DNA from: Bilabrum cf. latius
Lineage: Eukaryota
Reading direction: 5' to 3'
DNA length: 64,000 nt
Assembly: GCA_965178125.1 (NCBI GenBank)
Contig: OZ237758.1
Location: 310,001 to 374,000, forward strand
Program-made: the position numbers and the translations under genes
In this document: piece after piece, positions 1 through 64,000 of the stretch
How the letters are laid out: each line of letters begins with the position of its first letter
Numbering within the stretch: position 1 is the first letter of the stretch
The notes under the pieces: generated by a model
The model's database searches: none
What the model was told of the DNA's origin: nothing
What the model saw: only the letters and a program-made list of their open reading frames with translations

Positions 1-3000
1 GCGGCTTGCGTCATCCGTGGTATCTCTCGCTGCCTTGTCTGGCTGCTTTGGGGAGGTAGCAGAAGCAGCTGCCGTCAGAAATGCACCCTCTCCCTGCCCC
101 TGCCCTTGCTATCGACCAAGCTGCGGAGTGCGCGGCGATGTCTGCAAGGAACGCGGTGATACAGACCCAGGCGATACCATAGCGCCTCGCCTCACTTTCA
201 CCGGCTGCCTCGGTGCGACCTGGGCTCTGCACGAGCACGCGGCAGCACTGATAGCGGCCGCTACCCACGCGGGATGCCCGGGCAGGAAGCACATGTACCT
301 CGATTTATGGCTACTACTGGCGGAGCCCGCACCACCCGTTGGCCCACTGGAGCCAGGAGCAGATCCACCTGCTAGCTGCGCCCCCGATTCCACCCCCATC
401 ACAGAGTATGCCATCCGCTCGACCCCGATGGGCTGTCTCGAAGCCTGCCTCTCGATAGCCGCTTCGAGGATGCTGACCCTCGCAGACCACTGTCGCCAAC
501 ACCCCTGGATGGTGGCCGCAGCTCCGTGCTTACGACGGTTGCGCGTGCGACGGATCCACATCCGCTGGACCAGGGTGGCTGCCTCGTACTCGCGTCGCTG
601 GTAGTGCGACAGTGCCAGCATGGCCTCATCTCCGTCGTATACCTGGGAGAGAGAGGACCGGCGGGATCGAGCGCTGGGTCTCGGCTAGATGGACTTCATG
701 ACGTCCTGCAGCTCTCTCTCTAGCGCCACCGCCTTATCTTCATCATCCGAATCGAGATCTTTGTCGTAGCGCGCGTCAACACCGCCCTCCTCGGTGCGCA
801 CGTCCTGCATCATTTGGTCCAGCGCCGCCATGGCCTCCTCCGCTTCTTCCGCCGCCTCGCCGCCCCGCTCCATCTTTGCCTCCAAAAAGGACCGCTAGGC
901 CGCCAGGCGATTCTTCGTTGCGATCATGGACTCCTTGCGCTTGAGCAAGGCGTCCTTGCGCGCGAGCGCCGCCAGCTGCGACTGCGAGATCCCAGCGGCG
1001 GCCTCCTCGAAGGCGGCGAGAGCGTGGGGGGACGAGGAGCGCCCCGCCCTGGGGCTGGACTCGGACCCGCTGGACAGCAGGCTGCGAGGGGAGGAGCGCC
1101 CATCCCTAGAATCCCCTGCCACGGCTAGGTCGGGCAGCTTGGGCCTCTACGCATCGTGGCCGGTTGGCGACGCGGCTGTGGCCGGGCGGACGCTCTGGAA
1201 CGACTGCTCGTCTCGATCGCTCGTCAATCCTCGCCCCTCCACCGTCTTGGGGCGCCCTGACAAAGCCGAGGATCGTCCACGAGCGGGCGACCTGGTCGCG
1301 TTGTCCCCGGATGGAGTCCCCCCGACCATCCTTGGCGTGGTCGTTCGCTTTGGCTGCAGCTTTGGGGCGCCTCGGAGCAGCCAACCCGAGAGGGAGGCGG
1401 TAGTTTTTCTCCTCCACAGCCACACCTTTGCCACTGCCTGGACTGCTCGCACAACCGCGTCAATGTTGTGCAACCTCGGCTGGCTGCCCCGCCGACCGGT
1501 TCCACCGGCCATCATGGATAGCTTGTGGGACCGATTGAGTCTCGAGCTGCGACCTCCTCTGCTGCCTCGGCTCTTGCCCATGGAGGACGTGGGCGACGAG
1601 GGGGGCTCCGGAATAGAGACGCTGTCTTTCGCAAGCCGCAGCACATCGCTGTCCTGCCCACGCCTCTCTTTCATCGTCGGGGTGGGTGGCGGCGCCGGCG
1701 AGCCGCCGCGGGAGCTGCCGTCTGCACTCAGCCCCGACTCGTGGTACCGTTTCAGCGCTGCCAGGAAGGGGCTGGAAGGGCGGCCGGTCCCGTCGTCGGC
1801 TTCGAGAACGCGACCGCCTGCAGCGTGCACCGCAGCGACCAGAACCCTGACGGCTGACGGTGTGCTGTCGCTCAACCGAGACCCCACCCCGCTGCCTCCG
1901 TGGATGCCCGTGTGCAGCTGAACGGCTGCCTGTCGCAGCCGGCCGTTCACAAAGCGCCGCACCTCTTCGGCTGGCATCGTTGCAATGCGATGCATGCGAT
2001 CTACCTCTGCCAGCACCACGGCCAGCTGTATGGCGTCCAGCATCAGTAAGAGCTCAGCGTCGGCGACAGCCTGCGAGCCGGGCGTCTCGCCGGCCGCTTC
2101 ACCCGCTTCGTTTCGGTCGGTCCCCTCCAGCGCCCGCACTACGTCCCCAGGGACGATAAGCCTGGGCGTGAGCCTAGGCATGGTGTCGAGAGTCCATGGC
2201 AACGATGCGGTGGCGTCTTTTCCGGATCGGATCTCGCTCAGCTGTCGCCTGGCCCGCTCGACCCCGGGTTCCTGGGCCAGTCTGATGGCAGCGATGGCTG
2301 CCTGCGATGCGTCTGTGCCCTCAAAGGCAGCCCGCCACAGCGACATCACTCGCTGCACCTCTGTTGCGGCTGCCCGGAGGTGCTGCGATGGCGATGCCTC
2401 CGAGGAAAACTGCGGGTCCGGAGCGGACAAAATGGGCGTGGCTGCAGGGGGCAGCGCGGCCATGGCCGCTCGCAGGGCGGAGGGTGGAGGCGCCGTCTGT
2501 TTGACCCTCTGCGTAGCCAAGAGCTCCCGCCGCCTCGCACTCATGGGCTCCACGAGCTCGCCTCCCTGGCCCGTTCCCCGCGCAGGCGCAAAGCCGGCGG
2601 CCGACGTGTGTTGACTGCTGCCCACACGGACGCTGCCTCGCAACCCCATATCAGCATTGCTAGCACCTGCCTCATCCATTGGATTCGAAGGGTGCGCTCT
2701 CGCTAGCTGGGTGGCGGCATGTTGTTCTGCAGGATGGACGAGATGCCCGTCCAACTGGCACAGCCAGCACCGGATCCTCTCCATCCCTCCTGGGTGACCT
2801 CCACCAGCAACCGATGCAGGCCCGCCGTGACCGGCGGACCCCGTTCCCCTGCGAGTCGGACCTGTTTCATCGTCATCGACGGGCCCCTGCCCCTGCCAAA
2901 TTCCACCATTGCTGGTGTGCCGCCCCATCTGCAGGCACACGAGCAGGCACAGCCTCCGCACGAGCCGCAGGATCTCTCGCCTGGCACTCGAGCGAATCTG

Positions 3001-4247
3001 CACGCTTCCCCCCCCGCCTGCCACCGAGGATGACAAAGAAGCCAGGCTGCTGGCTCGGTCTCTCATTCCGTGCGAGGACCTGCTCGCGACTGCGGGCAGC
3101 ATCATGGAAAGGGACTGCCTGTGACCGTGGTCCGCGTCCCCGCGCATCTCCATGCTGGCTAGTGCGGAGACCAGCCCAAGACCTGCCCGTCTGCCAGTGG
3201 TGGCTGCTGGGAGTGATGCCACTGCGGTCACTGCAGCAGGAGGGGCCCCTGTCGGACCTGTGACGCGCTTGTTCCCTGGTTTGTTCCCTGGCTTGGACGC
3301 CGACAGGCTCTCCCCGCGCACCCCCAGGCTGGAGGCATCGGCGTCGTCGGGCCCTGCCCGTCCGCCCATGGCCTGAGTTGCTGCAATCGCAAGGTAGTCC
3401 GGCAGCAGCCCAGCAGCATGCATGGTCCCATCGGCATGGCCCGATTCCGTTCCGAGTCCAGCTACATCCATGCCGCTGCTGCTGGGTCCGATCGAAGCGA
3501 AACTGCCTGCAACGGCATCTGGGCCAGCCTTTGTCGGCTTGCTGACCAGCGGCAGGAGAGGGTGCCATCTCTGGGCCAAGTGGACCACAGTTTCTTCGGT
3601 TCCGTTGGTCGCAGACGTGTGCTCTCCTTCACCATAGGCAAAGGAGGCGATGCTCGCTCGCGCAGTCTCCTCTGCCGGTGCCGGCCACAAGGCCCTCAGC
3701 AGGCCCGGATTCGAATGCAGTGTAAGCACCCGCAAGCTCTGCAGCTATCCCAATGAAATAATATCAGACCAACTTGTTAAGTGGTTCTCGTGGAGATACA
3801 AGACTGATAGGAACGGCATGCTAGCCCAAGCCGAGCTAGTGCCAAGACTCTGAATGTTGTTCCTGGCCAAGTCAAGCTTGATAAGGTGACTAGCTGAAAC
3901 CCTTGGTTGAATCACATGCTCCAACTACATCGGGAATGTTCTGTCTTCGAATATTGCCGGCAAACGCTCCAATTTATTTCCGTGGAGGAATGCTGCCTGC
4001 GGCAGAGACAGGGATCGCAAGCAGTATGGCCCAAAGTGAATGCAGACGCACGGTATTCATAGACAATAAAATACCCTCAACTCCTTACGGCAAGCTGTGC
4101 TGTCTGGGCCAAGTCGTGGTTCTCGCCTTGCGATTCATCCACCGGAGCAGCTTGCAACAGCTCAGACTGCAATGCCGCATCGTCAATCCCAGCAGACGCT
4201 CTAACGAGCACGGCTATTGTGGATGTTAAAATTGACGAGTCGTCCAT
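1..4247 (-). CDS. Leucine-rich-repeat + IQ-motif protein (LRRIQ3-like), 3' end runs off the window; one predicted intron ~4088-3997
   Basis: ORFs 1147-3735, 895-1122, 685-885 and 109-621 are one frame separated only by TAG. Upstream, in frame, are LRRs (AAFLHGNKL, LIKLDLARNNIQSL, LSVLYLHENHL, L*SLRVLTLHSNP region). IQ-like motifs AATLVQRMWIRR and AAATIQGCWRQW occur near 500-600. Predicted intron GCC|gtaagg...ccgcag|GCA; ATG at 4247. Confidence 0.7.
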
Positions 4248-4586
4248 GCTTGACGAAAATCTTCCAGCCAGACCCTAATCGTAGGTTGCCGTTGACGCCC
4301 CGACGTCGCTTCTGATCTTCTTCTTGAAAATGGTGTGGTCGCAAACTTTGGCTTGCCACTGGGTTGCATACTCTCTGCCACCAAGAGCCTTGGTCAAATG
4401 GCATGCTACTAGCCGCGACTGCCTTGACAACAGCGGGGAAGGCCATGTACCTTGGCGGCCTATCCACCACGCCCCCTAGAGACCGTGGCAAGCGCGTGCT
4501 TGAATCATGCATGCTGCTCGCGCTGCTCACTCGTCATAGCAGGCACACATCCGAAGAGCTGGATTTTCAGTCATAGCGGTTGGATC

Positions 4587-5447
4587 ATGGCAGGCGCAGC
4601 TGGATCTAGTAGCTCCAAGATCAAGGTTGGTATTCTGGGTGCAGCTGGCCGCGTTGGACGCCGGTTGTTGGCGTTGGCATCGGAGGATGCAGAGTTTGAA
4701 GTTGTCTGCGCAATAGTCCGAGAGGGCTCAAGCGCTCGCGGGAAAGCCGTAAAGGATGTCGAGCCTTAGATTAAGACAGGTACATCCTGGGAGCTTCTTG
4801 AATGCAACACGGAAGAATCGGTGGACGCTTTGCCTGACGTTGTCATTGATTTTAGCAGCGCCGATGCCATGGTTGCGCACTGCAATCGATTGGCAGAGCG
4901 AGGAGTTGCGTTTGTTTCGGGAACAACGGGGCTCAGCGATGCCCACAGAACAGCTCTAGCAGAAGCATCGAAGAAAGTGCCTGTTTTGTGGGCGCGTAAC
5001 TTCAGTCTAGGCGTGAACCTGATGCAGCGAGTGTGCGCTGACGTTGCCAAGGCGCTCGGGCCGGCCTTCGACATTGAGATCACAGAGGCACACCACAACC
5101 GCAAGGCAGACGCCCCATCTGGAACAGCGATGGCGATCGCGGAGTCGATCTGCAGCAGCCTGGGGAAGGACCCCAAGGCCACCCTGCGCCACGGGCGTGA
5201 GGGCCGCACCGATGCCAAGCGAGTGGAGGGCGAGATAGGCATGCACGCCCTTCGGATGGGCGCCGTGGTGGGCGAGCACACCGTCAACTACGCCTCTGAT
5301 TTCGAGCGGGTGGAGATTTCTCACCGCGCCCAGACGAGGGATGTCTTCGCGAGCGGAGCGCTCACGGCTGCCAAGTGGATCGCGGCAAAGAAGGCGGGCG
5401 GGGGCTCGGGTCAGTTCGACATGAATGACGTGCTGTTCGGCAGCTGA
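4587..5447 (+). CDS. dapB: 4-hydroxy-tetrahydrodipicolinate reductase (286 aa, one in-frame TAG at 4767)
   Basis: N-terminal IKVGILGAAGRVGR nucleotide-binding motif joins in frame across the TAG to DVVIDFS, VSGTTG, NFSLGVN, EAHHNRKADAPSGTA, GEHTV. Ends in TGA. Confidence 0.95.
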
Positions 5448-5667
5448 GTGGACGCGCACGAGTGCCGAGTACCTCGCAGGTTGGTGGCATAGCTTGACCC
5501 GATTGGTGGATGACACGAGCTGGTTGGTGGCATTTAGAATCCACGATTGCTCAATGCATGATTTTCATCCACCTTTTGGTGGTCTAATCCACGATTATTT
5601 GCTTTGCAAAAGTTAAGTCTCACATTACATAGCCCTCGTACGTATACAACGCCACAAGCCTGCACAC

Positions 5668-7734
5668 TCACGATCGGGGCGGCATGTCCACAGAGAGCGA
5701 GAACCCACCCGAAGTGGCCACCGGGTCGGCACCACGACCTGCCGCAGTAGCCGCAGCCGCTGCGTGGTCATCGATCGTGGCAGCGCCCTGCAGCTCGCGG
5801 GCCGGAGGTGCAGCAGACGTGTCGAAAAGCATCCTAGTGCTAGACCCGCTGCCGACTCCGCCAGGCACCATGGCCCCCCCTCCCCCACCACTGGAGCTAG
5901 AAGCTGCTACGGTCGCAACGGCGCTGCCAGCACCTGCTCCGGCTCCCTGCAGCGCGGCGGACCTCCTCTCCGCTGCAGCTGCCTCCGCCACGGGGACCCA
6001 CCCGCTGTGGATGGGCCTCCCCGCCCTGGCCTCCGCGAGAGCTACCTATTTGACCCACTCGTCGTCTTTGTCGATGAAGGCCTGCAGTGCAGCCGCGCTG
6101 GCCCTGGGGCCGGGCGCTGCGGGTGGCGCCATGGGTGGTTTCCCAGCATCTATAGAGCTCGCAATGCCGCCGCTGCTTGTCTCGGCATGGCCACCGTCGG
6201 CTCCAGGTGCAGCCGCGGATGCGCTGGCAGCGATTGAAACGCTGCGGTTGCTGCCCCCGGCCGCGACACCAACCGAACTGCCGCTGCCCTTGGGCGCAGC
6301 CGAAGCAGCCGTATTCGCAGGATGCACAGCATCTGCATCTTCGCCAGACCCCACCGCACCCCCAAGCGCCCTGATTGTGTCCCGTAGCCTTGCTTGATCC
6401 TCCTCGCCGGCAGCCGCCTACAGCGCCCTCTGTGCCAGCTGCACGGGGGTCGACCCACTGGCGTCAGACGCACTCGCTGATGCACCGCCTGTGTCCAGCA
6501 ACCACTCGCACACCCGGGGCATTCCAGACCGGGCTGCAACATGCAGGGCCGTGCAGAAATCGGTCTCGGCGACCGCCACATCGAAGCCCCAGCCCCCTTC
6601 TTTGAGTGCCTGCAGCACCTGGATGCACGCGCCCTCCCTTCCTCTCTCTCGCGCCTCCTTGTGCTCTGCCAGCACCTGCATGTGCTGCGCGCCCACCCCC
6701 AGCTCTCGCCCCTACCTGGCCTGCAGTTCCCTAGCACCCTCCACAGCACCAAGCGTCATGCCAGCCGGGGCATCCGGCGCATCCTCATCCCCCGCTGCAC
6801 TAGCCGGTGCAGAAGCTTCCGCACTACTAGCAGAAGATGAATCCCCACCTTCTTTACTTTCGGAGGCTCCAGCTCCCGGCTCGCCAGAAGGAGCGGTTGA
6901 AGATCCACTGTGCGACTATCCAACCGACCCACCTGCGGATCCACCAATAGCGGCGACATCCGCATATGTGTGTTGTTCTGACCCACCGGTCGTCTCCCCA
7001 GCACCAGGCCTGGCCGATGCAAGGGTGCCAGCACGCGCTTCTCTAAGATCCACCAATCGATCCGCCGGTCCCGCGGGCCTGGAGGACGCACCGAGCACTG
7101 CCCACAGTGGTGCCAGGCTGGGGTCGTCTGGGCGCATGCGGGCGCCGCGCACCCCCTCCCGATTGCGGAATCCCTCCTGCACCATGTACCTGACTAGGAG
7201 CCAATGTCCCCCCGCGCATGCTTCCCTGGCTATCTTGGCGACAAAGTACTGGAGCATCTCTCCGTCCCTGGCCGACTGAGTCTGCCGCACGATCTCCGGC
7301 AGCTTGCCCTTTTTGGCCAAAGCAACCAGGCCTGCGCCCTGCTTCATGAGCGCGGTAACATATTCTGGTGTTGATTTACGCAGCGATGCTAATCTTCGCA
7401 TTTCCTCTTCGGGAGTTTCAGTGGGCGTAAATACTCCTCGCCTCTACTGCGACCCGACTTGGCGGCCGCCGTCATTCCCGATCAGCCTTCCTAACAAATG
7501 GCCATTCTGGCCTGGACGAATTGGTAAAGCACTCAAATGCAGCGCAGACGGGGCAACTCTGATCCCAGTGGCTGCTTCCGTTTCGCCAGCAGGGACGGGA
7601 CGACCGGCAGCAGCACCCGTAGAGGGTCCCACCGGGGAATTATCGGCCAATTCCTGCTCCGCCATCATAGCTGCAAGCATAGACGAATTAAAAACCCGGG
7701 TAGCCGGCTTCGTGGATTCATTTGCCCTTGCCAT
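5668..7734 (-). CDS. Ankyrin-repeat-containing protein (~688 aa)
   Basis: Five ORF-track fragments share one frame, joined by TAG codons and ending in TGA at 5668. Ankyrin motif TALHVAARSGMPRVCEWLLDTGGA...GSTPVQLA. Confidence 0.7.
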
Positions 7735-7875
7735 GCTCAAAGAATTCGGTACTTTATGCGCGGTTGCATTTTCGAAGATAGTTCCGGTTTGGGGTAGTAC
7801 CAAAGTAACGAGCACTAAAATATTCAAGATTTCTGAGCATGTCGGCAAAGAAAGGCGTCCTTCGTACCAAGTGCA

Positions 7876-10800
7876 ATGGCAGAGCAACCGCCGCCCGGGC
7901 GGCTTGAGCAGTAGCTCGCTGTTCTCAGCAGATTCGGCGGGGATGGAAGCCGATCCCTGACGCAGGATATCAGTGTAAGCCAGCAGTGTGTATCATCTTG
8001 CTAGGAAGAGTTCGCCTATCAGGCAATACGTTTGACTGCATGTGCAACTGGTTATAACTATCGCAGCTGTTTAAAATACTGGAGGACTTCTCGGACACGT
8101 TCCAGGGCCAGGCGAAGGTAAGACTTGCGCACAACCACGATCTTGTTTCTTGAGAGCCGTGTGCTATTCTTTTTGCACATCACACAAGTTCTGTAGGATG
8201 TCCCGCAGTCTGTGATTGATGATCTGGAGGACCTCCAGTTTCAGGCCGAGGCCACTGAGACTCAGCTGCAGTCAACCGTGAACAGCTTGATGCTGCTGGC
8301 TGAAGTGCAATTCGTCGAAAATGTGAGGATTACCCGTCACCACGGCTGAATCACCGGGTTAACAGACGCATTTAAATCATTTGTGCCCCTATTATGACTG
8401 TGGTATCACGTTGACCCGCGAGCACCCCTTCACACATCCATGTCGCAGCGCGTCATCGACGAGGACGAAATCACCCGTGCGGACAGCGAGCGCAAGACCC
8501 AGGACTCGGCGGGAGAGGAAAGCAAAGCCGCTGAGGATCAAGACGCAGCCGCAGCTACCTCCTAGGCGAGGGGTCCCATGGAAGAGGCCTTGCTCGCGGG
8601 CGTGGAGGCCCTCTCCTTGGACCCCGTCTTCCTCGACGCTAACCCCGTTGAGGCCTTGGAGATGGGGACCCGCAGGAGGCACTGGCGGGGAGCAGAGGCC
8701 GACCAGTACGACGAGCCGCTGCCCTTTGTGATCGGCACCCAGGACTTCGTGAACAGTGACGACGTGGGTCTCGACGTCGAAGATGAGGAAGACGAGGAAG
8801 AGATGGCGGCGGCGGGAGGCTATGCCACCGTCGCTCCCACCGAAGGGCACGACCCAGCCGCTGCCAGCATCGCGGCAGGGGAGTCGCCGTTCGGCCCCGA
8901 CCCGAGCGTTGTGGGAGGCGGGTACGGTGTAGGACAGGATCACGCTGGCGGTGCTGCTGCCGGCGGCAATGGCGAAGTTCCGTACGGCAACGTGCCCGGC
9001 AGCGACCCTGCCGCGCCATACGCGGCAAGTAACTCCGCTGACCTGCCTCCAGATGGACAGTCCCCCTTCGACCAGCGAGGTCCAATGCCAGGAGGGGCGG
9101 CCATGGCGAGCGACCAGCCGCAGCCAACGGGTGCCCCCGCAGGAGCTGGGGGCTTTGGGACCGCGCCGGGGGCTGCCGCCGTTCAGGGCCAGCCACCTTC
9201 CGGTGGCGGCCACGTGGACGAGATGGAGGACGATTTGAGCAGCGGCAGTGACGAGGAGGGCTTCGGCGGGCCGGGGGTTCACGACGATGTGGATGCGATC
9301 GGGGGAGAGGAGGACGACGAGGAGGAGGAGGCACTGCTGGCCTCGGTAGCGGGCGGCAGGGGCGCGCCTGGGCCAGGACCTGGGCCAGCGAGGGGGGAGG
9401 AGGATGACTTGTCGGAGGACTCGCACGGCGATGGCGATCACGAAGCGGCGCCGCAGGCACAGGTGCTCGCCTCGCGTGGCGGGGTTGCAGCCGAGCTAAA
9501 CGCCAGGCTGGGCGTGGCTCCCCGACCCAAGCCAGCCGCCAGCAACCCGACGGCTTCGACGGCGGTCGTACCGCACGCCGACGATGGGGGTGAGGAGGAG
9601 GACGACGATCTTTTCGCCCCCGTCTCTTCCAGCTCGCCTGCCCCTGCCCCAGCACCGGCTCCTTCACGTGCGCGTGCACCCGCACCGGCACCGGCACCTG
9701 CACCCGCAGCACGCGCGCCCAGCAACGATGGCCTCGACGACCTACTAGGCGAGGACGACGGCGGCCTGTTCGGAAATGAGGGCGGCAGCAGCAGAAAGGC
9801 AGCCCCCGGCGCCAGCGCTCGGAGGGCGGTGCCCTCTTCTCGTCGCAATACGGGGGGCGGGGGCGGCGGCCTGTTTGACGACGAGGACGAAGACGAGATT
9901 TTCGCGCTAGAGGACGTGAAGCCTGCTCCCAAGGCAAGACCAGCGGCAAGCGGCCGGGCCAACAGGCCGACTGGGGCAGCCCGTGCCCCCGCGGCCGCCA
10001 GCAGCTCGTCTCTGTTTGATGACGATGGCCCCTCGGGGCTAGGCGGCATGGACGACCTCGGGCTGGGTGGTGGCGGCGGGGATCTCGATCTCGGATTCGG
10101 TGGGCTGGGTGGCTCTGGCGGAGGCCTCTTCGCCGACATGGATGGGGAGGAGGCCAGGCCGCGCGCGCAGCCAGCACCAGCACCCGCGAAATAGGACCCG
10201 CCCAAGCCTCCGAAGTCGACACCACCCACGAACACGAGAGCACCGGCACCGGCACCGGTACCAGCGCCAGCGCCAGCGCCAGCACCAGCACCAGCGCCAG
10301 CGCCAGCACCAGCACCAGCACCAGCACCAGCTCCTTCAGGCGGCATGGATCTATTTGGTGATGATGACGGCGGTGCAGACTAGACTGCAGACTCTGGCAT
10401 CGCCGGGGGACTTGGTGATGACATCGGTGGACTGTTTGCTGCCGATGAGCCAGCGGCCACACCTGCCCCTGCCCCAGCCCCTGCACCCGCTGTTGACGCT
10501 GCTGCTGCAGATGCTGCTTCCGAGCAAGATGAGGATGCAGGCAGTGGCGCTGGCATGCGCACGTCAGGTGGGACTCGCCTCCCTCCTGGTGCGCGCAAGC
10601 TGCCCTTCCCCATGCCTGGCGTGCGGCCCAACGCGGGCCCCCGGCCAGCCGCCGTGTCCCGGCCCGCAGCGCATGACAGCGACAGCGACGGTTGGGGCAG
10701 CGGTAGCGACAGCGAGAGAGATTTGGCGCCGCCACCACCAGCGCCGCCGGTTGCTGCGCCTGCGCCAGAGCCAACACCAGCGCCCGCAGCTGGGGCGACT

Positions 10801-12039
10801 CAGCCGTCAGGGACTGCGGCCGATGGAGACGATTCAGACGGGTCGAGTGATGGCGGTGCACCGCTTGTGTCTGCCACAAGTGGGACTCGCCTCCCTCCTG
10901 GTGCGCGCAAGCTGCCCTTCCCCATGCCTGGCGTGCGGCCCAACGCGGGCCCCCGGCCAGCCGCCGTGTCCCGGCCCGCAGCGCATGACAGCGACAGCGA
11001 CGGTTGGGGCAGCGGTAGCGACGAGGACGGAGCACCACCGCCACCACCACCAGCTGCGGAGCCGGCGCAGGCACCGGCAGCTGCTGCTGCATCGTCTGTT
11101 TCCCCCAGGCGCGTTCAGTTCGACCTATCGGGTGCCGCAGATGAGAGCCAGAGCCAAGCCTCGTCACCCGCGGCATCGGAGCCTCCCAAAGCCTCGCCGG
11201 AGGATGCGTTCGGCGGGGGGTTGTTTGACGCCGGCACGGACGACTTGCCGGACACAGCGCCCAGCGGGAGCGGTGTCGACGACCAGGCGCAGGACTTTGG
11301 GACGCTGTTCGGCGCCTCTGGCGACGATGCTGGAGCGAATTCGCCACCACCTGCCCCAACCCCGACTCCGGCTCCCGCAGCATCCAGCACAGCAGATGCT
11401 GGAATCGAAATAATCAGTGACGATGAGGGCGATGCGGACGGCGGCTCCTCTGCGCCTCCCAGGCGAAGGGGAGGGCCAGGACGGCGAAGAGGGCGGGCTG
11501 CAGCAGCAGTACCGGCACCAGCGGCAGCCCCTGTTGCGGCAGATCCGTTTGGTGGGCAGGACCTCAGTTTCGGGTCCGGTGACTTTGGAGGGTTCGGCAG
11601 CTCGGCCACCTCGGGCTAGTCAGCGGCTCAGGCGGGGGAACAAGTCGCGCCCAGCGGCACTGCCGCAGCTAGCAGCGACCCGTTTGGAGAGCAGGAGATC
11701 TCGTTCGGGGGTAATAGTGACGAGGAGGACGGAGGGGCGCCGCCACCACCGCCCGCCTCTGCTTACGGTGCCGCTGGTGGAGGTGTCGCATCGGAGGAAT
11801 CGAGTGGAAATAATGGCAGCTCCGCGGTGGATGCATTCGGGGCTGGGGGATTCGGCGACTTGTACGGCGACGCAGGTGGCGATGCAGCTGGGGAGACAGG
11901 GGATGCTGGATTTGGCGATTTGTTCGGTGGAGGGGGCGAGGACGAGGATGGTGGCGGTGCGCCCCCACCGCTGCCAAGTGGAGAGGCCGGCGACGACCTC
12001 GATGGGATCTTGGGGGAGGAGAAGGGCCTCTTTGACTGA
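7876..12039 (+). CDS. WASHC2: WASH complex subunit 2 (FAM21)-like; exons 7876-7974, 8067-8117, 8197-8322, 8449-12039
   Basis: Spliced N-terminus LFKILEDFS...VNSLMLLAEVQFVEN|RVIDEDE and PLPFVIGTQDFVNSDDVGL match the FAM21 head domain. The long acidic tail has many LFa motifs (GLFDDEDE, SLFDDD, GLFADMD, DLFGDDD, terminal GLFD). Three GT-AG phase-0 introns and several in-frame TAGs. Confidence 0.88.
10568..11022 (+). repeat. 143-bp direct duplication inside WASHC2 (10568-10710 and 10880-11022)
   Basis: Two apparently identical copies, 312 bp apart, encoding GTRLPPGARKLPFPMPGVRPNAGPRPAAVSRPAAHDSDSDGWGSGSD. Confidence 0.9.
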
Positions 12040-12253
12040 AATGGTAACGCTGAAGGATGAATGTTTAGATTATTCCAAAGTCTTTAGCTTGGACCCAAAT
12101 CGCGGTCTTGATGTCACCTTGGTTTTAGCCGACTTTGCCCATCTAGATGCCGGTTCCTTTGCAATCTTGGGTTCGCCGCAGCGCACGCAATAGCGTTCGC
12201 TGTAGCAGTAGTACTTAATCTGCGATTGCTAGCGCGACGGGCAATCGAGAGCA

Positions 12254-14629
12254 TCAAGAAATCTAGCAGCCACCGCTGCTGCTTCGACGTCGGAGACGTC
12301 GACGCCTTTCTGCTTTCTCTTTTTCAATGCGAACTCGCTCTGCCTACTCTCGCTGTTCCTTCTCTCGCTGCTACTGGGCTTTCCTGGCATCTTCCGCCGC
12401 CTTTCTCACTCGCTCAGCGGCTGCTTGCATTTCCTGCTGCTACTTGGCCCGCTCCGCTTCCTGCTTCTACTGCTCCTCGCGCTCCTTCTGTCGCTGCTCT
12501 TCGAGCTAATCGTGAGCAGTAGCGCTGCTTCTGAGCTTCTGTGCCACATCCTTTGCCTCCAGCGACAGCCTGCTGGCTTCGTCCCTCAGCTGCTTCATGA
12601 TTGACTCCTTGCCCTCTGCTGGCGAGGCAGCCACGTCTGAGACCACGTCGTCCACTGTGAGGGTCGGGGCACACTAGCGATCCGATCCAGATCCAGACCA
12701 CTGCACACTGCACTCAAACAACAGGGCACACAGCTACCGCTCATTGCTAGAGGCGCTGCTTGGGCCACTTCCAGCCGCAGCTGCGCCGCTGCTGACCTCA
12801 GGCTTCCAACTGGTCGTGTCTTTGATCTGTAGGAGGGCCTGTCCCGGAGATTTGCGTCCCAAGTTGGTTGCCTGCCGCTTAGTCGCTCCCATAACATCAG
12901 TGCACAGCTTCTTGATTTCCTCGATTGCGTCTGCATTGGCTTGCTCGGCGATGCTGTGGACCGCTCCTGCGAAGGCGTCCAGCTCGGCAGCCAGGGCTCG
13001 CTTCTGGCTCGAGCTCCCCGCCTGGCCCTCCCTCTGCTTGAGCGCATCGAGTGTTTCCTGCTCCCTCCGCTTGTGCCTATCGGCGAACCTCCTCAGGATT
13101 TCAGGGCTTTCCTTGATGAGAGACTCCCTCGCGCCTGACCCCCTGGACTCAAGTGCTGCCTGGAGCCCCTGCACAATGGCGGTCTGCTTGTCCTTGAGCG
13201 CAGAGGCGAGGTCCTTGTGGGCCAGCGCCTCCTCGACACTCATGGTGGTCGGGCCAAGTGCGCAAGATGCAACCAAATGAAGGAGACCTGGTAGCTCCAG
13301 CCGAGTCGTCTCGATGGCTGCATCGCAGTGAGCCAGCACTCCAGGCGACTCGATGACGCTACTCGCAAACTGCTCGATTCCGTCCTTGGCTGCCGTCAGT
13401 GCCCTCTGGTTGTACCGCTCCAACAACCCTGGGATCTGCGCGCCTTTCTGGTCGCAGTGCTCCACCACCTCGGGTAGGATGCGGGCGATGGCACCCGCCT
13501 GCATGGGCACTCGTCCCGGCATGCAGCGGGGCGTCTCGTCCTGGATGCAAGGCACAATGTGGGCGTCGCAGAATACCTCGAGCGCCTTTATGAAGTCCAT
13601 TCTCGACTGCTTGAGTTCTTCATCGCCTGCCTTGAGCTGCACCGTGGGAAGGAGCACCACCGTGCCGCGCTCGAATGTGCGTCGGAACGCAGCGCGCCTC
13701 TGCGCCACCAGGCCCCCATCCTCGTCTTCGTCTTCTCCGTGATCTGCTTCCCTTTTGCTCTCTTCACTTGCAGATGCAGCTCCTCCCCCGGCAGCCTCCT
13801 TGGATTCTCCGCTTTCATCAGCGGCGCCAGCGCCAAAGATTCTCTCATGCAGGAATGCCTTGTCGTCTGCCATAGTGTCGGGGTCGTCGCCCGCGTCTCG
13901 CTGCATCACGACCACTGGGCCCAGGCCGATGCGCTGGTCCGAAGCTGCGGTGCTCTCTGAGGCCTCCATGCTATCATCCTCTTTGGCGCAGGCGAATAGA
14001 GTTACAAGATCGGCCATTTGCTGCAGCCGATCCAGAGTGGCGGCCTGCTGCGGGACTGCTTGTCCGGCGTGGCTGATGGTGAGCCCACCGCTGGACAGCA
14101 GAAGCGCCGGGAGCATGACTTTGTGATCGTAGTCCCCGCTCCTGTCACCCTGGCCCTCTGTGTCAACGATCATGAGAAGAAGGTCCTTGGAGCGTCCGAA
14201 GCAGCCCTTGGGGATCAGCACCACGGCAGCGTCGCATCCTTCCGTGCACGCATCGGTCGTGTCACCCGTCTGGAAGCAGAGCGGAACCCACAGTCCAGTT
14301 ACCCTACACCTTACCCAGTCGATTTTGGAGCGACTTGAGCCGATCGCAGAGAGCTTGATCTTCTCACGGACATCTGCCTCGCCCCAGCCTCTTTTTCCCA
14401 GGGAAGCAAGCAGCCACAGCACAATGAGATTCATTGTCGTGCTCTTTCCAACACGAGCGGGGCCTTGCACGCAAATGACTTTGACTTGGGTGTCTGGTGC
14501 AATCCTCTGCATCGCTTCGAACACCTGACTGTCTCGTGTCTCGAATCTCAAATCCTCCGCATCCTCTTTCCGCCTCGTCCATGGCGCCACGCAGATGCAA
14601 ATTTCAGCGACTTTAGCTGGTTCCGACAT
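12254..14629 (-). CDS. GBP/atlastin-family large GTPase A (791 aa), coiled-coil tail, polybasic + CaaX (C-Q-I-S)
   Basis: G1 GPARVGKS, G2 DACTEG, G3 DTEG, G4 QRD. Reading through TAGs from 12734 gives an E/Q/R/K coiled coil ending RRRLRRRSSSGGC*IS then TGA at 12254. Confidence 0.85.
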
Positions 14630-14769
14630 AGGTATTGTGCTCTAGATACAGCGTCTCTAAATTTGGGTCAACACTGCGCGTTCCGGGGGTGGAGAAAATC
14701 GGGTTCCGGTTTACCCGGCTTTCGCCAGTCCGCTGGCCACTGGCAATGCATAACCAGCACAGCCGAACC
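14630..14769. promoter_or_regulatory. Putative bidirectional promoter of GBP-A/GBP-B
   Basis: 140-bp spacer between divergent ATGs. Contains tggagaaaatcgggttccggtttac (14690-14714), similar to a motif in the GBP-C/D spacer. Confidence 0.55.
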
Positions 14770-17103
14770 ATGGAATCCAAGAAAGTACAAATCGGAACTC
14801 TTCCACTTTGGAAGTGGAATCGGTCAGCTCGTCGGTTTGCCGTGCCGGGAGTCCCGGTGCTTCGCAGCATGCTGGACAGAATCGAGCCCGCCATTCCAGT
14901 GGTTGGCGTCGTGGTTCACGGGAAGGCCCGCACAGGAAAGAGCATGATTCTGAATCAAATCGCAAGATGCGTGCTACTAGAAGCATATGGCAGCATAGAG
15001 GGGCTGGAGATAGACCGATTGCACCCGGATGTCCCGGCACCTGTAATTGGCCGGTGCCCTTCTTCGGGTGTTCCCGTCCCTCTGGCCTTCGGTGTGGGGC
15101 ATGGCGCGAGGCCATGCACGAGCGGCGCAGACGGCTGCTTCATTTGCCTCCCTGCAGGCGCCTTTGGGCGCTCCTAGCCATCTGTTGTCCTGCTGATCGA
15201 CTGCGAGGGCACCGGCGACAAGGATGCAGGATACGACGCAAAGGTCATCCTGCCTGGGCTGGCGCTGTGCAGCGGGGGCGTGTTCATCGCAAACATGAAG
15301 AACCCGCCCATGTCGCACGCGGTGCTCTCTACCATCGAGAATGTGCTGCATGCAGCGGCAGTCGTGGGGCGCGGGAGACAAGCTCACCCGGGGGACGCAG
15401 ACAAAGCGACCCTGGCTCTGGTGGCTCGGGATGTGCAGCTGGAGGCAACCAAGACGCTGGAGGATGAGGAGGCAGATCTTATGCGTGATGAGCCTGAGGA
15501 TCCATTCGCTCCCGCAGCATCGGACGGAGCCTAGAAGCGGAACCAAGCCCGCGCCACCATCGCGGCAACATTCAAGCAGTGCCGGGTGGTACGTGTGCCG
15601 CCGCCCGCCGGTCGGCAAGACGCAGCCAGGGCTTGGCCCAAGAAAATGGACGAAGCACTGAATGCTATTGATGCCGCCTTTGAGCGGAATGTACTGCCTT
15701 GTCTCCAGGATGAGACACCGCGCTGCATGCTGGGAATGGCCGACGTACCGCTGGACACGCAGCACGTGCTGTCGGCGATCGAGGCTATTGTGGACCAGGC
15801 AAACGATGCCACGGACAAGCTGCGCCCATCAAGCATCCTTGAAAGCATTAAAGAAGGCGCCGTCAATGCAGTGAACGATCGCCTGTGCGCTGGGATTGAG
15901 GCTGCCCTCGTCACCGTGCAGTCTGCAAGGCTACTTGATTCGACTGCCTCGACTGAACTGGCCGCACATGCAGTGCAGGCCGTGCAGCAGACGCTCATAG
16001 AGCGTGCTTACTTCCAAATGCGCAAGATGTACAAGGCTGCCACGCGCGACGACGCTGTGGCCGTGGTCCGAAGCGCCGATGGCCCGGTGCAGCGGCAGCT
16101 GAGAGTCCTCGCGGCTAGCATGGAGAGCAAGGCGAGAGACAGGTGCGCCATCATTACTGGAAACATGCAGCGAATGATGCACCAAGTAGCGGACGAGTAG
16201 CGTGTTGACAAGATGAACAAGCTGAATGCCAAGCTCAATGACGTTGTGTGCAGCTTGGGACGGGAGGACCATGCGAACTTTGAAGGGATGCTCGCCGGTC
16301 GGCAATAGCAGGTACAGCAGCTGCAATAGCTGCAGGTGGACACGTCGAGGATAGATGCCAGCAGGGAGCTCTTGACGAAGATGCACGGCACCTGCGAGCA
16401 GACTCTGCGCGAGTCGGCAACTGACCTCGTTGGGTACGTGGGATAGTCGCCTGACTACAGCTACGGGGCTGCGGTGAGGAATGCGACCCGCCAGCTGGAG
16501 CAGCTGCTCATATCTACAGAAGGTGCCGATGATGCGGGAGCTGCCATGGGTGATGAAGCTGGTGGTGGCGCAGCTGGTGGTGGTGCAGCTGGTGGCGGGG
16601 TCCCAGACGGTATTGCCTGCCAGCTGCACGCCGGCGGCCAGCTTCTCATCGCGAGCGGGCTCATGCGGCTTGATGCAGCTGGTGCTCCTGTCGAGCCGCC
16701 TGCATCCGAGATGAACAAGCTGGTCAAGCATCTTACTGATGACAACGACGCTATCAAGCAGTTGTGCACCACTGCCAGCGCTGAGCTGGAGCAGTACCGC
16801 TCTAGGCTCGCTACTGAGGTGCAGCGAGCCAAGGACGGCGTGTCCGAGGCCATCCGACTTAAGGATAACGCCAAAGAGCTGCAGGCATCCATCGAGGCCC
16901 GCAGAGCAGAGGCATAGAGGTTTGCAAGTGACTTTGCCGCCAAACAGAAGGCAGCTCAGGAGCGGATCCAAGCAACCGAGGCCGCGATGCAGAAGGCAAC
17001 CAGGGAGCACGAAGAGTATGTGGCTGCAACCGACAGGGAAATCGAACGTTTACGGCATATTACTGAGAATGCAAGCAGTGGTGGTGGGTGCCTTGTCCTG
17101 TGA
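14770..17103 (+). CDS. GBP/atlastin-family large GTPase B (777 aa), C-terminal CaaX CLVL
   Basis: G1 GKARTGKS, G2 RPCTSG, G3 DCEG, G4 ARD. Single frame with 7 TAGs, two of them inside a Q-rich run (caa tag cag gta cag cag ctg caa tag ctg cag). Ends ASSGGGCLVL-TGA. Confidence 0.85.
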
Positions 17104-17355
17104 GTGATATAGGCATGCGTGTGCAAGAGATGAGCTCTGAGTGCTTTCCTGCGCGTTGCTGCACCTGCCGCGACTCTGCAGGTGTTTGCTTGGGAGACTG
17201 CGCAGATCGGATTTGCAGCACTGTGCATTGAGTATTCAATAAGGAATCCAACCTTTGTGTGAACAATGACCACAGCGTTACAGTGCTACTAGTGCTTCCA
17301 TGCAGTGTGCAGCGGACAAGGGGATCTCACGCCCGACCATACGCTGAAATTCACG

Positions 17356-20241
17356 TCACTCGTCTACTTTCTTGGAGGCCCACCCGTAGGCTGCACCCAT
17401 GCCACCCATTGCAAGAGATGCCCCGCCGGTCAGGAACGCACTACCAATGGTCAATCCGGCAGACACAATGCCGAGCACTGCTCCGAAGATCGATGGGCCC
17501 CTGTTCAGCCGATCGATCATATCCTAGACGGCACGCTCCGCCTGCTGGAGCTGCTGGTCCAGAGCCGCTTTGTCCTTCTGCCTCTGCTTCTTCAGCGCCT
17601 CGAGCTAGTCTTGGTTCTGCTTGATTTGCTCCTTGTGCTTATCCTCTGTCTTTTCCACTTCGAGCTTCGTATTCTCGAACTCTTCGCGCAGGCTGCGAAG
17701 CCTCGCTCGTGACTCGTACGCGCCGCTCATGTGCAGGCGGCTAGACTGCAGCTGCTGAGATAGCTACGAGAGCATCTCCAGCTGAATCGAGCGCTGCTTG
17801 GTGCTGGAGGTCTCCAAGTCTCGCATGAATGTAGCCAGGTGCGGGTTCTTACCTGGTTCTGCCACAGCCACCGCCAGGGCGGTCGGGCGGAAGCCGCACA
17901 GGACGATGTTGGCCTGGCAGCATCCCCACAGCTACACGAGCCTAGGTAGGGGTGCATCGCCCTCATCATCCGATTTAGCACTTGAAAAAGCTCCGATCGG
18001 CTCTGGTCCTGCACTGCTAGAGCAGACTCCACTGTCATGATGCTCCTAGCCCTCAGCACCATCAGCACCATCACTCGGAGGATCGGACGCACCCGCACCC
18101 GACGCAGGACCGCTCTCGCCACTGCTGTGGTCCGTTGCTGAGCCATGGCTCGATGCACCAGATTCCATTGACCCCGTCTCGGCTGGTGGCGAGCTTGCGC
18201 CGGTTGCTGCGTCTGGTTGCATGCGTTTGAGTAGCTGCATAGCGCCCATCTGCGCTAGGCACTCTGTCCTGTCCGTACGTGTCGCAGCCTCATCACCTTC
18301 GCAACCATCCTGCAATGTAATGTCACGCTCCGAATGGGTGAGCTCGATGTCTCGCAGCGACCCTTCAAGGTGAGACTGCAAGTGGCGCTGTGCCGTCTTC
18401 ATGGCCTGGAGGCGGGCCGAAGCGTCCTGCTCCAGCGCGTCCTTGGCAGCCTAAATGGCCGTCTTTGCGGAATCATGCGCTGCATGAAACTCCTTCAAGA
18501 CATCATTATCGCTCTTGGCTGATCCATCTGCGGTATACCTCATGCAGGACGCCTGCTCGGTTGCTTGGCGAGCCTGCAGCATGCTCTGCTGCAGCTCGGG
18601 GATGCGGCGCCCTGACACGGCAACATGGTAGTGGCGCTGCCAAACCTGCTCAAAGGCAAGGACAGCAGCACTCTGGGTGCTTGATAGCAAGTGCTTCCGA
18701 TCATCCTTGGCCCGTTCGTCAAGGGCATGAGCTACGAGGGCAGGCCCGCACTTGGCTCCGGTCAGCTTGTCCAACGCAGCGGTCAGGCCATCGCGTGCGC
18801 TGGGACAGTCAAACATGGACTCTGCCCAAAGCTCCTTGGCTTTCAGCTGCACAGTCTCTCGGATGCGTTTCTCCATCAGCTGGCCGACCGCTTGTCCGAT
18901 CCCGCGTGTGCAGCCGAGAGGGCAGTCCCGCGAGATGGTCTGGTCAAAAGCCTTGCGCTGCACGGTGTCAGAATACTCCCGTCCCGCTCTTTCGATCTGC
19001 TTTAGTGTGTGCGAGAGCCACGATGACAACCAACCTTTACGAGGGTCCTGCACTGCATTGGAAGACTCCACCACGTCCGACAGCACCTGCAGAAGCTTGC
19101 CACCCACCATGGGGTAGGCATCCAGGCCGAAGACCTTGTCTTCCTGCGTGCCCGCTGCCTTGATACGGTTGCCAAGCATGGCTGCAAATGACGCCCGCAT
19201 CTGCGCTGGCAGCGTAGTTTTGGAAGTGCCAAGCCGCACGATTTGCACGTCATGGCACGCCCTCCACAGCCTGCTCCTCATGCGATTCCGGCGGCTCGCT
19301 CCGGATGCAGGCGCAGACGCGGATGCAGGCGCAGACGATGCCGCGTCGTCCTTGCCTTCTTCCTCGGGGCCCAGACCATCATCATCATCTCCACTGGCAG
19401 GACCGACGGCCTCTTTCTCTAGCACCCGCTGCTCCACCGCGCTCCTGTGCGGCCTGCCCTGGTGCCACCCGCCCCGGTTGCTGTCGGGGCGAGCTGGCTC
19501 GTAATGGACATCGACCGGACCGGCATTACCATGCGCATCTACTGCGAAATCGCGGATGCCGGAATCTCTCGTCAGGTTGACGAATGTTGGCTTTACCCTG
19601 TCGGCGTTGGCCATGTGCATCCCGATGAGCTCGGCGGCGTCGACGAATTCCTCCATCGAGGAAAGGACGCTGTGCGGCTGGGGCGGATTCATGGTGTTGA
19701 AGATCAGCAGGCCGTTGCTGCTGGCCGCCAGTGCGGGAAGGGTCACCCTGAGGTCGTGTGTCGTATCTTTATCCCCGCGCCCTTCGCAATCGAACAGCAG
19801 CACGAGCAGGTCCGTGGCGCGGCCGAGTGTCCCTGCAGGGAGCAGGCATGCGAATGCGTCCACTCCCGCCGTGCAGGGAATGTCCAAATTACTCGCTTTG
19901 AATGCCGTCGGCACCGTTTCTCCTGTCCATTGGCACTCGCTCCATTCCGGCACTGATGCGCCCTCCCACAGCGGAGCCAGGCTCGGACGGGCCTCTCCTC
20001 CTTGCCCTGGATCAGCTCGCCCCGCTCCTGGCAGCTTCACCAGCCATGATGCCATGTGACACATAAGCGAGCTTTTGCCCGTCCGAGCTGGCCCGTGCAC
20101 CGACATGGCCATGTACGGCGTGCTGCTCAGGCCGCTCGACTGCAGAGCGCGGGCGACTCTCTCGTCCCACACTGTGCCGAACTTGCCCCTGTCATCTGCC
20201 TTATACACCGGAAACAGCGCACAGCGAACCTCGCTGCGCAT
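17356..20241 (-). CDS. GBP/atlastin-family large GTPase C (961 aa), C-terminal hydrophobic Gly-rich membrane segment
   Basis: G1 GPARTGKS, G2 IPCTAG, G3 DCEG, G4 TRD. Continues through TAGs into a coiled coil and the tail SIFGAVLGIVSAGLTIGSAFLTGGASLAMGGMGAAYGWASKKVDE-TGA. Confidence 0.85.
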
Positions 20242-20409
20242 ATTGAGGTTGATATGAAGACTACGTAGTTCAGATTCCGGTTTCTCCAGGATTGTCCACT
20301 GGAGAATCCCGGTTCCGGCTTACATTTGCAGGAAAAAGTTGATCCACGCGTGTTGCCCGCCTCACAACTGCAACGGCACCAGAAACCTGCACCTGTTTAT
20401 AGGTGCGCA
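20242..20409. promoter_or_regulatory. Putative bidirectional promoter of GBP-C/GBP-D
   Basis: 168-bp spacer between divergent ATGs. Contains tggagaatcccggttccggcttac (20300-20323) and the inverted repeat ttctccag-N9-ctggagaa. Confidence 0.55.
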
Positions 20410-23007
20410 ATGGCAGCAGCATCAGGTCAATCATCTGTGCCTCCTCGGTCAAGGGAGCCTGTTCTGATGATGAGATGCGAGCTGTGGAAGTACGACAAGA
20501 CGGTGAGCAAATTTGTCGTCAAGATCCCTGCCAGGGTTTAGGAAGCACTTCGCCCGTACGAAGATGTACCAATGGTAGTGATCTAGTCGCAAGGTCCAGC
20601 AAGAATCGGCAAGAGCACCTAGAACAACTACATTGTAGCGTGGGTGGCCCGTGCAGCTCATTGCCCGGTCGAGGACATCGACAGCATCGACGATTCCAGC
20701 GAGATATGCTATGCTGGATTCCCCGGGATCAGCACAACCGACACCCCTTTAATGGAAGCATCCGAAACGATCGAGGGGGCCCAAGTCCTGAACGCCTTCG
20801 GAGTGTCTCACGGATCTGAGACGTTCACGCGAGGCGCAGATGCGTGCTTCATGCTGCTTCCCGCCGGCAGCTTCGGCAGCCCCAAGCGCCTGCTGGTGCT
20901 GGTGGTAGACTGCGAGGGCGGCGGCGCGGAAATCCCCGAGTACCACGCCAAGAGCATGCTCCCCGGCGTGATCTTCTGCGGGCGCGGCGCCGTTCTTGTG
21001 ACCGACACGGTCAAGGGGCTGAGGCAGCAGGTAATCGACAAGCTGTCAAACGTGGCAGAAGCCGCAGAGATCTACGGCATGGGAATGAAAAAGGCAGCAG
21101 AGAAGGATGGAGCCGGCGCGGCCGGCGCAGCTGGGCCAGCTGGCGGCTAGGACCCCTTGGCGGGTAGCACGTTGGGTGCTGCTGTGATGCTGTGCAAGAA
21201 CTACGACCTGAAAAGGTCCGAGACACTGGAGGAAACGGAGAGCAAGACATTTGGAAAAGAAGACGCCGCCTTTGACAAGGCTGCCAGTAGCCGCAACACT
21301 AAGAGAAGCAACCTCAAAGCAGTGTTCCGGCAGTGCGCTCTAGCGCATATCAGGTCCCCCAACGGCGAGTCCAGGCCATGCGACTGCAAAAACATGGTGT
21401 CCGACCTCCGCGGCATGCTAAAGCGCGTGGTGCTGCCCCTGCTGCAAGACCACGATCCCAGGCGTCTCTTTGGCAGCCCGCACCTGCCTTTGACCGCGGG
21501 CACGTTCGTGGACATGCTCCCCGCCGTCGTGCAGCAGTCGAACGAGAAGGAGCTGAGCGTGCCTTCCCTTCTCGAGGCAATGGTGAGCGCGGGCGTGCAG
21601 CGTGCCACAGAGGCGGGGCGAGCGGCCAAGCACGCGGCGTGCCTGGTTGCAGGTGATCCAACGGTCGAGCTGCCGGGGCTGTCCATGGGAGGGCTGGTGC
21701 AGTGCACTGAAGCGGCGGCCGGGATCGTGACTGGGGCCGCCGAGGCAGAGGCAGACAAGAACCCCGTGTGCAAGGAGACTCGGCTGCTCAAGGATGCACT
21801 GGAGGCGCTGGACAAGGAGACGCAAGAAGCCATCAAGCCAATGCTGCTGCAGCGGCTCAACGGCGACTACAAGAAGGCAGCTGAGTGCGGGCGGGTGCTG
21901 GTGCACCTGCTGGCAGAATGCGAGAGCAAGTCGTCGTGGGCCGAGCCCGAGCTCCTCGAGAAGGAGCTCAAGGAAGGCTGCCCTGAGAGCCTCGAGGGAA
22001 CACCGGCGGATGAGCTGCAGGACCTCCGGTGCGAGGTCGAGGCTCGGAAGGATGTAATTGACAAGAAGCTGGCGGAGAAATCGAGCGATCTTTCCGCGTC
22101 CATCCTGGGCGGCGTGATGAGGACAGTGGGACCGCTGGCGGAGAGCGCGGTGGGGAGCGTGGTAGGCGGGTCATCTCTTCCGGGTGCATCAGCTGCTGGG
22201 GGCGAGGGGGCGGCGGGCGAGGCCAGCTCTGGCTCGGCTGCAGCGGACGTGCTGGCCAGCGCCGTCAAGACAGCTCTAGCCGTGCAGCAGGGCGCTGCAC
22301 CTGAGACAGATGGCCCTTCATCCGGGGCAGGTGCAGGTGCAGGTGCAGGTACAGGTGCAGGTGCAGGTGCAGGTGCAGGTGCAGGGGCTACATCTGCCAC
22401 TGGTGTAGCATCGGCCACCGAGCCTGGGTCAGACGTCTCGCGGGAGGAGATCGAGGACAAGCTGCGGGAGAAGCTGGAGTCGATCGCTGCCGCGGCGCCA
22501 GAGGGGAGCATGCGTGCGGCCGCTGACCTGCTGGCAGCCGTTGGGCTGCAGGACCGCGGGGGCGGCGCTGCGGGAGCTGCTGATCCTGCCCTGTCCCGGA
22601 TCGTGGAGAGCTCGCTGCAGCAGCTGCAGTGCAAGTACGAGCAGCTGCGTGGGCTGGCGGTGCAGCAGCTGGCCGGCATCCAGTTCGAGACGCAGCGGCT
22701 GGCCGGTGAGCAGCAGCGCAAGGAGCTCGAGGAGCAGGGCGAGGCCGTGAAGGAGCAGCTCAAGGCCGCGCAGGCCAGGATGGAGCAGGACGCAGAGAGG
22801 CACCGTGAGCAGATGCAGGCCATCAAGGACCAGATGAGGGAGGACAGGGAGAGACAGGAGAGGGAGATGCAGCGCATGCAGATGATGCAGCAGCAGGCCA
22901 TTGATGCTGCCAACGACAGCGGTGGCAGTGACTTCGCAGCGTTTCTCGGTGCGGCAACGGACATCATCCGAACCGTCGTGGCAGCGAAAACTGGGGGAGT
23001 AGCTTGA
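20410..23007 (+). CDS. GBP/atlastin-family large GTPase D (865 aa), amphipathic C-terminal helix, non-canonical G4
   Basis: The P-loop VI*SQGPARIGKST*NN is flanked by two TAGs and is invisible in the ORF track. G2 ETFTRG, G3 DCEG, CKN at the RD position. (AG)n linker, Q/E coiled coil, tail DFAAFLGAATDIIRTVVAAKTGGVA-TGA. Confidence 0.85.
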
Positions 23008-23052
23008 TCGGAGTGAATATGGACGCCATGCACATGTTCTATGGGCAAATAT

Positions 23053-23106
23053 AAATGCACTTGCATATAAACATAAAAGAAATGCACTTGCATATGTACA
23101 TAAAAG
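23053..23106. repeat. AT-rich 27-bp tandem duplication
   Basis: aaatgcacttgcatataaacataaaag followed by aaatgcacttgcatatgtacataaaag (2 mismatches). Confidence 0.85.
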
Positions 23107-23166
23107 GTCGTGTAGTTTCCTGAACGAGTATCCTCTGTGCCCGAGTCCGATGCAAAAAAATGGAAC

Positions 23167-23239
23167 AACACATACCGGGTCTCGATCCCGGGACCTCGAG
23201 AACCGTAAACTCGCGCGCTTCCAACTGCGCCATATGTGC
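23167..23239 (-). tRNA. tRNA-Arg(ACG), atypical
   Basis: Reverse complement GCACATA TG GCGC AGTTGGAA GCGC G CGAGT TTACGGT TCTCG AGGTC CCGGG ATCGAGA CCCGG TATGTGT T folds as a 73-nt cloverleaf with anticodon ACG, G37 and A20. A T7 run (Pol III terminator) follows at 23154-23160. Confidence 0.8.
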
Positions 23240-23736
23240 ACTGTCCAAGGGGACGAACATGCATATCTATAGTTTTAAAATGCATTTGAAAACTAAAGAA
23301 TTAGAACCTCCGCATTGACCGGTTTGCAGTCGTTGTGGAATTCAAAGGCCGAGGAAGGCTGGTGCTTCTGAAGATGCAGCGGTGGAATCATGTAGGTATC
23401 AGCTTGCTCGAGCGACAGTTTGGCGCAAGGTGGGGCTGGCTCAGCCTCCAGTCCGGCGGGGACATTGCAGCAGGGTGCTGCCTAGGGGTCGTAGGCACTG
23501 CAGGGCAGCAGCAGGGGACAAGGATCCAATGCGGGTGGCTCCTCTGATGGTTCTAGTTAGGGATTCCCGTGCGTGATTTCTTGAAGGGGGCTCTACTGCC
23601 ATTGGCGCTGCATGTCTCACGTCAAAGATGTGATTTGGCTAGACAACTACTAACTCAGTCCCTCGCCGTGGGGGAAACCATCGTACGGAGAATGCAGACA
23701 ATTGGTTGATATAATACATGATATTGACCAAAAATA

Positions 23737-24579
23737 TCATCGGACGACACGTACCAGATCAACGGCAACATCTGCGGACGACTTTGTGTGGAACGCGTAC
23801 GACTTTGGCAGGTCGAACCGGAGCTCTGCCACCACCTTGGCTTCGCTCGCGCCCAGGCCCTCTTTGGCCACCTTGAGCACGTGTTCCCTGGTGCTCGACT
23901 TGTGCATCGAGTACACTGCCCCGCCCTCTCTCACCAGCCCAAGGCCCGCGGCAAGGAACCGCATGTCCGCACCTGCATCCCTGGTCCCGAACGGGGGGTT
24001 GGTCAGCACAGTGTCGAAAACGCCTGCAGGTGCCGGTGCCGATGAGGCAGTGCCACTGCTAGGCAAAGACGCAGATGCGGACCCATAACCCTATGATGCA
24101 GGCCCAGATGCAACAGTGCTTGCGGGCTTGGCGAGCTCTGGCGGCACGGTCGCTGATGCGCTGCATGCTGGTCGAAGAGGCAACCGGCGAACATCACAAT
24201 TGATAAACTCAATCGCCTCGCACCCCAGCTTCTCGCAATTTGATTCGGCTATAGCAAGTGCTTCGGCATCTATGTCGAACCCAACCACTCGAGAGGCACC
24301 CGAGAGATCAGCAGCAATCGATAGCATCCCAGTCCCACACCCAAGGTCGCCTACATTCCTTCCAGCAATGTCTCCCAACCTCGCAGCGTGAGCTAAAACG
24401 TGCGCACACACCTCTGGTTGGGTCATATATTGCTCAAGCTCAATTTTGGGATCCTCAAAGGATTCTACTGAGCTCAAGGCAATTCGCAGCTTCTTTGGGT
24501 TGACTACAGGGTAGGAAAACGCGACTTTGGGAGGAACAGGGGGCTCTGGGCCTTTGGTAGATGCGCTACTTTCTGCCAT
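23737..24579 (-). CDS. METTL5: rRNA N6-adenosine methyltransferase METTL5 (280 aa, one TAG at 24091)
   Basis: FEDPKIELEQYMT, DLGCGTGML, FDTVLTNPPFGT, YSMHKSSTRE, ELRFDLPKSYAFH. The two halves are in one frame across the TAG. Confidence 0.93.
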
Positions 24580-24760
24580 ATTCCAATATGATAGCTCTGC
24601 TGTGGCAGGATGCAGATACTCGCGCAGTTGCACTTCTTCTCCAGATGGAGGTTCCGCAAAATGCGCGGCTACTCCAGCTTCAGGCCGTTTCGAACCTGGT
24701 GCCTTACGGTATCCCAAGAGGTGCTACCGCCCGATCTGACTGCGCGGGCCGCTTCCATTA

Positions 24761-27700
24761 ATGGAAGCTGCTATTCGGACAGTCGCTCGGAAAGGTGAGG
24801 GTTGGCGGCGCTCACCACCTAGTGCACACATTTTGAGAGAGATCACCTCTGCTGTGTTGCCGTTAACTTTCTTTTCCTGCAGGCAAAGCAGCTACATCGG
24901 AGGATCTCGATGAGATAAAGTATAATATTGAACACTCTGGGGCAACGGCGTCAGCAGTGGCACCGGCTGTATCAGCCGTGGCACCTTTGCTTCGGTCGCC
25001 AGATGCAGGCACGGTACTAGCTGCCCTCGACTGCGTCGATGGATTATCGTCTGCCCCTGCCTCCTCGTTTGCGCCGCATGTCGGTGCTCTGATTGAGCCA
25101 GTAGTCGCGTGTTCGGGCCATTCGCGTGCGGCGGTACGAGAGCGAGCAGTCGATGTTTTGCTCGCATTGATGGACGTCGCTGGGCCTACCGAAGTGTTCG
25201 ACAGGGTGCGCAAGCTAGGTATTTTCCGCAGCAGAAATGGAAGACTTCGGGAACAGTTTAGCGTGATATACGTTCGATCGGTTTCTGATTTTGGCTCTGG
25301 TGCCTTGCCTGAGCAAGACGTGCTGTCCGATGTGAGATGAGCACCGGGAACGATGTGTCCCCATGCTACCCGACGCGTGCGAGGGCGATCCTACGCAGGC
25401 AGGCGCAGACACAGCATCATGTTACAGCCAACGTGTATTTTCCCCTCCCATTTGTTGGATTGCCGAGCGTCGCCAAACCCGTTTCGAGGGAAGCGGCATC
25501 GCGCTGGATCGCGTCTCGGTCGTTGGGTTCACGCCGCGCGGCTTCCATATGACGCATTGTGCCGTATAAGCCATGCATGGTCGTCGATCCCGCTACTGCA
25601 ACCCCGTCTGCCCCTTGACCCTCTTCCCCTGCACCGCAGTTGTGCGAGCTGGTCCGAGACCCATCCTCCCCAGTGATGGAAGCAGCGCTGGATGCACTGG
25701 CAGTGATGGCACAGACACTGGGAGACGATGTACAGGTAAGGAATTCGACCCCAATATGCCTGGATTAGGTCAACCGGCGATATAGGAGGGACCAGCGCGT
25801 GGCTGCGTCGGCGTCGCATCACTCGCACCTGTTTAACGCATGTTATCTACCTCTGGTACCCTTTTTTAATTGATCGCAGCGAGAGCTCAGGAGAAAAGGA
25901 GTGCCTGCTCCTCTTGTATCGCTGTTCCAGGAACGGTTCGCCGAGTTTGCAGCCGAGGCGGAGGGCGACGAGGAGGACGAGGGGGGCGAGCCGTCCGGAG
26001 GAGCGCGCTTTGACGATGGAGGTGGTGTCGGCGACCGCGCGGCTGTGGGCGCCGGGTCCTGGGACGGGCACGGCAGTGGGATGCAGGAGACGAAGCAGCA
26101 GGCCTCCGGGGAATGGAGCGGTAGCAGCAGGGGCAGGGAGAGGGAGATGGAGCAGATGCACACGGGGCTGTCGGTGGGCGGCAGTGGGGCTCCGCATGCT
26201 GGGCGCAGGACGGGTGACTTGGTCGTGGAGGGCTCGACTGACGTGGGGATGGGGGAGGGCGGCAGCTACGAGGACGAAGAGGAGGAGGACGGGATGCACA
26301 GCGACATGGAAGCAGAAGGGGAGGAAGAAGACGACGGAGCCCTCGTCCTATTGCACAAGCACAGGAGCTGGCGCCCCGGTGTGATGGGGTTCGCGCAGGC
26401 GAAGGTAGCCCCGCCCCCGAGGCGCATGCCCAGCGAGAGCGAGACGGAGAAGGAATTCGACAAGATGATACAGGACCTTGCGGATTGCCAGAGGGCTGGC
26501 TGGAAGGCGCGGCTGGCTCACCTAGAGAGGATACGGTCGCTCTTGGCTGGCGGCGCTGGGCGATCCTCGGCTGCCTTCGTGCGCGGCGTGATGCGGCTGA
26601 GGGACTGCTGGTGCGAGCAGGTGGCGGACAGGCGCTCCGCCATTAGCAAGGTGGCTTCTCTGACACTGGCGGAGGTGTCCGCGGTCTTGCAGCAGAGGAT
26701 GGAACCCATCGCTGATGTCCTCGTTAGGGCGCTCCTCAAGATCGTGGTCATCACCACCGCGGTCATCTCCAGCTCGGGCGACCTGTGCCTCCGCGCCCTC
26801 CTGCACAACACGAGGAAAGGCTTCCATAAGGTGCTGCCCTTGCTCGCCAGTGCCTCCAAGAGCAAGAGCGCCGTGCTGCGGGCCAAGGCATCCGATTACC
26901 TCCTCTCCACCCTGCGAGGGTGGTCGGGCGAGGTGCTGCACCGGCACCAGGACCAGCTGATCGATGCCGTCAAGCACCTGCTGTCGGATGCGAACCAGGC
27001 GGCTCGATCGAACGCGAGAGTCGCGCTGTGGTCCCTCCGCGAGTTGTTCCCTGAGGACTGCGCGAGGCTGGAGGCATCGCTAGACGCGGGCACGGCTCGT
27101 CGCGCCCTGTCCAGCAAGTAGGAGCGTGAGGCGCACGACGCGAGGGCGGGTGCCATCGCCGAGTTCGAGGCGGTGGTCGGGGTGGGTCCCGAGGCGGACA
27201 GAGACCTGGTGGAGGGGCTTCCAGGCGGTCGTCGGGATCGTGGGAGGCAGGGCAAGGGCGGGCGAGGAGCTCTGACCCAAAGCAAGACCATGACCGCGAG
27301 GGAGTTGAGCGACAGCGTAAGAGGCGGGGCTGGGGCTGGGGCTGGGGGAGCACCAGGTGGAGGCCCTGATGGCTCCGCCGGCTCGCGAGCTTCTAGAGCG
27401 GACGCCCCACGAGCGCGAGCTGGGGTTGGGGCTGTGCCGCGACGCGGGTTGTAGCGGGGGTCAAAGTCGTTCTGGGGGGCCGGCTCGCCGGGCGCTTCGG
27501 GGGCAGGATCTAGGACGCTGGGCACCAGTGCTGCCGTGGAGCTGGAGCCTGAGGTGACGGCAGCCGCTGGTGCGGTGCAGGAGGACAAGCACAGGCAGGA
27601 GCCGTCCCCTCTGACGCGACGAGGGCACGGGAGTCAGGCAGGGTCCCAGGCAGGCTCGTCTCGGGCCTCGCCCATCGCGCTGCTGGCCGGGATCGCTGGC

Positions 27701-30700
27701 GCTAAGCAGGAGAGCCCGGTGGACATGGGGGTGGGTGGTGGGCACGGGGATCTGGAGGCGGCTCCAGCGAGAGGCGTCAAGGGAAAAAAGACGTCACTGG
27801 CAGACCTGGTTCTGGCCGAGGTGGGTGGGAAGAAGGAAGCCACGGCGGATCACGGAAGTGTTTCAGGCGCCTCCTCTGGCGCTGGAGCGGGAGCTGCAGC
27901 CGCTGTCTCCGAGCCAGAGGCGGCCCAACCACCCGAAGTCCCGAGGCAGCAGCGCGGCCAGCACGGCGGCTCGGCTGAGGCCAGGGTGGACAGCGGGCTG
28001 TCTGGCGGCAGGCGAGCCGGGGCCGGTTCGGACGCCCCTACGGGGCTGCTGTCGAGCGAAGACATTGGCGGGGTGGCCGGTGTGCTGCGGCTGCTGCGCG
28101 GCAGTGATTGGAGGGAGCAGCGGCGCGCGGCCCAGCACGTCACCCAGGCCTTCGAGGCCTCTGCCGCGGCCCAGGAGGAGCAGAGCAGGCCCAAGTCGGC
28201 TGGCAGGCTGTCCACCAGCTCGGCTGCCTCGGCGCACGGGCGGCTCGTGGGGGACGCCTCGGAGATGCAGAGGAGGTGCAGCCCACTGCTGCGCGCGCTG
28301 TGCGCCTGCGCGTCCGCCAGCCACAACGAGAAGGTGGCGGTGGATGTGCTGACGGCAGTGGCAGCCACTGTGAGGCACGCTTCCTCCCGGCTTGGCCCCG
28401 AGGACGTCAGGTCCGTGTATGCTACCTCCCTCCCCTCCGCTGCGTCGAGATCGGCACCTCTCCGAACAGCAGCAGAGGACGCCCTGGGAGCCATGCGGTC
28501 GGCGCTGCCCCCGGGCATGCAGCTCGCCGCTCTCTCAAGGGCCGTCGGGGGGGCCTCCGCACGAGGAGCCACCAAGAACCTCGGGCCCGCGCTCGCCCAG
28601 CTCTGCGCTCTTCTACAGGGCACAGACGGCGCCGCGGCGCTGCAGCACGCCCCCGGTGCCGCCAAGGCGCTCACCCGCAGGCTGGCCAAAGTCGTGCTCC
28701 GGGGTGCCTCCGCCGTGACGGGCGCTAGGGACGCGGTCGCGGCGGGGCTTGGGGAAGGGATGGGCTCTTCCGCGACCCCAGGACAAGCCGCCGCTGCGGC
28801 CGCCGCCGCCCTCACCGTGATGGCAGACACCGAGGCTGCTCTGCCCTTGGTGGCCTCGGCACTGGGCAGCATGATCGAGGCCGAGGTCCGCAGCATGCTC
28901 GAGTCTGTGGACTCCTTCGGGCACGCGGAGCAGGCGGCGCTGCTGCTGGAGGAGTCCGAGCGGGCCAGGGAACAGTCCGCCAGGGAACAAGCAGAGGCAG
29001 AGGCAGAGGCCGTGACTGCCGGATAGGACAGGGACTCCGAGCCTGCTGGCGCGCCTGGGAGCGGAAGCACCAGCGAGATGCAGGGGACGAGCAGCTAGGC
29101 AGCGAGGCAGGTCACCCAGTCACCGCTGCAAGACAGCAACGGGGCAGGAACCGGTGGACCTGGGGCGTCCACCACCGTGGCCCCACCCAGGCTGCCAGAC
29201 GCAGCTTTGGGCTCCCAGCGAAGGGTAGGCAGGGGTGGGATCGCCTCTAAGGCACAGGCGTAGGCTGGCACGGGGTCGGGGTCTTCCTACAAGCCCTCGC
29301 CTAGGCCTCCACGCCGTAGTGCGGGCGACAGCGGCGCTGCGACAGAGCACGGTGGGGCAAGGCAGCCGACCCCAACCGTGACGGCCACTGATACTCCCTA
29401 GACTAGCCCGCTTGGGTCCCACCGGCGGCTGCCCTCGTCTGCGGCGCGGAGAACAACAGGCAGGGACGAAGGCACACCGGGACCCGCCGGCGAGCCAGCA
29501 GCTGAAGTCGCGGTGGCTACCTCTCCGCTGCAGGCACAGGCTGCTGCAGCTGCCGCCCGCCGATCCACACAGCGAAAGGCTGCTCCAGGTTCGGGCTCGG
29601 CAGCGGGCGGGCCGCGCGCCGGTTTCGAGCCGTCGAGAGCGGAGCCGGGCGGCAGCAGAGGTGTGAAAGGCGCGGGCGCAGGAGCTTCGGGCCGGCGGGG
29701 GCAGCGTCCGACGGGCCTCAGGACGCAGGCCCTGCTGACCGGGGAACAAGGTGGCAGCCCCCTGCAGACGCCCGGGGGCTCGGCAAAGCCCTCCGTCCCA
29801 TCGTCGCCGCTGGAGAACAAAGGAAGGGGTTCCGCCCGCGCGACAGCATCGTCCGCCGCAGCGAAAGCCTCCAAGGAAGCAGAGGCGCAGGCGCCCGCGA
29901 CCTCCCGCCGATACGCCTCCAAGGGCCAGCTCCTGGCTTGGCTCGAGGCTGCGGCGGGAGGACCACTCGAGGAGCAGGTCGCCTCTGGATCCGGAGCCGG
30001 AAGCACCCGAGGGAACAAGACGCCCTCCCCCGCGCGCAAGGGACACGGCAAGGGCATGGGAACGCCCCCCTCCAGTCGGGGCACCTCTAGGTCCAGGCCG
30101 GGCTCGGCGCGCAAGTCACCCGAGGACGCTGAGAGGGCGGCGGCGGCGTGTGCGAGGAGGGCGAGGGCGAGGCTGGAGGCCCTGCACGGCCTCGCGCGCG
30201 TGTCTGTGCCCGCGGGGATGGCTACGGAGTGGGAGGGTGTGGCGGGAGAGGCGCGGCGGGACCTGCTGCGGGCCTGCGACGCCACCGCGCAGGAGTGCGG
30301 GTCCGAGTGGCCCGACGTGGTGTCTGCTGGACTCGCCACCATCCGAAGGGTGGCAAGGTTCCAGCACCGCGCCGTGTTTGGGACCCAAGAGGCCGTGGAG
30401 GAAGCCATCGGCGGACTCGTCTCCCTCGCGAGCAGGGCGGCGAGTCACAAGGACCTCACGAGCGGAGTGCTGCGGACCGCGGAGGAAATTGCAGCGGCGG
30501 CACCCGCGCAGAGGTGCGTGGATGCCGCGGTGCGATGCACAGAGAGAATCCTGGGTGCCGTTGGATCCGGCGCCGCGCAATCATCCGGTGGTTCCGCAGC
30601 AGAGGTTCCGGTGGTCCCGTCGGCTGCCAACCCTCTGGCTCTGCCCGGGCACCCCATCCACGCGGCGCTTGGGCTGGTCCTCAAGCTGATCGCCGGGCAG

Positions 30701-31198
30701 GTGGAGCGGCTGGCCAAGGGACGGACAGCGCTGGAGGTGTTCGGGGGCTCTCCGGTCGGGGGGGCGGGTGGGGAACACGGTGGCGATGGGCAAGGGGCAA
30801 CCCCCCTGCTCGCTCTGCTGCGGCGTGCGATGGGGGCGGCTGCCTCGGCCGTGCGCAAGGACGCCACGGTGTGCCTGATGAACTTTCGACGAACGTTCGG
30901 TGAGGAACAGTTTGATGCGACCGCGGGCAAGCTGCTGTCCAAGCGACAGCTGGACCTGGTGTGCCTGTTCGGCAAGATGAAGGGGGGCGGGGGCGTGTCA
31001 GATCGCTCCAGCGTCGCGGGCGGGTCCGTGGTTAGCGGGAGGGGGGCAAGCGTCGGTCTGTCTCGCGGCCTGGGTGCGCCGAGGATGGAGGGGGCCGGCC
31101 GGATGTCGGCGGCCGCGGCCCCCGGTAGGGCTGGCGGCAGGACCTCCCGGCGATTTCGTGGCCTGGCTCGGGCTTCAGACAGTGGAAAGCGCGGCTGA
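24761..31198 (+). CDS. CLASP: CLASP-family TOG/HEAT microtubule-associated protein; predicted introns ~24795-24882, ~25332-25639, ~25736-25879
   Basis: CLASP_N-like TOG (WKARLAHLERI...DRRSAISKVA...SKSKSAVLRAKASDYL...LSDANQAARSNAR...FPEDCARLEASLD) and a C-terminal AVRKDATVCL...LSKRQLDLV. Frame 25880-31198 is interrupted only by TAG. Confidence 0.8.
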
Positions 31199-31367
31199 TG
31201 GGATCTGTTCATATGAAGTAGCATTACTGCTGGTTTAGCTCTGGCCTGGCAGGGTGACGAGAAACTCGCTCTTAGTTTGAATGTAAGGTGTGTTTATACA
31301 GGACGAGAGAAAATGATATTTTGGCAGATCTCCCATCAATCAAGCCGTTTACAAAGCCTCAACAAGC

Positions 31368-32063
31368 ATGTCTGCCCGCAACGCCATGGTTCGCGCTTCT
31401 CGTGCTATGGTTCGTTCGACTGCCATGCGTGCCGGACAGGTGCGCATGCTGTCGACTCGCGATTCCATCAAGGCATCCGAGACCGGCGGCCCGCTGAACG
31501 CATTTTTCACCATGGGTGGCATAACCCGGCCGTTTGAGAACATGAAGTCGACCACAAGGCAGCAGCAAGCCTATTTCCGCAGCTTCGGTGTCGGTTCTGA
31601 GGGTACCAGCGACGGTGAGCACGATTGATGGCCTAGCACATTGCAGCAGGATGTGAAGTTTGCAGCTTTGCGCCATCTATCTTGGTCCCATAGATGAATG
31701 AGACGTACCCTTGTTTTCTTTTTCTATCTCGCAGGCACTCCCACCGTAAGAAGCCTTAGTCTACTTGTCATTGTCTCGCCCTCTCGTTCGATTTGATGAT
31801 GCGCTGCGCTGCCCGTCCACTTTCCCCTTTGCATTGCAGATGCTGAAGGGAAGCTACGACCGCTACTTGGTGTAAGAGGGCATCGCTTGCGTACCGCATT
31901 CTCCTACTTTCGATACTTGAGCCTTCATCAAGCAACTCCGTAAGTTCATTCCGTCGTCTCGATGCGCAGCATCGGATTCATCACCGTCGCGCTCACTGGT
32001 GGGCTCGCCAACGTTGCCATGACCTTCAAGGATCTCATCCTTGGCACTAACCGGAAGGAGTGA
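31368..32063 (+). CDS. Small mitochondrial membrane protein, cytochrome c oxidase subunit VIIa-like; exons 31368-31614, 31735-31745, 31840-31871, 31970-32063
   Basis: R/A/S-rich presequence. The spliced product ...QQAYFR...GTPTMLKGSYDRYLVIGFITVALTGGLANVAMTFKDLILGTNRKE has a single TM helix. Intron phases are consistent. Confidence 0.55.
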
Positions 32064-32230
32064 TTGAGGTAACGAGCATCGCGAGCGATCCGTTTGAGCC
32101 TGGTGCGGCGCTGGAGGGCTGCCAGTGGATGGTGCGCAGCACTAGTTTCTTTATCGATGATCGCTAAACCGCACAGTTATCTTCCATCTTCCACATATGT
32201 TGTGCTGTAGTAATTACATAGCATTTCGGA

Positions 32231-35200
32231 TCAGCTCACTCCCCTGGCAAGCTCCGCTAGCCTCTGGACCGCCTGCATGCCCGTCCTGCCTGCTGCTCGC
32301 ACCACAGCGTCCTGCCCCACACGGGACCGAAGGGCCTCCACCTGGCCCATCACGACGCGGGCAAGATTCCCAAACACCGCGGGGTCAGCCCTCGTGAAAC
32401 TTGCTCGCCCTCGAGCAAGTGCTCGACCACCGGCCCCGCCGTGCCGTGCCATCGCACCAGACGCTCGCTCCTCGGCAGCCGACGCCGTGGCCGCCACCGC
32501 CCGCTGCCCCGGGTCCATCCCGTCCCGACGGGAGCTTGGGTAAGCACCGGTCGCACCCACGCCCACGCCTGATCCGATCGCTGATCCGATCGCGACCGCG
32601 TTCCCCTCGATGGCGTAGGCGGCCCACAGCTGGCTCGGTGATCCACCCCCCCCTTGTTCCCCGAGAGTGTCCCTATCCTCCACGCCAGCGTCCCAGTCTG
32701 CGTCCGCCACGGCATTTGAGGACAGGCTCTGCAGCACCACCCCGGTCCCCTTGGAGAACACGCTGCCACCCCCCCTCAGACTGGCAAGCAGGGTCGGGGA
32801 GGGCTCGGCTCCCAGGCAATCCGGCGACTGCACCCCGTCGGCCAGCATCTCCCTGGGCCGCAGCAGCGCCGAGACGTCCATCACCAGGCCGTCCCTGCAC
32901 GGCACATCCGCAGCCATGAGCGCGTGCTGCAGCGCGGCGCCGATGCGCGGCGGCAGCGGAACCTAGCAGGCGCACGTCACCGCAGCCAGCGCCCATAACC
33001 GTGCCCGGGCGGGTCGCCCCGCCGCTGCTGCGTCAAAGTTGTCCAGCAGAGCGTCCACAAAATGAGTCGCAACCTCAACGGATAGCTTGGGCGCGGCACC
33101 ACTGCCAGCGCTCGCAGGGGAAGGAGCGCCTGCCCCCTGCAGCACCCGCGCCAGCCCAGCCGGGGCCCCCACCGCGAGTCGAGCCAGCGGGGTCAGGCAG
33201 GCGATCCTCACGCACTGTGGAGTGTCTTGGGAAGGACCGCCTTCCTGCGGGCCCCCGCCGCTTTGACCATGTCGATCAGCATCACCACGCAATAGCCGTG
33301 CCAAACTGGCCAGAGCAGGACCCACCACCGCCATGGCTCGTGCCCCACCGACGTCTGCCGCACTAGCAGCACCGGCACCAGTGCCAGTGCCAGCACCTTT
33401 GGCTCCTGGAGACCCTGGGACACCCGAGGCATGCTACTGGCGCACTCCCCGGAGAACAACGTCACACGCCCTAGCGGCGTGCATCTGGGTGCTCGGCCGC
33501 CCGGCGGCCGCAGCCTGGGCGAGAACTGCCTGGGCTGCCCGCCCCTCGTCTTGGTTGAAGGGAAACTTCCCTCCGCTGAGAATGACGAGGCCGACGACGG
33601 CCTCCGTCGCTTGGGGCAGGCACGCGGGACACGACTGGCCGGCGGTGACGGCTGCTTTGAGGGGCGCCGCGAGCTGCGGAACATAGGACGGCGCCGCGTC
33701 CAGGATGGTCAACCACAGCTCCATCGAGTCCTCCGCGGTGTGACGAACGGACTCGCCCCCGCCGGCACCACCTGCCCCGAGTGCCTCCCGCAGCAGACCC
33801 ATGGCCGGGCCAACGGCCTTTGAGGCCGCCCCCGGGCTGCTGTCAACCACGCCCGCCACGATGCGGGACACGCTCGCAAGCACGTGCGCCCTCATGTGCG
33901 CCTGCCCCTTGCACGCCGTCCACAAGCCCTGCATCTGCGCCAGCAATGGGGGCGCACAGGCCGCGAGTGCCGTCCTCGGAGCAGCCCCGCACAGCGCGTG
34001 CAGCAGCTCGAAGCACCGCAGCCTCGCATCGGTCCTCTGGCACAGCACCACCGCTTGTGCCGTGCCTTGCAGCAGACCTCGCAATAGGTTGCCCGAACCC
34101 AGTATGCGCGCCCCGTCCTTTCCTTCTGCAACTGCACTGTGACCACGACCAGGTGCTCCTCCACCGTCAGCTGAAGGAGGCACAAGGGCGTGAAGGGAAG
34201 GTACCATGTCAATCCCAGCCTGCAGGACCGCTGCCCTGACGGCACCGTCTGGACACGTCAGACCGCCGGCCAGGGCCTGCAACACTCTGGGGGCAAACTC
34301 AGAGTCCATGAAGCCGGCATAACAGGCTGCCAGCCAGCCCACTCGCCGGCACAGCACTCGCCAGTGAAAGGGCACAGCTCCTACCGCGCCCCCAGACCCA
34401 GCCGCGCCCGTGGAGAATGCCGCCAGCTGCCCAAGGAGCGAGGAAAAAGACCCACCGGACCACCCCTTGAACGGCACAACATGGCCAAAGTGGTACGCTG
34501 ACACGCCCCACAGCTGCATGGCCGCGTCCAAGCGAGCCGCGGCCTGCGCCGTACCGTTCGGCCATCCCTGCAGCTGCAATAGAGCCGTTGCGCCAGCGAT
34601 ACCTTCGGCAGTCCCCACGCCCACACCCGCTGCTTTTCTTGCGGCCTGCATCGCCCGCATCCACGCGCCATCAGCCGCACGGTAACACCCACTCATGGCC
34701 TCTACCGCATCGTCAGGCTATCGGTCTACCAGTGCCGCCATGAGAGAGTGCGCTGTGGCCCTGAGTGACCTCTCCCCGTCGCCTTCGTCCGCTTCCTCCT
34801 CCAAAGCAAAGCCCTCTGGGTCCTCCGTCCACCTCCCAGCGTCCTCCTGGGTCACCATGCACAGAGGTAGGGACACTTCTTCCACCAGTCTTCGAGTGAG
34901 GCCCTTGGACGACAGCATACCGCGCAGGCTGTCACGCGGGTCGGCACTGGGTGCTGCACCCCCGCTCCCGCCAGGGGACGCAGCCCCTGCGGGTGCCTTC
35001 CAGGGCGACCCCGACGATGAAAGGCTGCTCGCACCACCCTCAGTGCCTGAGCCGCCACCGCCGAGCGGTTCGAGCTGCGAACTGCTGAGAATGGCGCACA
35101 GCACGCGCACGCACTGGCAGGCAACCAGAGCAGACCGACCCACACCCGGCTGCACCGCCAGTTTGGCCACCTTACCGCCCCCAAAGTCCGCCCGTCCCGC

Positions 35201-36636
35201 CCTCGCTGCCTCCTCCGCCGACACGCGCCCTTCCATATCAGCCTCAGCCTAGGCCTGCTCCGTGCACACTCTCACGGCAGCATGCAACGGGCCAGCGGCA
35301 TCAGCTGCATGGTGGGAGGCGACCGCGTGCAAGAGCAGCAGCGACTGCTTGCAGGCCGCCAGCAACAGACTCCTTGGGCCGTATACTGATGATGTCATTG
35401 CCAGTGGGGGTACATCAGCGGAGCTCGAGGGCGAATTCGAGGGCATGGACTGAGGCGCGGTAGGGGTTGGGGTTGGGGTTGGGGTTGGGGGCGGGGGCGG
35501 CCTCCCGCTGCAAGCTCTCGACACTGGGATCGCCCACTGCAGGAATCGAACCTGCGCTGACACCAGGCCCAGGGCCTCCTCAGACCGGAGAGCTCCCGGC
35601 AATGCGCCCGATACTAGCCGGCGCAGCACCTTCCCGCACATCCTGCAGGCGTTGATGTTGTTCCCTGCGGACCACCACACCGCCTGGCTGACTGCAGCTG
35701 CTGGCGCGCTGCCAGCAGGCGCTGCCGACGCCCTGCCCACCGCAGGGCCGATGCAGCCGGCCGCGCGGGCTGCAGATCCCTACCAAATGCGAGCAAGCAC
35801 TGGCAGCATCGCGGAACTAGGTCCGGTTGCGAATGCGCGGCGCCTCATCATGAGCCCGTGGATCCGCTTCACGACAGAGTGCACCGTGGCCAGCACATGC
35901 AGGACGCCCGGCCAGGCGGGCGGAGGCACGGGGGTGGCCGGTTCCCCGGCACGGATGCACCCCGCTGCTTCCATCCCACGTCGGATGGCGGGGAGAAGCC
36001 CGTCCCATCTGCGGGGCCAGTCGGCTGCGGCGACGTCTGCCAGTGCCATGTCCAAGCGGCTGCGGAGGGGGGTGGGGAGGGGAAAGTCCCGCCCCAGGGT
36101 CAGCTGGACGAGAGCATCGCGCAAGACTCGCTTCTCGTCGTCGCCAAGGATGCGTCGCGAGGTGGAACCGAACTGCTTCCAGTGCTTCCGGACGACGTTG
36201 TGCACCATGATGGCTGCCCTCATCCGTACTTCGCGCGAGAGCGGCTTGGGCTGGCCATCATCGCCGAGCATAGGTGGCGGAAGCTAGAAGCCGCGGCTAG
36301 AACAAACTACGATTCGCTGCGAGGATGCCTAGAAATGCGCAGGCTGGGCACAACATATTACTGCACGCACGCATCGGCACAACACTATCGGCTTTGTGAC
36401 TGTCTCACCACCATCTGCTCAACAAACCCAGGAACATTCTCGCAGTGCTCCAATATGGCAACTGCTTTCCGCTGAACTTCGTGGTCTGGCGCGGCAGACC
36501 GATGCAGCAGCGAAACCAAGTGAGGAACGTGGCCAACGGCAAGTGCCGCAGGGATTGATGCATCTGCCACGATCTACCCTATGCTTGCAGCCGCAGGGGC
36601 GGTCCTGATACATCTCTGGGGGGATGACGAACTCAT
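32231..36636 (-). CDS. Importin-beta-family karyopherin (importin-11-like); intron ~36408-36284
   Basis: IBN_N-like AVAILEHCENVPGF...RMRAAIMVHNVVRKHWK...DEKRVLR, ADWPRRWDGLL, WTEDPEGF. Six ORF fragments lie in one frame joined by TAG; TGA at 32231. Start codon uncertain. Confidence 0.75.
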
Positions 36637-36772
36637 GAGGGCGCACACGCCACACCATGCATGTTACAGCCACTGAAGAAATTGTTCATCTCGGCTTGGA
36701 GCGAACTTGGATCGAACGTTCTTCCCTATCGGTGAATTTAAAAATCCACATCGCGTCTACCTAGCTGTACAA

Positions 36773-37825
36773 ATGATCATTCCTGTGCAAATTGAAAACC
36801 CCGAGAGTAAAGTATCGGAGTGGATCATGATCGAGCTGCAAGGAGAGATTAGGCCGAAAGGAAGAGGAGAAGATCTGTCTGGGCTGCGCCTTGGCGCGAT
36901 TCGATTCAAGAATGTGAGTATATCGAAGCATATGGGAAGCGAATTGCAGCAGTTGGCGGACATTTAGCGTGCATGCATGCACATGATTCTGTTGATGCGT
37001 GCGCAGGGCGTTCCAGTGATGAGAGTGGGGCAACACGAGATCCTAGGCAAGGAGGAGACGCTTGGGTAGCCCCAAGCGGTTGTGGAGAAAGCGCGGGTTC
37101 GCCCCTCTGAGACATAGCTTTTGCTATAGGAAGAGCGACAGGCTGCGTTGGAAGAAGCAGCCGATCCGTCCATGGCAGAATCCGAACTAGGGCCGTCTCC
37201 CATAGGAGCTGACGGCATGGTGGACGGCTACAACGTTGTCGGCTGGATCCGAAAGAAACTCGTTTTTGTCAACAACCCAAAACCAGTGCTCTCTCAGCGA
37301 TACAAGGCGCCGTCAGACGCCCAGCTGGCAGCCGCACAGGCAGGGGCCAAGGTGAAGGTGTGGGGAAGCGATGGAAGCATGCCACTGCAAGCAGCCATGA
37401 GCAGCAGCAGCAGCAGCAGCAAGAGAAGCAGCAGCCCTTCGCCTGCCGGCAAGGCAGGGGCGGCCCCTGGGGCACTTCCCCGACTGCCCAGCAGCGCAGC
37501 ATCCGGCGCCGGTGTGTCACCCGGTGCAGGGTAGGCTGCTCGCCTGCCGCGAGCAGGTGCTTCGGGAGAGGCGAGCATCCCCAAGATGGGCTCGCTGGAT
37601 GGAGCCGACCCTGAAGGCGAACAAGTGGTGCGTCCAGGGAACAAGCGGGGGCGAGAGGAAGGGTCAGCTGATCAAGCGTCGGCAGAAGGAACAGGCGACG
37701 AGACAAGCAGAAGCAGCAGCGCTGCCGCCGACGGTGCTAGCGGGAAGGGTGGTGGCGACTCCGCGGCGGGACAGGGCGATGCCCCTTCCAAAGCGCGGAA
37801 GAAGGCCAGAGTTGCAGTGCAATGA
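36773..37825 (+). CDS. CTF8: Chromosome transmission fidelity protein 8 with long low-complexity C-terminal extension; intron 36914-37006
   Basis: EWIMIELQGEI, LGAIRF, GVPVMRVGQHEILGK...PQAVVEK, YNVVGWIRKKLVFVNNPKPV. In-frame TAGs; TGA at 37823. Confidence 0.8.
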
Positions 37826-37979
37826 TACACATGGGGGGAGCAATTGCAGTTTGGTCTAGTTTTCGATAAAATCTCTTTCTTTGCATGGGTGCTAGGGGCC
37901 GAGGGCGGCCGGATCGGACCTAATCTGATCCGATCCAGCCGGCCTGCACGCTACCTTGCGTCGTTGAGTACCTCTCTCA

Positions 37980-39799
37980 TCACATGCGGAACACCCCGAA
38001 CTTGGTCTCCTCCACGGGCGCGTTGAGCGCGGCGCTCAGCGACATGCCAAGCACCTCCCTGCTCTGGTTGGGGCGGATGATCCCGTCGTCCCACACACGG
38101 GCCGTGCTGTAGTAAGCAGACCCCTGCTTGGCGTACTGGGCCCGGATGGGCGCCTTGAACGTGTCCTCTTCCTCTTGCGACCAGTCATCGCCCCTCGCCT
38201 CCTTGTTGTCCCGCTGCACCGTGGCGAGCACGCTGGCTGCCTGCTCCCCGCCCATCACACTGATCTCGCTGTTGGGCCACATGTACAGGAAGCGAGGCGA
38301 GTACGCCCGTCCGCACATCCCGTAGTTTCCGGCACCGAAAGATCCCCCGATGATGAGGGTCAGCTTCGGCACCTGCGCCGTGGCCACTGCCGTCACCAGC
38401 TTGGCCCCGTCCTTGGCGATGCCACCCGTCTCGTAGCTCTTGCCAACCATAAAGCCCGTGATGTTCTGCAAGAAGATGAGCGGGATCTTCCGTTGCGCGC
38501 ACAGCTCGATGAAGTTGGCGCCCTTCTTCGCGCTCTCAGAGAACAAGATCCCGTTGTTGGCCACGATCCCAACCGGCATGCCGTACAGACGACCGAACCC
38601 GCACACCAAGGTCTCACCGTACCTGGCCTTGTACTCGTCGAACCGGCTCCCGTCAAGCACTCGGGCCAGCACAGCTCGGACGTCGAACCCCTTCTTGGTG
38701 TCCGTTGGGATGAGACCCGCAAGTTCATCGGCGGTGTAGAGGGGCTCCTCGAACTCGGACCGGACGTCGATGTTGGGCTCCTTGTATCCGTTGAGGTTTG
38801 CGATGGAGCGGCGGGCCAGGGCCAGGGCGTGCTCGTCGTTGTTCGCGAAGTGGTCCGTCACGCCGCTCTGTGAGCAGTGGACGTCCGCTCCACCCAGCTC
38901 CTCGGCGGTGACTACTTCGCCCGTGGCGGCTTTAACCAGGGGCGGGCCGCCCAGGAAGATCGTCCCGTTTCCCTTGACGATGATGGACTCGTCGCTCATG
39001 GCTGGAACGTAGGCCCCCCCCGCCGTGCACGAGCCCATGACAACGGAGATCTGGGGAATGCCAGCGGCGCTCATGTTCGCCTAGTTGAAGAAAATGCGCC
39101 CAAAATGGTCTCTGTCGGGGAACACTTCGTCCTGCTTCGGCAAGAAGGCGCCCCCGGAGTCCACCAGGTACACGCACGGCAGCCGGTTCTGCTGCGCGAT
39201 CTCCTGCGCCCGCAGGTGCTTCTTCACCGTGATCGGGTAGTATGTGCCGCCTTTCACCGTGGCATCGTTTGCGACTACCATTACTTCTCTGCCATGCACC
39301 CTGCCGATCCCTGTTACTACGCCGCCCGATGGCAGGAACGTATTGTCGTACAGCTCCCATCCGGCCAGCGGTGACAGTTCCATGAACGGCGAGCCGTGGT
39401 CCAGCAAATGCTGGATGCGCTCTCTAGCTAAAAGCTTACCTCGAGATCTGTGCTTCTCGACAGCCTTCTCGCTACCACCAGCAGCAACGGCGCTGTGGCG
39501 CTCCCCCAGCGTGGCCTCTAGCGCGCGCATCGCATCAACATTCGCTTCAAACCCCGGCCCACTCGTTTCCATGCAGCTATCAAGCACACCAAGCTCGGGT
39601 ACCAAAGAGTAATTTCTGACAGCGAACCCCACCTAGCTGCTTGCAGCCCACCGGGAGCATGAAGCCACCGATCTCTGCGAGAGTAGTTGGATGGCAGTAA
39701 TTTCTCTATTCAAGATGCCCTTCTGCGCATATTACTCGGAACAGTCGTTTTGACACTAAGTCTTACCAATATAGTGCGGCGAACGACACTGTTCAGCAT
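37980..39799 (-). CDS. MCCC2: 3-methylcrotonyl-CoA carboxylase beta subunit, mitochondrial; exon 1 39799-39767, intron 39766-39675
   Basis: Highly conserved [64 protein letters not shown]. The transit peptide [20 protein letters not shown] is assembled by splicing. Confidence 0.95.
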
Positions 39800-39942
39800 G
39801 ACAGAGAGAGTTTGAGGGCAAGTTGCTTCACCGTGCACTTAATACAGATTTCCCCCCAGAACCCGCACCGTACCATAAGCAAAGTTGCCGCAGCAGGTAA
39901 GCGAGCAATCCTCGCTTAGTTAGTAGCTTAGCCCTATTCACC

Positions 39943-40381
39943 ATGGCTAGACATCGTGAGGAATACATTGACAAGCGATTCAAGGCCTTCAATATTCCAG
40001 CAAGCTTGACATGGATACCCAATGCACTTTTACTTGACCGTCTCTCATTCCGCAGAGCCCGACCTAGTAATGTGCCGAAAGACTACCGGGATTGTAACAG
40101 GCAAGCTATGTGAGGGCTGTGCAGGTCGCTGTCCTATCTGCGACAGCTACGTCAGGCAGCATGAACCGGCAAGGATATGCGACGAGTGCGACTATGGCAG
40201 CTCATCGGGCAGGTGCATCATTTGCAAGCGAGCCGGGGCGGAGGACGCTTTCTACTGCTTTGAATGCTGCTAGCAAGAGAAAGATAGGGATGGTTGTCCC
40301 GCAGTGATAAATATGGGCAAGCAAAGGGCATCGACGTACTACTCGCAGAAAAAATATGGGTTCAAGGACAGAACCACATGA
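39943..40381 (+). CDS. PHF5A: PHD finger-like domain protein 5A (SF3b subunit, Rds3); intron 39956-40054
   Basis: [13 protein letters not shown]...[19 protein letters not shown]...ICDECDYG...[22 protein letters not shown]...KKYGFK-...TGA. Confidence 0.95.
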
Positions 40382-40420
40382 CGAGGACACGGATTCTCTC
40401 TCGGCCCATTAGGTATCGTT

Positions 40421-42136
40421 CACATGGCGTGTTGCAAACCCGCTGCCAGCAAGCGGCAGCTTGCCAGAAAGGCCGTCCGAGCTTTCCACCGGATCTGGAT
40501 CGAGCGTCGGGAATTCGCGCGGTCGACTCGGCGTAGAGATGCGAACCAAGACGTGAGAAGCAGGGCAACAGCGACCTGTAATATGCAGTCGATAGCTAGA
40601 AATCCTCCAGGAAGAAGATGTGCTGCCTTGCCATTGTCGGGATCGTGGTGCTAGGCCTAGTGCCAATCTCCGCCGGGGGTCTCTGCTGCCGTCTATGAGA
40701 TGAGACGTTCCAGTGAAAACCCGGATGTGGCAATGGGTGGGGTACATGCCTGATCGTGTTAAATTGCTTTTCCAAGTGAATCTCGTCTGATCATCCTGCA
40801 CTCACCTCCTTCGGCTTGATCTTGGACAAGCTAGCCACGACTTGCGAGGGCTCTTGTCGCGACTCACAGCGTGTGCCCATCACCCTGATCAACGCCTTAC
40901 AACATGTCGTGGTCATCAATATCCCGGAGCTGTCAGACCCAGGATGTTTGCCGTTCTTCAGCGTCATGTCCTTGTCCTCCTCGCTTCGGAGCTCCAGCAC
41001 CAGTCGCGTCACCATCTGGTCAAGTGCCAGTGGCGACATGCTGGTATCGATGCCCTCCAAGAAATCATCTATCCTGGCAGAGGCGGGGTACTAGGAGGCT
41101 GCCTGCATTGCTTCTTTCATTTGCCGAGCCTGTGCATTATCTTCATCTCCTTCTCGACCAGATCGACCATCCGTGCATCATATCTGTCCTCTCGGGTTCA
41201 GCCCCGGGAACACCACGATCACCTCGCAGTTTCTCCCGCCTGCGAGTGGCTGCAGCTACTACTCCCCACGCTGATCTGATGGCTTCTCGCCCGAAGCGAT
41301 CCATGAGCATCAAGTGGGACTTCCAGTAGTCCGGCCGATTCGATCCGCTGCTCGAGCTCATGGGGCCAGAATCCACGCCGGGGTCACCAGTAGCAATAGC
41401 ATTCGCCTAGATCCGCTTCTATGGACATGTCAGATATACGCTTAGCAGTTTCAAGCGATGCACCAACGCTGGGTGAATCCGCACCAGCACCACTGGCAGG
41501 CGGTAGATCTAGCGGTGCTGCCTCGACTGGCCCTCCTTCAAGAACTGCAGCATACCCGCCGCTTGGGGGCCCATCTGGCCTCTCTGGCTGATCTCCATTC
41601 ATTGGAAGCCACTCAAAATGAATTGGGCTATACACAATGGCTGCTTTCTTCAGGCTGTGTCTGATTGCTGGGCCGTTGCCCGACAAGTGGGCATCGTCGT
41701 TGGCGGCATGGGGCGGCGGCTCCGAGGACGAGGCACCTGAACATCCTTTGCCGCATGACGTATGATTCATCAGACTGGATTGCGTCAGAACAATTTGCAT
41801 CCAATCGGACACCTCCTGTTTGGTGGCATCTCCATCGAAGTCCTTTGAGCCGGGTATCGATATCCTTTATCTTGCTCGCTAACCGTGCACTCCGGTAGTG
41901 CGTCGGGGTCATCCGACTAGCAGTCGCTTGCACTACGCTCCTTCATATGCCGATGAGTTGCCTCCATCTCCGCCATCCGTTCGTCGGAGACTGGTGCGCC
42001 GAAGTCCTCTGGTAAAGTCTCTGCGAGAGCCGACAAGGATTGAGTGGAAATCGCCTTCGCGCACGATACAGACGAAGCCATGGCAGAGGTAATCCTGACC
42101 TTCTGTGTGATTCGCTTTATCTGCATCGAAGATCAT
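40421..42136 (-). pseudogene. Unresolved minus-strand coding-like region (possible pseudogene or gene with unrecognised introns)
   Basis: Protein-like patches occur in three different frames, with a strong donor GAG|gtgagt near 40804. No continuous frame even with TAG=Gln. Confidence 0.25.
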
Positions 42137-42284
42137 AGGGTCAAGAATATATCAAAGAAGCTGCAACGTCTGCTTGCTGCAATGCGGTGCAGACGATTCG
42201 CAACCAAAGTTACGTGTCTATTGCAATGCAGACGCGCTTCTGCGGTCTACTGCTCTGAACCATTTTAGTGCCCTGGGAGACGAT

Positions 42285-45200
42285 ATGCAAATCGTGGTCG
42301 GAATGACGGTAGGGCTGCTAGCATGTTGTGCGAATTATGCTGCCTCGATCCGGGTCCGCGAATCCCTGCAAGTGGGAGTGACGGGGATGCAGCTGCAAAC
42401 GCGCAATAGAGCCAGCCGCAACAGAGCGAGACGCAATTTGCACGGCTCCCATGCCCAATCTGACGGCGCTTGTGACACGGAGAGTCCTGACAATTGCGAA
42501 ATAATTGAGGATTCCGTTTCTCGAGAGATGCTACCTGGTCAGCTGCTTCCGCAGGGAAGATGCCTGAAGGCAGACGTCAATGACGCGGACGGTGTTCACG
42601 CCAAGCTTTGTCTGCTCGAAAACGGAAACCTGGAGCTGTTCGAGGAATTTGATGACCATCATTTAAAGTACTGGAGCTCAAATTCGATGCAAGCAGCCGT
42701 AGCTGACTAGTCCGGCCCGTTCGCCTTGATGTTTACGACGTCGGGGGACCTGCTTCTCCTGGACGCGGGCAGCGGCCACAGTGGAGATACTGTGAACGCT
42801 CTGCAAGCAGCTGCAGAGAGTGAAAGCATCGCTGAGATTTGGACTCGCTCTGCGTCGGTGGTGGGCGAGATCCAGGCATTGCGACTGACGCGTGAGGGCA
42901 ACGTCGTAATACTCGACTCGAGGAACCGGGCCGTGTGGGAGACCCGGACAAAGATCGAGGCGCAGTGGGCCATCATTCTGAAGTCGTACGGGTGGTGCTA
43001 GGTCGGGAAACCGAGTTAGGGGGGCGCCATAGGAGACAGACTAGTCGACATCATCCTATCGACCGACTCAGAAAAGGCACGGGCCATTCGGGCGGAAATA
43101 GGCATGGTTACCTACCCATTCCACAACAACCTATGCACGGTGGCTTCCATGGGCGGCTGGGAGCGGTACGAACGCTTCCGACGCGCCAATACCCAAGACT
43201 TCTGGTCCACGCACTGGATGGTTCCAGCGCTGAGGAGCGTCGGGGTACAATTCTGCGGGGAGGGCGACCTGTCTTTTTGCAAGGATGTTCCTGATGGCGC
43301 TGATTCCATTAGGCCGGGGGAGGCACTGAGGGAGGGGCATGCCATCCAGCGTAGGATCACCACCAAAACCGTGTTTGGTGGGGTCAATCAGGGGCTGTCC
43401 AACTTCCTTACACCTCTCAAAGAGAGCATCCATGGGAAGGACGAGAGAGCGAGCCGGCAGGGTATTCCGTACATCAACTCCGTGGACAGTCGCCTTGAAA
43501 TGCAGACGGATGGGAACCTAGTCCTGTCATTCAGGTAGGCCGAGTGCAAGGCCTAGTTTGCCAAGGAGTCCGGGACGGATGGTATCGAGCTCGACGGTGG
43601 GTATGCCAACTGCGACGACGAAGAGGTGGAGTGCAAGTGCGGCGATGAGAGCGTAGACGTGCATGCAGCGCTGGACACAGCAGAGTGGAAGGTGGTGTGG
43701 GCAACCAACACAGACATCGAGACCGAGGAGGACCTGCAGGGCCCCTTCGCGCTTGTGATGACGACTGCGGGCGACCTGACGCTGGTGGACGGAGCTGGGA
43801 CAGTGGCATGGCGCTAGGACACGGGCGATGCGTCACCCATTGTGTGCGCAACGGTTGTCGGTATTCGTCGTCTGCCAACTATGAGCAGCTTCGGCGACAA
43901 GACCCCTAGCGCTGACGACCTACTCCTCAACTTCAACGTCTACAGGGCGGACACGCGGTACCCCACGGATGCGTGCTCGCAAGAAGCGGCTCCCCAAACG
44001 ACCATGGCTGATCCAAACCTCGTGTGGAGCACCATCACGGCTCCACTGAGCAAAGTGAATACGTCACCCCGCGGTCCGGATGGTGCGACTTTGATCACCT
44101 GGAGGAGCCGCACGGACAATCCAGGTAGACCGGCCTGCTCGCTGATGACGCTAGATCAATGCACAGATGTGCCCATGGGCAGCGACGAGATGCTCCCTGG
44201 ACAAGTATTGAGGGAGGGAAGGTCACTGGAGGTGCCCCTGGGACGACTCACGATGCAGGACGACGGAAATTTGGTGCTGACGCTGGGGCGTGATACGGTG
44301 ATATGGGAGTCGTTCACGCACGCTGGCGCCTTCCACGAGGACACGGCCGATGTCAAGGCGCGTAAGGCACAGCAAAAGGGACCATACGCATTCGTGATGA
44401 CTTCCATGGCAGAGCTGATGATCATCGATGGCCTCGGGCAGATCCTGTGGTTCGTAGATGGACCCAAGACGTACAACGTCCACATCAAGCCGGACCGCGG
44501 GTTAGGCGCTGAAAAGCTCATGTCGCCGACGTCTCTTATCATAGATACGATCGAAAATGGCATCTTCAGCGGCTATGTAAGCCCTGCAGCGGTCATTGTG
44601 GCTGCATCTCCGTCTCAGAACTTTCCAGCGTGGAGGTTTCGGCTGTAGGAAGACGGCAACGCTGTGCTGCTAGGAGGCGGGTTTGAGCCGATGTTCGTGA
44701 CCAACACAGGAGATTGGCACAAGAATGATGACGAGTGGCCAATGGCTATCCTGTCAGACTACACATTGTACGGAGGTGGCATGGTGAGGTGCAATCCAGC
44801 GAACGACCAGACGTTCTTCGAGTGGGCCAAGATGCTCAAGCAGTGTTCAGTCGAGCTCGTAGGTGACATAGCGCTCGCAGTCCTCACGGCAGGTATAAGT
44901 AGCCCAGGAACTGTCGCCAAGTGGGCGGGCAAGCTTACAGCTGCCGTTGCCAAGTACACAACGAAGGAGTTTGCCATACACAGCCTCGAGACAGTTGCGA
45001 AGTCGACGATCAAGATCTCAAAAAGTATCGCTATGGCAGCAGCTAAGGTTGCTATGTCACCCGTCACCTTCGTCAAGTACGCAGCGAGGGTGGGCGTTGT
45101 CGGCATGGCCAAGGACGTAGGCGCTCTGTTTATGCTGGTGCTGCGGAAGAGCGGGCAGGTGGTCGAGTCCGTCGGTATTATGGCGGGTAAGGCAGTGTAC

Positions 45201-48200
45201 ACAACAGGCAAGGCGTTGTTGTCAGGCTCCATCGCGCTGGCTAAAGCTCTGGCCAAAGGAGCGCGAGCCTTGTGGAACATGGGCATCGGGAAGATCACCA
45301 TGGCGGTGTTGGAGGGAGGGTTCAAGATTGGAAGGTTCGCGGTCCTTGGCGCCGAATTCGTTCTGAAGGACATCCTTCTTGCGGGACCGACCGCGCTGTA
45401 CAGGTTTGGGGCATCGTTTAAGTCGTTCCTGAAGGTCGGGGGCACACACGCCGCTGCAGAACTTCTCGCGGAAACAACCAAGTCTGGCGTGTTGGACGCC
45501 GTGATACATCACGGAGCTGATGCAGTGGCGCCAGGGGAGTCGTCATTAGGTGCTGTTGCAGCAGAGGCGGCAGCTGAAGCAGCCGAGGCGGCAACGAAGC
45601 GGAGTACATCGGAGATCGGGGAGTTAGCCTCAGAGGGGGCCGTTGCTGCAAGTCACCGCGCCTCTGTCCAGCAGTTTAACGAGGCCATTGACATCGCTGT
45701 TCGAAAAGAAATCTCGTCGGATCACCTGGTCGCTGACAGCTCAATCGACTACTTAGTGGAGCAAGCGACCGACCGGACATGGGTGTTCGAAGTAGCCGAT
45801 AATGCCGCCATCGAAGTACAAGAAGTCGGAAAAGTGCAGAAATCAGGCGGGTCGTCATCACTCAAGCCGATTGATGAACCACGAGCCATCGACCCCATCC
45901 CAGACAGGCAGTCGGTTGCCGGTCTTGATGCGGCTTCATTTGAGAGGCAGCTTTCTGTGCCTGGCGGGCAAGCGGTAGACATGGGTCCAATAGTCGATGA
46001 TCTGGCCGCTCAGCTTACCGCCAGCAAGCAGGCCATCAAGGACATCGACTCATTCGCCTTCAGATCCATCGAGAACCTGCCTGCACAGGAAGTAGCCAAG
46101 CAGCGCGCCTTCGCCAAGAAGGTGCTCGAGACCAACGCTGACCTCGTCCGGTACGACGCCCTCGTCAAGTACGGCGAGGAAGCAGCTGCCAAGGGCCTGG
46201 ACGCCGATGCTGCGCTGCTCAAGGCGGCCGACATGACGCTGGAGCAGGCCAAGCGGGCCAAGGAGGCCAATGAGCTGGCCATGGTGTGGAGCATGCATGG
46301 GACGAGCGGAGACACGCAGTCGATGCTGGGGGAGGTGCTGACCATGGACGGGGCGGTGGAGGGCAGGACGTTCCCGATGAAGCTCGCTGGTGCTGTGGAC
46401 TCCAAGGGGGATGCGGCGATGATGAAGGTGCGATCGGCTCTGGATCGGATGGGGAAGGAGCCACTGCCGGAGTTCCACCCGAAGCGCATGGCGGACCTGC
46501 AGCAGGCAAGCACACTGGCGAAGTCACCGAAGGGCGAGCTGGCTGAGGCATTCGAGCAGGCGAACCTGATCCTGAAGCTGCGCTTTGAGGAACTCGATGC
46601 TCGAGCTGCCCTGGGTGCTGCCCAGCTGGCTGAGTCGAGTGGCGTGGACCCGTCGGCGCTGCTGCGCCTGGCGAGTGACAGCGGGGACATGGCAGGGCTG
46701 ACGGACAAGATCGCAGCAATCGAGAAGCAGATCAATCGAGAGAGTCTCGATCTTATCACATACAAGATCGGCTAGTTGGGTGCTGGAAATAAGGGCTGGA
46801 AAAAGGAGTTGGTGGAGTCCTTCGTCAACATGAACTTCGAGAAGGCCGAGAGGGGCTCACCCGATGCCCAGTACCTTCGCGCCATGGCGGAAGAAGCTAG
46901 ACTGCACAATTCGGGCAGCATTGATGCTTCCCTTGTGCTGGACGGTCCGATAAAGGGGAACAACAAGGTAGTGGTTGACGACTACTTCTACGGTAAGGCC
47001 GCAGATGGTCCAGTTGGGCAGATCGATGGAATAGCCGGGAATAGCGACATTGCAGCCAAGCAGGCAGCCAGCAAGCAGGCCATCAAGGACATCGACTCAT
47101 TCGCCTTCAAATCCATCGAGAACATGCCTGCACAGGAGCTAGCCAAGCAGCGCGCCTTCGCCAAGAAGGTGCTCGAGACCAACGCCGACCTCGTCCGGTA
47201 CGACGCCCTCGTCAAGTACGGCGAGGAAGCAGCTGCCAAGGGCCTGGACGCCGATGCTGCGCTGCTCAAGGCGGCCGACATGACGCTGGAGCAGGCCAAG
47301 CGGGCCAAGGAGGCCAATGAGCTGGCCATGGTGTGGAGCATGCATGGGACGAGCGGAGACACGCAGTCGATGCTGGGGGAGGTGCTGACCATGGACGGGG
47401 CGGTGGAGGGCAGGACGCTCCCGATGAAGCTCGCTGGTGCTGTGGACTCCAAGGGGGATGCGGCGATGATGAAGGTGCGATCGGCTCTGGATCGGATGGG
47501 GAAGGAGCCACTGCCGGAGTTCCACCCGAAGCGCATGGCGGACCTGCAGCAGGCAAGCACACTGGCGAAGTCACCGAAGGGCAAGCTGGCTGAGGCGTAC
47601 GAGCAGGCGAACCTGATCCTGAAGCTGCGCTTTGAGGAACTCGATGCTCGAGCTGCCCTGGGTGCTGCCCAGCTGGCTGAGTCGAGTGGCGTGGACCCGT
47701 CGGCGCTGCTGCGCCTGGCGAGTGACAGCGGGGACATGGCAGGGCTGACGAACAAGATCGCAGCAATCGAAAGAGACATCGCAGGTGAGAGCAAGGACCT
47801 GCTGACGTACAAGCTCGGCGTCCTGAACAAGAACCCAACAGAGAAGGAAGTGCAGCAGAAGGTGATGTCCCGCTTCGGCAAGAAGAAGCACACGGCCGAT
47901 GCAGACTTCTTGCATGCCATGGCGCAGGAAGCTCGATTGCATGACGCTGGAGGTGCTGTGGATCCCGCTATCATCGTCGATGGCCCCATGAAGGACTACC
48001 GGAAGCTCGTGGTTGACGATCACATCCCGAGTACGGCCGCGGATGGTGGCGGTGACATCAAGCAGATCGGCAAGGAGGCCGATGGTGTTCCAGGTGACAA
48101 GGCTGACCTGGTGGATGGAGACGTGGGGCACGCGAAGCTTGAGCCTGACGGGCGGCAGATCCACTTCGCTGGAGGTGCGGGGCCTGAAATCGATGTACCC

Positions 48201-51200
48201 ATCGATGCCTTGGTGGACGATGTAGGCACCTGCAGGGCAAAGGCAGCCAGAATGAGGTGCGTGTTCGATGCTAGCGAAGGCGAGGGCAAAGGCGACTTTT
48301 TTGATATGGCGAATGGCAAGAAGCGGCTGGTGGCTTAGTAGGAGCAGCGCGTCAAGCTCGATCAGTACCTGCGCATTCAACAGGCTGATTCAAAGGCCAA
48401 TAGGCTTTGGCAGACTATTCGTATGAAGCAGAATGCCGTTGGCGCAACGACGGACCGGCTGCACTACATCCAGGACTGCGCAGACCAGGCGGTCAAGATG
48501 GGAGGGGACAGAGATGCTTTCCTCCGCAAGTACTTCAGGATGACTTCCGAGAGCCTAGACAGCCAGGTGGCTACGTTCGATACTGCTGCATTCATGGGAA
48601 CACATGCGCAGAAGGACCTGTTTCCTGTTGGAAGTGTCGACACCTACTGGAGTAATCTGAACGACTTGCACACAGACTGGCTGATGAGGTTCAAGATGTC
48701 AGAGGACACGGTGTCCAAGCTGGAAAGCCATATGCTGGGTCTTTCTCCGCCCGATCTAGCGCTGCGTGACTTCGCTGCCGCATCCCGGTCCATCGCAGAC
48801 CCACTAGACAGCGAGTTCTACCGGCTCACGGCTGAGCTTGCGCAAGCCGAGTCCCAGTGCAGCACGCTACTGTTGGCTGAAACTGCTATCAGAGCTGCTG
48901 AGGACGTTGGAGCGGACTCCAACTACATCGCATAGCATGTAGTTCTGACCCAGTAGTCTCCTGGAGATATTTCCAAGGCGCGGAAAGCCATGGAGAAGGT
49001 GAACCAGAGACTGCGGGACGACTGGGTTGAGCTCCTGAGGGAGACGAGCAATGCGGAGATCGCCGAGATTTCCGAACGCACTGGGCTCAACATGGTTGGC
49101 GCCGTAGACTCAATCGAAGATGCTATCAAGGAGGCTGCAAGCAAGAGCGTGCCGCACGACGCTCCTGCAGATGGGTTTGACATCGTCAGCGTCATGCAGG
49201 ATGTGTTTGACAATGGCCCAGCTGACCCACCAGTCGGAGCCCTGTCCGCCGAAGAGCTCGAGGCGGCAAAGAAGATGACATCAGTGGAGGAAGGCGACTA
49301 GGTCCTGTACTTCAAACGGGATGCCGATGGCGACGTGGTGCTGGATAAGGAGAAATCCTAGTTGGGGTGGGAGGAGCCAACCCGGCCTCGCAGCTACTCC
49401 GAGACGCTGCCAGAGCTGAATGAGATGGATGGAGGCGCCGATTCTGCTGCGAGCTCCGGTGAAACAGTGATAGAGAAGATGTCTGACGTCGACTCATCAT
49501 TCTGGTCAGACCCTGCCAGTGACTAGCAGGTGGCAGAGCTGTCTGCCGACGCAGACGTTAGGCCGTCACTTGACGATATCGACATCCGTGAGCGCAGCAA
49601 ATCTGAAGTGGTCACGTCCAAGAGTGACCTGGAAAGCGGTACGGAGGCTCCAGGGAAGGACAGCAAAGTACCTGATGAGGGCAGTTCGAAGGGTGGCTCT
49701 GACCTGGGATCCCATCCAGATGCTGCGGGTGTTGACATGGGGCAAGCATCGGTTGCAACGCCAGATGAAATTGCTGCTCAGCTCGCCGCCAGCAAGCAGG
49801 CCATCAAGGACATCGACTCATTCGCCTTCAAATCCATCAAGCGTATGCCAGGCCAGACCCTGACCAGCGAGCGCGCCATCGCCAAGAAGGTGCTCGAGAC
49901 CAACGCCGACCTCGTCCGGTACGACGCCCTCGTCAAGTACGGCGAGGAAGCAGCTGCCAAGGGCCTGGACGCCGATGCTGCGCTGCTCAAGGCGGCCGAC
50001 ATGACGCTGGAGCAGGCCAAGCGGGCCAAGGAGGCCAATGAGCTGGCCATGGTGTGGAGCATGCATGGGACGAGCGGAGACACGCAGTCGATGCTGAGGG
50101 AGGTGCTTGACGGTCCCTATGCTGCAAGAGCAGACGGTGCAACGTTTCCGATGCAACTGGCGAGTTGTATGGAGCCACTAGACTCTACATCGGAGGCCAT
50201 GGTGGCCGGGCTGCGAGAAATGAGGGGGGAGCCACTTCCGAAGTATCACCCTGCAAGGATGCAGTATCTTCGTGAGGCCAGTCAGTATGCCATGGACCCG
50301 CACGGTGAGTTAATGCCTTTGTTCGTGTAGGCCAACATGGTGAATGGCTTACGGCAGGAAATGCTGCAACTAGAAGCGGCTTACGGAGTCGCCACTCTTG
50401 CCTAGAAAGCTGGGGTGGACAACTCGGTCCTCCTCCGGATCGTGAGCGATTCTGGCGACCTTTCCGGACTAAGCGAAAAGATTGCTTAGGTGAATCGCCA
50501 AATTCGCAAAGAGAGCGAAATACTAGTATTGCATAAGGTTGAGGTTTTCGGCACTCGCACGAGAGAGTCCGTGCTTAGCGCAGCAGAGAATACACTAAAT
50601 TTACATTCTGCCAGCGTGACGCCCGAAGACAGGTCGTACATACTCGCAATGTTGGATGAGGCGTGGCTGCACAAGTCGGAGCCGAATGCCGCTGAGTTGA
50701 CCATTGACCGAAGCATGCCGAAACAACGCGCGAAGATGGACACGGTATACATGCACAACGGAGAGCGAGTCAAGGTCAAGATTCAGGACGACTACATTGG
50801 CACTGGCGAGAACGTTGACAGTACTCCTGGCAGCAAAGCTGGTGGTCAAGAGCATCCTGATACCGATCTACACCACCAGCAGAGCAACTTACAGTCGGAC
50901 AAGGTTGCCGACATTCCAGTTGATCCAAGCACAAACCAAGAGCTAGTTGCATGGCAGGCAGCCAACAAGCAGGCCATCAAGGACATCGACTCATTCACCT
51001 TCAGATCCATCGAGAACATGCCTGCACAGGAGCTAGCCAAGCAGCGCGCCTTCGCCAAGAAGGTGCTCGAGACCAACGCTGACCTCGTCCGGTACGACGC
51101 CCTCGTCAAGTATGGCGAGGAAGCAGCTGCCAAGGGCCTGGACGCCGATGCTGCGCTGCTCAAGGCGGCCGACATGACGCTGGAGCAGGCCAAGCGGGCC

Positions 51201-54200
51201 AAGGAGGCCAATGAGCTGGCCATGGTGTGGAGCATGCATGGGACGAGCGGAGACACGCAGTCGATGCTGGGGGAGGTGCTGACCATGGACGGGGCGGTGG
51301 AGGGCAGGACGTTCCCGGTGAAGCTCGCCGGTGCTGTGGACTCCAAGGGGGATGCGGCGATGATGAAGGTGCGATCGGCTCTGGATCGGATGGGGAAGGA
51401 GCCACTGCCGGAGTTCCACCCGAAGCGCATGGCGGACCTGCAGCAGGCAAGCACACTGGCGAAGTCACCGAAGGACGAGCTGGCTGAGGCATCCAAGCAG
51501 GCGGACCACCTGATCAGACTCATGAAGAGCTAGCGGGCTGAGGCATTCGAGCAGGCGAACCTGATCCTGAAGCTGCGCTTTGAGGAACTCGATGCTCGAG
51601 CCGCCCTGTGGGCCGCCCAGCTGGCCGAGTCGAGTGGCGTGGACCCGTCGGCGCTGCTGCGCCTGGCGAGTGACAGCGGGGACATGGCAGGGCTGACGAA
51701 CAAGATCGCAGCAATCGAGAAACAAATCAGTGGGGATAGTTATGGTCTGCTGGTGAAAAAGCTACGTGTTATTGAACGTATGACATTTAAGGACGTGACG
51801 GAAGCAGAAGTGTAGCAAGCCGTGGACATTTTGTTCGAGAAGGCCGAGAGGGGCTCACCCGATGCCCAATACCTTCATGCCATGGCGCAGGAAGCCCGAT
51901 TGCACAATATAGGCAGCACTGATGCTTCCCTTGTGCTGGACGATCCGATGAAGGATGGCATTGATCTGTCCTCTGGCATCGATGGAGCCAGCGGCAAGCC
52001 AGGAGATGCTAAGATTCAAGAGGACTATTTCGGCAGTGGCGGGCACGATGCCGAGGTCGAGCCGAATGTCGGCCCCGACGCTGGCAAGAACCCGACGGAT
52101 CACGGCGGAGACACCACCGCTGGTCAACCTTAGGACACCCCGATGGATCCAGACCGTGATGGCCAGCCGATCGTTACGGAGCCCCGACCCGATGAGTCTC
52201 TGCTTGATGGCGTTGATCCGCTCTCTGGCAGCGATGGAGCCAGCGGCAAGCCAGGAGATGCTAAGATTCAAGAGGACTATTTCGGCAGTGGCGGGCACGA
52301 TGCCGAGGTCGAGCCGAATGTCGGCCCCGACGCTGGCAAGAACCCGGCAGATCACGGCGGAGAAACCATCGGAGGTGACACTTCTTAGGACACTCCGTTG
52401 TATCCACCCCTTGATCCCCCGCCGATCTATGAGCCCCTACCTGAACCTCAGCTTGATGGCGTTGATCCGCTCTCTGGCAGCGATGGAGCCAGCGGCAAGC
52501 CAGGAGATGCTAAGATTCAAGAGGACTATTTCGGCAGTGGCGGGCACGATGCCGAGGTCGAGCCGAATGTCGGCCCCGACGCTGGCAAGAACCCGACGGA
52601 TCACGGCGGAGACACCACCGCTGGTCAACCTTAGGAAACCCCGATGGATCCAGACCGTGATGGCCAGCCGATCGTTACGGAGCCCCGACCCGATGAGTCT
52701 CTGCTTGATGGCGTTGATCCGCTCTCTGGCAGCGATGGAGCCAGCGGCAAGCCAGGAGATGCTAAGATTCAAGAGGACTATTTCGGCAGTGGCGGGCACG
52801 ATGCCGAGGTCGAGCCGAATGTCGGCCCCGACGCTGGCAAGAACCCGACGGATCACGGCGGAGACACCACCGCTGGTCAACCTTAGGAAACCCCGATGGA
52901 TCCAGACCGTGATGGCCAGCCGATCGTTACGGAGCCCCGACCCGATGAGTCTCTGCTTGATGGCGTTGATCCGCTCTCTGGCAGCGATGGAGCCAGCGGC
53001 AAGCCAGGAGATGCTAAGATTCAAGAGGACTATTTCGGCAGTGGCGGGCACGATGCCGAGGTCGAGCCGAATGTCGGCCCCGACGCTGGCAAGAACCCGG
53101 CGAATCACGGCGGAGACAAGATCGACTACGAGTACTACAATCCCGAAGACCCGGCGAATCACGGCGGAGACAAGATCGACTACGAGTACTACAATCCCGA
53201 AGACCCGGCGAATCGCGGCGGCGACAAGATCGAGCACGTCCAGCCTGAGAATGCGCCAAGTGGGCCTGCACAATTGCAGGCCGAAAGAGCGGCCGAAGCT
53301 TGGTTCCCAGCACGCCAGCACATGCAAGACCTGCCAATGTCGATCGAAGTTGACGGTAGAGCTGTTGACATCAGCGCGCTCAGCAGAAAGATCAACAAGC
53401 GCCTCGAGAGCACACGGTCAGGACTTATTTCGATCAAGAAGGACCTGTTGGATGGAGCGCTCCCGAAGGAGGCCCTGGCCAGCATCACGGCAAATGGGTA
53501 CTCTAGCGTGCTAGACAAGTCTGCCGAGATGATGCTTAAATTCCGGAAGAATGAAGCGATATGGGATGTTGCTGTTGGCCTGCTCAAGCGAGGCGAGTCG
53601 AGAGAAAGTGTGGAGGCTGCAGTCCAGGCCACCTTCGGCGTTTCAGTAAAGGAGGCAAACATTGCCAGGAAGGAGCTACGGTTGGCAATGGCAGTGACCG
53701 CCTTCGCTCCAACCGGTTCTCCCACAGCCGCTTCCAGGGGCATTCTCGATCAAGTTGGATTTCAAAGCTCCGCAGGTTTTCAAGCGAGCTTTTCCAAGTA
53801 CTTCAAGAATCCGGGTAAGGCTGAAGCAGCTAGTTTGCGTTTGCGGCAGCTTGTCGCCGAAGCGCGCCCAGGGACCGTGCAAACGTTTGATCGCGCGACG
53901 CTTTCCAAATTTGTGGCGACAACTGAAGGCTAGGCCGAGTTCCAGTACTCACTAGCTCTGGAAATGGCCAAGTACAGGGCTCTGGAACCCGATCCGAGCT
54001 ACGTGAAGGGGTTGCTCAAACTGGCTGAGGAGACGAATGCCAACCCGACAGCCCTTCTGGAGAACACCGTGTCTCTTCCCAAGGGCGCTGTGAGTTTTGG
54101 AGAAGGTGTGATCAACCCAGAGTACCGCAAGCTTCAAGATATCTACGGGCCCAGCAGCTAGCTAATCAAGGACGACGCCAAGAAGCTCCTGAAGCCGAAG

Positions 54201-55421
54201 GAGTAGCAGCTTGTCGACGCCCTGCAGTCATCCCCACCCATCATGAAGCAGCAAGCCAGCCTAGACCAGATGTCGCGCTTGCAGCAAGCGTTCGAGCGGG
54301 GTGTTGCGGGGCGTGAGGAGAAAGCATACCGCAAGACCATGCTTGATTTGGAGAGAGAGCTGAAGAGAATTGGCGCAGATGGAAAGAAGAACTCATAGAA
54401 GGTCCCCAAGAAGAACGCGGCGCAGAATTCAATGTCCTTCATCCAGTTAGCGGCTGCCATCGACACAAATGCGTCCCCGGTCACACTGCAAGACAAGGCC
54501 GACTTGTCTCGGTGCCGGAACACGCAGCTGCAAGACTGCGACATAGGGACAACTGGAGACCGGGAGATCCGCTTGACGCCGGGTCAAGGCCTTAGCTCAC
54601 CGTTTGCACTTACTCGGCACGGCATCTTTAGCGGCGGTCTGCATTTCCTCAACCTACGCATGCAGTCAGACGGCAACCTTGTTCTGCAGGATGGCGACCG
54701 CATTTTGTGGGACATCTGCGATGGAGGTCGCCAGTGCAGCACCGATGGAGTCGACGAGCAGCACACGCTGCTGCTCGACGGCAAGGGCGACCTCATGGTG
54801 CTCGGCTCCGACCCAACGGACGTAAAGTGGATCGTCGGTGCGTCGAACAAGGGTCCGGTTAGGGACCTAGTTATCCAAGAAGACGGGAACCTGGTCATCT
54901 ACAGGTAGACCGGAGAGGCCATCTGGACGTCTGTAACGGCCGGATTCCTTCGCTCGCCCAACATGCGAGTCGGCGAGTGGGATCGATCGCTCAACTACCT
55001 CTAGTACAGCCAGGGCGACGTGATTTGCAGCGCCATTGCCGTCTCGTTTTGCGAGCCCGCGTTGACACGAGATGATGAGATCCGCTCGTGCATGTTCCGT
55101 GGTGAGCGTCTGGACCAGGATCAGTTCCTTCGGGCGCCCGGGGGTGACGCATTCTTGACCATGCAGGGCGACGGAAACCTGGTGCTGTACCACCACGGCA
55201 AGTCCGTTTGGGAATCTGGGACTGATGGAGATGGAGAGGGGCCCTTCGCCGCAATCTTAGATATTAAAGGATCGTTTTAGGTGGTTGACCGCAACAAGAA
55301 TGTCCAGTGGAGATCAGATCGCGACATGAAGTATGCAGTGGTCAACGTCTAGGTTGGGCCTGAGCGGGCAGAGTTCCTTGGCTACGATGGGGTATCAGGC
55401 CCTAAAGTAGTGAATGACTGA
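42285..55421 (+). CDS. Giant (4378 aa) putatively secreted bulb-type (B/GNA) lectin repeat protein
   Basis: One frame over 13,137 bp with ~32 TAGs and no TAA/TGA until 55419. Hydrophobic N-terminus MQIVVGMTVGLLACCANYAAS. Lectin motifs QTDGNLVL, QDDGNLVL, *EDGNAVL, QSDGNLVL, QEDGNLVIY, QGDGNLVLY. Confidence 0.85.
46020..51720 (+). repeat. Four dispersed ~700-bp intragenic repeats (starts ~46020, ~47067, ~49788, ~50960)
   Basis: Each begins ASKQAIKDIDSFAF...KKVLETNADLVRYDALVKYGEE. Copies 1, 2 and 4 are near-identical in DNA; copy 3 only over its first ~320 bp. Confidence 0.92.
51960..53235 (+). repeat. ~4.5 tandem copies of a 252-bp unit (84 aa, D/G/P/E-rich), followed by ~2.5 copies of a 54-bp unit
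   Basis: Unit DGASGKPGDAKIQEDYFGSGGHDAEVEPNVGPDAGKNP... with period 252 (52644 to 52896), then PANHGGDKIDYEYYNPED repeats. Confidence 0.92.
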
Positions 55422-56487
55422 GGAAATCAGTGGCGGGTGTGTAGGGGTAGCTGGGAGGGCCTTGTGTGGTGGGAATGGGTGAGCGCCGCGAGACGCAGGT
55501 TCCTTGGACTTGCGGTCTACCTCGGTGCTTCCATGTTGTTCTTGAGTGTAGGCGAAGCCGATAGCGGGGGATACTGGGGGTGGTGCGATTATGGGATCAC
55601 TCACCGTGGTGAGGCGTTTGTCACGCTCAGCAGTGTCTCTGAGCGAAGTGTTTGTGGTGAGCAGGTGCGGAGGGGGTTCTCTGGAGGCAGCACCGAGGTG
55701 ATGTCTCCGTTGTGGTGCAAGTAGAGGACACCCTCCTGCTCTCTCCAGCCCGTTGTGGAGCTCAGAGCTATTCATAGATTTTGTTAGGGTTCTAGAACCA
55801 CCAGGCATCCGTTTGGTGGTTCTTGGATGTTCACTGGGCTCCCCTACTAGGGAGTCCTTGCTGATGTGTCTTTTTGTGTGCAAGCTTACTTGATCCTAAC
55901 GCCGTGAGGGGTTCGGTGTTGATGCGAGAGTGGGAGCGTGAACGTCTCGTTGGGTTCCGCTGGCGGTCGCAACCGGGAAGGTGCGACCAAGCCAACGGAT
56001 TGCCTGCAGTGATGCGCATACCCTCTCTGTGTTCAGGAAAGAGGCGGAGATTGGGTAATTTGTGCCCACCCTCCCGACCGCCTCCTCCTCGGCGGAGTAG
56101 TGCACGTGCTCTTCCCAGCCCCGGTTGGTCCGGTCAAGGGTCGCGCACAGGCACAGCTTTGTCAGGTATTGCCATGTCTGATTGTTTACGAGACTAGGTT
56201 GCGCGTACACTCTGGCACCAATAGATTTACTTAGATCCAATCATTCTTGACTCAATGGAGTTTTTCATCCGATCCTGTCCAGAGCAGCCGACCGGCCGAC
56301 TTCAACACCGTAAACCTCAATCCCCCTTTTCGCAGGGGCGGTGACCGCCCCTGTGAGCGGTGGTGCATCTGGGAAGGGAAGCCTAGATCTCGTTCCGTTA
56401 GCTCTTGTGCGGCGCCACGTATCTAGACTACAGTCTATATGATTTTTGTGATGATTGCTCGAAACATAAGATTCGTTCGTTCGTTCG

Positions 56488-57954
56488 TTACCGGTTCCCT
56501 CCTGCGATCTTGCTGCTCTCGGGCAACTGCCTCAGCCACAACATGGCGCCCGCACCCATCAGCGGAGGGATGCCCAGCATCAGCCACGCGACGCCCCACC
56601 CGGCTTCCGGTTCGACCACAGGTACCAACTGGATCGTAACGATCGTCACTAGGAAGCCGAGGCCTGTGCTGGCGGTCAGCAGCGTCCCCTGATACCGAGG
56701 GTCGCAAAGCTCGCTCACACAGGCGCTGTACTGCGCGCTGTCTGGGATAATTGCGGCACCGTACAGCAGGGTACCAAGCAAGATCCCCACCCGCCCGCCC
56801 TCCGTGGAGCCTTCGATCCAGCCCAGCCACAGGGCCGTCGAGCCGCTGATCACGAGCGACACCGATGTGACGAGCGTGCGACCAACTTTGTCAGCAAATG
56901 CCCCAGCGACTGGACACAGCACCGCCCCGACAAAGTACGCGAAAAATGCCACCAAGGAAGACACCTTAATCTTTGATTCCCCACCACCAGGCGACCCTTC
57001 CGCGTCGTCGTCGTCCACCATCGGCTCCACGCCGTCCCACGCCTCAAGCCTGTCTTCCAAAAATGGGCCGACCCAGGCCCAGAACGCGTACAGCTCCCAC
57101 TGGTGGCACAGGTAGCCTACCACAGCGAGTGCTAGCGGCAGGTCTTGCACCATGGCCAGGAGTGCGCTGGGCTCGAAGGCGGCAGGCGGCTTGGAGTGGG
57201 GCCCATCCGTGACGAGCAGCGTCATCATCAGCGCACCTGCCACCGAGAAACCGCTGCTCATCCACACAACCGCCCTCCAATTCTCAGCAAATAGTGATCT
57301 GAGCAGAAAAGGCGAACCCGAGCCGAGCGTGAGCGCGCCCACCACGAACCCAAGAGCGTATCCCCGTCCGTTCACGAACCAGCCTGACAACACTTTCATC
57401 GCTGGGGGGTACACGCCGGCGAAACAAATGCCCGCGCTGAAACGCAGCAGGAATAGCAGCCAAAAGGGCTAGGCTGGGATTACGCAGGCATTCAAGATCG
57501 CTGCAAGGATGGCACACGTCGAGAACAGCCACCGAGGATTCAACAAATCGGAAAGGTTGGAAATGCTCATCCCAGCGGTTCCCACGACGAATCCTGCCTG
57601 AACACCCGCAGTCAAGGCTGCTATCTATGACGCTGAAATGCCTTTCTAGCTTTCAAGGGCCGTAGCTATTGAATTAGTGGAGAACCAGGTCGTCAATGTG
57701 AATAGGGTGCTGGCTACTACAAATATCAGTGCCTAACTCTACCGAGTGCTGCCATCTTCTGTATCGTCTGTATCATCAAAATTGGTGCAACCAATACTGC
57801 GCTTCGTTGCCGGGCTTGGGTCGGTTGAAGACCCATGCCGGAGATTCGCGAGCTCCACGTCTCCTCGGGTGCTCGACTGCAACTAAGCGACATGTGCTGC
57901 TGCAGCGCTATGCTTGGCATCCTCGTGCTCACCCCAGGTCACTACATCTGACAT
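56488..57954 (-). CDS. Major facilitator superfamily transporter, prokaryote-like (488 aa)
   Basis: TTWFSTNS, ISAS*IAALTAGVQAGFVVGT, GVYPPAMK, HQWELYAFWAW, ADKVGRT, DSAQYSA. Six TAGs in the N-terminal third; ends KIAGGNR-TAA. Confidence 0.85.
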
Positions 57955-58054
57955 ACAATCCTATCCTCTATCGGTTGACGATTTCCACTCGGGTTGAGAG
58001 TGAATGCCCTCAGGCAGATCTCGGGCCGCCTGCTAGGGCTCCGGATTGTGGGAC

Positions 58055-58076
58055 CCTAGACTAGATCTAGTCTAGG
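58055..58076. repeat. Perfect 22-bp palindrome
   Basis: cctagactagatctagtctagg equals its own reverse complement. Confidence 0.9.
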
Positions 58077-58170
58077 CCAACGTCGCCATCAACAAAAAAA
58101 AGCATGTTTCCAGCTCAACAACCCCCCTACGCCTTTCGGCGCAGGAGTACACAAGTCACAGGCAAACCGC

Positions 58171-61100
58171 TCACCCGCGGGGACGGCGAGCGTTGCCGCT
58201 CCCCCGGGGCCTGCCGCTGCCTGACATGTCCTCCAGCTGATCCAACTGGATAGAGCTCTGCTAAAGCGTGAACCCAGAGCCACAGCCAGAGCGGGCAGCT
58301 GAACCGGGTGCGCCACTGCTCGATCCCGCCGTTCCACTGCCGGACGCCTGACCCAGTGCCGGCCCAGTGGCCCAGGCAAACACGGCACCGCTCCGCTCTG
58401 CGCCATTGGACGAGGATGACGCCGCTCCCGAGCCACTGCCAGCGCCCCCAGATCCCATGGCGTCCCATCCCATCTCCCACCCCTGGCCGCCACCCGCTGA
58501 CCCAACAACCCTGCCATCCTCCATATCCTTCTCGTCCCGTCCGTCCTCTCCATCAGATGACCCGGCCCGGTCACCGTCCGGCTGCGAGAGGTGCGCGCTA
58601 CCGGAGCCTGCCGGCGAAGTCGCCATTTCGATCGTGCGTCGCCTCAGCTGCGGCTTCTCGCTCGTGTCTTCCTACAGGTCGCGGCCTCTGGGCGCCGGCC
58701 TAGCCCTTCGCCTGCCCAGGAGGCTCTTACGACCACCAGCAGAGGAGGAAATTCCGCCTAGGCCTGGCATACCAGGCATACCAGCCATGCCAGCTATGCC
58801 AGACGAGAGGTCCAAGGGTTCCGAGGGCAGCATCCTCGCCGCAGATCCGGCGCTGCCTTTGGAGCCCTTGGATCCCCCGCTGCCCCGCCGCGGTCTGCCG
58901 CCGGCCAGCGTGTCGGCCCCAGACCCGCCAGCATCGCCGAGCGCCATGAGCTCCACATCCCCCGAGCTGGAGCTGTCGTCGGACGCAACCGGTGGCTTTC
59001 CATTGTTGGCAGCGACCGTTAGCCTCCTCATCATCTTGATGACCATCTCCTGGGCCTCGTCCCCCTTGGATGCCTCCGTGTTCAGGGAACACATAGCTCC
59101 GGAGGTAGGCCCCCGCAGCCCCGCACTGGCTAGCCCGGCAAGCGCCTACGGAGCACCACTGCCCGCCAGCCCACCGCCCACTTCGGCGTCGCTCGCGCCA
59201 CCGCTGGACATCGCTCCCGTCATGTCGAACAACTGCATGGCGCTGAGACCCGCCAGCCCCTGCTGGGCCCTCGCTGAGGACGAGGCACCTCCACCTGGCC
59301 AGCTGCGCTTCTCGTTCAGAGGGTCTCGCCCGGCTCCCATGGCGCCCGGTCCGCCCAGCAGCTGGTTCTCCTGCAGCAGCGTGGCAGCCGCTCTGATCAT
59401 AGAGGCGATGGAGGCGTCGGTCCCAAGAGCAAGGTCTGCCGGGCTGTCCCTTCCAGCGTGGGTGCTCCATCTAGTGAGCGTCTTACCTGCTGGGGGGGCG
59501 TGCGAACTCTCTGGGCTCTTGCTGCCAGCACCGGGGCCGCCCCTGCGTCCCCTCCTCATCCTCTCATCCTGCTGCTGCAGGATAGACCGAAAGTCAGCCC
59601 CTCCCGCCATCAGAGCAATCATGCACATCTGATCGTTCTTTTTGGCGGCCAGGAACAGCGGCGTCTCCCCGTCCACGGAGGCAACGTTCGCATCCGATCC
59701 TGCGTTCAGCAGGAGCTGGAGTGCCAGGCTGGCACCCGCGCGGGCTGCCCTGTGCAGCGCCGTCTCCCCCCTCACACCCTCCTTTGCGTCTGGGTCTGCG
59801 CCCGGGCCAGGTTTGCCGACCTTGACCTTGGTGCGAGGAGTGGGAGTGGGGGGGATGCCCTGCTTGATGGGCGCGTCCGTCCCGGGGTGCCTCTTGAGCA
59901 TCTGCACGTACTGCTCGGACTCGCCATCGCTGCTGACCGTGACGTGGCGCACCCAGTCACTCTCAGGCAGCGCGTTGCCCAGGAGCAAGCGGAGGGTTTC
60001 CAGGTGCGGGGTCGTCTCGAACTTGGCTGCCTCCATCAGAGGCGTCAGACCGAACGCGTTGCCTTTGGAAGGCGAGGCACCCGCCACCAGCAGGCGGTAC
60101 ACGAGGTCGGGCCTCCCCTGCCTCGCGGATCGCATCAGCGGGGTGCTGCCGGCGGCGGGTGCGGCGTCAGGGTCTGCGTTTGCCTTGAGAAGCATGTCGG
60201 CAGTGCGAAAGCTGCCCCTCTCCACCGCCAGCGATAGTGGGGTGTCGAACTTGGAGCGTGAGGGGGACAGAGTAGGGTCCTCGCCCGCCGATGACTTTCG
60301 CTCTGGCGAAAAGGAAGATGATGACGCGGCTGTGGCTGAGGTGCTGCCCCCTGTTGAGCCCTCGCTGCCCCGCCGCCGCCCCGGTCGCTTTCTAGGCCCA
60401 GGCGAGGCTCCAATCTTCAGCAGCGCCAGCACGGTCTCGGAGTGCCCGTGCTTCGCGGCCAGTGCCAGGGGTGTGTACCCTTGCGTGCTGCGGCGCTCGA
60501 GCCACTGCTGCTTGGGAGGGAGCTGCGCCGTCGGATTGCCATCGGCACCGTGCGGTCTCTGTGCAGCAGCAGCAGAACTAGCGCCCCCGCCCGCCTGCTT
60601 CGCGCTGCCCGGACCGGCGGCTCGCGGCTTTGGGCCTGGGCTCGGCACGGCATGCATGTACTGCACGAGTTTGAGGACCCGCTGCACCATTTCGAGGCTG
60701 CCTGACTTGGCGGCATGGTGCAGAATCGTCTCTCCCTTGTCCGAGGTGCGCGTGATCTCCATCACCGTGGCCTCGCGCACGACCTCCGGCCCTCCTCCAC
60801 CTCGCAGGGCCCCCTTCCCACTGGCCCTCCGCTTCAGCGCATCTATGCAGGCCGCCACAGCATCAGCGTTGCCAGAAGCAGCGGCCAGCATCATCAACGT
60901 GGTGCCCCGTTTGACTGAGTGCCAGGACATGGGGTCGCCCACGTCGATGCTGACGTACCCAGTGCGCCTGGACAGCGGCCTGCCCTGTCCTCTGAACCGA
61001 GTCGCTGGTTTCCCAGCCGCCGTCCACTCCATCCCTGCAGGCGCTTGCTCGTGCGCAGCAACCGGTGGAGCCGACATGCAGTTTCGTTCGGCCTCGCACG

Positions 61101-63990
61101 TGGACTCGAGGTGCTCTTCCATGCGGAGCAACAGCGCCAGCGCGTTCGGGCGCCCGGCCTGGGCCGCCTGACCAGCGAGCGTGAGCATCGAGTTACGAGC
61201 CTTGTGCTGGTACTGCTTTAGCACGGCTGGAGTGGTGCTCTCCTGCCAGCAAGCCACGCTGAGGGCGAGCACGACGTACTCTGCCGCCGCTTCCTCGCTG
61301 GGGGTGCACCCCTGCCGCAGGCACCGACGCAGCGCCTGTCGCGAGCTTGGCTCCACGGACATGATGCTCGAGGCCATGGCGCGGTTGAGGGCCTTCAGAG
61401 CCTCTGTCTGGTCCAGCGCGGCGTCGCTGAGTCTCATGGCACGCCTGTTGTCCGCGGGTCCCACCTCGGGAAACGCCTCCAGCATCAGGGTAGCTCTTGT
61501 GGCGCGCTCCTCCCGGAGTGCCATGAGCCTGGGCCACTCCTTGCTGACAGAGGAGGTTCGGCGATTCACCAGCACCAGCATGCGGGGAATGCTGCCGTCT
61601 TCGGGGAGGTACTCCTGAAGCCACTGCCGGCGCACTCTGGTCTGAGCCCACGCCCGTGTCGCTGCCGAGCACAGCCGCGTCGGGACGTTCATCTCCGTCG
61701 CCTGCTGCTGGGCGATGCCGTTGGGCACCAGCGCTGCGTGCCTCAGCACCTCCATGACGCACTCGTCATCATCAGCGAGGTGCGCAGAGGCAGCCACGTG
61801 CAGCAGCGTCTGGCCCTGTGTATCCACCCTGCACAGCACGTCCGCCACGGAGGGCACGTGCGTCATCTGACCGCACTAGCCCTTGTCTCTCAGACGAGCC
61901 CTGGCCGCGTCCGAAGTGCTGCGACCTCTTGGCGAGGCGATAGGCGTGGCTTTCACCAGGTGGTGCACGCCTGCCCGCTCGTCGACGACCATCCACCGGT
62001 CCCTCAGGTCGAAGCTCTTGGGCAGCTGCCTGGGGATGGTTGACTCAGTCTCCATGTCGCCAGAGTCTCGGCCATTCGCGAGGCTGCGGCTGCCCATCGC
62101 ACCTGCGCCCACCGCGGCCGAGTCAACGCCTCTGCCACCTGGAATGCGCATGCCTGCCATGATGCCACCCAATCCACCAGCGTGCCCTCCATTGCTGCCG
62201 CTGCCTCCCGCTGCGGTGGACATCCAGGCAGCCCTGCCAACGGGCGCCGAGGACCCCGCGTCTGTCACGCTCGTGGTGCTGACAAATGCGGCACCGACGT
62301 GCGTGGACGCCCCGATGCTGCCTAGCGCGGACAGCCCGAGGACGTCGTCTGCTTTGCTGCCATGCACCGACAGCAACCCGTGATTAGGTGCCGGCTCCCG
62401 CGCTGCTGAAGTCGGTCCGGGGGGCCACGAACCCGCAGCAGTCGCTGGTCCCGACTCGCTCTGGGCCGCAGCTCTGCCGCTGCGTGTGGACGGCACATCC
62501 GCGCTGCCGACGCCAACTATCTCGCGGAAATTGGTCGAGCCTTGCGATGCGATAGACCCAGCCCTTCGCCTGCTCCCGCCCCCGCTCGCCACCGATCGGG
62601 TGTCCAGCCCGAGCAGGATGGAATCCGTCCTGCGGAAGTCGTACGCCCCAGGGATACTGCCCACGCCCATGCTCCCCTCCGAGTCGGTGTCCAGGGAAGA
62701 CGTCGACATGGCGAGGGGATCTAGTGCGCCGTCACCGCGATCCTGACCAAAGCCAGAAGCACGGGGTGCCGGAGGAATATTGCGACCAAGTGACCCGATT
62801 GACCTCACCGACGCGCCGTCTGCGCCTTCTGAGCGTGCTCCTGACGACACGTGACGTCCCCGCCTGCCCCTGGCCACCTCGGTACCCTCATCCTCGTCCT
62901 CATCATCATCCTCGTCCGATCCGCCCGCCGCACCGCTACCCCCCATTGACACCTGACCCGCAGAAGCATTGCGCTGGGTCGTGGGCTGCCCGTAAGGGGT
63001 GGAGCCCTCGGGCTCGTGCACGTCGTCGGTGCCTGCGTGCGCCGCGCCCGTAGGGCTGTCTGCAGGTCCGGGTGCCCCCGCCAGCAACCGGGTTGGCATC
63101 GCCGGGGTGTTCTCCTGCGTGTCGCTGCTGTGACTTCCTCTGCGCGCGGAATCCACGTGCGGGTCGTCGGGGCTGGGTCTGCTAAGTGCCGAGCCCGTTG
63201 GGTTGAGGAGCGAGTTGCTCGCGGCGAGCAGCCTTGCGAACATTGAGTCGCTCGTGTCCTTGGTGGAGCCGGCCTCCAGCACGGGAGACTGCACGCCCAG
63301 CCTGCCTCCTTTGGACCGCACCGAGCCGCCGTCATCCGCTAGCTCGATCCGCCCGAAGGACGAGTGCCATTCCCGCAGCCTGTGCAGCAGAGCCCCAAGG
63401 AGACCGGCCTCGCCCAGGTAAGCCGCCAGCTGCACTCCGTCCCAGCCCATGGCCTCCACCTCCAGTCCCGCCTTCCTCGCCCTGACCCTGAGGATGGATG
63501 CCGCGGTGTCTCCGCGCCCGCAAAGGAAGGCACGATGTGCTGCGGTCCTGCCGCGCCGGTCCTGCCTGGCCGGGTCAGCACCGCGCTCCATCAACCTGTC
63601 CACAGCCGCGTTGGCACCGCAGCTGGCGGCCAGCAACAGGGGTGTCGAGTACCGTATGCCGCATATCCTCGCAGCACGGCTGGCTGCAGGTACCAGCAAC
63701 GCATCGCTCAGCCTAGCTTCCTGCTCGTCGCTGATGCGGTCAGTGGCAGCCGACAGTATCCTGGACAGAGACACCTCGCCACTATCGCCCCCATCGTCGT
63801 CCCCGTAGGCATCATCGTCATTGCCACCACCCACACCGCCTCGCAAGGCGCCGTCACCAGCCCCTTGCTCCATGCTCCCGCTCCCGTACCCTGCCTCGGC
63901 CATGCTGCTCATGAACGCCAGCGCGGATGAAGACGGCCTCCCACTCGCACCGCCACCTGCACCACGGGACCCAGTCCCTACACTGGCCAT
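58171..63990 (-). CDS. Large ankyrin-repeat protein (at least 1939 aa; may extend past the window edge)
   Basis: Many ankyrin repeats (STPLLLAA, GQTLLHVAA, GETILHHAA, GYTPLALAA, GLTPLMEAA, GETALHRAA, GETPLFLAA). Four ORF fragments are joined by TAG; TGA at 58171. The frame is open to position 64000. Confidence 0.85.
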
Positions 63991-64000
63991 TGGCTGTGGT

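Follow-up and report, generated by a model that had tools for sequence, protein, structure and literature searches.

UAG alone has been reassigned to glutamine, the pattern of NCBI table 15, in four lineages other than the present one: the fornicate Iotanema spirale, the ciliate Protocruzia tuzeti, and two phyllopharyngean ciliate lines, those of Hartmannula sinica and Trochilia petrani (excerpts of PMC11687900). According to the same excerpts, 58-70% of the inspected UAG sites in those ciliates lay on conserved glutamines and the rest did not, and 93.5-100% of the C-terminal alignments ended at UAA (PMC11687900). Codes in which both UAR codons mean glutamine (NCBI table 6) are listed there for many ciliates, Dasycladales/Cladophorales, Hexamita, Streblomastix and Amoeboaphelidium (PMC11687900). 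UAG has also been captured for leucine in an uncultured rhizarian and some phyllopharyngeans, for serine in Scotinosphaera and for glutamate in an oligohymenophorean ciliate (excerpts of PMC11687900, PMC10553269). Outside nuclei, TAG-to-Gln recoding (code 15) is described in crAss-like and other gut phages (excerpts of PMC9523058).

The window, by which we mean the whole 64-kb stretch of DNA that was analysed, looks like another case of the known UAG-only-to-Gln code, in an apparently new lineage. Our analysis indicated that it very probably comes from the nuclear genome of a GC-rich eukaryote whose introns are few and short, and in which UAG has become a sense codon, most probably for glutamine, while UGA (mainly) and UAA terminate translation. 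As in the table 15 pattern, UAG was read as sense and aligned with conserved glutamines, and UAA was still a stop, so the two codons were uncoupled. The mix of conserved-Gln and other UAG sites was also similar to that described in the excerpts for the UAG-to-Gln ciliates. Unlike the ciliates in that account, the window is GC-rich (56-68%) and non-ciliate, and its frames end mainly in TGA. Unlike both Iotanema and the ciliates, the organism has the stramenopile Cafeteria as its closest named MCCC2 relative. The gut phages with code 15 use the same codon with the same meaning. According to the excerpts, the phage itself encodes the suppressor tRNA, which works in a bacterial host with the standard code and often serves late genes only; in the window, by contrast, the recoded genes are nuclear and eukaryotic and have spliceosomal introns. 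We found no published report of UAG recoding in the present lineage in the literature searched. The features of the window are collected in Table 1.

Table 1. Genes, open frames and individual TAG sites in the 64-kb window
Feature	Coordinates	Strand	Details
Weak leucine-rich-repeat frame	1..4056	-	Pfam LRR_4 and LRR_8, both below cut-off; 6 TAG; runs off window
DapB (dihydrodipicolinate reductase)	4587..5447	+	Pfam DapB_N E 6.3e-28, DapB_C E 7e-41; ends TGA
DapB TAG	4767	+	single; within N-terminal domain
P-loop gene 1 of four tandem paralogues	12254-14710	-	10 TAG
P-loop gene 2	14485-17103	+	9 TAG
P-loop gene 3	17356-20319	-	6 TAG
P-loop gene 4	20050-23007	+	5 TAG
Methyltransferase frame	23737..25257	-	Pfam Methyltransf_31 E 3.3e-11; 4 TAG
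CLASP-like gene	25874..31198	+	Pfam CLASP_N E 1.2e-25; 6 TAG
CLASP-like TAGs	27119, 27452, 29024, 29096, 29261, 29399	+	
Importin-11-like frame	32231..36418	-	weak Pfam TPR_IPO11 E 5.2e-4, below cut-off; 7 TAG
Ctf8-like gene	36773..37825	+	intron 36914-37006; weak Pfam Ctf8 E 0.0032, below cut-off
MCCC2 (methylcrotonoyl-CoA carboxylase beta)	37980..39799	-	Pfam Carboxyl_trans E 3.9e-158
MCCC2 CDS	39799-39767 + 39674-37980	-	spliced model; intron 39675-39766; terminator TGA
MCCC2 TAGs	39083-39081, 39635-39633	-	Q-invariant column; presequence
PHF5A	39943..40381	+	exons 39943-39955, 40056-40381; intron 39956-40055; Pfam PHF5 E 1.8e-38
PHF5A TAG	40271-40273	+	36 codons upstream of TGA stop
Giant lectin/repeat gene	42285..55421	+	4378 codons from ATG 42285; 32 in-frame TAG; ends TGA
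MFS transporter frame	56488..58155	-	Pfam MFS_1 E 8.4e-21; 9 TAG; ends TAA
Ankyrin-repeat gene	58171..63999	-	Pfam Ank_2 E 2.1e-41; 4 TAG; open at window end

The original prediction, made from the letters of the window, was that nearly all genes carry in-frame TAG and none an internal TAA or TGA. All TAG sites that it cited were present and in frame, and every one of the 16 long frames, together with the DapB gene, contained TAG. The 16 long frames held 115 in-frame TAG and not a single in-frame TGA or TAA in 18,681 codons, an absence that is partly circular for the frames without RNA support, which were delimited by TAA/TGA. No such circularity affects the giant gene, the Ctf8-like gene or the spliced models of MCCC2 and PHF5A. 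TAG occurred in frame at the background rate (6.2 per 1000 in the coding frames versus 6.7 per 1000 when all six frames are counted), and the trinucleotide counts on both strands were 1546 TGA, 343 TAA and 858 TAG per 128,000 positions. The longest open reading frame of the window was 924 aa under the standard code and again 924 aa with TAA read as sense; it reached 1204 aa with TGA as sense and 4436 aa with TAG as sense. The gain in length is specific to TAG.

The giant gene encodes bulb-lectin domains at both ends, with long internal repeats between them. The original prediction of about 32 TAGs and no other stop in this frame was exact, since the open frame (42111-55421, 4436 codons) contained 32 TAG, all downstream of the ATG, no TAA, and TGA only as terminator. 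The trinucleotide rates of the window would lead one to expect about 54 TGA, 12 TAA and 30 TAG in a frame of this size. Searched for homologues over its whole length, the giant protein gave nothing that scored, and a representative search with residues 1-1200 gave 33 matches, 5 of them useful; no fragment of the same organism or its close relative was among these 33. A metagenome locus retrieved with a single protein as query was discarded as spurious, being an unrelated plasmid-like contig that matched 20 residues.

A curated set of 17,513 codons contained 103 TAG sites and no TAA, although CAA makes up about a fifth of the CAR codons. Among 15 complete frames, 14 ended at TGA and one at TAA. 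TAA is therefore not reassigned in the window, and the change concerns UAG only, so the corresponding part of the prediction held within this stretch. The window resembles the UAR-to-Gln codes in that glutamine has taken over a stop codon, presumably by way of mutations in tRNA-Gln genes. Unlike those codes, in which TAA also means glutamine, it lacked in-frame TAA in the curated codons and used TAA to terminate the MFS gene, and we rejected assignment to NCBI table 6.

UAG accounted for about 14% of the presumed glutamine codons, and it is thus a settled part of the code rather than the product of occasional read-through. Programmed stop-codon read-through affects few sites and depends on a specific 3' context or a downstream structure. 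The 103 sites had no special 3' context: the +4 to +9 positions were near background, and the base after TAG (A.16, C.30, G.39, T.16) matched the base after CAG (A.16, C.33, G.37, T.15). Programmed read-through was accordingly rejected. Homology continued downstream of TAG in MCCC2, PHF5A, DapB, the MFS transporter and the giant gene. Among the residues flanking TAG, Q was enriched 1.67-fold and C 1.85-fold, a weak measure contaminated by UTR parts of the frames.

We then consider which residue UAG encodes. The strongest site was the TAG at 39081 in MCCC2, where glutamine occupied the column in 120 of 120 homologues, and E and K in none. At the giant-gene TAG 44646, in the QxDGNxV lectin motif, four of four homologues had Q and none had E or K; snowdrop lectin also placed Q opposite this TAG, in a weak alignment. 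TAG 50328 faced Q in all three repeat copies. These three sites bore out the claim that they are diagnostic for glutamine, but two others named with them did not. The site at 51813 was mixed (E/Q/N among the repeat copies), and the residue opposite the PHF5A TAG in human PHF5A was Ile. The alignment with the human protein reached the C-terminus (E 6.5e-41), and the PHF5A site is evidence for read-through, not for residue identity.

Most alignable TAG sites fell in variable columns in which glutamine was in the minority. Five of the nine MFS TAGs lay inside the part aligned with homologues, with majority residues of R 88, R 92, E 91, D 80 and D 70 out of 120, and with Q at 8, 1, 3, 5 and 5 of 120, respectively. 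Within the giant gene, TAGs 46773, 50403 and 50487 faced V, E and A in the repeat copies, whereas the homologues had E/D/E at 43536, W/W at 43554 and Q/I/A at 43815. The residues opposite TAG in the four P-loop paralogues, where many TAGs sit in Q/E/K-rich coiled-coil tails, were A 8, Q 7, G 6, L 4 and fewer of others, in alignments too divergent to be informative; only four N-terminal (GTPase-like) sites of these genes entered the BLOSUM tally. One methyltransferase TAG was within a low-complexity insert of the domain.

Likelihood tallies placed glutamine first. With HMM-emission log-odds, the scores were Q 5.9, K 2.4 and E 2.1 nats over 13 sites, and Q 6.9, E 3.2 and K 3.1 nats when restricted to the 10 sites at which a homologue aligned. 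A BLOSUM-pseudocount tally of 22 sites gave Q 4.4 and E 2.8 nats, with leucine at about -11 nats and both leucine and serine well below Q. In the conservative models Q led E or K by only 1.7-3.7 nats. The possibility that another residue dominates the TAG-aligned columns was thus addressed for part of the sites: glutamine won overall, while the variable columns showed R, E, D, K, V, W and I. As judged from these alignments, glutamine is most probably the meaning of UAG and the best supported one, probable rather than proven because many TAG sites are in variable columns.

It is improbable that the sense codon stands for some other residue, of which lysine and glutamate would be the most plausible. 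For both amino acids a single anticodon change leads to CUA, and ciliates and trypanosomatids provide known cases in which a stop codon was captured for them. The majority residues of the MFS columns, the E/D/E at 43536, a close relative with K at one MFS TAG, and the second place of E or K in both kinds of tally would fit such a reading. Against it, E and K were lacking at the MCCC2 column and the lectin motif, the relative, at 97-98% amino-acid identity, had Q at the MCCC2 TAG, and glutamine was the only residue found in all five MFS columns. The MFS open reading frame of this relative, on a 9475-nt contig, stopped exactly at the position of CAG 56691-56689 of the window, that is, opposite CAG and not GAG or AAG. 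Its stop codon there was presumably TAG, as judged from the end of the protein and not from the relative's DNA. The window shares with the UAG-to-Leu, UAG-to-Ser and UAG-to-Glu codes that UAG alone is reassigned. It differs from the first two in that leucine and serine fell far under glutamine, and from the third in that glutamate, the runner-up, failed at both conserved sites.

An ambiguous UAG, sense within genes and a context-dependent stop for some of them as in Condylostoma or karyorelict ciliates, is more improbable still. About ten genes without conserved C-termini have frames delimited by TGA/TAA by construction, which leaves some room for it. Where homologues anchored the C-terminus (MCCC2, PHF5A, DapB, methyltransferase and MFS, a small sample), none of the five genes ended at TAG, four ended at TGA and one at TAA. 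TGA and TAA behaved as plain stops, unlike in codes where all three are ambiguous, and the surroundings of TAG were not special. The ambiguous stop/sense codes of Condylostoma, karyorelicts and Blastocrithidia, which have all three stop codons in frame and use the same codon to terminate as well, were rejected, with no in-frame TGA/TAA and no TAG-ended gene seen in this small sample.

An atlas search with the domain of the CLASP-like gene upheld its identity, and the taxonomy was uninformative. The Ctf8-like gene had four TAGs in the spliced coding sequence and one inside its intron; a PDB search with its second exon returned no relevant match.

Contigs from sequencing runs of other studies were compared with the window. 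Three GT..AG joints were present in contigs of runs X5 and X7 (MCCC2 39674>39767 and PHF5A 39955>40056 in both, Ctf8-like 36913>37007 in X5) and absent from run X4, and the X5 and X7 contigs therefore appear to derive from spliced RNA. This origin was deduced from the spliced joints alone, as no holder run was recorded as RNA; the kinds of run had been guessed by a tool, which labelled X5 'probably DNA' despite its spliced joints. The X5 and X7 contigs kept TAG at 39081, 39633 and 40271 and spanned 25 of the 32 giant-gene TAGs, with no other letter at any of them. Four runs, each from a different study, yielded contigs with identical sequence at the TAGs, and none of the ten listed variant positions fell in a TAG; those in the giant gene were repeat-copy differences. 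Contigs rather than raw reads were compared, so a minority of edited transcripts would escape detection. Since spliced contigs from other studies retained the TAGs unchanged, both assembly error and RNA editing are argued against. The original prediction had named editing or splicing out of TAG and systematic CAG-to-TAG consensus errors as ways in which it might fail; the TAGs stayed in the spliced contigs, and no CAG/TAG differences appeared among the other-study runs at covered sites. It is therefore scarcely credible that the TAGs are anything other than translated codons, whether assembly or sequencing errors, U-to-C editing sites or pseudogene lesions. We found no support for any of these beyond the invisibility of rare edited forms in contigs; pseudogenes would have accumulated TGA and TAA as well, and essential genes such as PHF5A and MCCC2 are among those affected.

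Reading UAG as glutamine would call for a tRNA-Gln whose anticodon, CUA, differs from CUG by a single mutation. An eRF1 without UAG recognition would no longer compete with this tRNA, and fresh TAG codons could arise freely from CAG by a C-to-T change. The sole tRNA gene in the 64-kb window was tRNA-Arg(ACG), and neither tRNA-Gln(CUA) nor an eRF1 gene was present in it. The MCCC2 tree placed the query together with two database proteins (P0001 and P0002) in the clade that holds Cafeteria, a hint only, as most of its tips are unnamed.

Nuclear code changes are rare, and those in which UAG and UAA differ in meaning are rarer, with a handful known (excerpts of PMC11687900). We propose tentatively, with close to an even chance of being right, that the UAG-only-to-Gln code arose here independently, outside ciliates and metamonads, in a GC-rich, TGA-terminating, free-living, Cafeteria-related host, that this origin has so far gone unreported, and that one or more sister strains or species share the code with their TAGs partly elsewhere. 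If true, this would be the first nuclear stop-codon reassignment in the lineage of stramenopile flagellates such as Cafeteria, and a counter-example to the view that links UAR capture to AT-rich genomes and to a coupling of UAA and UAG. As a probably independent, GC-rich and UGA-terminating case, it would be a data point on stop-codon capture, bearing on codon disappearance under GC pressure, on tRNA-Gln mutation and on eRF1 specificity. In practice, annotation with the standard code leaves most proteins of this organism and its relatives truncated or in pieces, as had been anticipated, and such fragments are already in public collections: the MFS protein of the close relative is stored only as pieces of 295-300 aa. 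Genes should therefore be predicted anew, with TAG as glutamine, for the gene sets, phylogenomic matrices and metagenome bins of this lineage.

The frame that holds the giant gene (42111-55421, 4436 codons) contained 32 TAG, no TAA and a single, terminal TGA, against about 54 TGA, 12 TAA and 30 TAG expected from the trinucleotide rates of the window. TAG thus occurred at its background rate, while TGA and TAA were excluded, and the in-frame TAGs described in the original prediction are real. Across 16 long frames there were 115 TAG in 18,681 codons; DapB carried one further TAG, at 4767. As a control, ORF lengths were recomputed with each stop codon freed one by one. Under the standard code the longest ORF measured 924 aa, and freeing TAA left it at 924 aa; freeing TAG raised it to 4436 aa, and freeing TGA to 1204 aa. 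TGA is nearly twice as common as TAG, yet freeing it lengthened the ORFs far less, so GC-richness alone (56-68% per 4-kb bin across the 64-kb window) does not explain the long TAG-bearing frames. Among 15 complete frames, 14 ended in TGA and one in TAA. Frames of genes without RNA support were bounded by TGA or TAA, which makes the lack of internal TGA and TAA partly circular there, but not for the giant gene, nor for MCCC2, PHF5A and the Ctf8-like gene, which have spliced models. That UAG is a sense codon is close to certain.

Two sites proposed as diagnostic for glutamine did point to it. The MCCC2 TAG column had Gln in 120 of 120 homologues, and TAG 44646, the first position of the bulb-lectin motif QxDGNxV, faced Gln in all four aligning homologues; snowdrop lectin also has Gln there, in a weak alignment (E about 1). 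Among the repeat copies of the giant gene, the proposed site 50328 faced Gln in 3/3 copies; three other TAG sites faced Val, Glu and Ala. PHF5A does not point to glutamine, the human protein having Ile opposite the TAG. Other residues also dominated variable columns. Among 120 homologues, distant and bacterial-like, the five MFS TAG columns were occupied by R, R, E, D and D in 70-92 sequences, with Gln a minority residue in each column, and giant-gene columns 43536 and 43554 showed E/D/E and W/W; column 43815 showed Q/I/A. Nevertheless, Gln ranked first in two tallies. The first took the emission at each TAG column from HMMER profiles of homologue alignments, and scored Q at 5.9 nats over 13 sites, against 2.4 for K and 2.1 for E; over the 10 sites with an aligned homologue the scores were 6.9 for Q, 3.2 for E and 3.1 for K. 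The second, with BLOSUM pseudocounts and with repeat and paralogue columns included, gave Q 4.4, E 2.8 and negative values for every other residue over 22 sites. Both tallies are conservative; HMMER lowers the Gln emission probability at the invariant MCCC2 column to 0.30. We consider it highly probable that UAG encodes glutamine.

Systematic CAG-to-TAG consensus errors or editing of the transcripts might also account for in-frame TAGs. Contigs of four public sequencing runs, from four studies, were aligned to 36500-56000. In runs X5 and X7, contig joints excised GT..AG introns at 39674>39767 (-) and 39955>40056, and in X5 only at 36913>37007; the three introns, as set by the joints, are short (92, 93 and 100 nt). 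Run X4, of even depth and apparently from a DNA source, had none of these joints. X5 and X7 therefore contain spliced, RNA-derived sequence; the run kinds are automatic guesses, and X5 was labelled 'probably DNA' despite its spliced joints. Among the matches listed, X5 and X7 contigs retained both MCCC2 TAGs and the PHF5A TAG with no differing letter. At least 25 of the 32 giant-gene TAGs were covered in the same way, again with no differing letter, the remaining seven lying in repeats. Ten variant positions were reported, none inside a TAG codon. TAG is thus kept in spliced sequence and consensus error finds no support at the covered sites, although a contig comparison is blind to a rare edited fraction. 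In the spliced MCCC2 model, the N-terminus is a short arginine-rich presequence with a TAG of its own, so the start of this protein, too, requires TAG to be read.

If TAA also encoded glutamine, about two dozen TAA would be expected in the 17,513 curated codons, where CAA makes up about one-fifth of CAR codons; none was found, and a UAR-to-Gln code was rejected. Nor does programmed read-through fit. The bases flanking in-frame TAGs were near background, and the base following TAG was distributed as that following CAG; this lack of special context argues against motif-dependent read-through. Ambiguous stop/sense codes do not fit the window. TAG terminated none of five genes with homologue-anchored C-termini, a sample small enough to leave room for occasional TAG termination.

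Features of the window, which carries eukaryotic nuclear genes
Feature	Position	Strand	Remarks
DapB (dihydrodipicolinate reductase)	4587-5447	+	complete eukaryotic nuclear gene
Low-complexity frame	8398-12039	+	1213 codons
Four P-loop paralogues	12254-23007	alternating	tandem; ~820-990 codons each
tRNA-Arg(ACG)	23167-23239	-	only RNA gene; ~160 bases downstream of fourth P-loop gene
Ctf8-like gene	36773-37825	+	weak match
MCCC2	37980-39799	-	Pfam Carboxyl_trans, E 3.9e-158; TAGs 39083-39081, 39635-39633
PHF5A	39943-40381	+	eukaryotic nuclear gene; TAG 40271-40273
Giant gene	42285-55421	+	4378 residues; bulb-lectin domain at each end
High-depth segment	55379-56000		2-base insertion variant at 55935
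MFS transporter	56488-57759	-	eukaryotic nuclear gene
CLASP-like gene			eukaryotic nuclear gene
Small methyltransferase			eukaryotic nuclear gene
Ankyrin-repeat proteins			

Each P-loop paralogue has a P-loop (GxxxxGKS) and after it a DxEG motif and a Q/E/K-rich coiled-coil tail, with a Gly/Ala-rich hydrophobic C-terminus in two of the four. These motifs are reminiscent of GBP/atlastin-type GTPases. A Pfam search of the four gave no match above cut-off; one tail had a weak SseC-like match below it (E 1.6e-4). Pro-Ala runs, together with acidic or glycine-rich stretches, make up most of the low-complexity frame, in which a ~60-residue unit is duplicated; the frame had no Pfam match. The giant protein contains four copies of a ~280-residue unit and about five tandem units of ~84 residues; its homologues were only unnamed environmental proteins (38-42% identity) and one 68%-identical fragment. 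Just after its gene, contig depth rose about 20-fold (1014 in X4 against ~45 elsewhere), with many loose contig ends, so that a multi-copy repeat or mobile element probably lies there. Apart from the near-identical relative, the best MFS homologues were bacterial (42-48% identity; the named ones Chloroflexi/SAR202), which suggests horizontal acquisition. DapB implies a diaminopimelate route to lysine. Metagenome contig L001 (1-3590) was rejected as a related locus, its 20-residue match being spurious and the contig unrelated. It has a replication-protein-like ORF and a ~2.2-kb self-repeat (the same ORFs at 2-469 and 1383-2639, among others), and resembles a small circular replicon whose assembly overran its end.

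The best named MCCC2 match was Cafeteria roenbergensis (75% identity); a cluster at 78% is labelled Symbiodinium, possibly a contaminant label. A quick MCCC2 tree placed the protein in a clade with Cafeteria, only a hint of stramenopile affinity. The code fits the known UAG-only-to-Gln variant, which PMC11687900 lists for Iotanema spirale, Protocruzia tuzeti and two phyllopharyngean ciliate lines. There, only 58-70% of inspected UAG sites in such ciliates fall on conserved Gln, and the TAGs of the window are likewise partly on conserved Gln and partly not. The window differs from those cases in its host and in genome style, with GC-rich DNA and TGA as main terminator. A full-text literature search, outside subscription journals, found no report of nuclear UAG reassignment in a stramenopile, bicosoecid or comparable flagellate, and there is a fair chance of an unreported independent origin. 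By analogy with known reassignments, UAG would likely be decoded by a tRNA-Gln(CUA), alongside an eRF1 that would have lost UAG recognition; neither is encoded in the window.

Database protein fragments came from an organism with 97-98% protein identity. Its MCCC2 (P0001) has Gln opposite the window TAG. Its MFS transporter is known only as pieces of 295 and 300 aa (P0121, P0249), which begin at a Met inside the protein or at an alternative start codon and end exactly one residue before the site of a CAG in the window's gene. One piece lies on a 9475-nt contig, so it ends at a stop codon rather than at the edge of the contig. The simplest reading, taken from where the proteins end, is that the relative may have TAG opposite the window's CAG, a synonymous difference if TAG encodes glutamine. 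Opposite one window TAG these fragments have Lys, a non-synonymous difference under every hypothesis but TAG as lysine. The fragmentation anticipated for standard annotation is thus already present in the stored MFS pieces: standard-code gene calling breaks the proteins of this lineage.

What the first reader, a model, noticed from the sequence alone, without database searches (positions are those of the whole stretch)
12254..23007. Hidden cluster of four divergent GBP-like GTPases in two head-to-head pairs: candidate protist cell-autonomous immunity locus
Seen: four intronless 777-961 aa genes arranged <-A B-> <-C D->. All have GxxRxGKS (Arg at the position of the hGBP1 arginine finger), a xTxG G2, D[TC]EG, a helical stalk and a coiled coil. 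They share lineage-specific features (a CxxxGxxVP insert in A-C; LQDETPR/LQDHDPR) but are otherwise very divergent. Their full lengths appear only with TAG=Gln. Known: GBPs are dynamin-superfamily GTPases that cluster in animal genomes and coat pathogens or pathogen-containing vacuoles. Inference: co-expressed pairs forming hetero-oligomers against ingested bacteria or giant viruses, arising from an old duplication of a two-gene cassette.
Basis: partly seen in the sequence, partly recalled or inferred. Interest (0 to 1): 0.85.

Follow-up and report, generated by a model that had tools for sequence, protein, structure and literature searches.

The report
Four divergent GBP-like GTPases, clustered
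Four neighbouring genes of a GC-rich protist that reads TAG as an amino acid encode very divergent relatives of the guanylate-binding/atlastin large GTPases, two of them ending in lipid-anchor (CaaX) signals, but whether they act in immunity remains untested.

Summary
With TAG read as a residue, 12254-23007 carries four intronless paralogous genes arranged <-A B-> <-C D-> (791, 777, 961 and 865 aa). All four have GxxRxGKS, TxG and D[TC]EG motifs. They are real genes. TAG is a sense codon across the whole window (102 in-frame TAG in 14 ORFs; 13 of 13 complete ORFs end in TGA). Assembled contigs of three public runs stop at the gene borders.

An AlphaFold model of B's G domain matches only the GBP/atlastin/RNF112/SMG9/Sey1 group (GBP1 Z 16.1; the next unrelated fold scores Z 8.0). 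A family profile hits the GBP5, GBP2 and GBP1 G domains (best E 4.7e-5). Single sequences stay below Pfam's GBP threshold, and phmmer with A finds only 7 relatives among 1.84 billion proteins.

New here: A ends in polybasic + CQIS and B in CLVL (CaaX boxes). C ends in a hydrophobic tail. D has no anchor and KN in place of the RD motif.

Not supported or not tested: an immune role, hetero-oligomers, and duplication of a two-gene cassette (the tree is star-like). Clustered GBP families in protists are already described. This is a new, very divergent variant of a known kind.

The parts
12254..14629 (-). Gene A, 791 aa with TAG=Q (8 in-frame TAG), stop TGA. GBP/atlastin-type G domain, helical region, charged C-terminal helix, polybasic stretch and CaaX.
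   Evidence: (Pfam GBP 17.5 bits, cutoff 21.1). Contigs of runs X6-X8 reach 14665 and 12101.
14770..17103 (+). Gene B, 777 aa from M64 of the 840-aa ORF (7 in-frame TAG), stop TGA. G domain, helical stalk, helix 645-769, CaaX.
   Evidence: Pfam GBP 20.4 bits, E 3.2e-4; contigs begin at 14761 and 14770, end at 17259, collinear, no joints.
17356..20241 (-). Gene C, 961 aa (6 in-frame TAG), stop TGA. G domain, long helical region, hydrophobic C-terminal tail.
   Evidence: Pfam GBP 12.1 bits; one contig 17237-20240; P0008 is 89% identical over its 596 aa.
20410..23007 (+). Gene D, 865 aa from M53 of the 917-aa ORF (4 in-frame TAG), stop TGA. G domain with KNYD where A-C have xRD. No CaaX and no hydrophobic segment; short C-terminal tail that may be amphipathic.
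   Evidence: contigs begin at 20360-20395, end at 23024-23055; P0009 is 84% identical over 416 aa and keeps KN.
14441..14464 (-). A P-loop GPARVGKS. The other P-loops: B 14920-14943(+) GKARTGKS, C 20071-20094(-) GPARTGKS, D 20593-20616(+) GPARIGKS.
   Evidence: HMMER aligns it with GLYRTGKS of the GBP5 and GBP2 chains.
14153..14164 (-). A G3 DTEG. The others: B 15199-15210(+), C 19780-19791(-), D 20908-20919(+), all DCEG.
   Evidence: Aligned with DTEG of GBP5 and GBP2.
13895..13903 (-). Candidate G4 'QRD' of A. B 15424-15432(+) ARD, C 19564-19572(-) TRD. D 21196-21207(+) reads KNYD instead.
   Evidence: The position after helix 3 fits by my reading only. No tool aligned it, and the AlphaFold model is under pLDDT 50 there.
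12257..12310 (-). A C-terminus ERRRRLRRRSSSGG-CQIS: polybasic stretch plus CaaX box. The Q of the box is itself a TAG codon.
17089..17100 (+). B C-terminal CaaX box CLVL, preceded by SSGGG.
17359..17499 (-). C C-terminal Gly-rich hydrophobic tail (residues 915-961), a candidate membrane anchor.
   Evidence: Kyte-Doolittle 19-residue mean up to 1.93; sequence.
14630..14769 (.). A/B divergent intergenic region, 140 bp between the two ATGs. Holds TTCCGGTTT at 14704.
20242..20409 (.). C/D divergent intergenic region, 168 bp between the two ATGs. Holds TTCCGGTTT at 20275.

Best explanation
The locus holds four expressed paralogues of a lineage-specific, very divergent branch of the GBP/atlastin group of dynamin-superfamily large GTPases. 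The host is a GC-rich, intron-poor eukaryote that decodes TAG as a residue, most likely Gln.

Shown: each protein has an N-terminal large G domain of the GBP/atlastin fold, with the P-loop arginine, the TxG and DxEG motifs and, in A-C, an RD motif. A long helical region with no detectable sequence family follows.

Inferred mechanism: like GBPs, they bind GTP, dimerise through the G domains, and use the in-cis P-loop arginine to hydrolyse it. They then assemble on membranes, to which they attach by different C-terminal anchors. A would be farnesylated (CQIS, next to a polybasic patch). B would be geranylgeranylated (CLVL). C would insert a hydrophobic tail. D has no anchor and an altered base-recognition motif (KN for RD), so it would act in solution or be recruited by its paralogues.

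The biological role of such nucleotide-driven membrane coats or tethers here (defence, handling of phagosomes, or general endomembrane work) is not determined.
For: Genes and code:
- Long ORFs appear only with TAG read as sense.
- In 14 ORFs there are 102 in-frame TAG against 2 TAA, and 13 of 13 complete ORFs end in TGA.
- The single TAG of the conserved methylcrotonyl-CoA carboxylase beta gene aligns with an invariant Q in two solved homologues. It also aligns with Q in a 98%-identical relative whose ORF shows no break at that place.
- A TAG-to-CAG variant sits at codon 652 of A in another run.

Transcription hint: in runs X6, X7 and X8 (two studies), contigs start and stop at the gene borders, collinear with the genome. 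B runs 14761/14770-17259, C 17237-20240, D 20360/74/95-23024/55. Word depth differs about tenfold between neighbours C and D. A run that looks like DNA (X2) spans 14234-22317 in one contig.

Fold:
- The LG-domain model of B has pLDDT 69.7 and pTM 0.72.
- VIA-align against 48,161 chains gives GBP1 Z 16.1 (246 aligned, rmsd 4.5, 17% identity), atlastin-1 15.5, fly atlastin 15.3, RNF112 15.0, GBP2 14.4, atlastin-3 14.2, SMG9 13.4 and Sey1p 13.4. The next hit is Rab27a at 8.0.
- Foldseek gives 59 hits at E<=1e-3. All 35 rows shown are RNF112, atlastin or GBP chains, best 9.1e-9.

Sequence:
- A profile of 8 family members hits GBP5 LG (E 4.7e-5, 26.1 bits), a longer GBP5 chain (7e59, 487 aa; 1.5e-4), GBP2 (7.9e-4), RNF112 (0.0066), GBP1 (0.0069) and atlastin-1 (0.09).
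- Pfam GBP scores are 20.4, 17.5 and 12.1 bits for B, A and C.

Anchors:
- CQIS and CLVL end A and B. None of the other 11 complete ORFs of the window ends in C-x-x-x (C-termini).
- C's tail has a Kyte-Doolittle mean of 1.93.
- Human and mouse GBP1, 2 and 5 carry CaaX boxes needed for membrane and pathogen binding (passages of PMC6400534 and PMC8565484).

Constraint:
- The G-domain core of C is nearly unchanged in its 89% ortholog.
- In A, 22 synonymous against 13 non-synonymous variant codons.
Against: - No single protein reaches Pfam's GBP gathering score (cutoff 21.1), and D has no GBP hit at all.
- No GBP_C or other family is detected in the helical part. The only such hit is in D, at E 0.48 on a coiled-coil stretch.
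- phmmer of A against solved structures finds nothing. Against 1.84 billion representatives it finds only 7 proteins, none a canonical GBP.
- The models rest on alignments of 8-11 sequences. Residues 180-250 of the LG model, which hold the putative G4 motif, are under pLDDT 50, and the full-length model has mean pLDDT 53.8.
- Structure does not separate GBP from atlastin: their Z scores lie within 1 of each other.
- The RNA nature of X6-X8 is the tool's guess. It labels X6 'probably DNA', and no listed holder is on record as RNA.
- Prenylation, GTP binding and oligomerisation are all inferred. A's CaaX exists only if its TAG codon is read through. I could not check whether the CaaX boxes are conserved in orthologs.
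Confidence: 0.72

Rival explanations
1. One reading: the four genes are dedicated cell-autonomous immunity effectors. They would coat ingested bacteria, pathogen vacuoles or giant-virus factories, as hetero-oligomers of the head-to-head partners.
For: - The architecture parallels the pathogen-coating GBPs: G domain with P-loop Arg, long helices, polybasic stretch plus CaaX.
- The family is multi-copy and clustered, as GBP families are in other taxa, with up to 16 paralogues in Paramecium (PMC6400534, passages).
- The paralogues are very divergent (22-26% identity).
- In the nearest relative on record the orthologs of C and D are 89% and 84% identical, against 98% for the metabolic enzyme MCC-beta. 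It is not shown that these come from the same relative.
- Gene A is polymorphic in several runs.
Against: - No expression data under challenge exist here.
- The variant codons in A are mostly synonymous (22 to 13), and the G-domain cores are conserved, so there is no sign of an arms race in what I could measure.
- GBP relatives outside animals have other or unknown roles: the function of Dictyostelium Gnbp is unknown (PMC8565484), and plant GBPs act in development as well as immunity (PMC12489281, abstract only).
- The head-to-head layout is the ordinary one in this window.
- Word depth of contigs differs about tenfold between C and D, which does not suggest stoichiometric pairs.
Confidence: 0.3
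2. They are constitutive endomembrane tethers or fusogens, doing the job of atlastin or Sey1/RHD3 or a related housekeeping membrane-remodelling task (ER, phagosome or contractile-vacuole membranes).
For: - Atlastins match the G-domain model as well as GBPs do (Z 15.5, 15.3 and 14.2 against 16.1 and 14.4), and they come first with Foldseek after RNF112.
- C carries a C-terminal hydrophobic anchor, as does the Dictyostelium GBP homologue, which has been proposed to tether membranes (PMC8565484).
- The polymorphism sample indicates purifying selection.
- Contigs that look like transcripts occur in three runs of two studies with no stated challenge.
Against: - A, B and D have no hydrophobic segment (no 19-residue Kyte-Doolittle window above 1.4 outside the G domain). 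Atlastin and Sey1 fusion needs two transmembrane helices (recalled knowledge).
- The region after the G domain is 400-600 aa long, not atlastin's short three-helix bundle.
- There is no Pfam RHD3_GTPase hit at E<=1.
- The family profile scores GBPs above atlastins (26.1 against 15.3 bits).
- Four paralogues this divergent are unusual for a housekeeping fusogen.
Confidence: 0.2
3. The ORFs are artefacts or pseudogenes: TAG is a true stop, and the long frames arise by chance in GC-rich DNA or from decayed genes.
For: - GC-rich DNA gives many long spurious frames.
- Public gene calls of the relatives are all truncated pieces.
Against: - TAG is in frame 102 times in 14 ORFs, including conserved genes, while TGA ends 13 of 13.
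- A conserved Q is encoded by TAG in MCC-beta.
- A TAG/CAG polymorphism exists.
- The codon-position GC pattern is unchanged after the first TAG.
- Contigs run to the TGA, not to the first TAG.
- The four frames are mutually homologous at E 1e-14 to 1e-32.
Confidence: 0.02
4. The cluster was brought in by a giant virus (an endogenous viral element) and is not a host family.
For: - Giant viruses encode GBP/atlastin-like proteins. Yasminevirus 'atlastin-2-like' matches at E 2e-7 and a Megaviridae 'guanylate-binding protein' at 2.6e-5 in BFVD.
- One Nucleocytoviricota cluster with Pfam GBP is among the language-model neighbours.
Against: - The viral matches are no closer than the cellular ones.
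- The genes use in-frame TAG and TGA stops like their housekeeping neighbours.
- GC content is within the range of the window.
- No viral hallmark gene lies beside them. The neighbours are LRR, ankyrin, CLASP, importin-like, methyltransferase and MFS genes.
Confidence: 0.03

Closest known systems
Vertebrate guanylate-binding proteins GBP1, GBP2 and GBP5
   Same: - Large G domain of the same fold (GBP1 Z 16.1, GBP2 Z 14.4).
- The P-loop GxxRxGKS aligns with GLYRTGKS, and DxEG with DTEG.
- A long helical C-terminal part ends in a long helix.
- C-terminal CaaX boxes occur in a subset of the paralogues, one next to a polybasic stretch (CaaX of GBP1/2/5: PMC6400534 passages).
- The family is multi-copy and clustered.
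   Different: - Only 15-17% identity over the aligned G domain, below Pfam's threshold.
- A family-specific insert of about 35-40 residues with CxxxGxxVP lies between helix 1 and switch I (my estimate from the sequences).
- Acidic, low-complexity inserts lie around the RD motif.
- The helical part has no GBP_C similarity.
- One member has a hydrophobic tail, and one has KN for RD.
- There is no interferon system in a protist.
Atlastins (metazoan ER fusogens) and Sey1p/RHD3
   Same: Same G-domain fold group (atlastin-1 Z 15.5, fly atlastin 15.3, atlastin-3 14.2, Sey1p 13.4). Atlastins share the P-loop arginine (GAFRKGKS in the alignment).
   Different: - No pair of transmembrane helices in A, B or D.
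- The stalk is much longer than atlastin's.
- No Pfam RHD3_GTPase hit.
- The profile scores atlastin-1 lower than GBPs (E 0.09 against 4.7e-5).
GBP homologues of other protists (single Dictyostelium Gnbp; clustered families such as 16 paralogues in Paramecium tetraurelia)
   Same: GBP-type G domains occur outside animals, sometimes in clusters, and sometimes with a C-terminal transmembrane anchor like C's tail (PMC8565484 and PMC6400534, passages).
   Different: Those were found by HMM or BLAST as clear GBP homologues. The present family escapes single-sequence searches. I did not see CaaX boxes mentioned for protist GBPs in the passages I read, and I did not search for them specifically.
RNF112 (ZNF179) and SMG9 G domains
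   Same: RNF112 is the best Foldseek match (E 9.1e-9) and scores Z 15.0. SMG9 scores Z 13.4.
   Different: Pfam shows neither a RING domain nor the Smg8_Smg9 family. The domain architecture is different. These matches reflect the shared G-domain fold only.
GBP/atlastin-like proteins of giant viruses
   Same: Same fold (BFVD: Yasminevirus E 2e-7, Megaviridae 2.6e-5).
   Different: They are no closer than the cellular proteins, and no viral context surrounds the locus.

Membership tests
GBP/atlastin group of dynamin-superfamily large GTPases (Pfam GBP, PF02263, covers both) | Large G domain with the GBP/atlastin fold | tested here: met
   B's LG model: top 10 of 48,161 chains are GBP1, atlastins, RNF112, GBP2, SMG9 and Sey1p (Z 16.1 to 10.9), then a drop to 8.0. 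Foldseek: 59 hits at E<=1e-3, and all 35 shown belong to this group. Modelled for B only; the other three are tied to it by homology.
GBP/atlastin group of dynamin-superfamily large GTPases (Pfam GBP, PF02263, covers both) | Score at or above Pfam's gathering threshold for PF02263 (21.1 bits) | tested here: not met
   B 20.4, A 17.5, C 12.1 bits; D has no hit. A profile of 8 family members does reach GBP5, GBP2 and GBP1 chains at E 4.7e-5 to 0.0069.
GBP/atlastin group of dynamin-superfamily large GTPases (Pfam GBP, PF02263, covers both) | P-loop GxxRxGKS with the catalytic arginine; switch I Thr; G3 DxEG | tested here: met
   4 of 4 for each motif. P-loop and G3 are aligned with GBP5 and GBP2 by HMMER. 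The switch I Thr is assigned by motif and position only.
GBP/atlastin group of dynamin-superfamily large GTPases (Pfam GBP, PF02263, covers both) | G4 reduced to an RD motif in place of NKxD (motif recalled) | tested here: inconclusive
   QRD, ARD and TRD in A-C at a plausible place; KNYD in D and KNYN in its ortholog. No tool aligned this stretch, and the model is under pLDDT 50 there.
Guanylate-binding proteins proper (GBP1-7 type) | C-terminal helical domain of the GBP_C type (PF02841) | tested here: not met
   No hit in A-C. D gives E 0.48 on a coiled-coil stretch, 10.2 bits against a cutoff of 24.3. A long helical region exists, but homology is not shown.
Guanylate-binding proteins proper (GBP1-7 type) | CaaX prenylation box in a subset of paralogues, with a polybasic stretch | tested here: met
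   A: RRRRLRRR-SSSGG-CQIS. B: SSGGG-CLVL. This is 2 of 4 paralogues and 0 of the 11 other complete ORFs in the window. Actual prenylation is not testable here.
Guanylate-binding proteins proper (GBP1-7 type) | Groups with GBPs rather than atlastin, Sey1 or RNF112 in a phylogeny | not tested
   No reference G-domain sequences could be obtained. Profile scores favour GBPs, and structure ties them with atlastins.
Guanylate-binding proteins proper (GBP1-7 type) | Cooperative GTP hydrolysis (to GDP and GMP) and nucleotide-dependent oligomerisation | not testable with these tools
   Needs biochemistry. The complex prediction was not accepted for these translations.
Atlastin | Two adjacent transmembrane helices followed by an amphipathic tail; short three-helix-bundle middle domain (recalled) | tested here: not met
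   A, B and D have no hydrophobic window outside the G domain. C has one hydrophobic stretch at the very C-terminus, after about 600 helical residues. For C alone the test is inconclusive.
Sey1p/RHD3 | RHD3_GTPase domain (PF05879) and C-terminal transmembrane helices | tested here: not met
   No PF05879 hit at E<=1 in any of the four. Sey1p is a structural match at Z 13.4, below GBP and atlastin.

The most novel reading that the evidence does not exclude
A protist outside animals and plants keeps a prenyl-anchored GBP-like defence system. Farnesylated A and geranylgeranylated B would coat membranes of ingested bacteria or giant-virus factories. They would recruit the anchor-less D, which has an altered nucleotide-base motif, much as non-prenylated human GBPs are recruited by GBP1. 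C would act from a resident membrane. That would mean lipid-anchored GBP coats either predate animals or arose twice. It would also provide a unicellular system, intron-poor and already sequenced in several studies, in which to test the primordial function of GBPs.
Probability: 0.25. Interest if true: 0.7.

Novelty: new variant of a known kind. Interest (0 to 1): 0.48.

Why it matters
GBPs are central effectors of cell-autonomous immunity in vertebrates. Their function outside animals and plants is largely unknown, although homologues exist in protists (PMC6400534, PMC8565484). This locus shows a branch so divergent that standard annotation would miss it twice: once because of the TAG reassignment, and once because every member is below Pfam's threshold. 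Even so, it keeps the catalytic P-loop arginine and, in two members, the CaaX lipid-anchor signal that governs pathogen coating by human GBP1, 2 and 5. If the organism can be cultured, the set of four differently anchored paralogues is a compact system for asking what GBP-like GTPases do in a free-living unicellular eukaryote. Otherwise, this is a well-supported annotation of a new subfamily and not a new principle.

Tried and rejected
- Whole-genome search: no genome is held for this window, so no census of paralogues, prenyltransferases, Sey1/RHD3, suppressor tRNA or eRF1 was possible.
- phmmer of A against solved structures: 0 hits at E<=1.
- The 4-sequence full-length profile gave only E 0.021 for GBP5. 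The 8-sequence N-domain profile was needed.
- The search for homologous proteins with alignment A6: none at E<=0.01 among 8000 scored candidates. The family's own fragments did not come back either, so this blank says little.
- Metagenome scan: alignment A2 was too variable. With A3, 1 locus was confirmed out of 171 pattern matches. It is L001, the same protein as P0007, on a 2.1-kb contig whose upstream ORF is not GBP-like.
- Cluster look-up of the 7 relatives: all are singletons with no names.
- Earlier findings of this scan: nothing by place, words or sequence.
- Full-length AlphaFold model of B: mean pLDDT 53.8. Its wide structural search was swamped by long-helix matches, with atlastin-1 only at rank 28, Z 7.8.
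- Sequencing runs: no RNA holder listed. The transcript reading of X6-X8 rests on contig borders and depth only.
- Complex prediction of the A:B G domains: not accepted for translations under another code. No verdict, and not pursued.
- Protein atlas with B: not accepted for the same reason. With database protein P0008 it gave GBP, RHD3 and SMG9-type neighbours at 0.91-0.96, which I treat as leads only.
- Cassette-duplication test: the tree has 4 of 7 inner branches unsupported and gives no (A,C)(B,D) grouping.
- Shared promoter motif: TTCCGGTTT occurs 3 times in the window (expected 0.17). The third copy lies in the divergent region of an unrelated gene pair, so it is not specific to this family.
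- Which residue TAG encodes, tested on the internal repeats of the 4378-aa gene: partner codons are CAG in one column, GAG in one, CAG and GAG in one, and GCA and GTT/GTC in one column each. This does not decide between Q and E (two searches were failed set-ups of the same test).
- Literature: a search for 'stramenopile, UAG, glutamine, genetic code, nuclear' gave 5 papers, none whose title or abstract start reports such a code. The search listed ciliate, trypanosomatid and Amoebophrya cases only.

Full report
**1. What is in the sequence**

Under the standard bacterial table, 12254-23007 holds only broken frames. These are a 631-aa ORF at 12734-14629(-), a 596-aa ORF at 18451-20241(-), a 616-aa ORF at 21157-23007(+) and pieces of B.

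Reading TAG as Gln gives four long frames, each ending in TGA:

| Gene | Coordinates | Length | In-frame TAG |
|---|---|---|---|
| A | 12254-14629(-) | 791 aa | 8 |
| B | 14581-17103(+) | 840 aa | 9 |
| C | 17356-20241(-) | 961 aa | 6 |
| D | 20254-23007(+) | 917 aa | 5 |

None holds an in-frame TAA. The ORFs of B and D overlap the starts of A and C. Contigs of public runs begin at 14761/14770 for B and at 20360-20395 for D. The real starts are therefore most likely M64 of B (14770, 777 aa) and M53 of D (20410, 865 aa). This leaves 140 bp and 168 bp between the divergent start codons.

The four N-terminal domains are mutually homologous at E 1e-14 to 1e-32, and the window holds no fifth copy. 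Over the full length they are only 22-26% identical to A.

- GxxRxGKS, 4 of 4.
- [CF]TxG, 4 of 4.
- D[TC]EG, 4 of 4.
- CxxxGxxVP in A-C but not D.
- [LI]QD[EH][TD]PR in A, B and D but not C.

**2. Is TAG really a sense codon?**

Yes.
- In 14 ORFs of the window there are 102 in-frame TAG and 2 TAA. Both TAA lie in the doubtful ends of one ORF. All 13 complete ORFs end in TGA.
- The conserved methylcrotonyl-CoA carboxylase beta gene (37980-39572, minus strand) has one TAG. It aligns with the Q of the conserved 'NQA' in two solved homologues. It also aligns with Q in a 98%-identical relative whose ORF shows no break at that place.
- In another run, codon 652 of A reads CAG instead of TAG.
- GC at the three codon positions is the same before and after the first TAG of each gene.
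- Contigs of X6 cover B and C end to end without a single difference, so the TAGs stand in those assemblies too.

Gln is the best reading. A test on the internal repeats of the 4378-aa neighbour gene could not exclude Glu. The status of TAA is open.

**3. Are the genes expressed, and do they have introns?**

No listed run is on record as RNA. The contigs of X6, X7 and X8 (two studies; the tool guesses RNA and marks X6 'probably DNA') nevertheless behave like transcripts:
- They stop at gene borders: A to 14665; B 14761-17259; C 17237-20240; D about 20360-23055, with a break at a simple repeat at 22318-22395.
- Word depth differs between neighbours. In X6 it is about 25, 38.5, 18.5 and 198 for A, B, C and D.
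- Run X2 crosses 14234-22317 in one 12-kb contig.

I read this as a weak but consistent hint that all four genes are transcribed, without introns and with very short 5' leaders. A loose end at 15233 in all three runs encodes a G3-like stretch with its own TAG. At least one more expressed paralogue therefore lies elsewhere.

**4. What the proteins are**

Sequence evidence:
- Single sequences are too divergent for routine detection. Pfam GBP scores are 20.4 (B), 17.5 (A) and 12.1 (C) bits against a cutoff of 21.1, and D has no hit.
- phmmer of A finds nothing among solved structures.
- Against 1.84 billion representative proteins it finds 7 hits. All are fragments of orthologs (P0006, P0008, P0009) or of other members of the same small family (P0007, P0010-12). 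None is a canonical GBP.
- A profile of eight N-terminal domains reaches GBP5 (E 4.7e-5 and 1.5e-4), GBP2 (7.9e-4), RNF112 (0.0066), GBP1 (0.0069) and atlastin-1 (0.09). The P-loop aligns with GLYRTGKS, and the G3/helix region with DTEG and the stretch after it.

Structure evidence:
- The AlphaFold model of B's first 397 residues has pLDDT 69.7 and pTM 0.72. It is high for residues 1-178 and 250-345 and low for 180-250.
- It was aligned without pre-filter to 48,161 representative chains. It matches GBP1 (Z 16.1, 246 residues, rmsd 4.5), atlastin-1 (15.5), fly atlastin (15.3), RNF112 (15.0), GBP2 (14.4), atlastin-3 (14.2), SMG9 (13.4) and Sey1p (13.4). The next hit is Rab27a at 8.0.
- Foldseek agrees: 59 hits at E<=1e-3, and all 35 rows shown come from this group. 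The poorer full-length model gave the same families.

The G domain therefore belongs to the GBP/atlastin group. Structure cannot separate GBP from atlastin. The profile scores and the architecture favour GBP.

**5. Architecture beyond the G domain**

B's model shows helices from 289 to 581 and one long helix at 645-769. No Pfam family matches this part in any of the four.

- A ends in ERRRRLRRRSSSGG-CQIS.
- B ends in SSGGG-CLVL.
- C ends in a 47-residue Gly-rich hydrophobic tail (Kyte-Doolittle up to 1.93).
- D ends in a short tail, possibly amphipathic, with no anchor.

CQIS and CLVL have the form of CaaX boxes. By the usual rule (recalled), a final Ser directs farnesylation and a final Leu directs geranylgeranylation. 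None of the other 11 complete ORFs of the window ends in C-x-x-x.

Human and mouse GBP1, 2 and 5 carry such boxes, which are needed for membrane and pathogen binding (PMC6400534 and PMC8565484, passages).

One caveat applies. The Q of A's box is itself a TAG codon, so the box exists only under the reassigned code.

D also differs in the presumed base-recognition motif. It has KNYD where A-C have QRD, ARD and TRD, and its ortholog has KNYN.

**6. Relatives and evolution**

The family is rare in public data. It comprises 7 proteins, all singletons without names, and 1 metagenome contig.
- P0008 is 89% identical to C over 596 aa.
- P0009 is 84% identical to D over 416 aa.
- Both are listed with a longest contig of 7026 bp. 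This suggests, but does not prove, that the C-D pair is kept in a close relative.
- The G-domain cores are almost unchanged, and the differences lie in loops and helices.
- The closest MCC-beta on record is 98% identical. Whether it comes from the same relative is unknown.
- Variants of A seen in other runs affect 35 codons, 22 synonymously and 13 not (the table was cut, with 16 rows not shown). This points to purifying selection in that part.

A tree of the N-domains is star-like, with 4 of 7 inner branches unsupported. It does not pair A with C or B with D, and outside fragments are as close to B as any window paralogue. The proposed duplication of a two-gene cassette is therefore unsupported.

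Divergent pairs are also the usual layout of neighbouring genes in this window. The one motif shared by both intergenic regions, TTCCGGTTT, also occurs in the divergent region of an unrelated pair at 7782.

**7. The organism**

The neighbours are eukaryotic genes: CLASP, importin-11-like, ankyrin, LRR, MFS, a methyltransferase and mitochondrial-type MCC-beta.

Among the best 120 MCC-beta homologues the only named eukaryote is Cafeteria roenbergensis, at 75% identity. In a tree, the window's protein sits in a 20-row clade apart from all named bacteria, and in a 10-row subclade with Cafeteria (SH-aLRT 83).

This is a weak pointer to a heterotrophic stramenopile-like protist. I did not find a paper reporting a TAG reassignment in such a lineage.

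**8. How it most likely works**

Shown: the GBP/atlastin-type G domain with the catalytic motifs, the long helical part, and the C-terminal signals.

Inferred from the biology of GBPs and atlastins: GTP-dependent G-domain dimerisation, hydrolysis helped by the P-loop arginine, and assembly on membranes. A would reach the membrane by a farnesyl group plus basic patch, B by a geranylgeranyl group, and C by its tail. D would be soluble or recruited by the others.

Nothing here decides among them.

Clustered GBP families in protists are already described, with 16 paralogues in Paramecium (PMC6400534). Giant viruses also carry GBP/atlastin-like genes.

**9. Verdict**

The label 'GBP-like' is supported at the level of the GBP/atlastin G-domain group, and the CaaX boxes strengthen it. 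Membership in GBPs proper is not shown: there is no GBP_C domain, the Pfam scores are below threshold, and no phylogeny was made. The immune, hetero-oligomer and cassette-duplication inferences are untested or unsupported.

This is a new, very divergent variant of a known kind, of moderate interest.

Noticed in passing
window 1-64000: Genetic code. TAG is a sense codon throughout (102 in-frame TAG in 14 ORFs) and TGA ends 13 of 13 complete ORFs. TAA is almost absent in frame (2, both in the doubtful ends of the MFS ORF), so its meaning is open. The genome is about 60% GC and intron-poor. My two literature searches found no report of such a code in a stramenopile-like lineage.
   Followed up: partly
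window 37980-39572 (-): Complete methylcrotonyl-CoA carboxylase beta gene (530 aa, 1 TAG at a conserved Gln). The nearest named homologue is Cafeteria roenbergensis (75%). A 98%-identical protein exists in a public run assembly. In a tree the gene sits with Cafeteria, apart from named bacteria.
   Followed up: yes
window 42285-55421 (+): One uninterrupted 4378-aa ORF (32 TAG) with bulb-type mannose-binding lectin domains (Pfam B_lectin, E 4.4e-16). Going by the translation, it holds several copies of a repeat of roughly 330 aa and several copies of a Gly/Asp-rich repeat of about 85 aa. This may be a giant surface or adhesion protein.
   Followed up: no
window 7782, 14704, 20275: TTCCGGTTT occurs three times (expected 0.17; 1 of 100 shuffles reached 3). 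Each copy lies in a short region between divergently transcribed genes, including one pair unrelated to the GTPases. It is a candidate general promoter element.
   Followed up: partly
window 14761-14770, 20240, 20360-20410, 17237-17259: If the X6-X8 contigs are transcripts, the 5' leaders are 0-50 nt long, and the 3' ends of the convergent genes B and C overlap by about 20 nt.
   Followed up: no
window 12590-14003 (gene A): A second haplotype or strain variant of A appears in runs X2, X6 and X7. It differs at about 5% of bases over 12891-13383 (23 of 493), while the listed contigs of the RNA-like runs X6 and X7 over B, C and D show no differences.
   Followed up: partly
window 15233 (loose ends of contigs in X6, X7, X8): Contigs that share the G3 region of B continue into different sequence that encodes EGTGD-TAG-DEA. 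This points to at least one more expressed paralogue outside the window.
   Followed up: no
window 23167-23239 (-): tRNA-Arg (anticodon ACG) lies just downstream of gene D. It is the only tRNA in the window, and no tRNA reading TAG is present.
   Followed up: no
window 21196-21207 (gene D) and P0009: D has KNYD (KNYN in the ortholog) where the paralogues have xRD. An Asp-to-Asn change at the base-recognition site shifts specificity towards xanthine nucleotides in other GTPases (recalled). D also has the highest contig word depth in three runs.
   Followed up: no
window 8440-12039 (+): A 1199-aa Ala/Pro/Gly/Asp-rich low-complexity ORF with no Pfam match. It contains a near-exact internal duplication of a segment of about 45 aa (TRLPPGARKLPFPMPGVRPNAGPRPAAVSRPAAHDSDSDGWGSGSD).
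   Followed up: no
BFVD and protein-atlas results: Giant viruses (Yasminevirus, Megaviridae, and a Nucleocytoviricota cluster of 90 members) encode GBP/atlastin-like G domains. They lie at about the same structural distance from this family as the cellular ones.
   Followed up: partly
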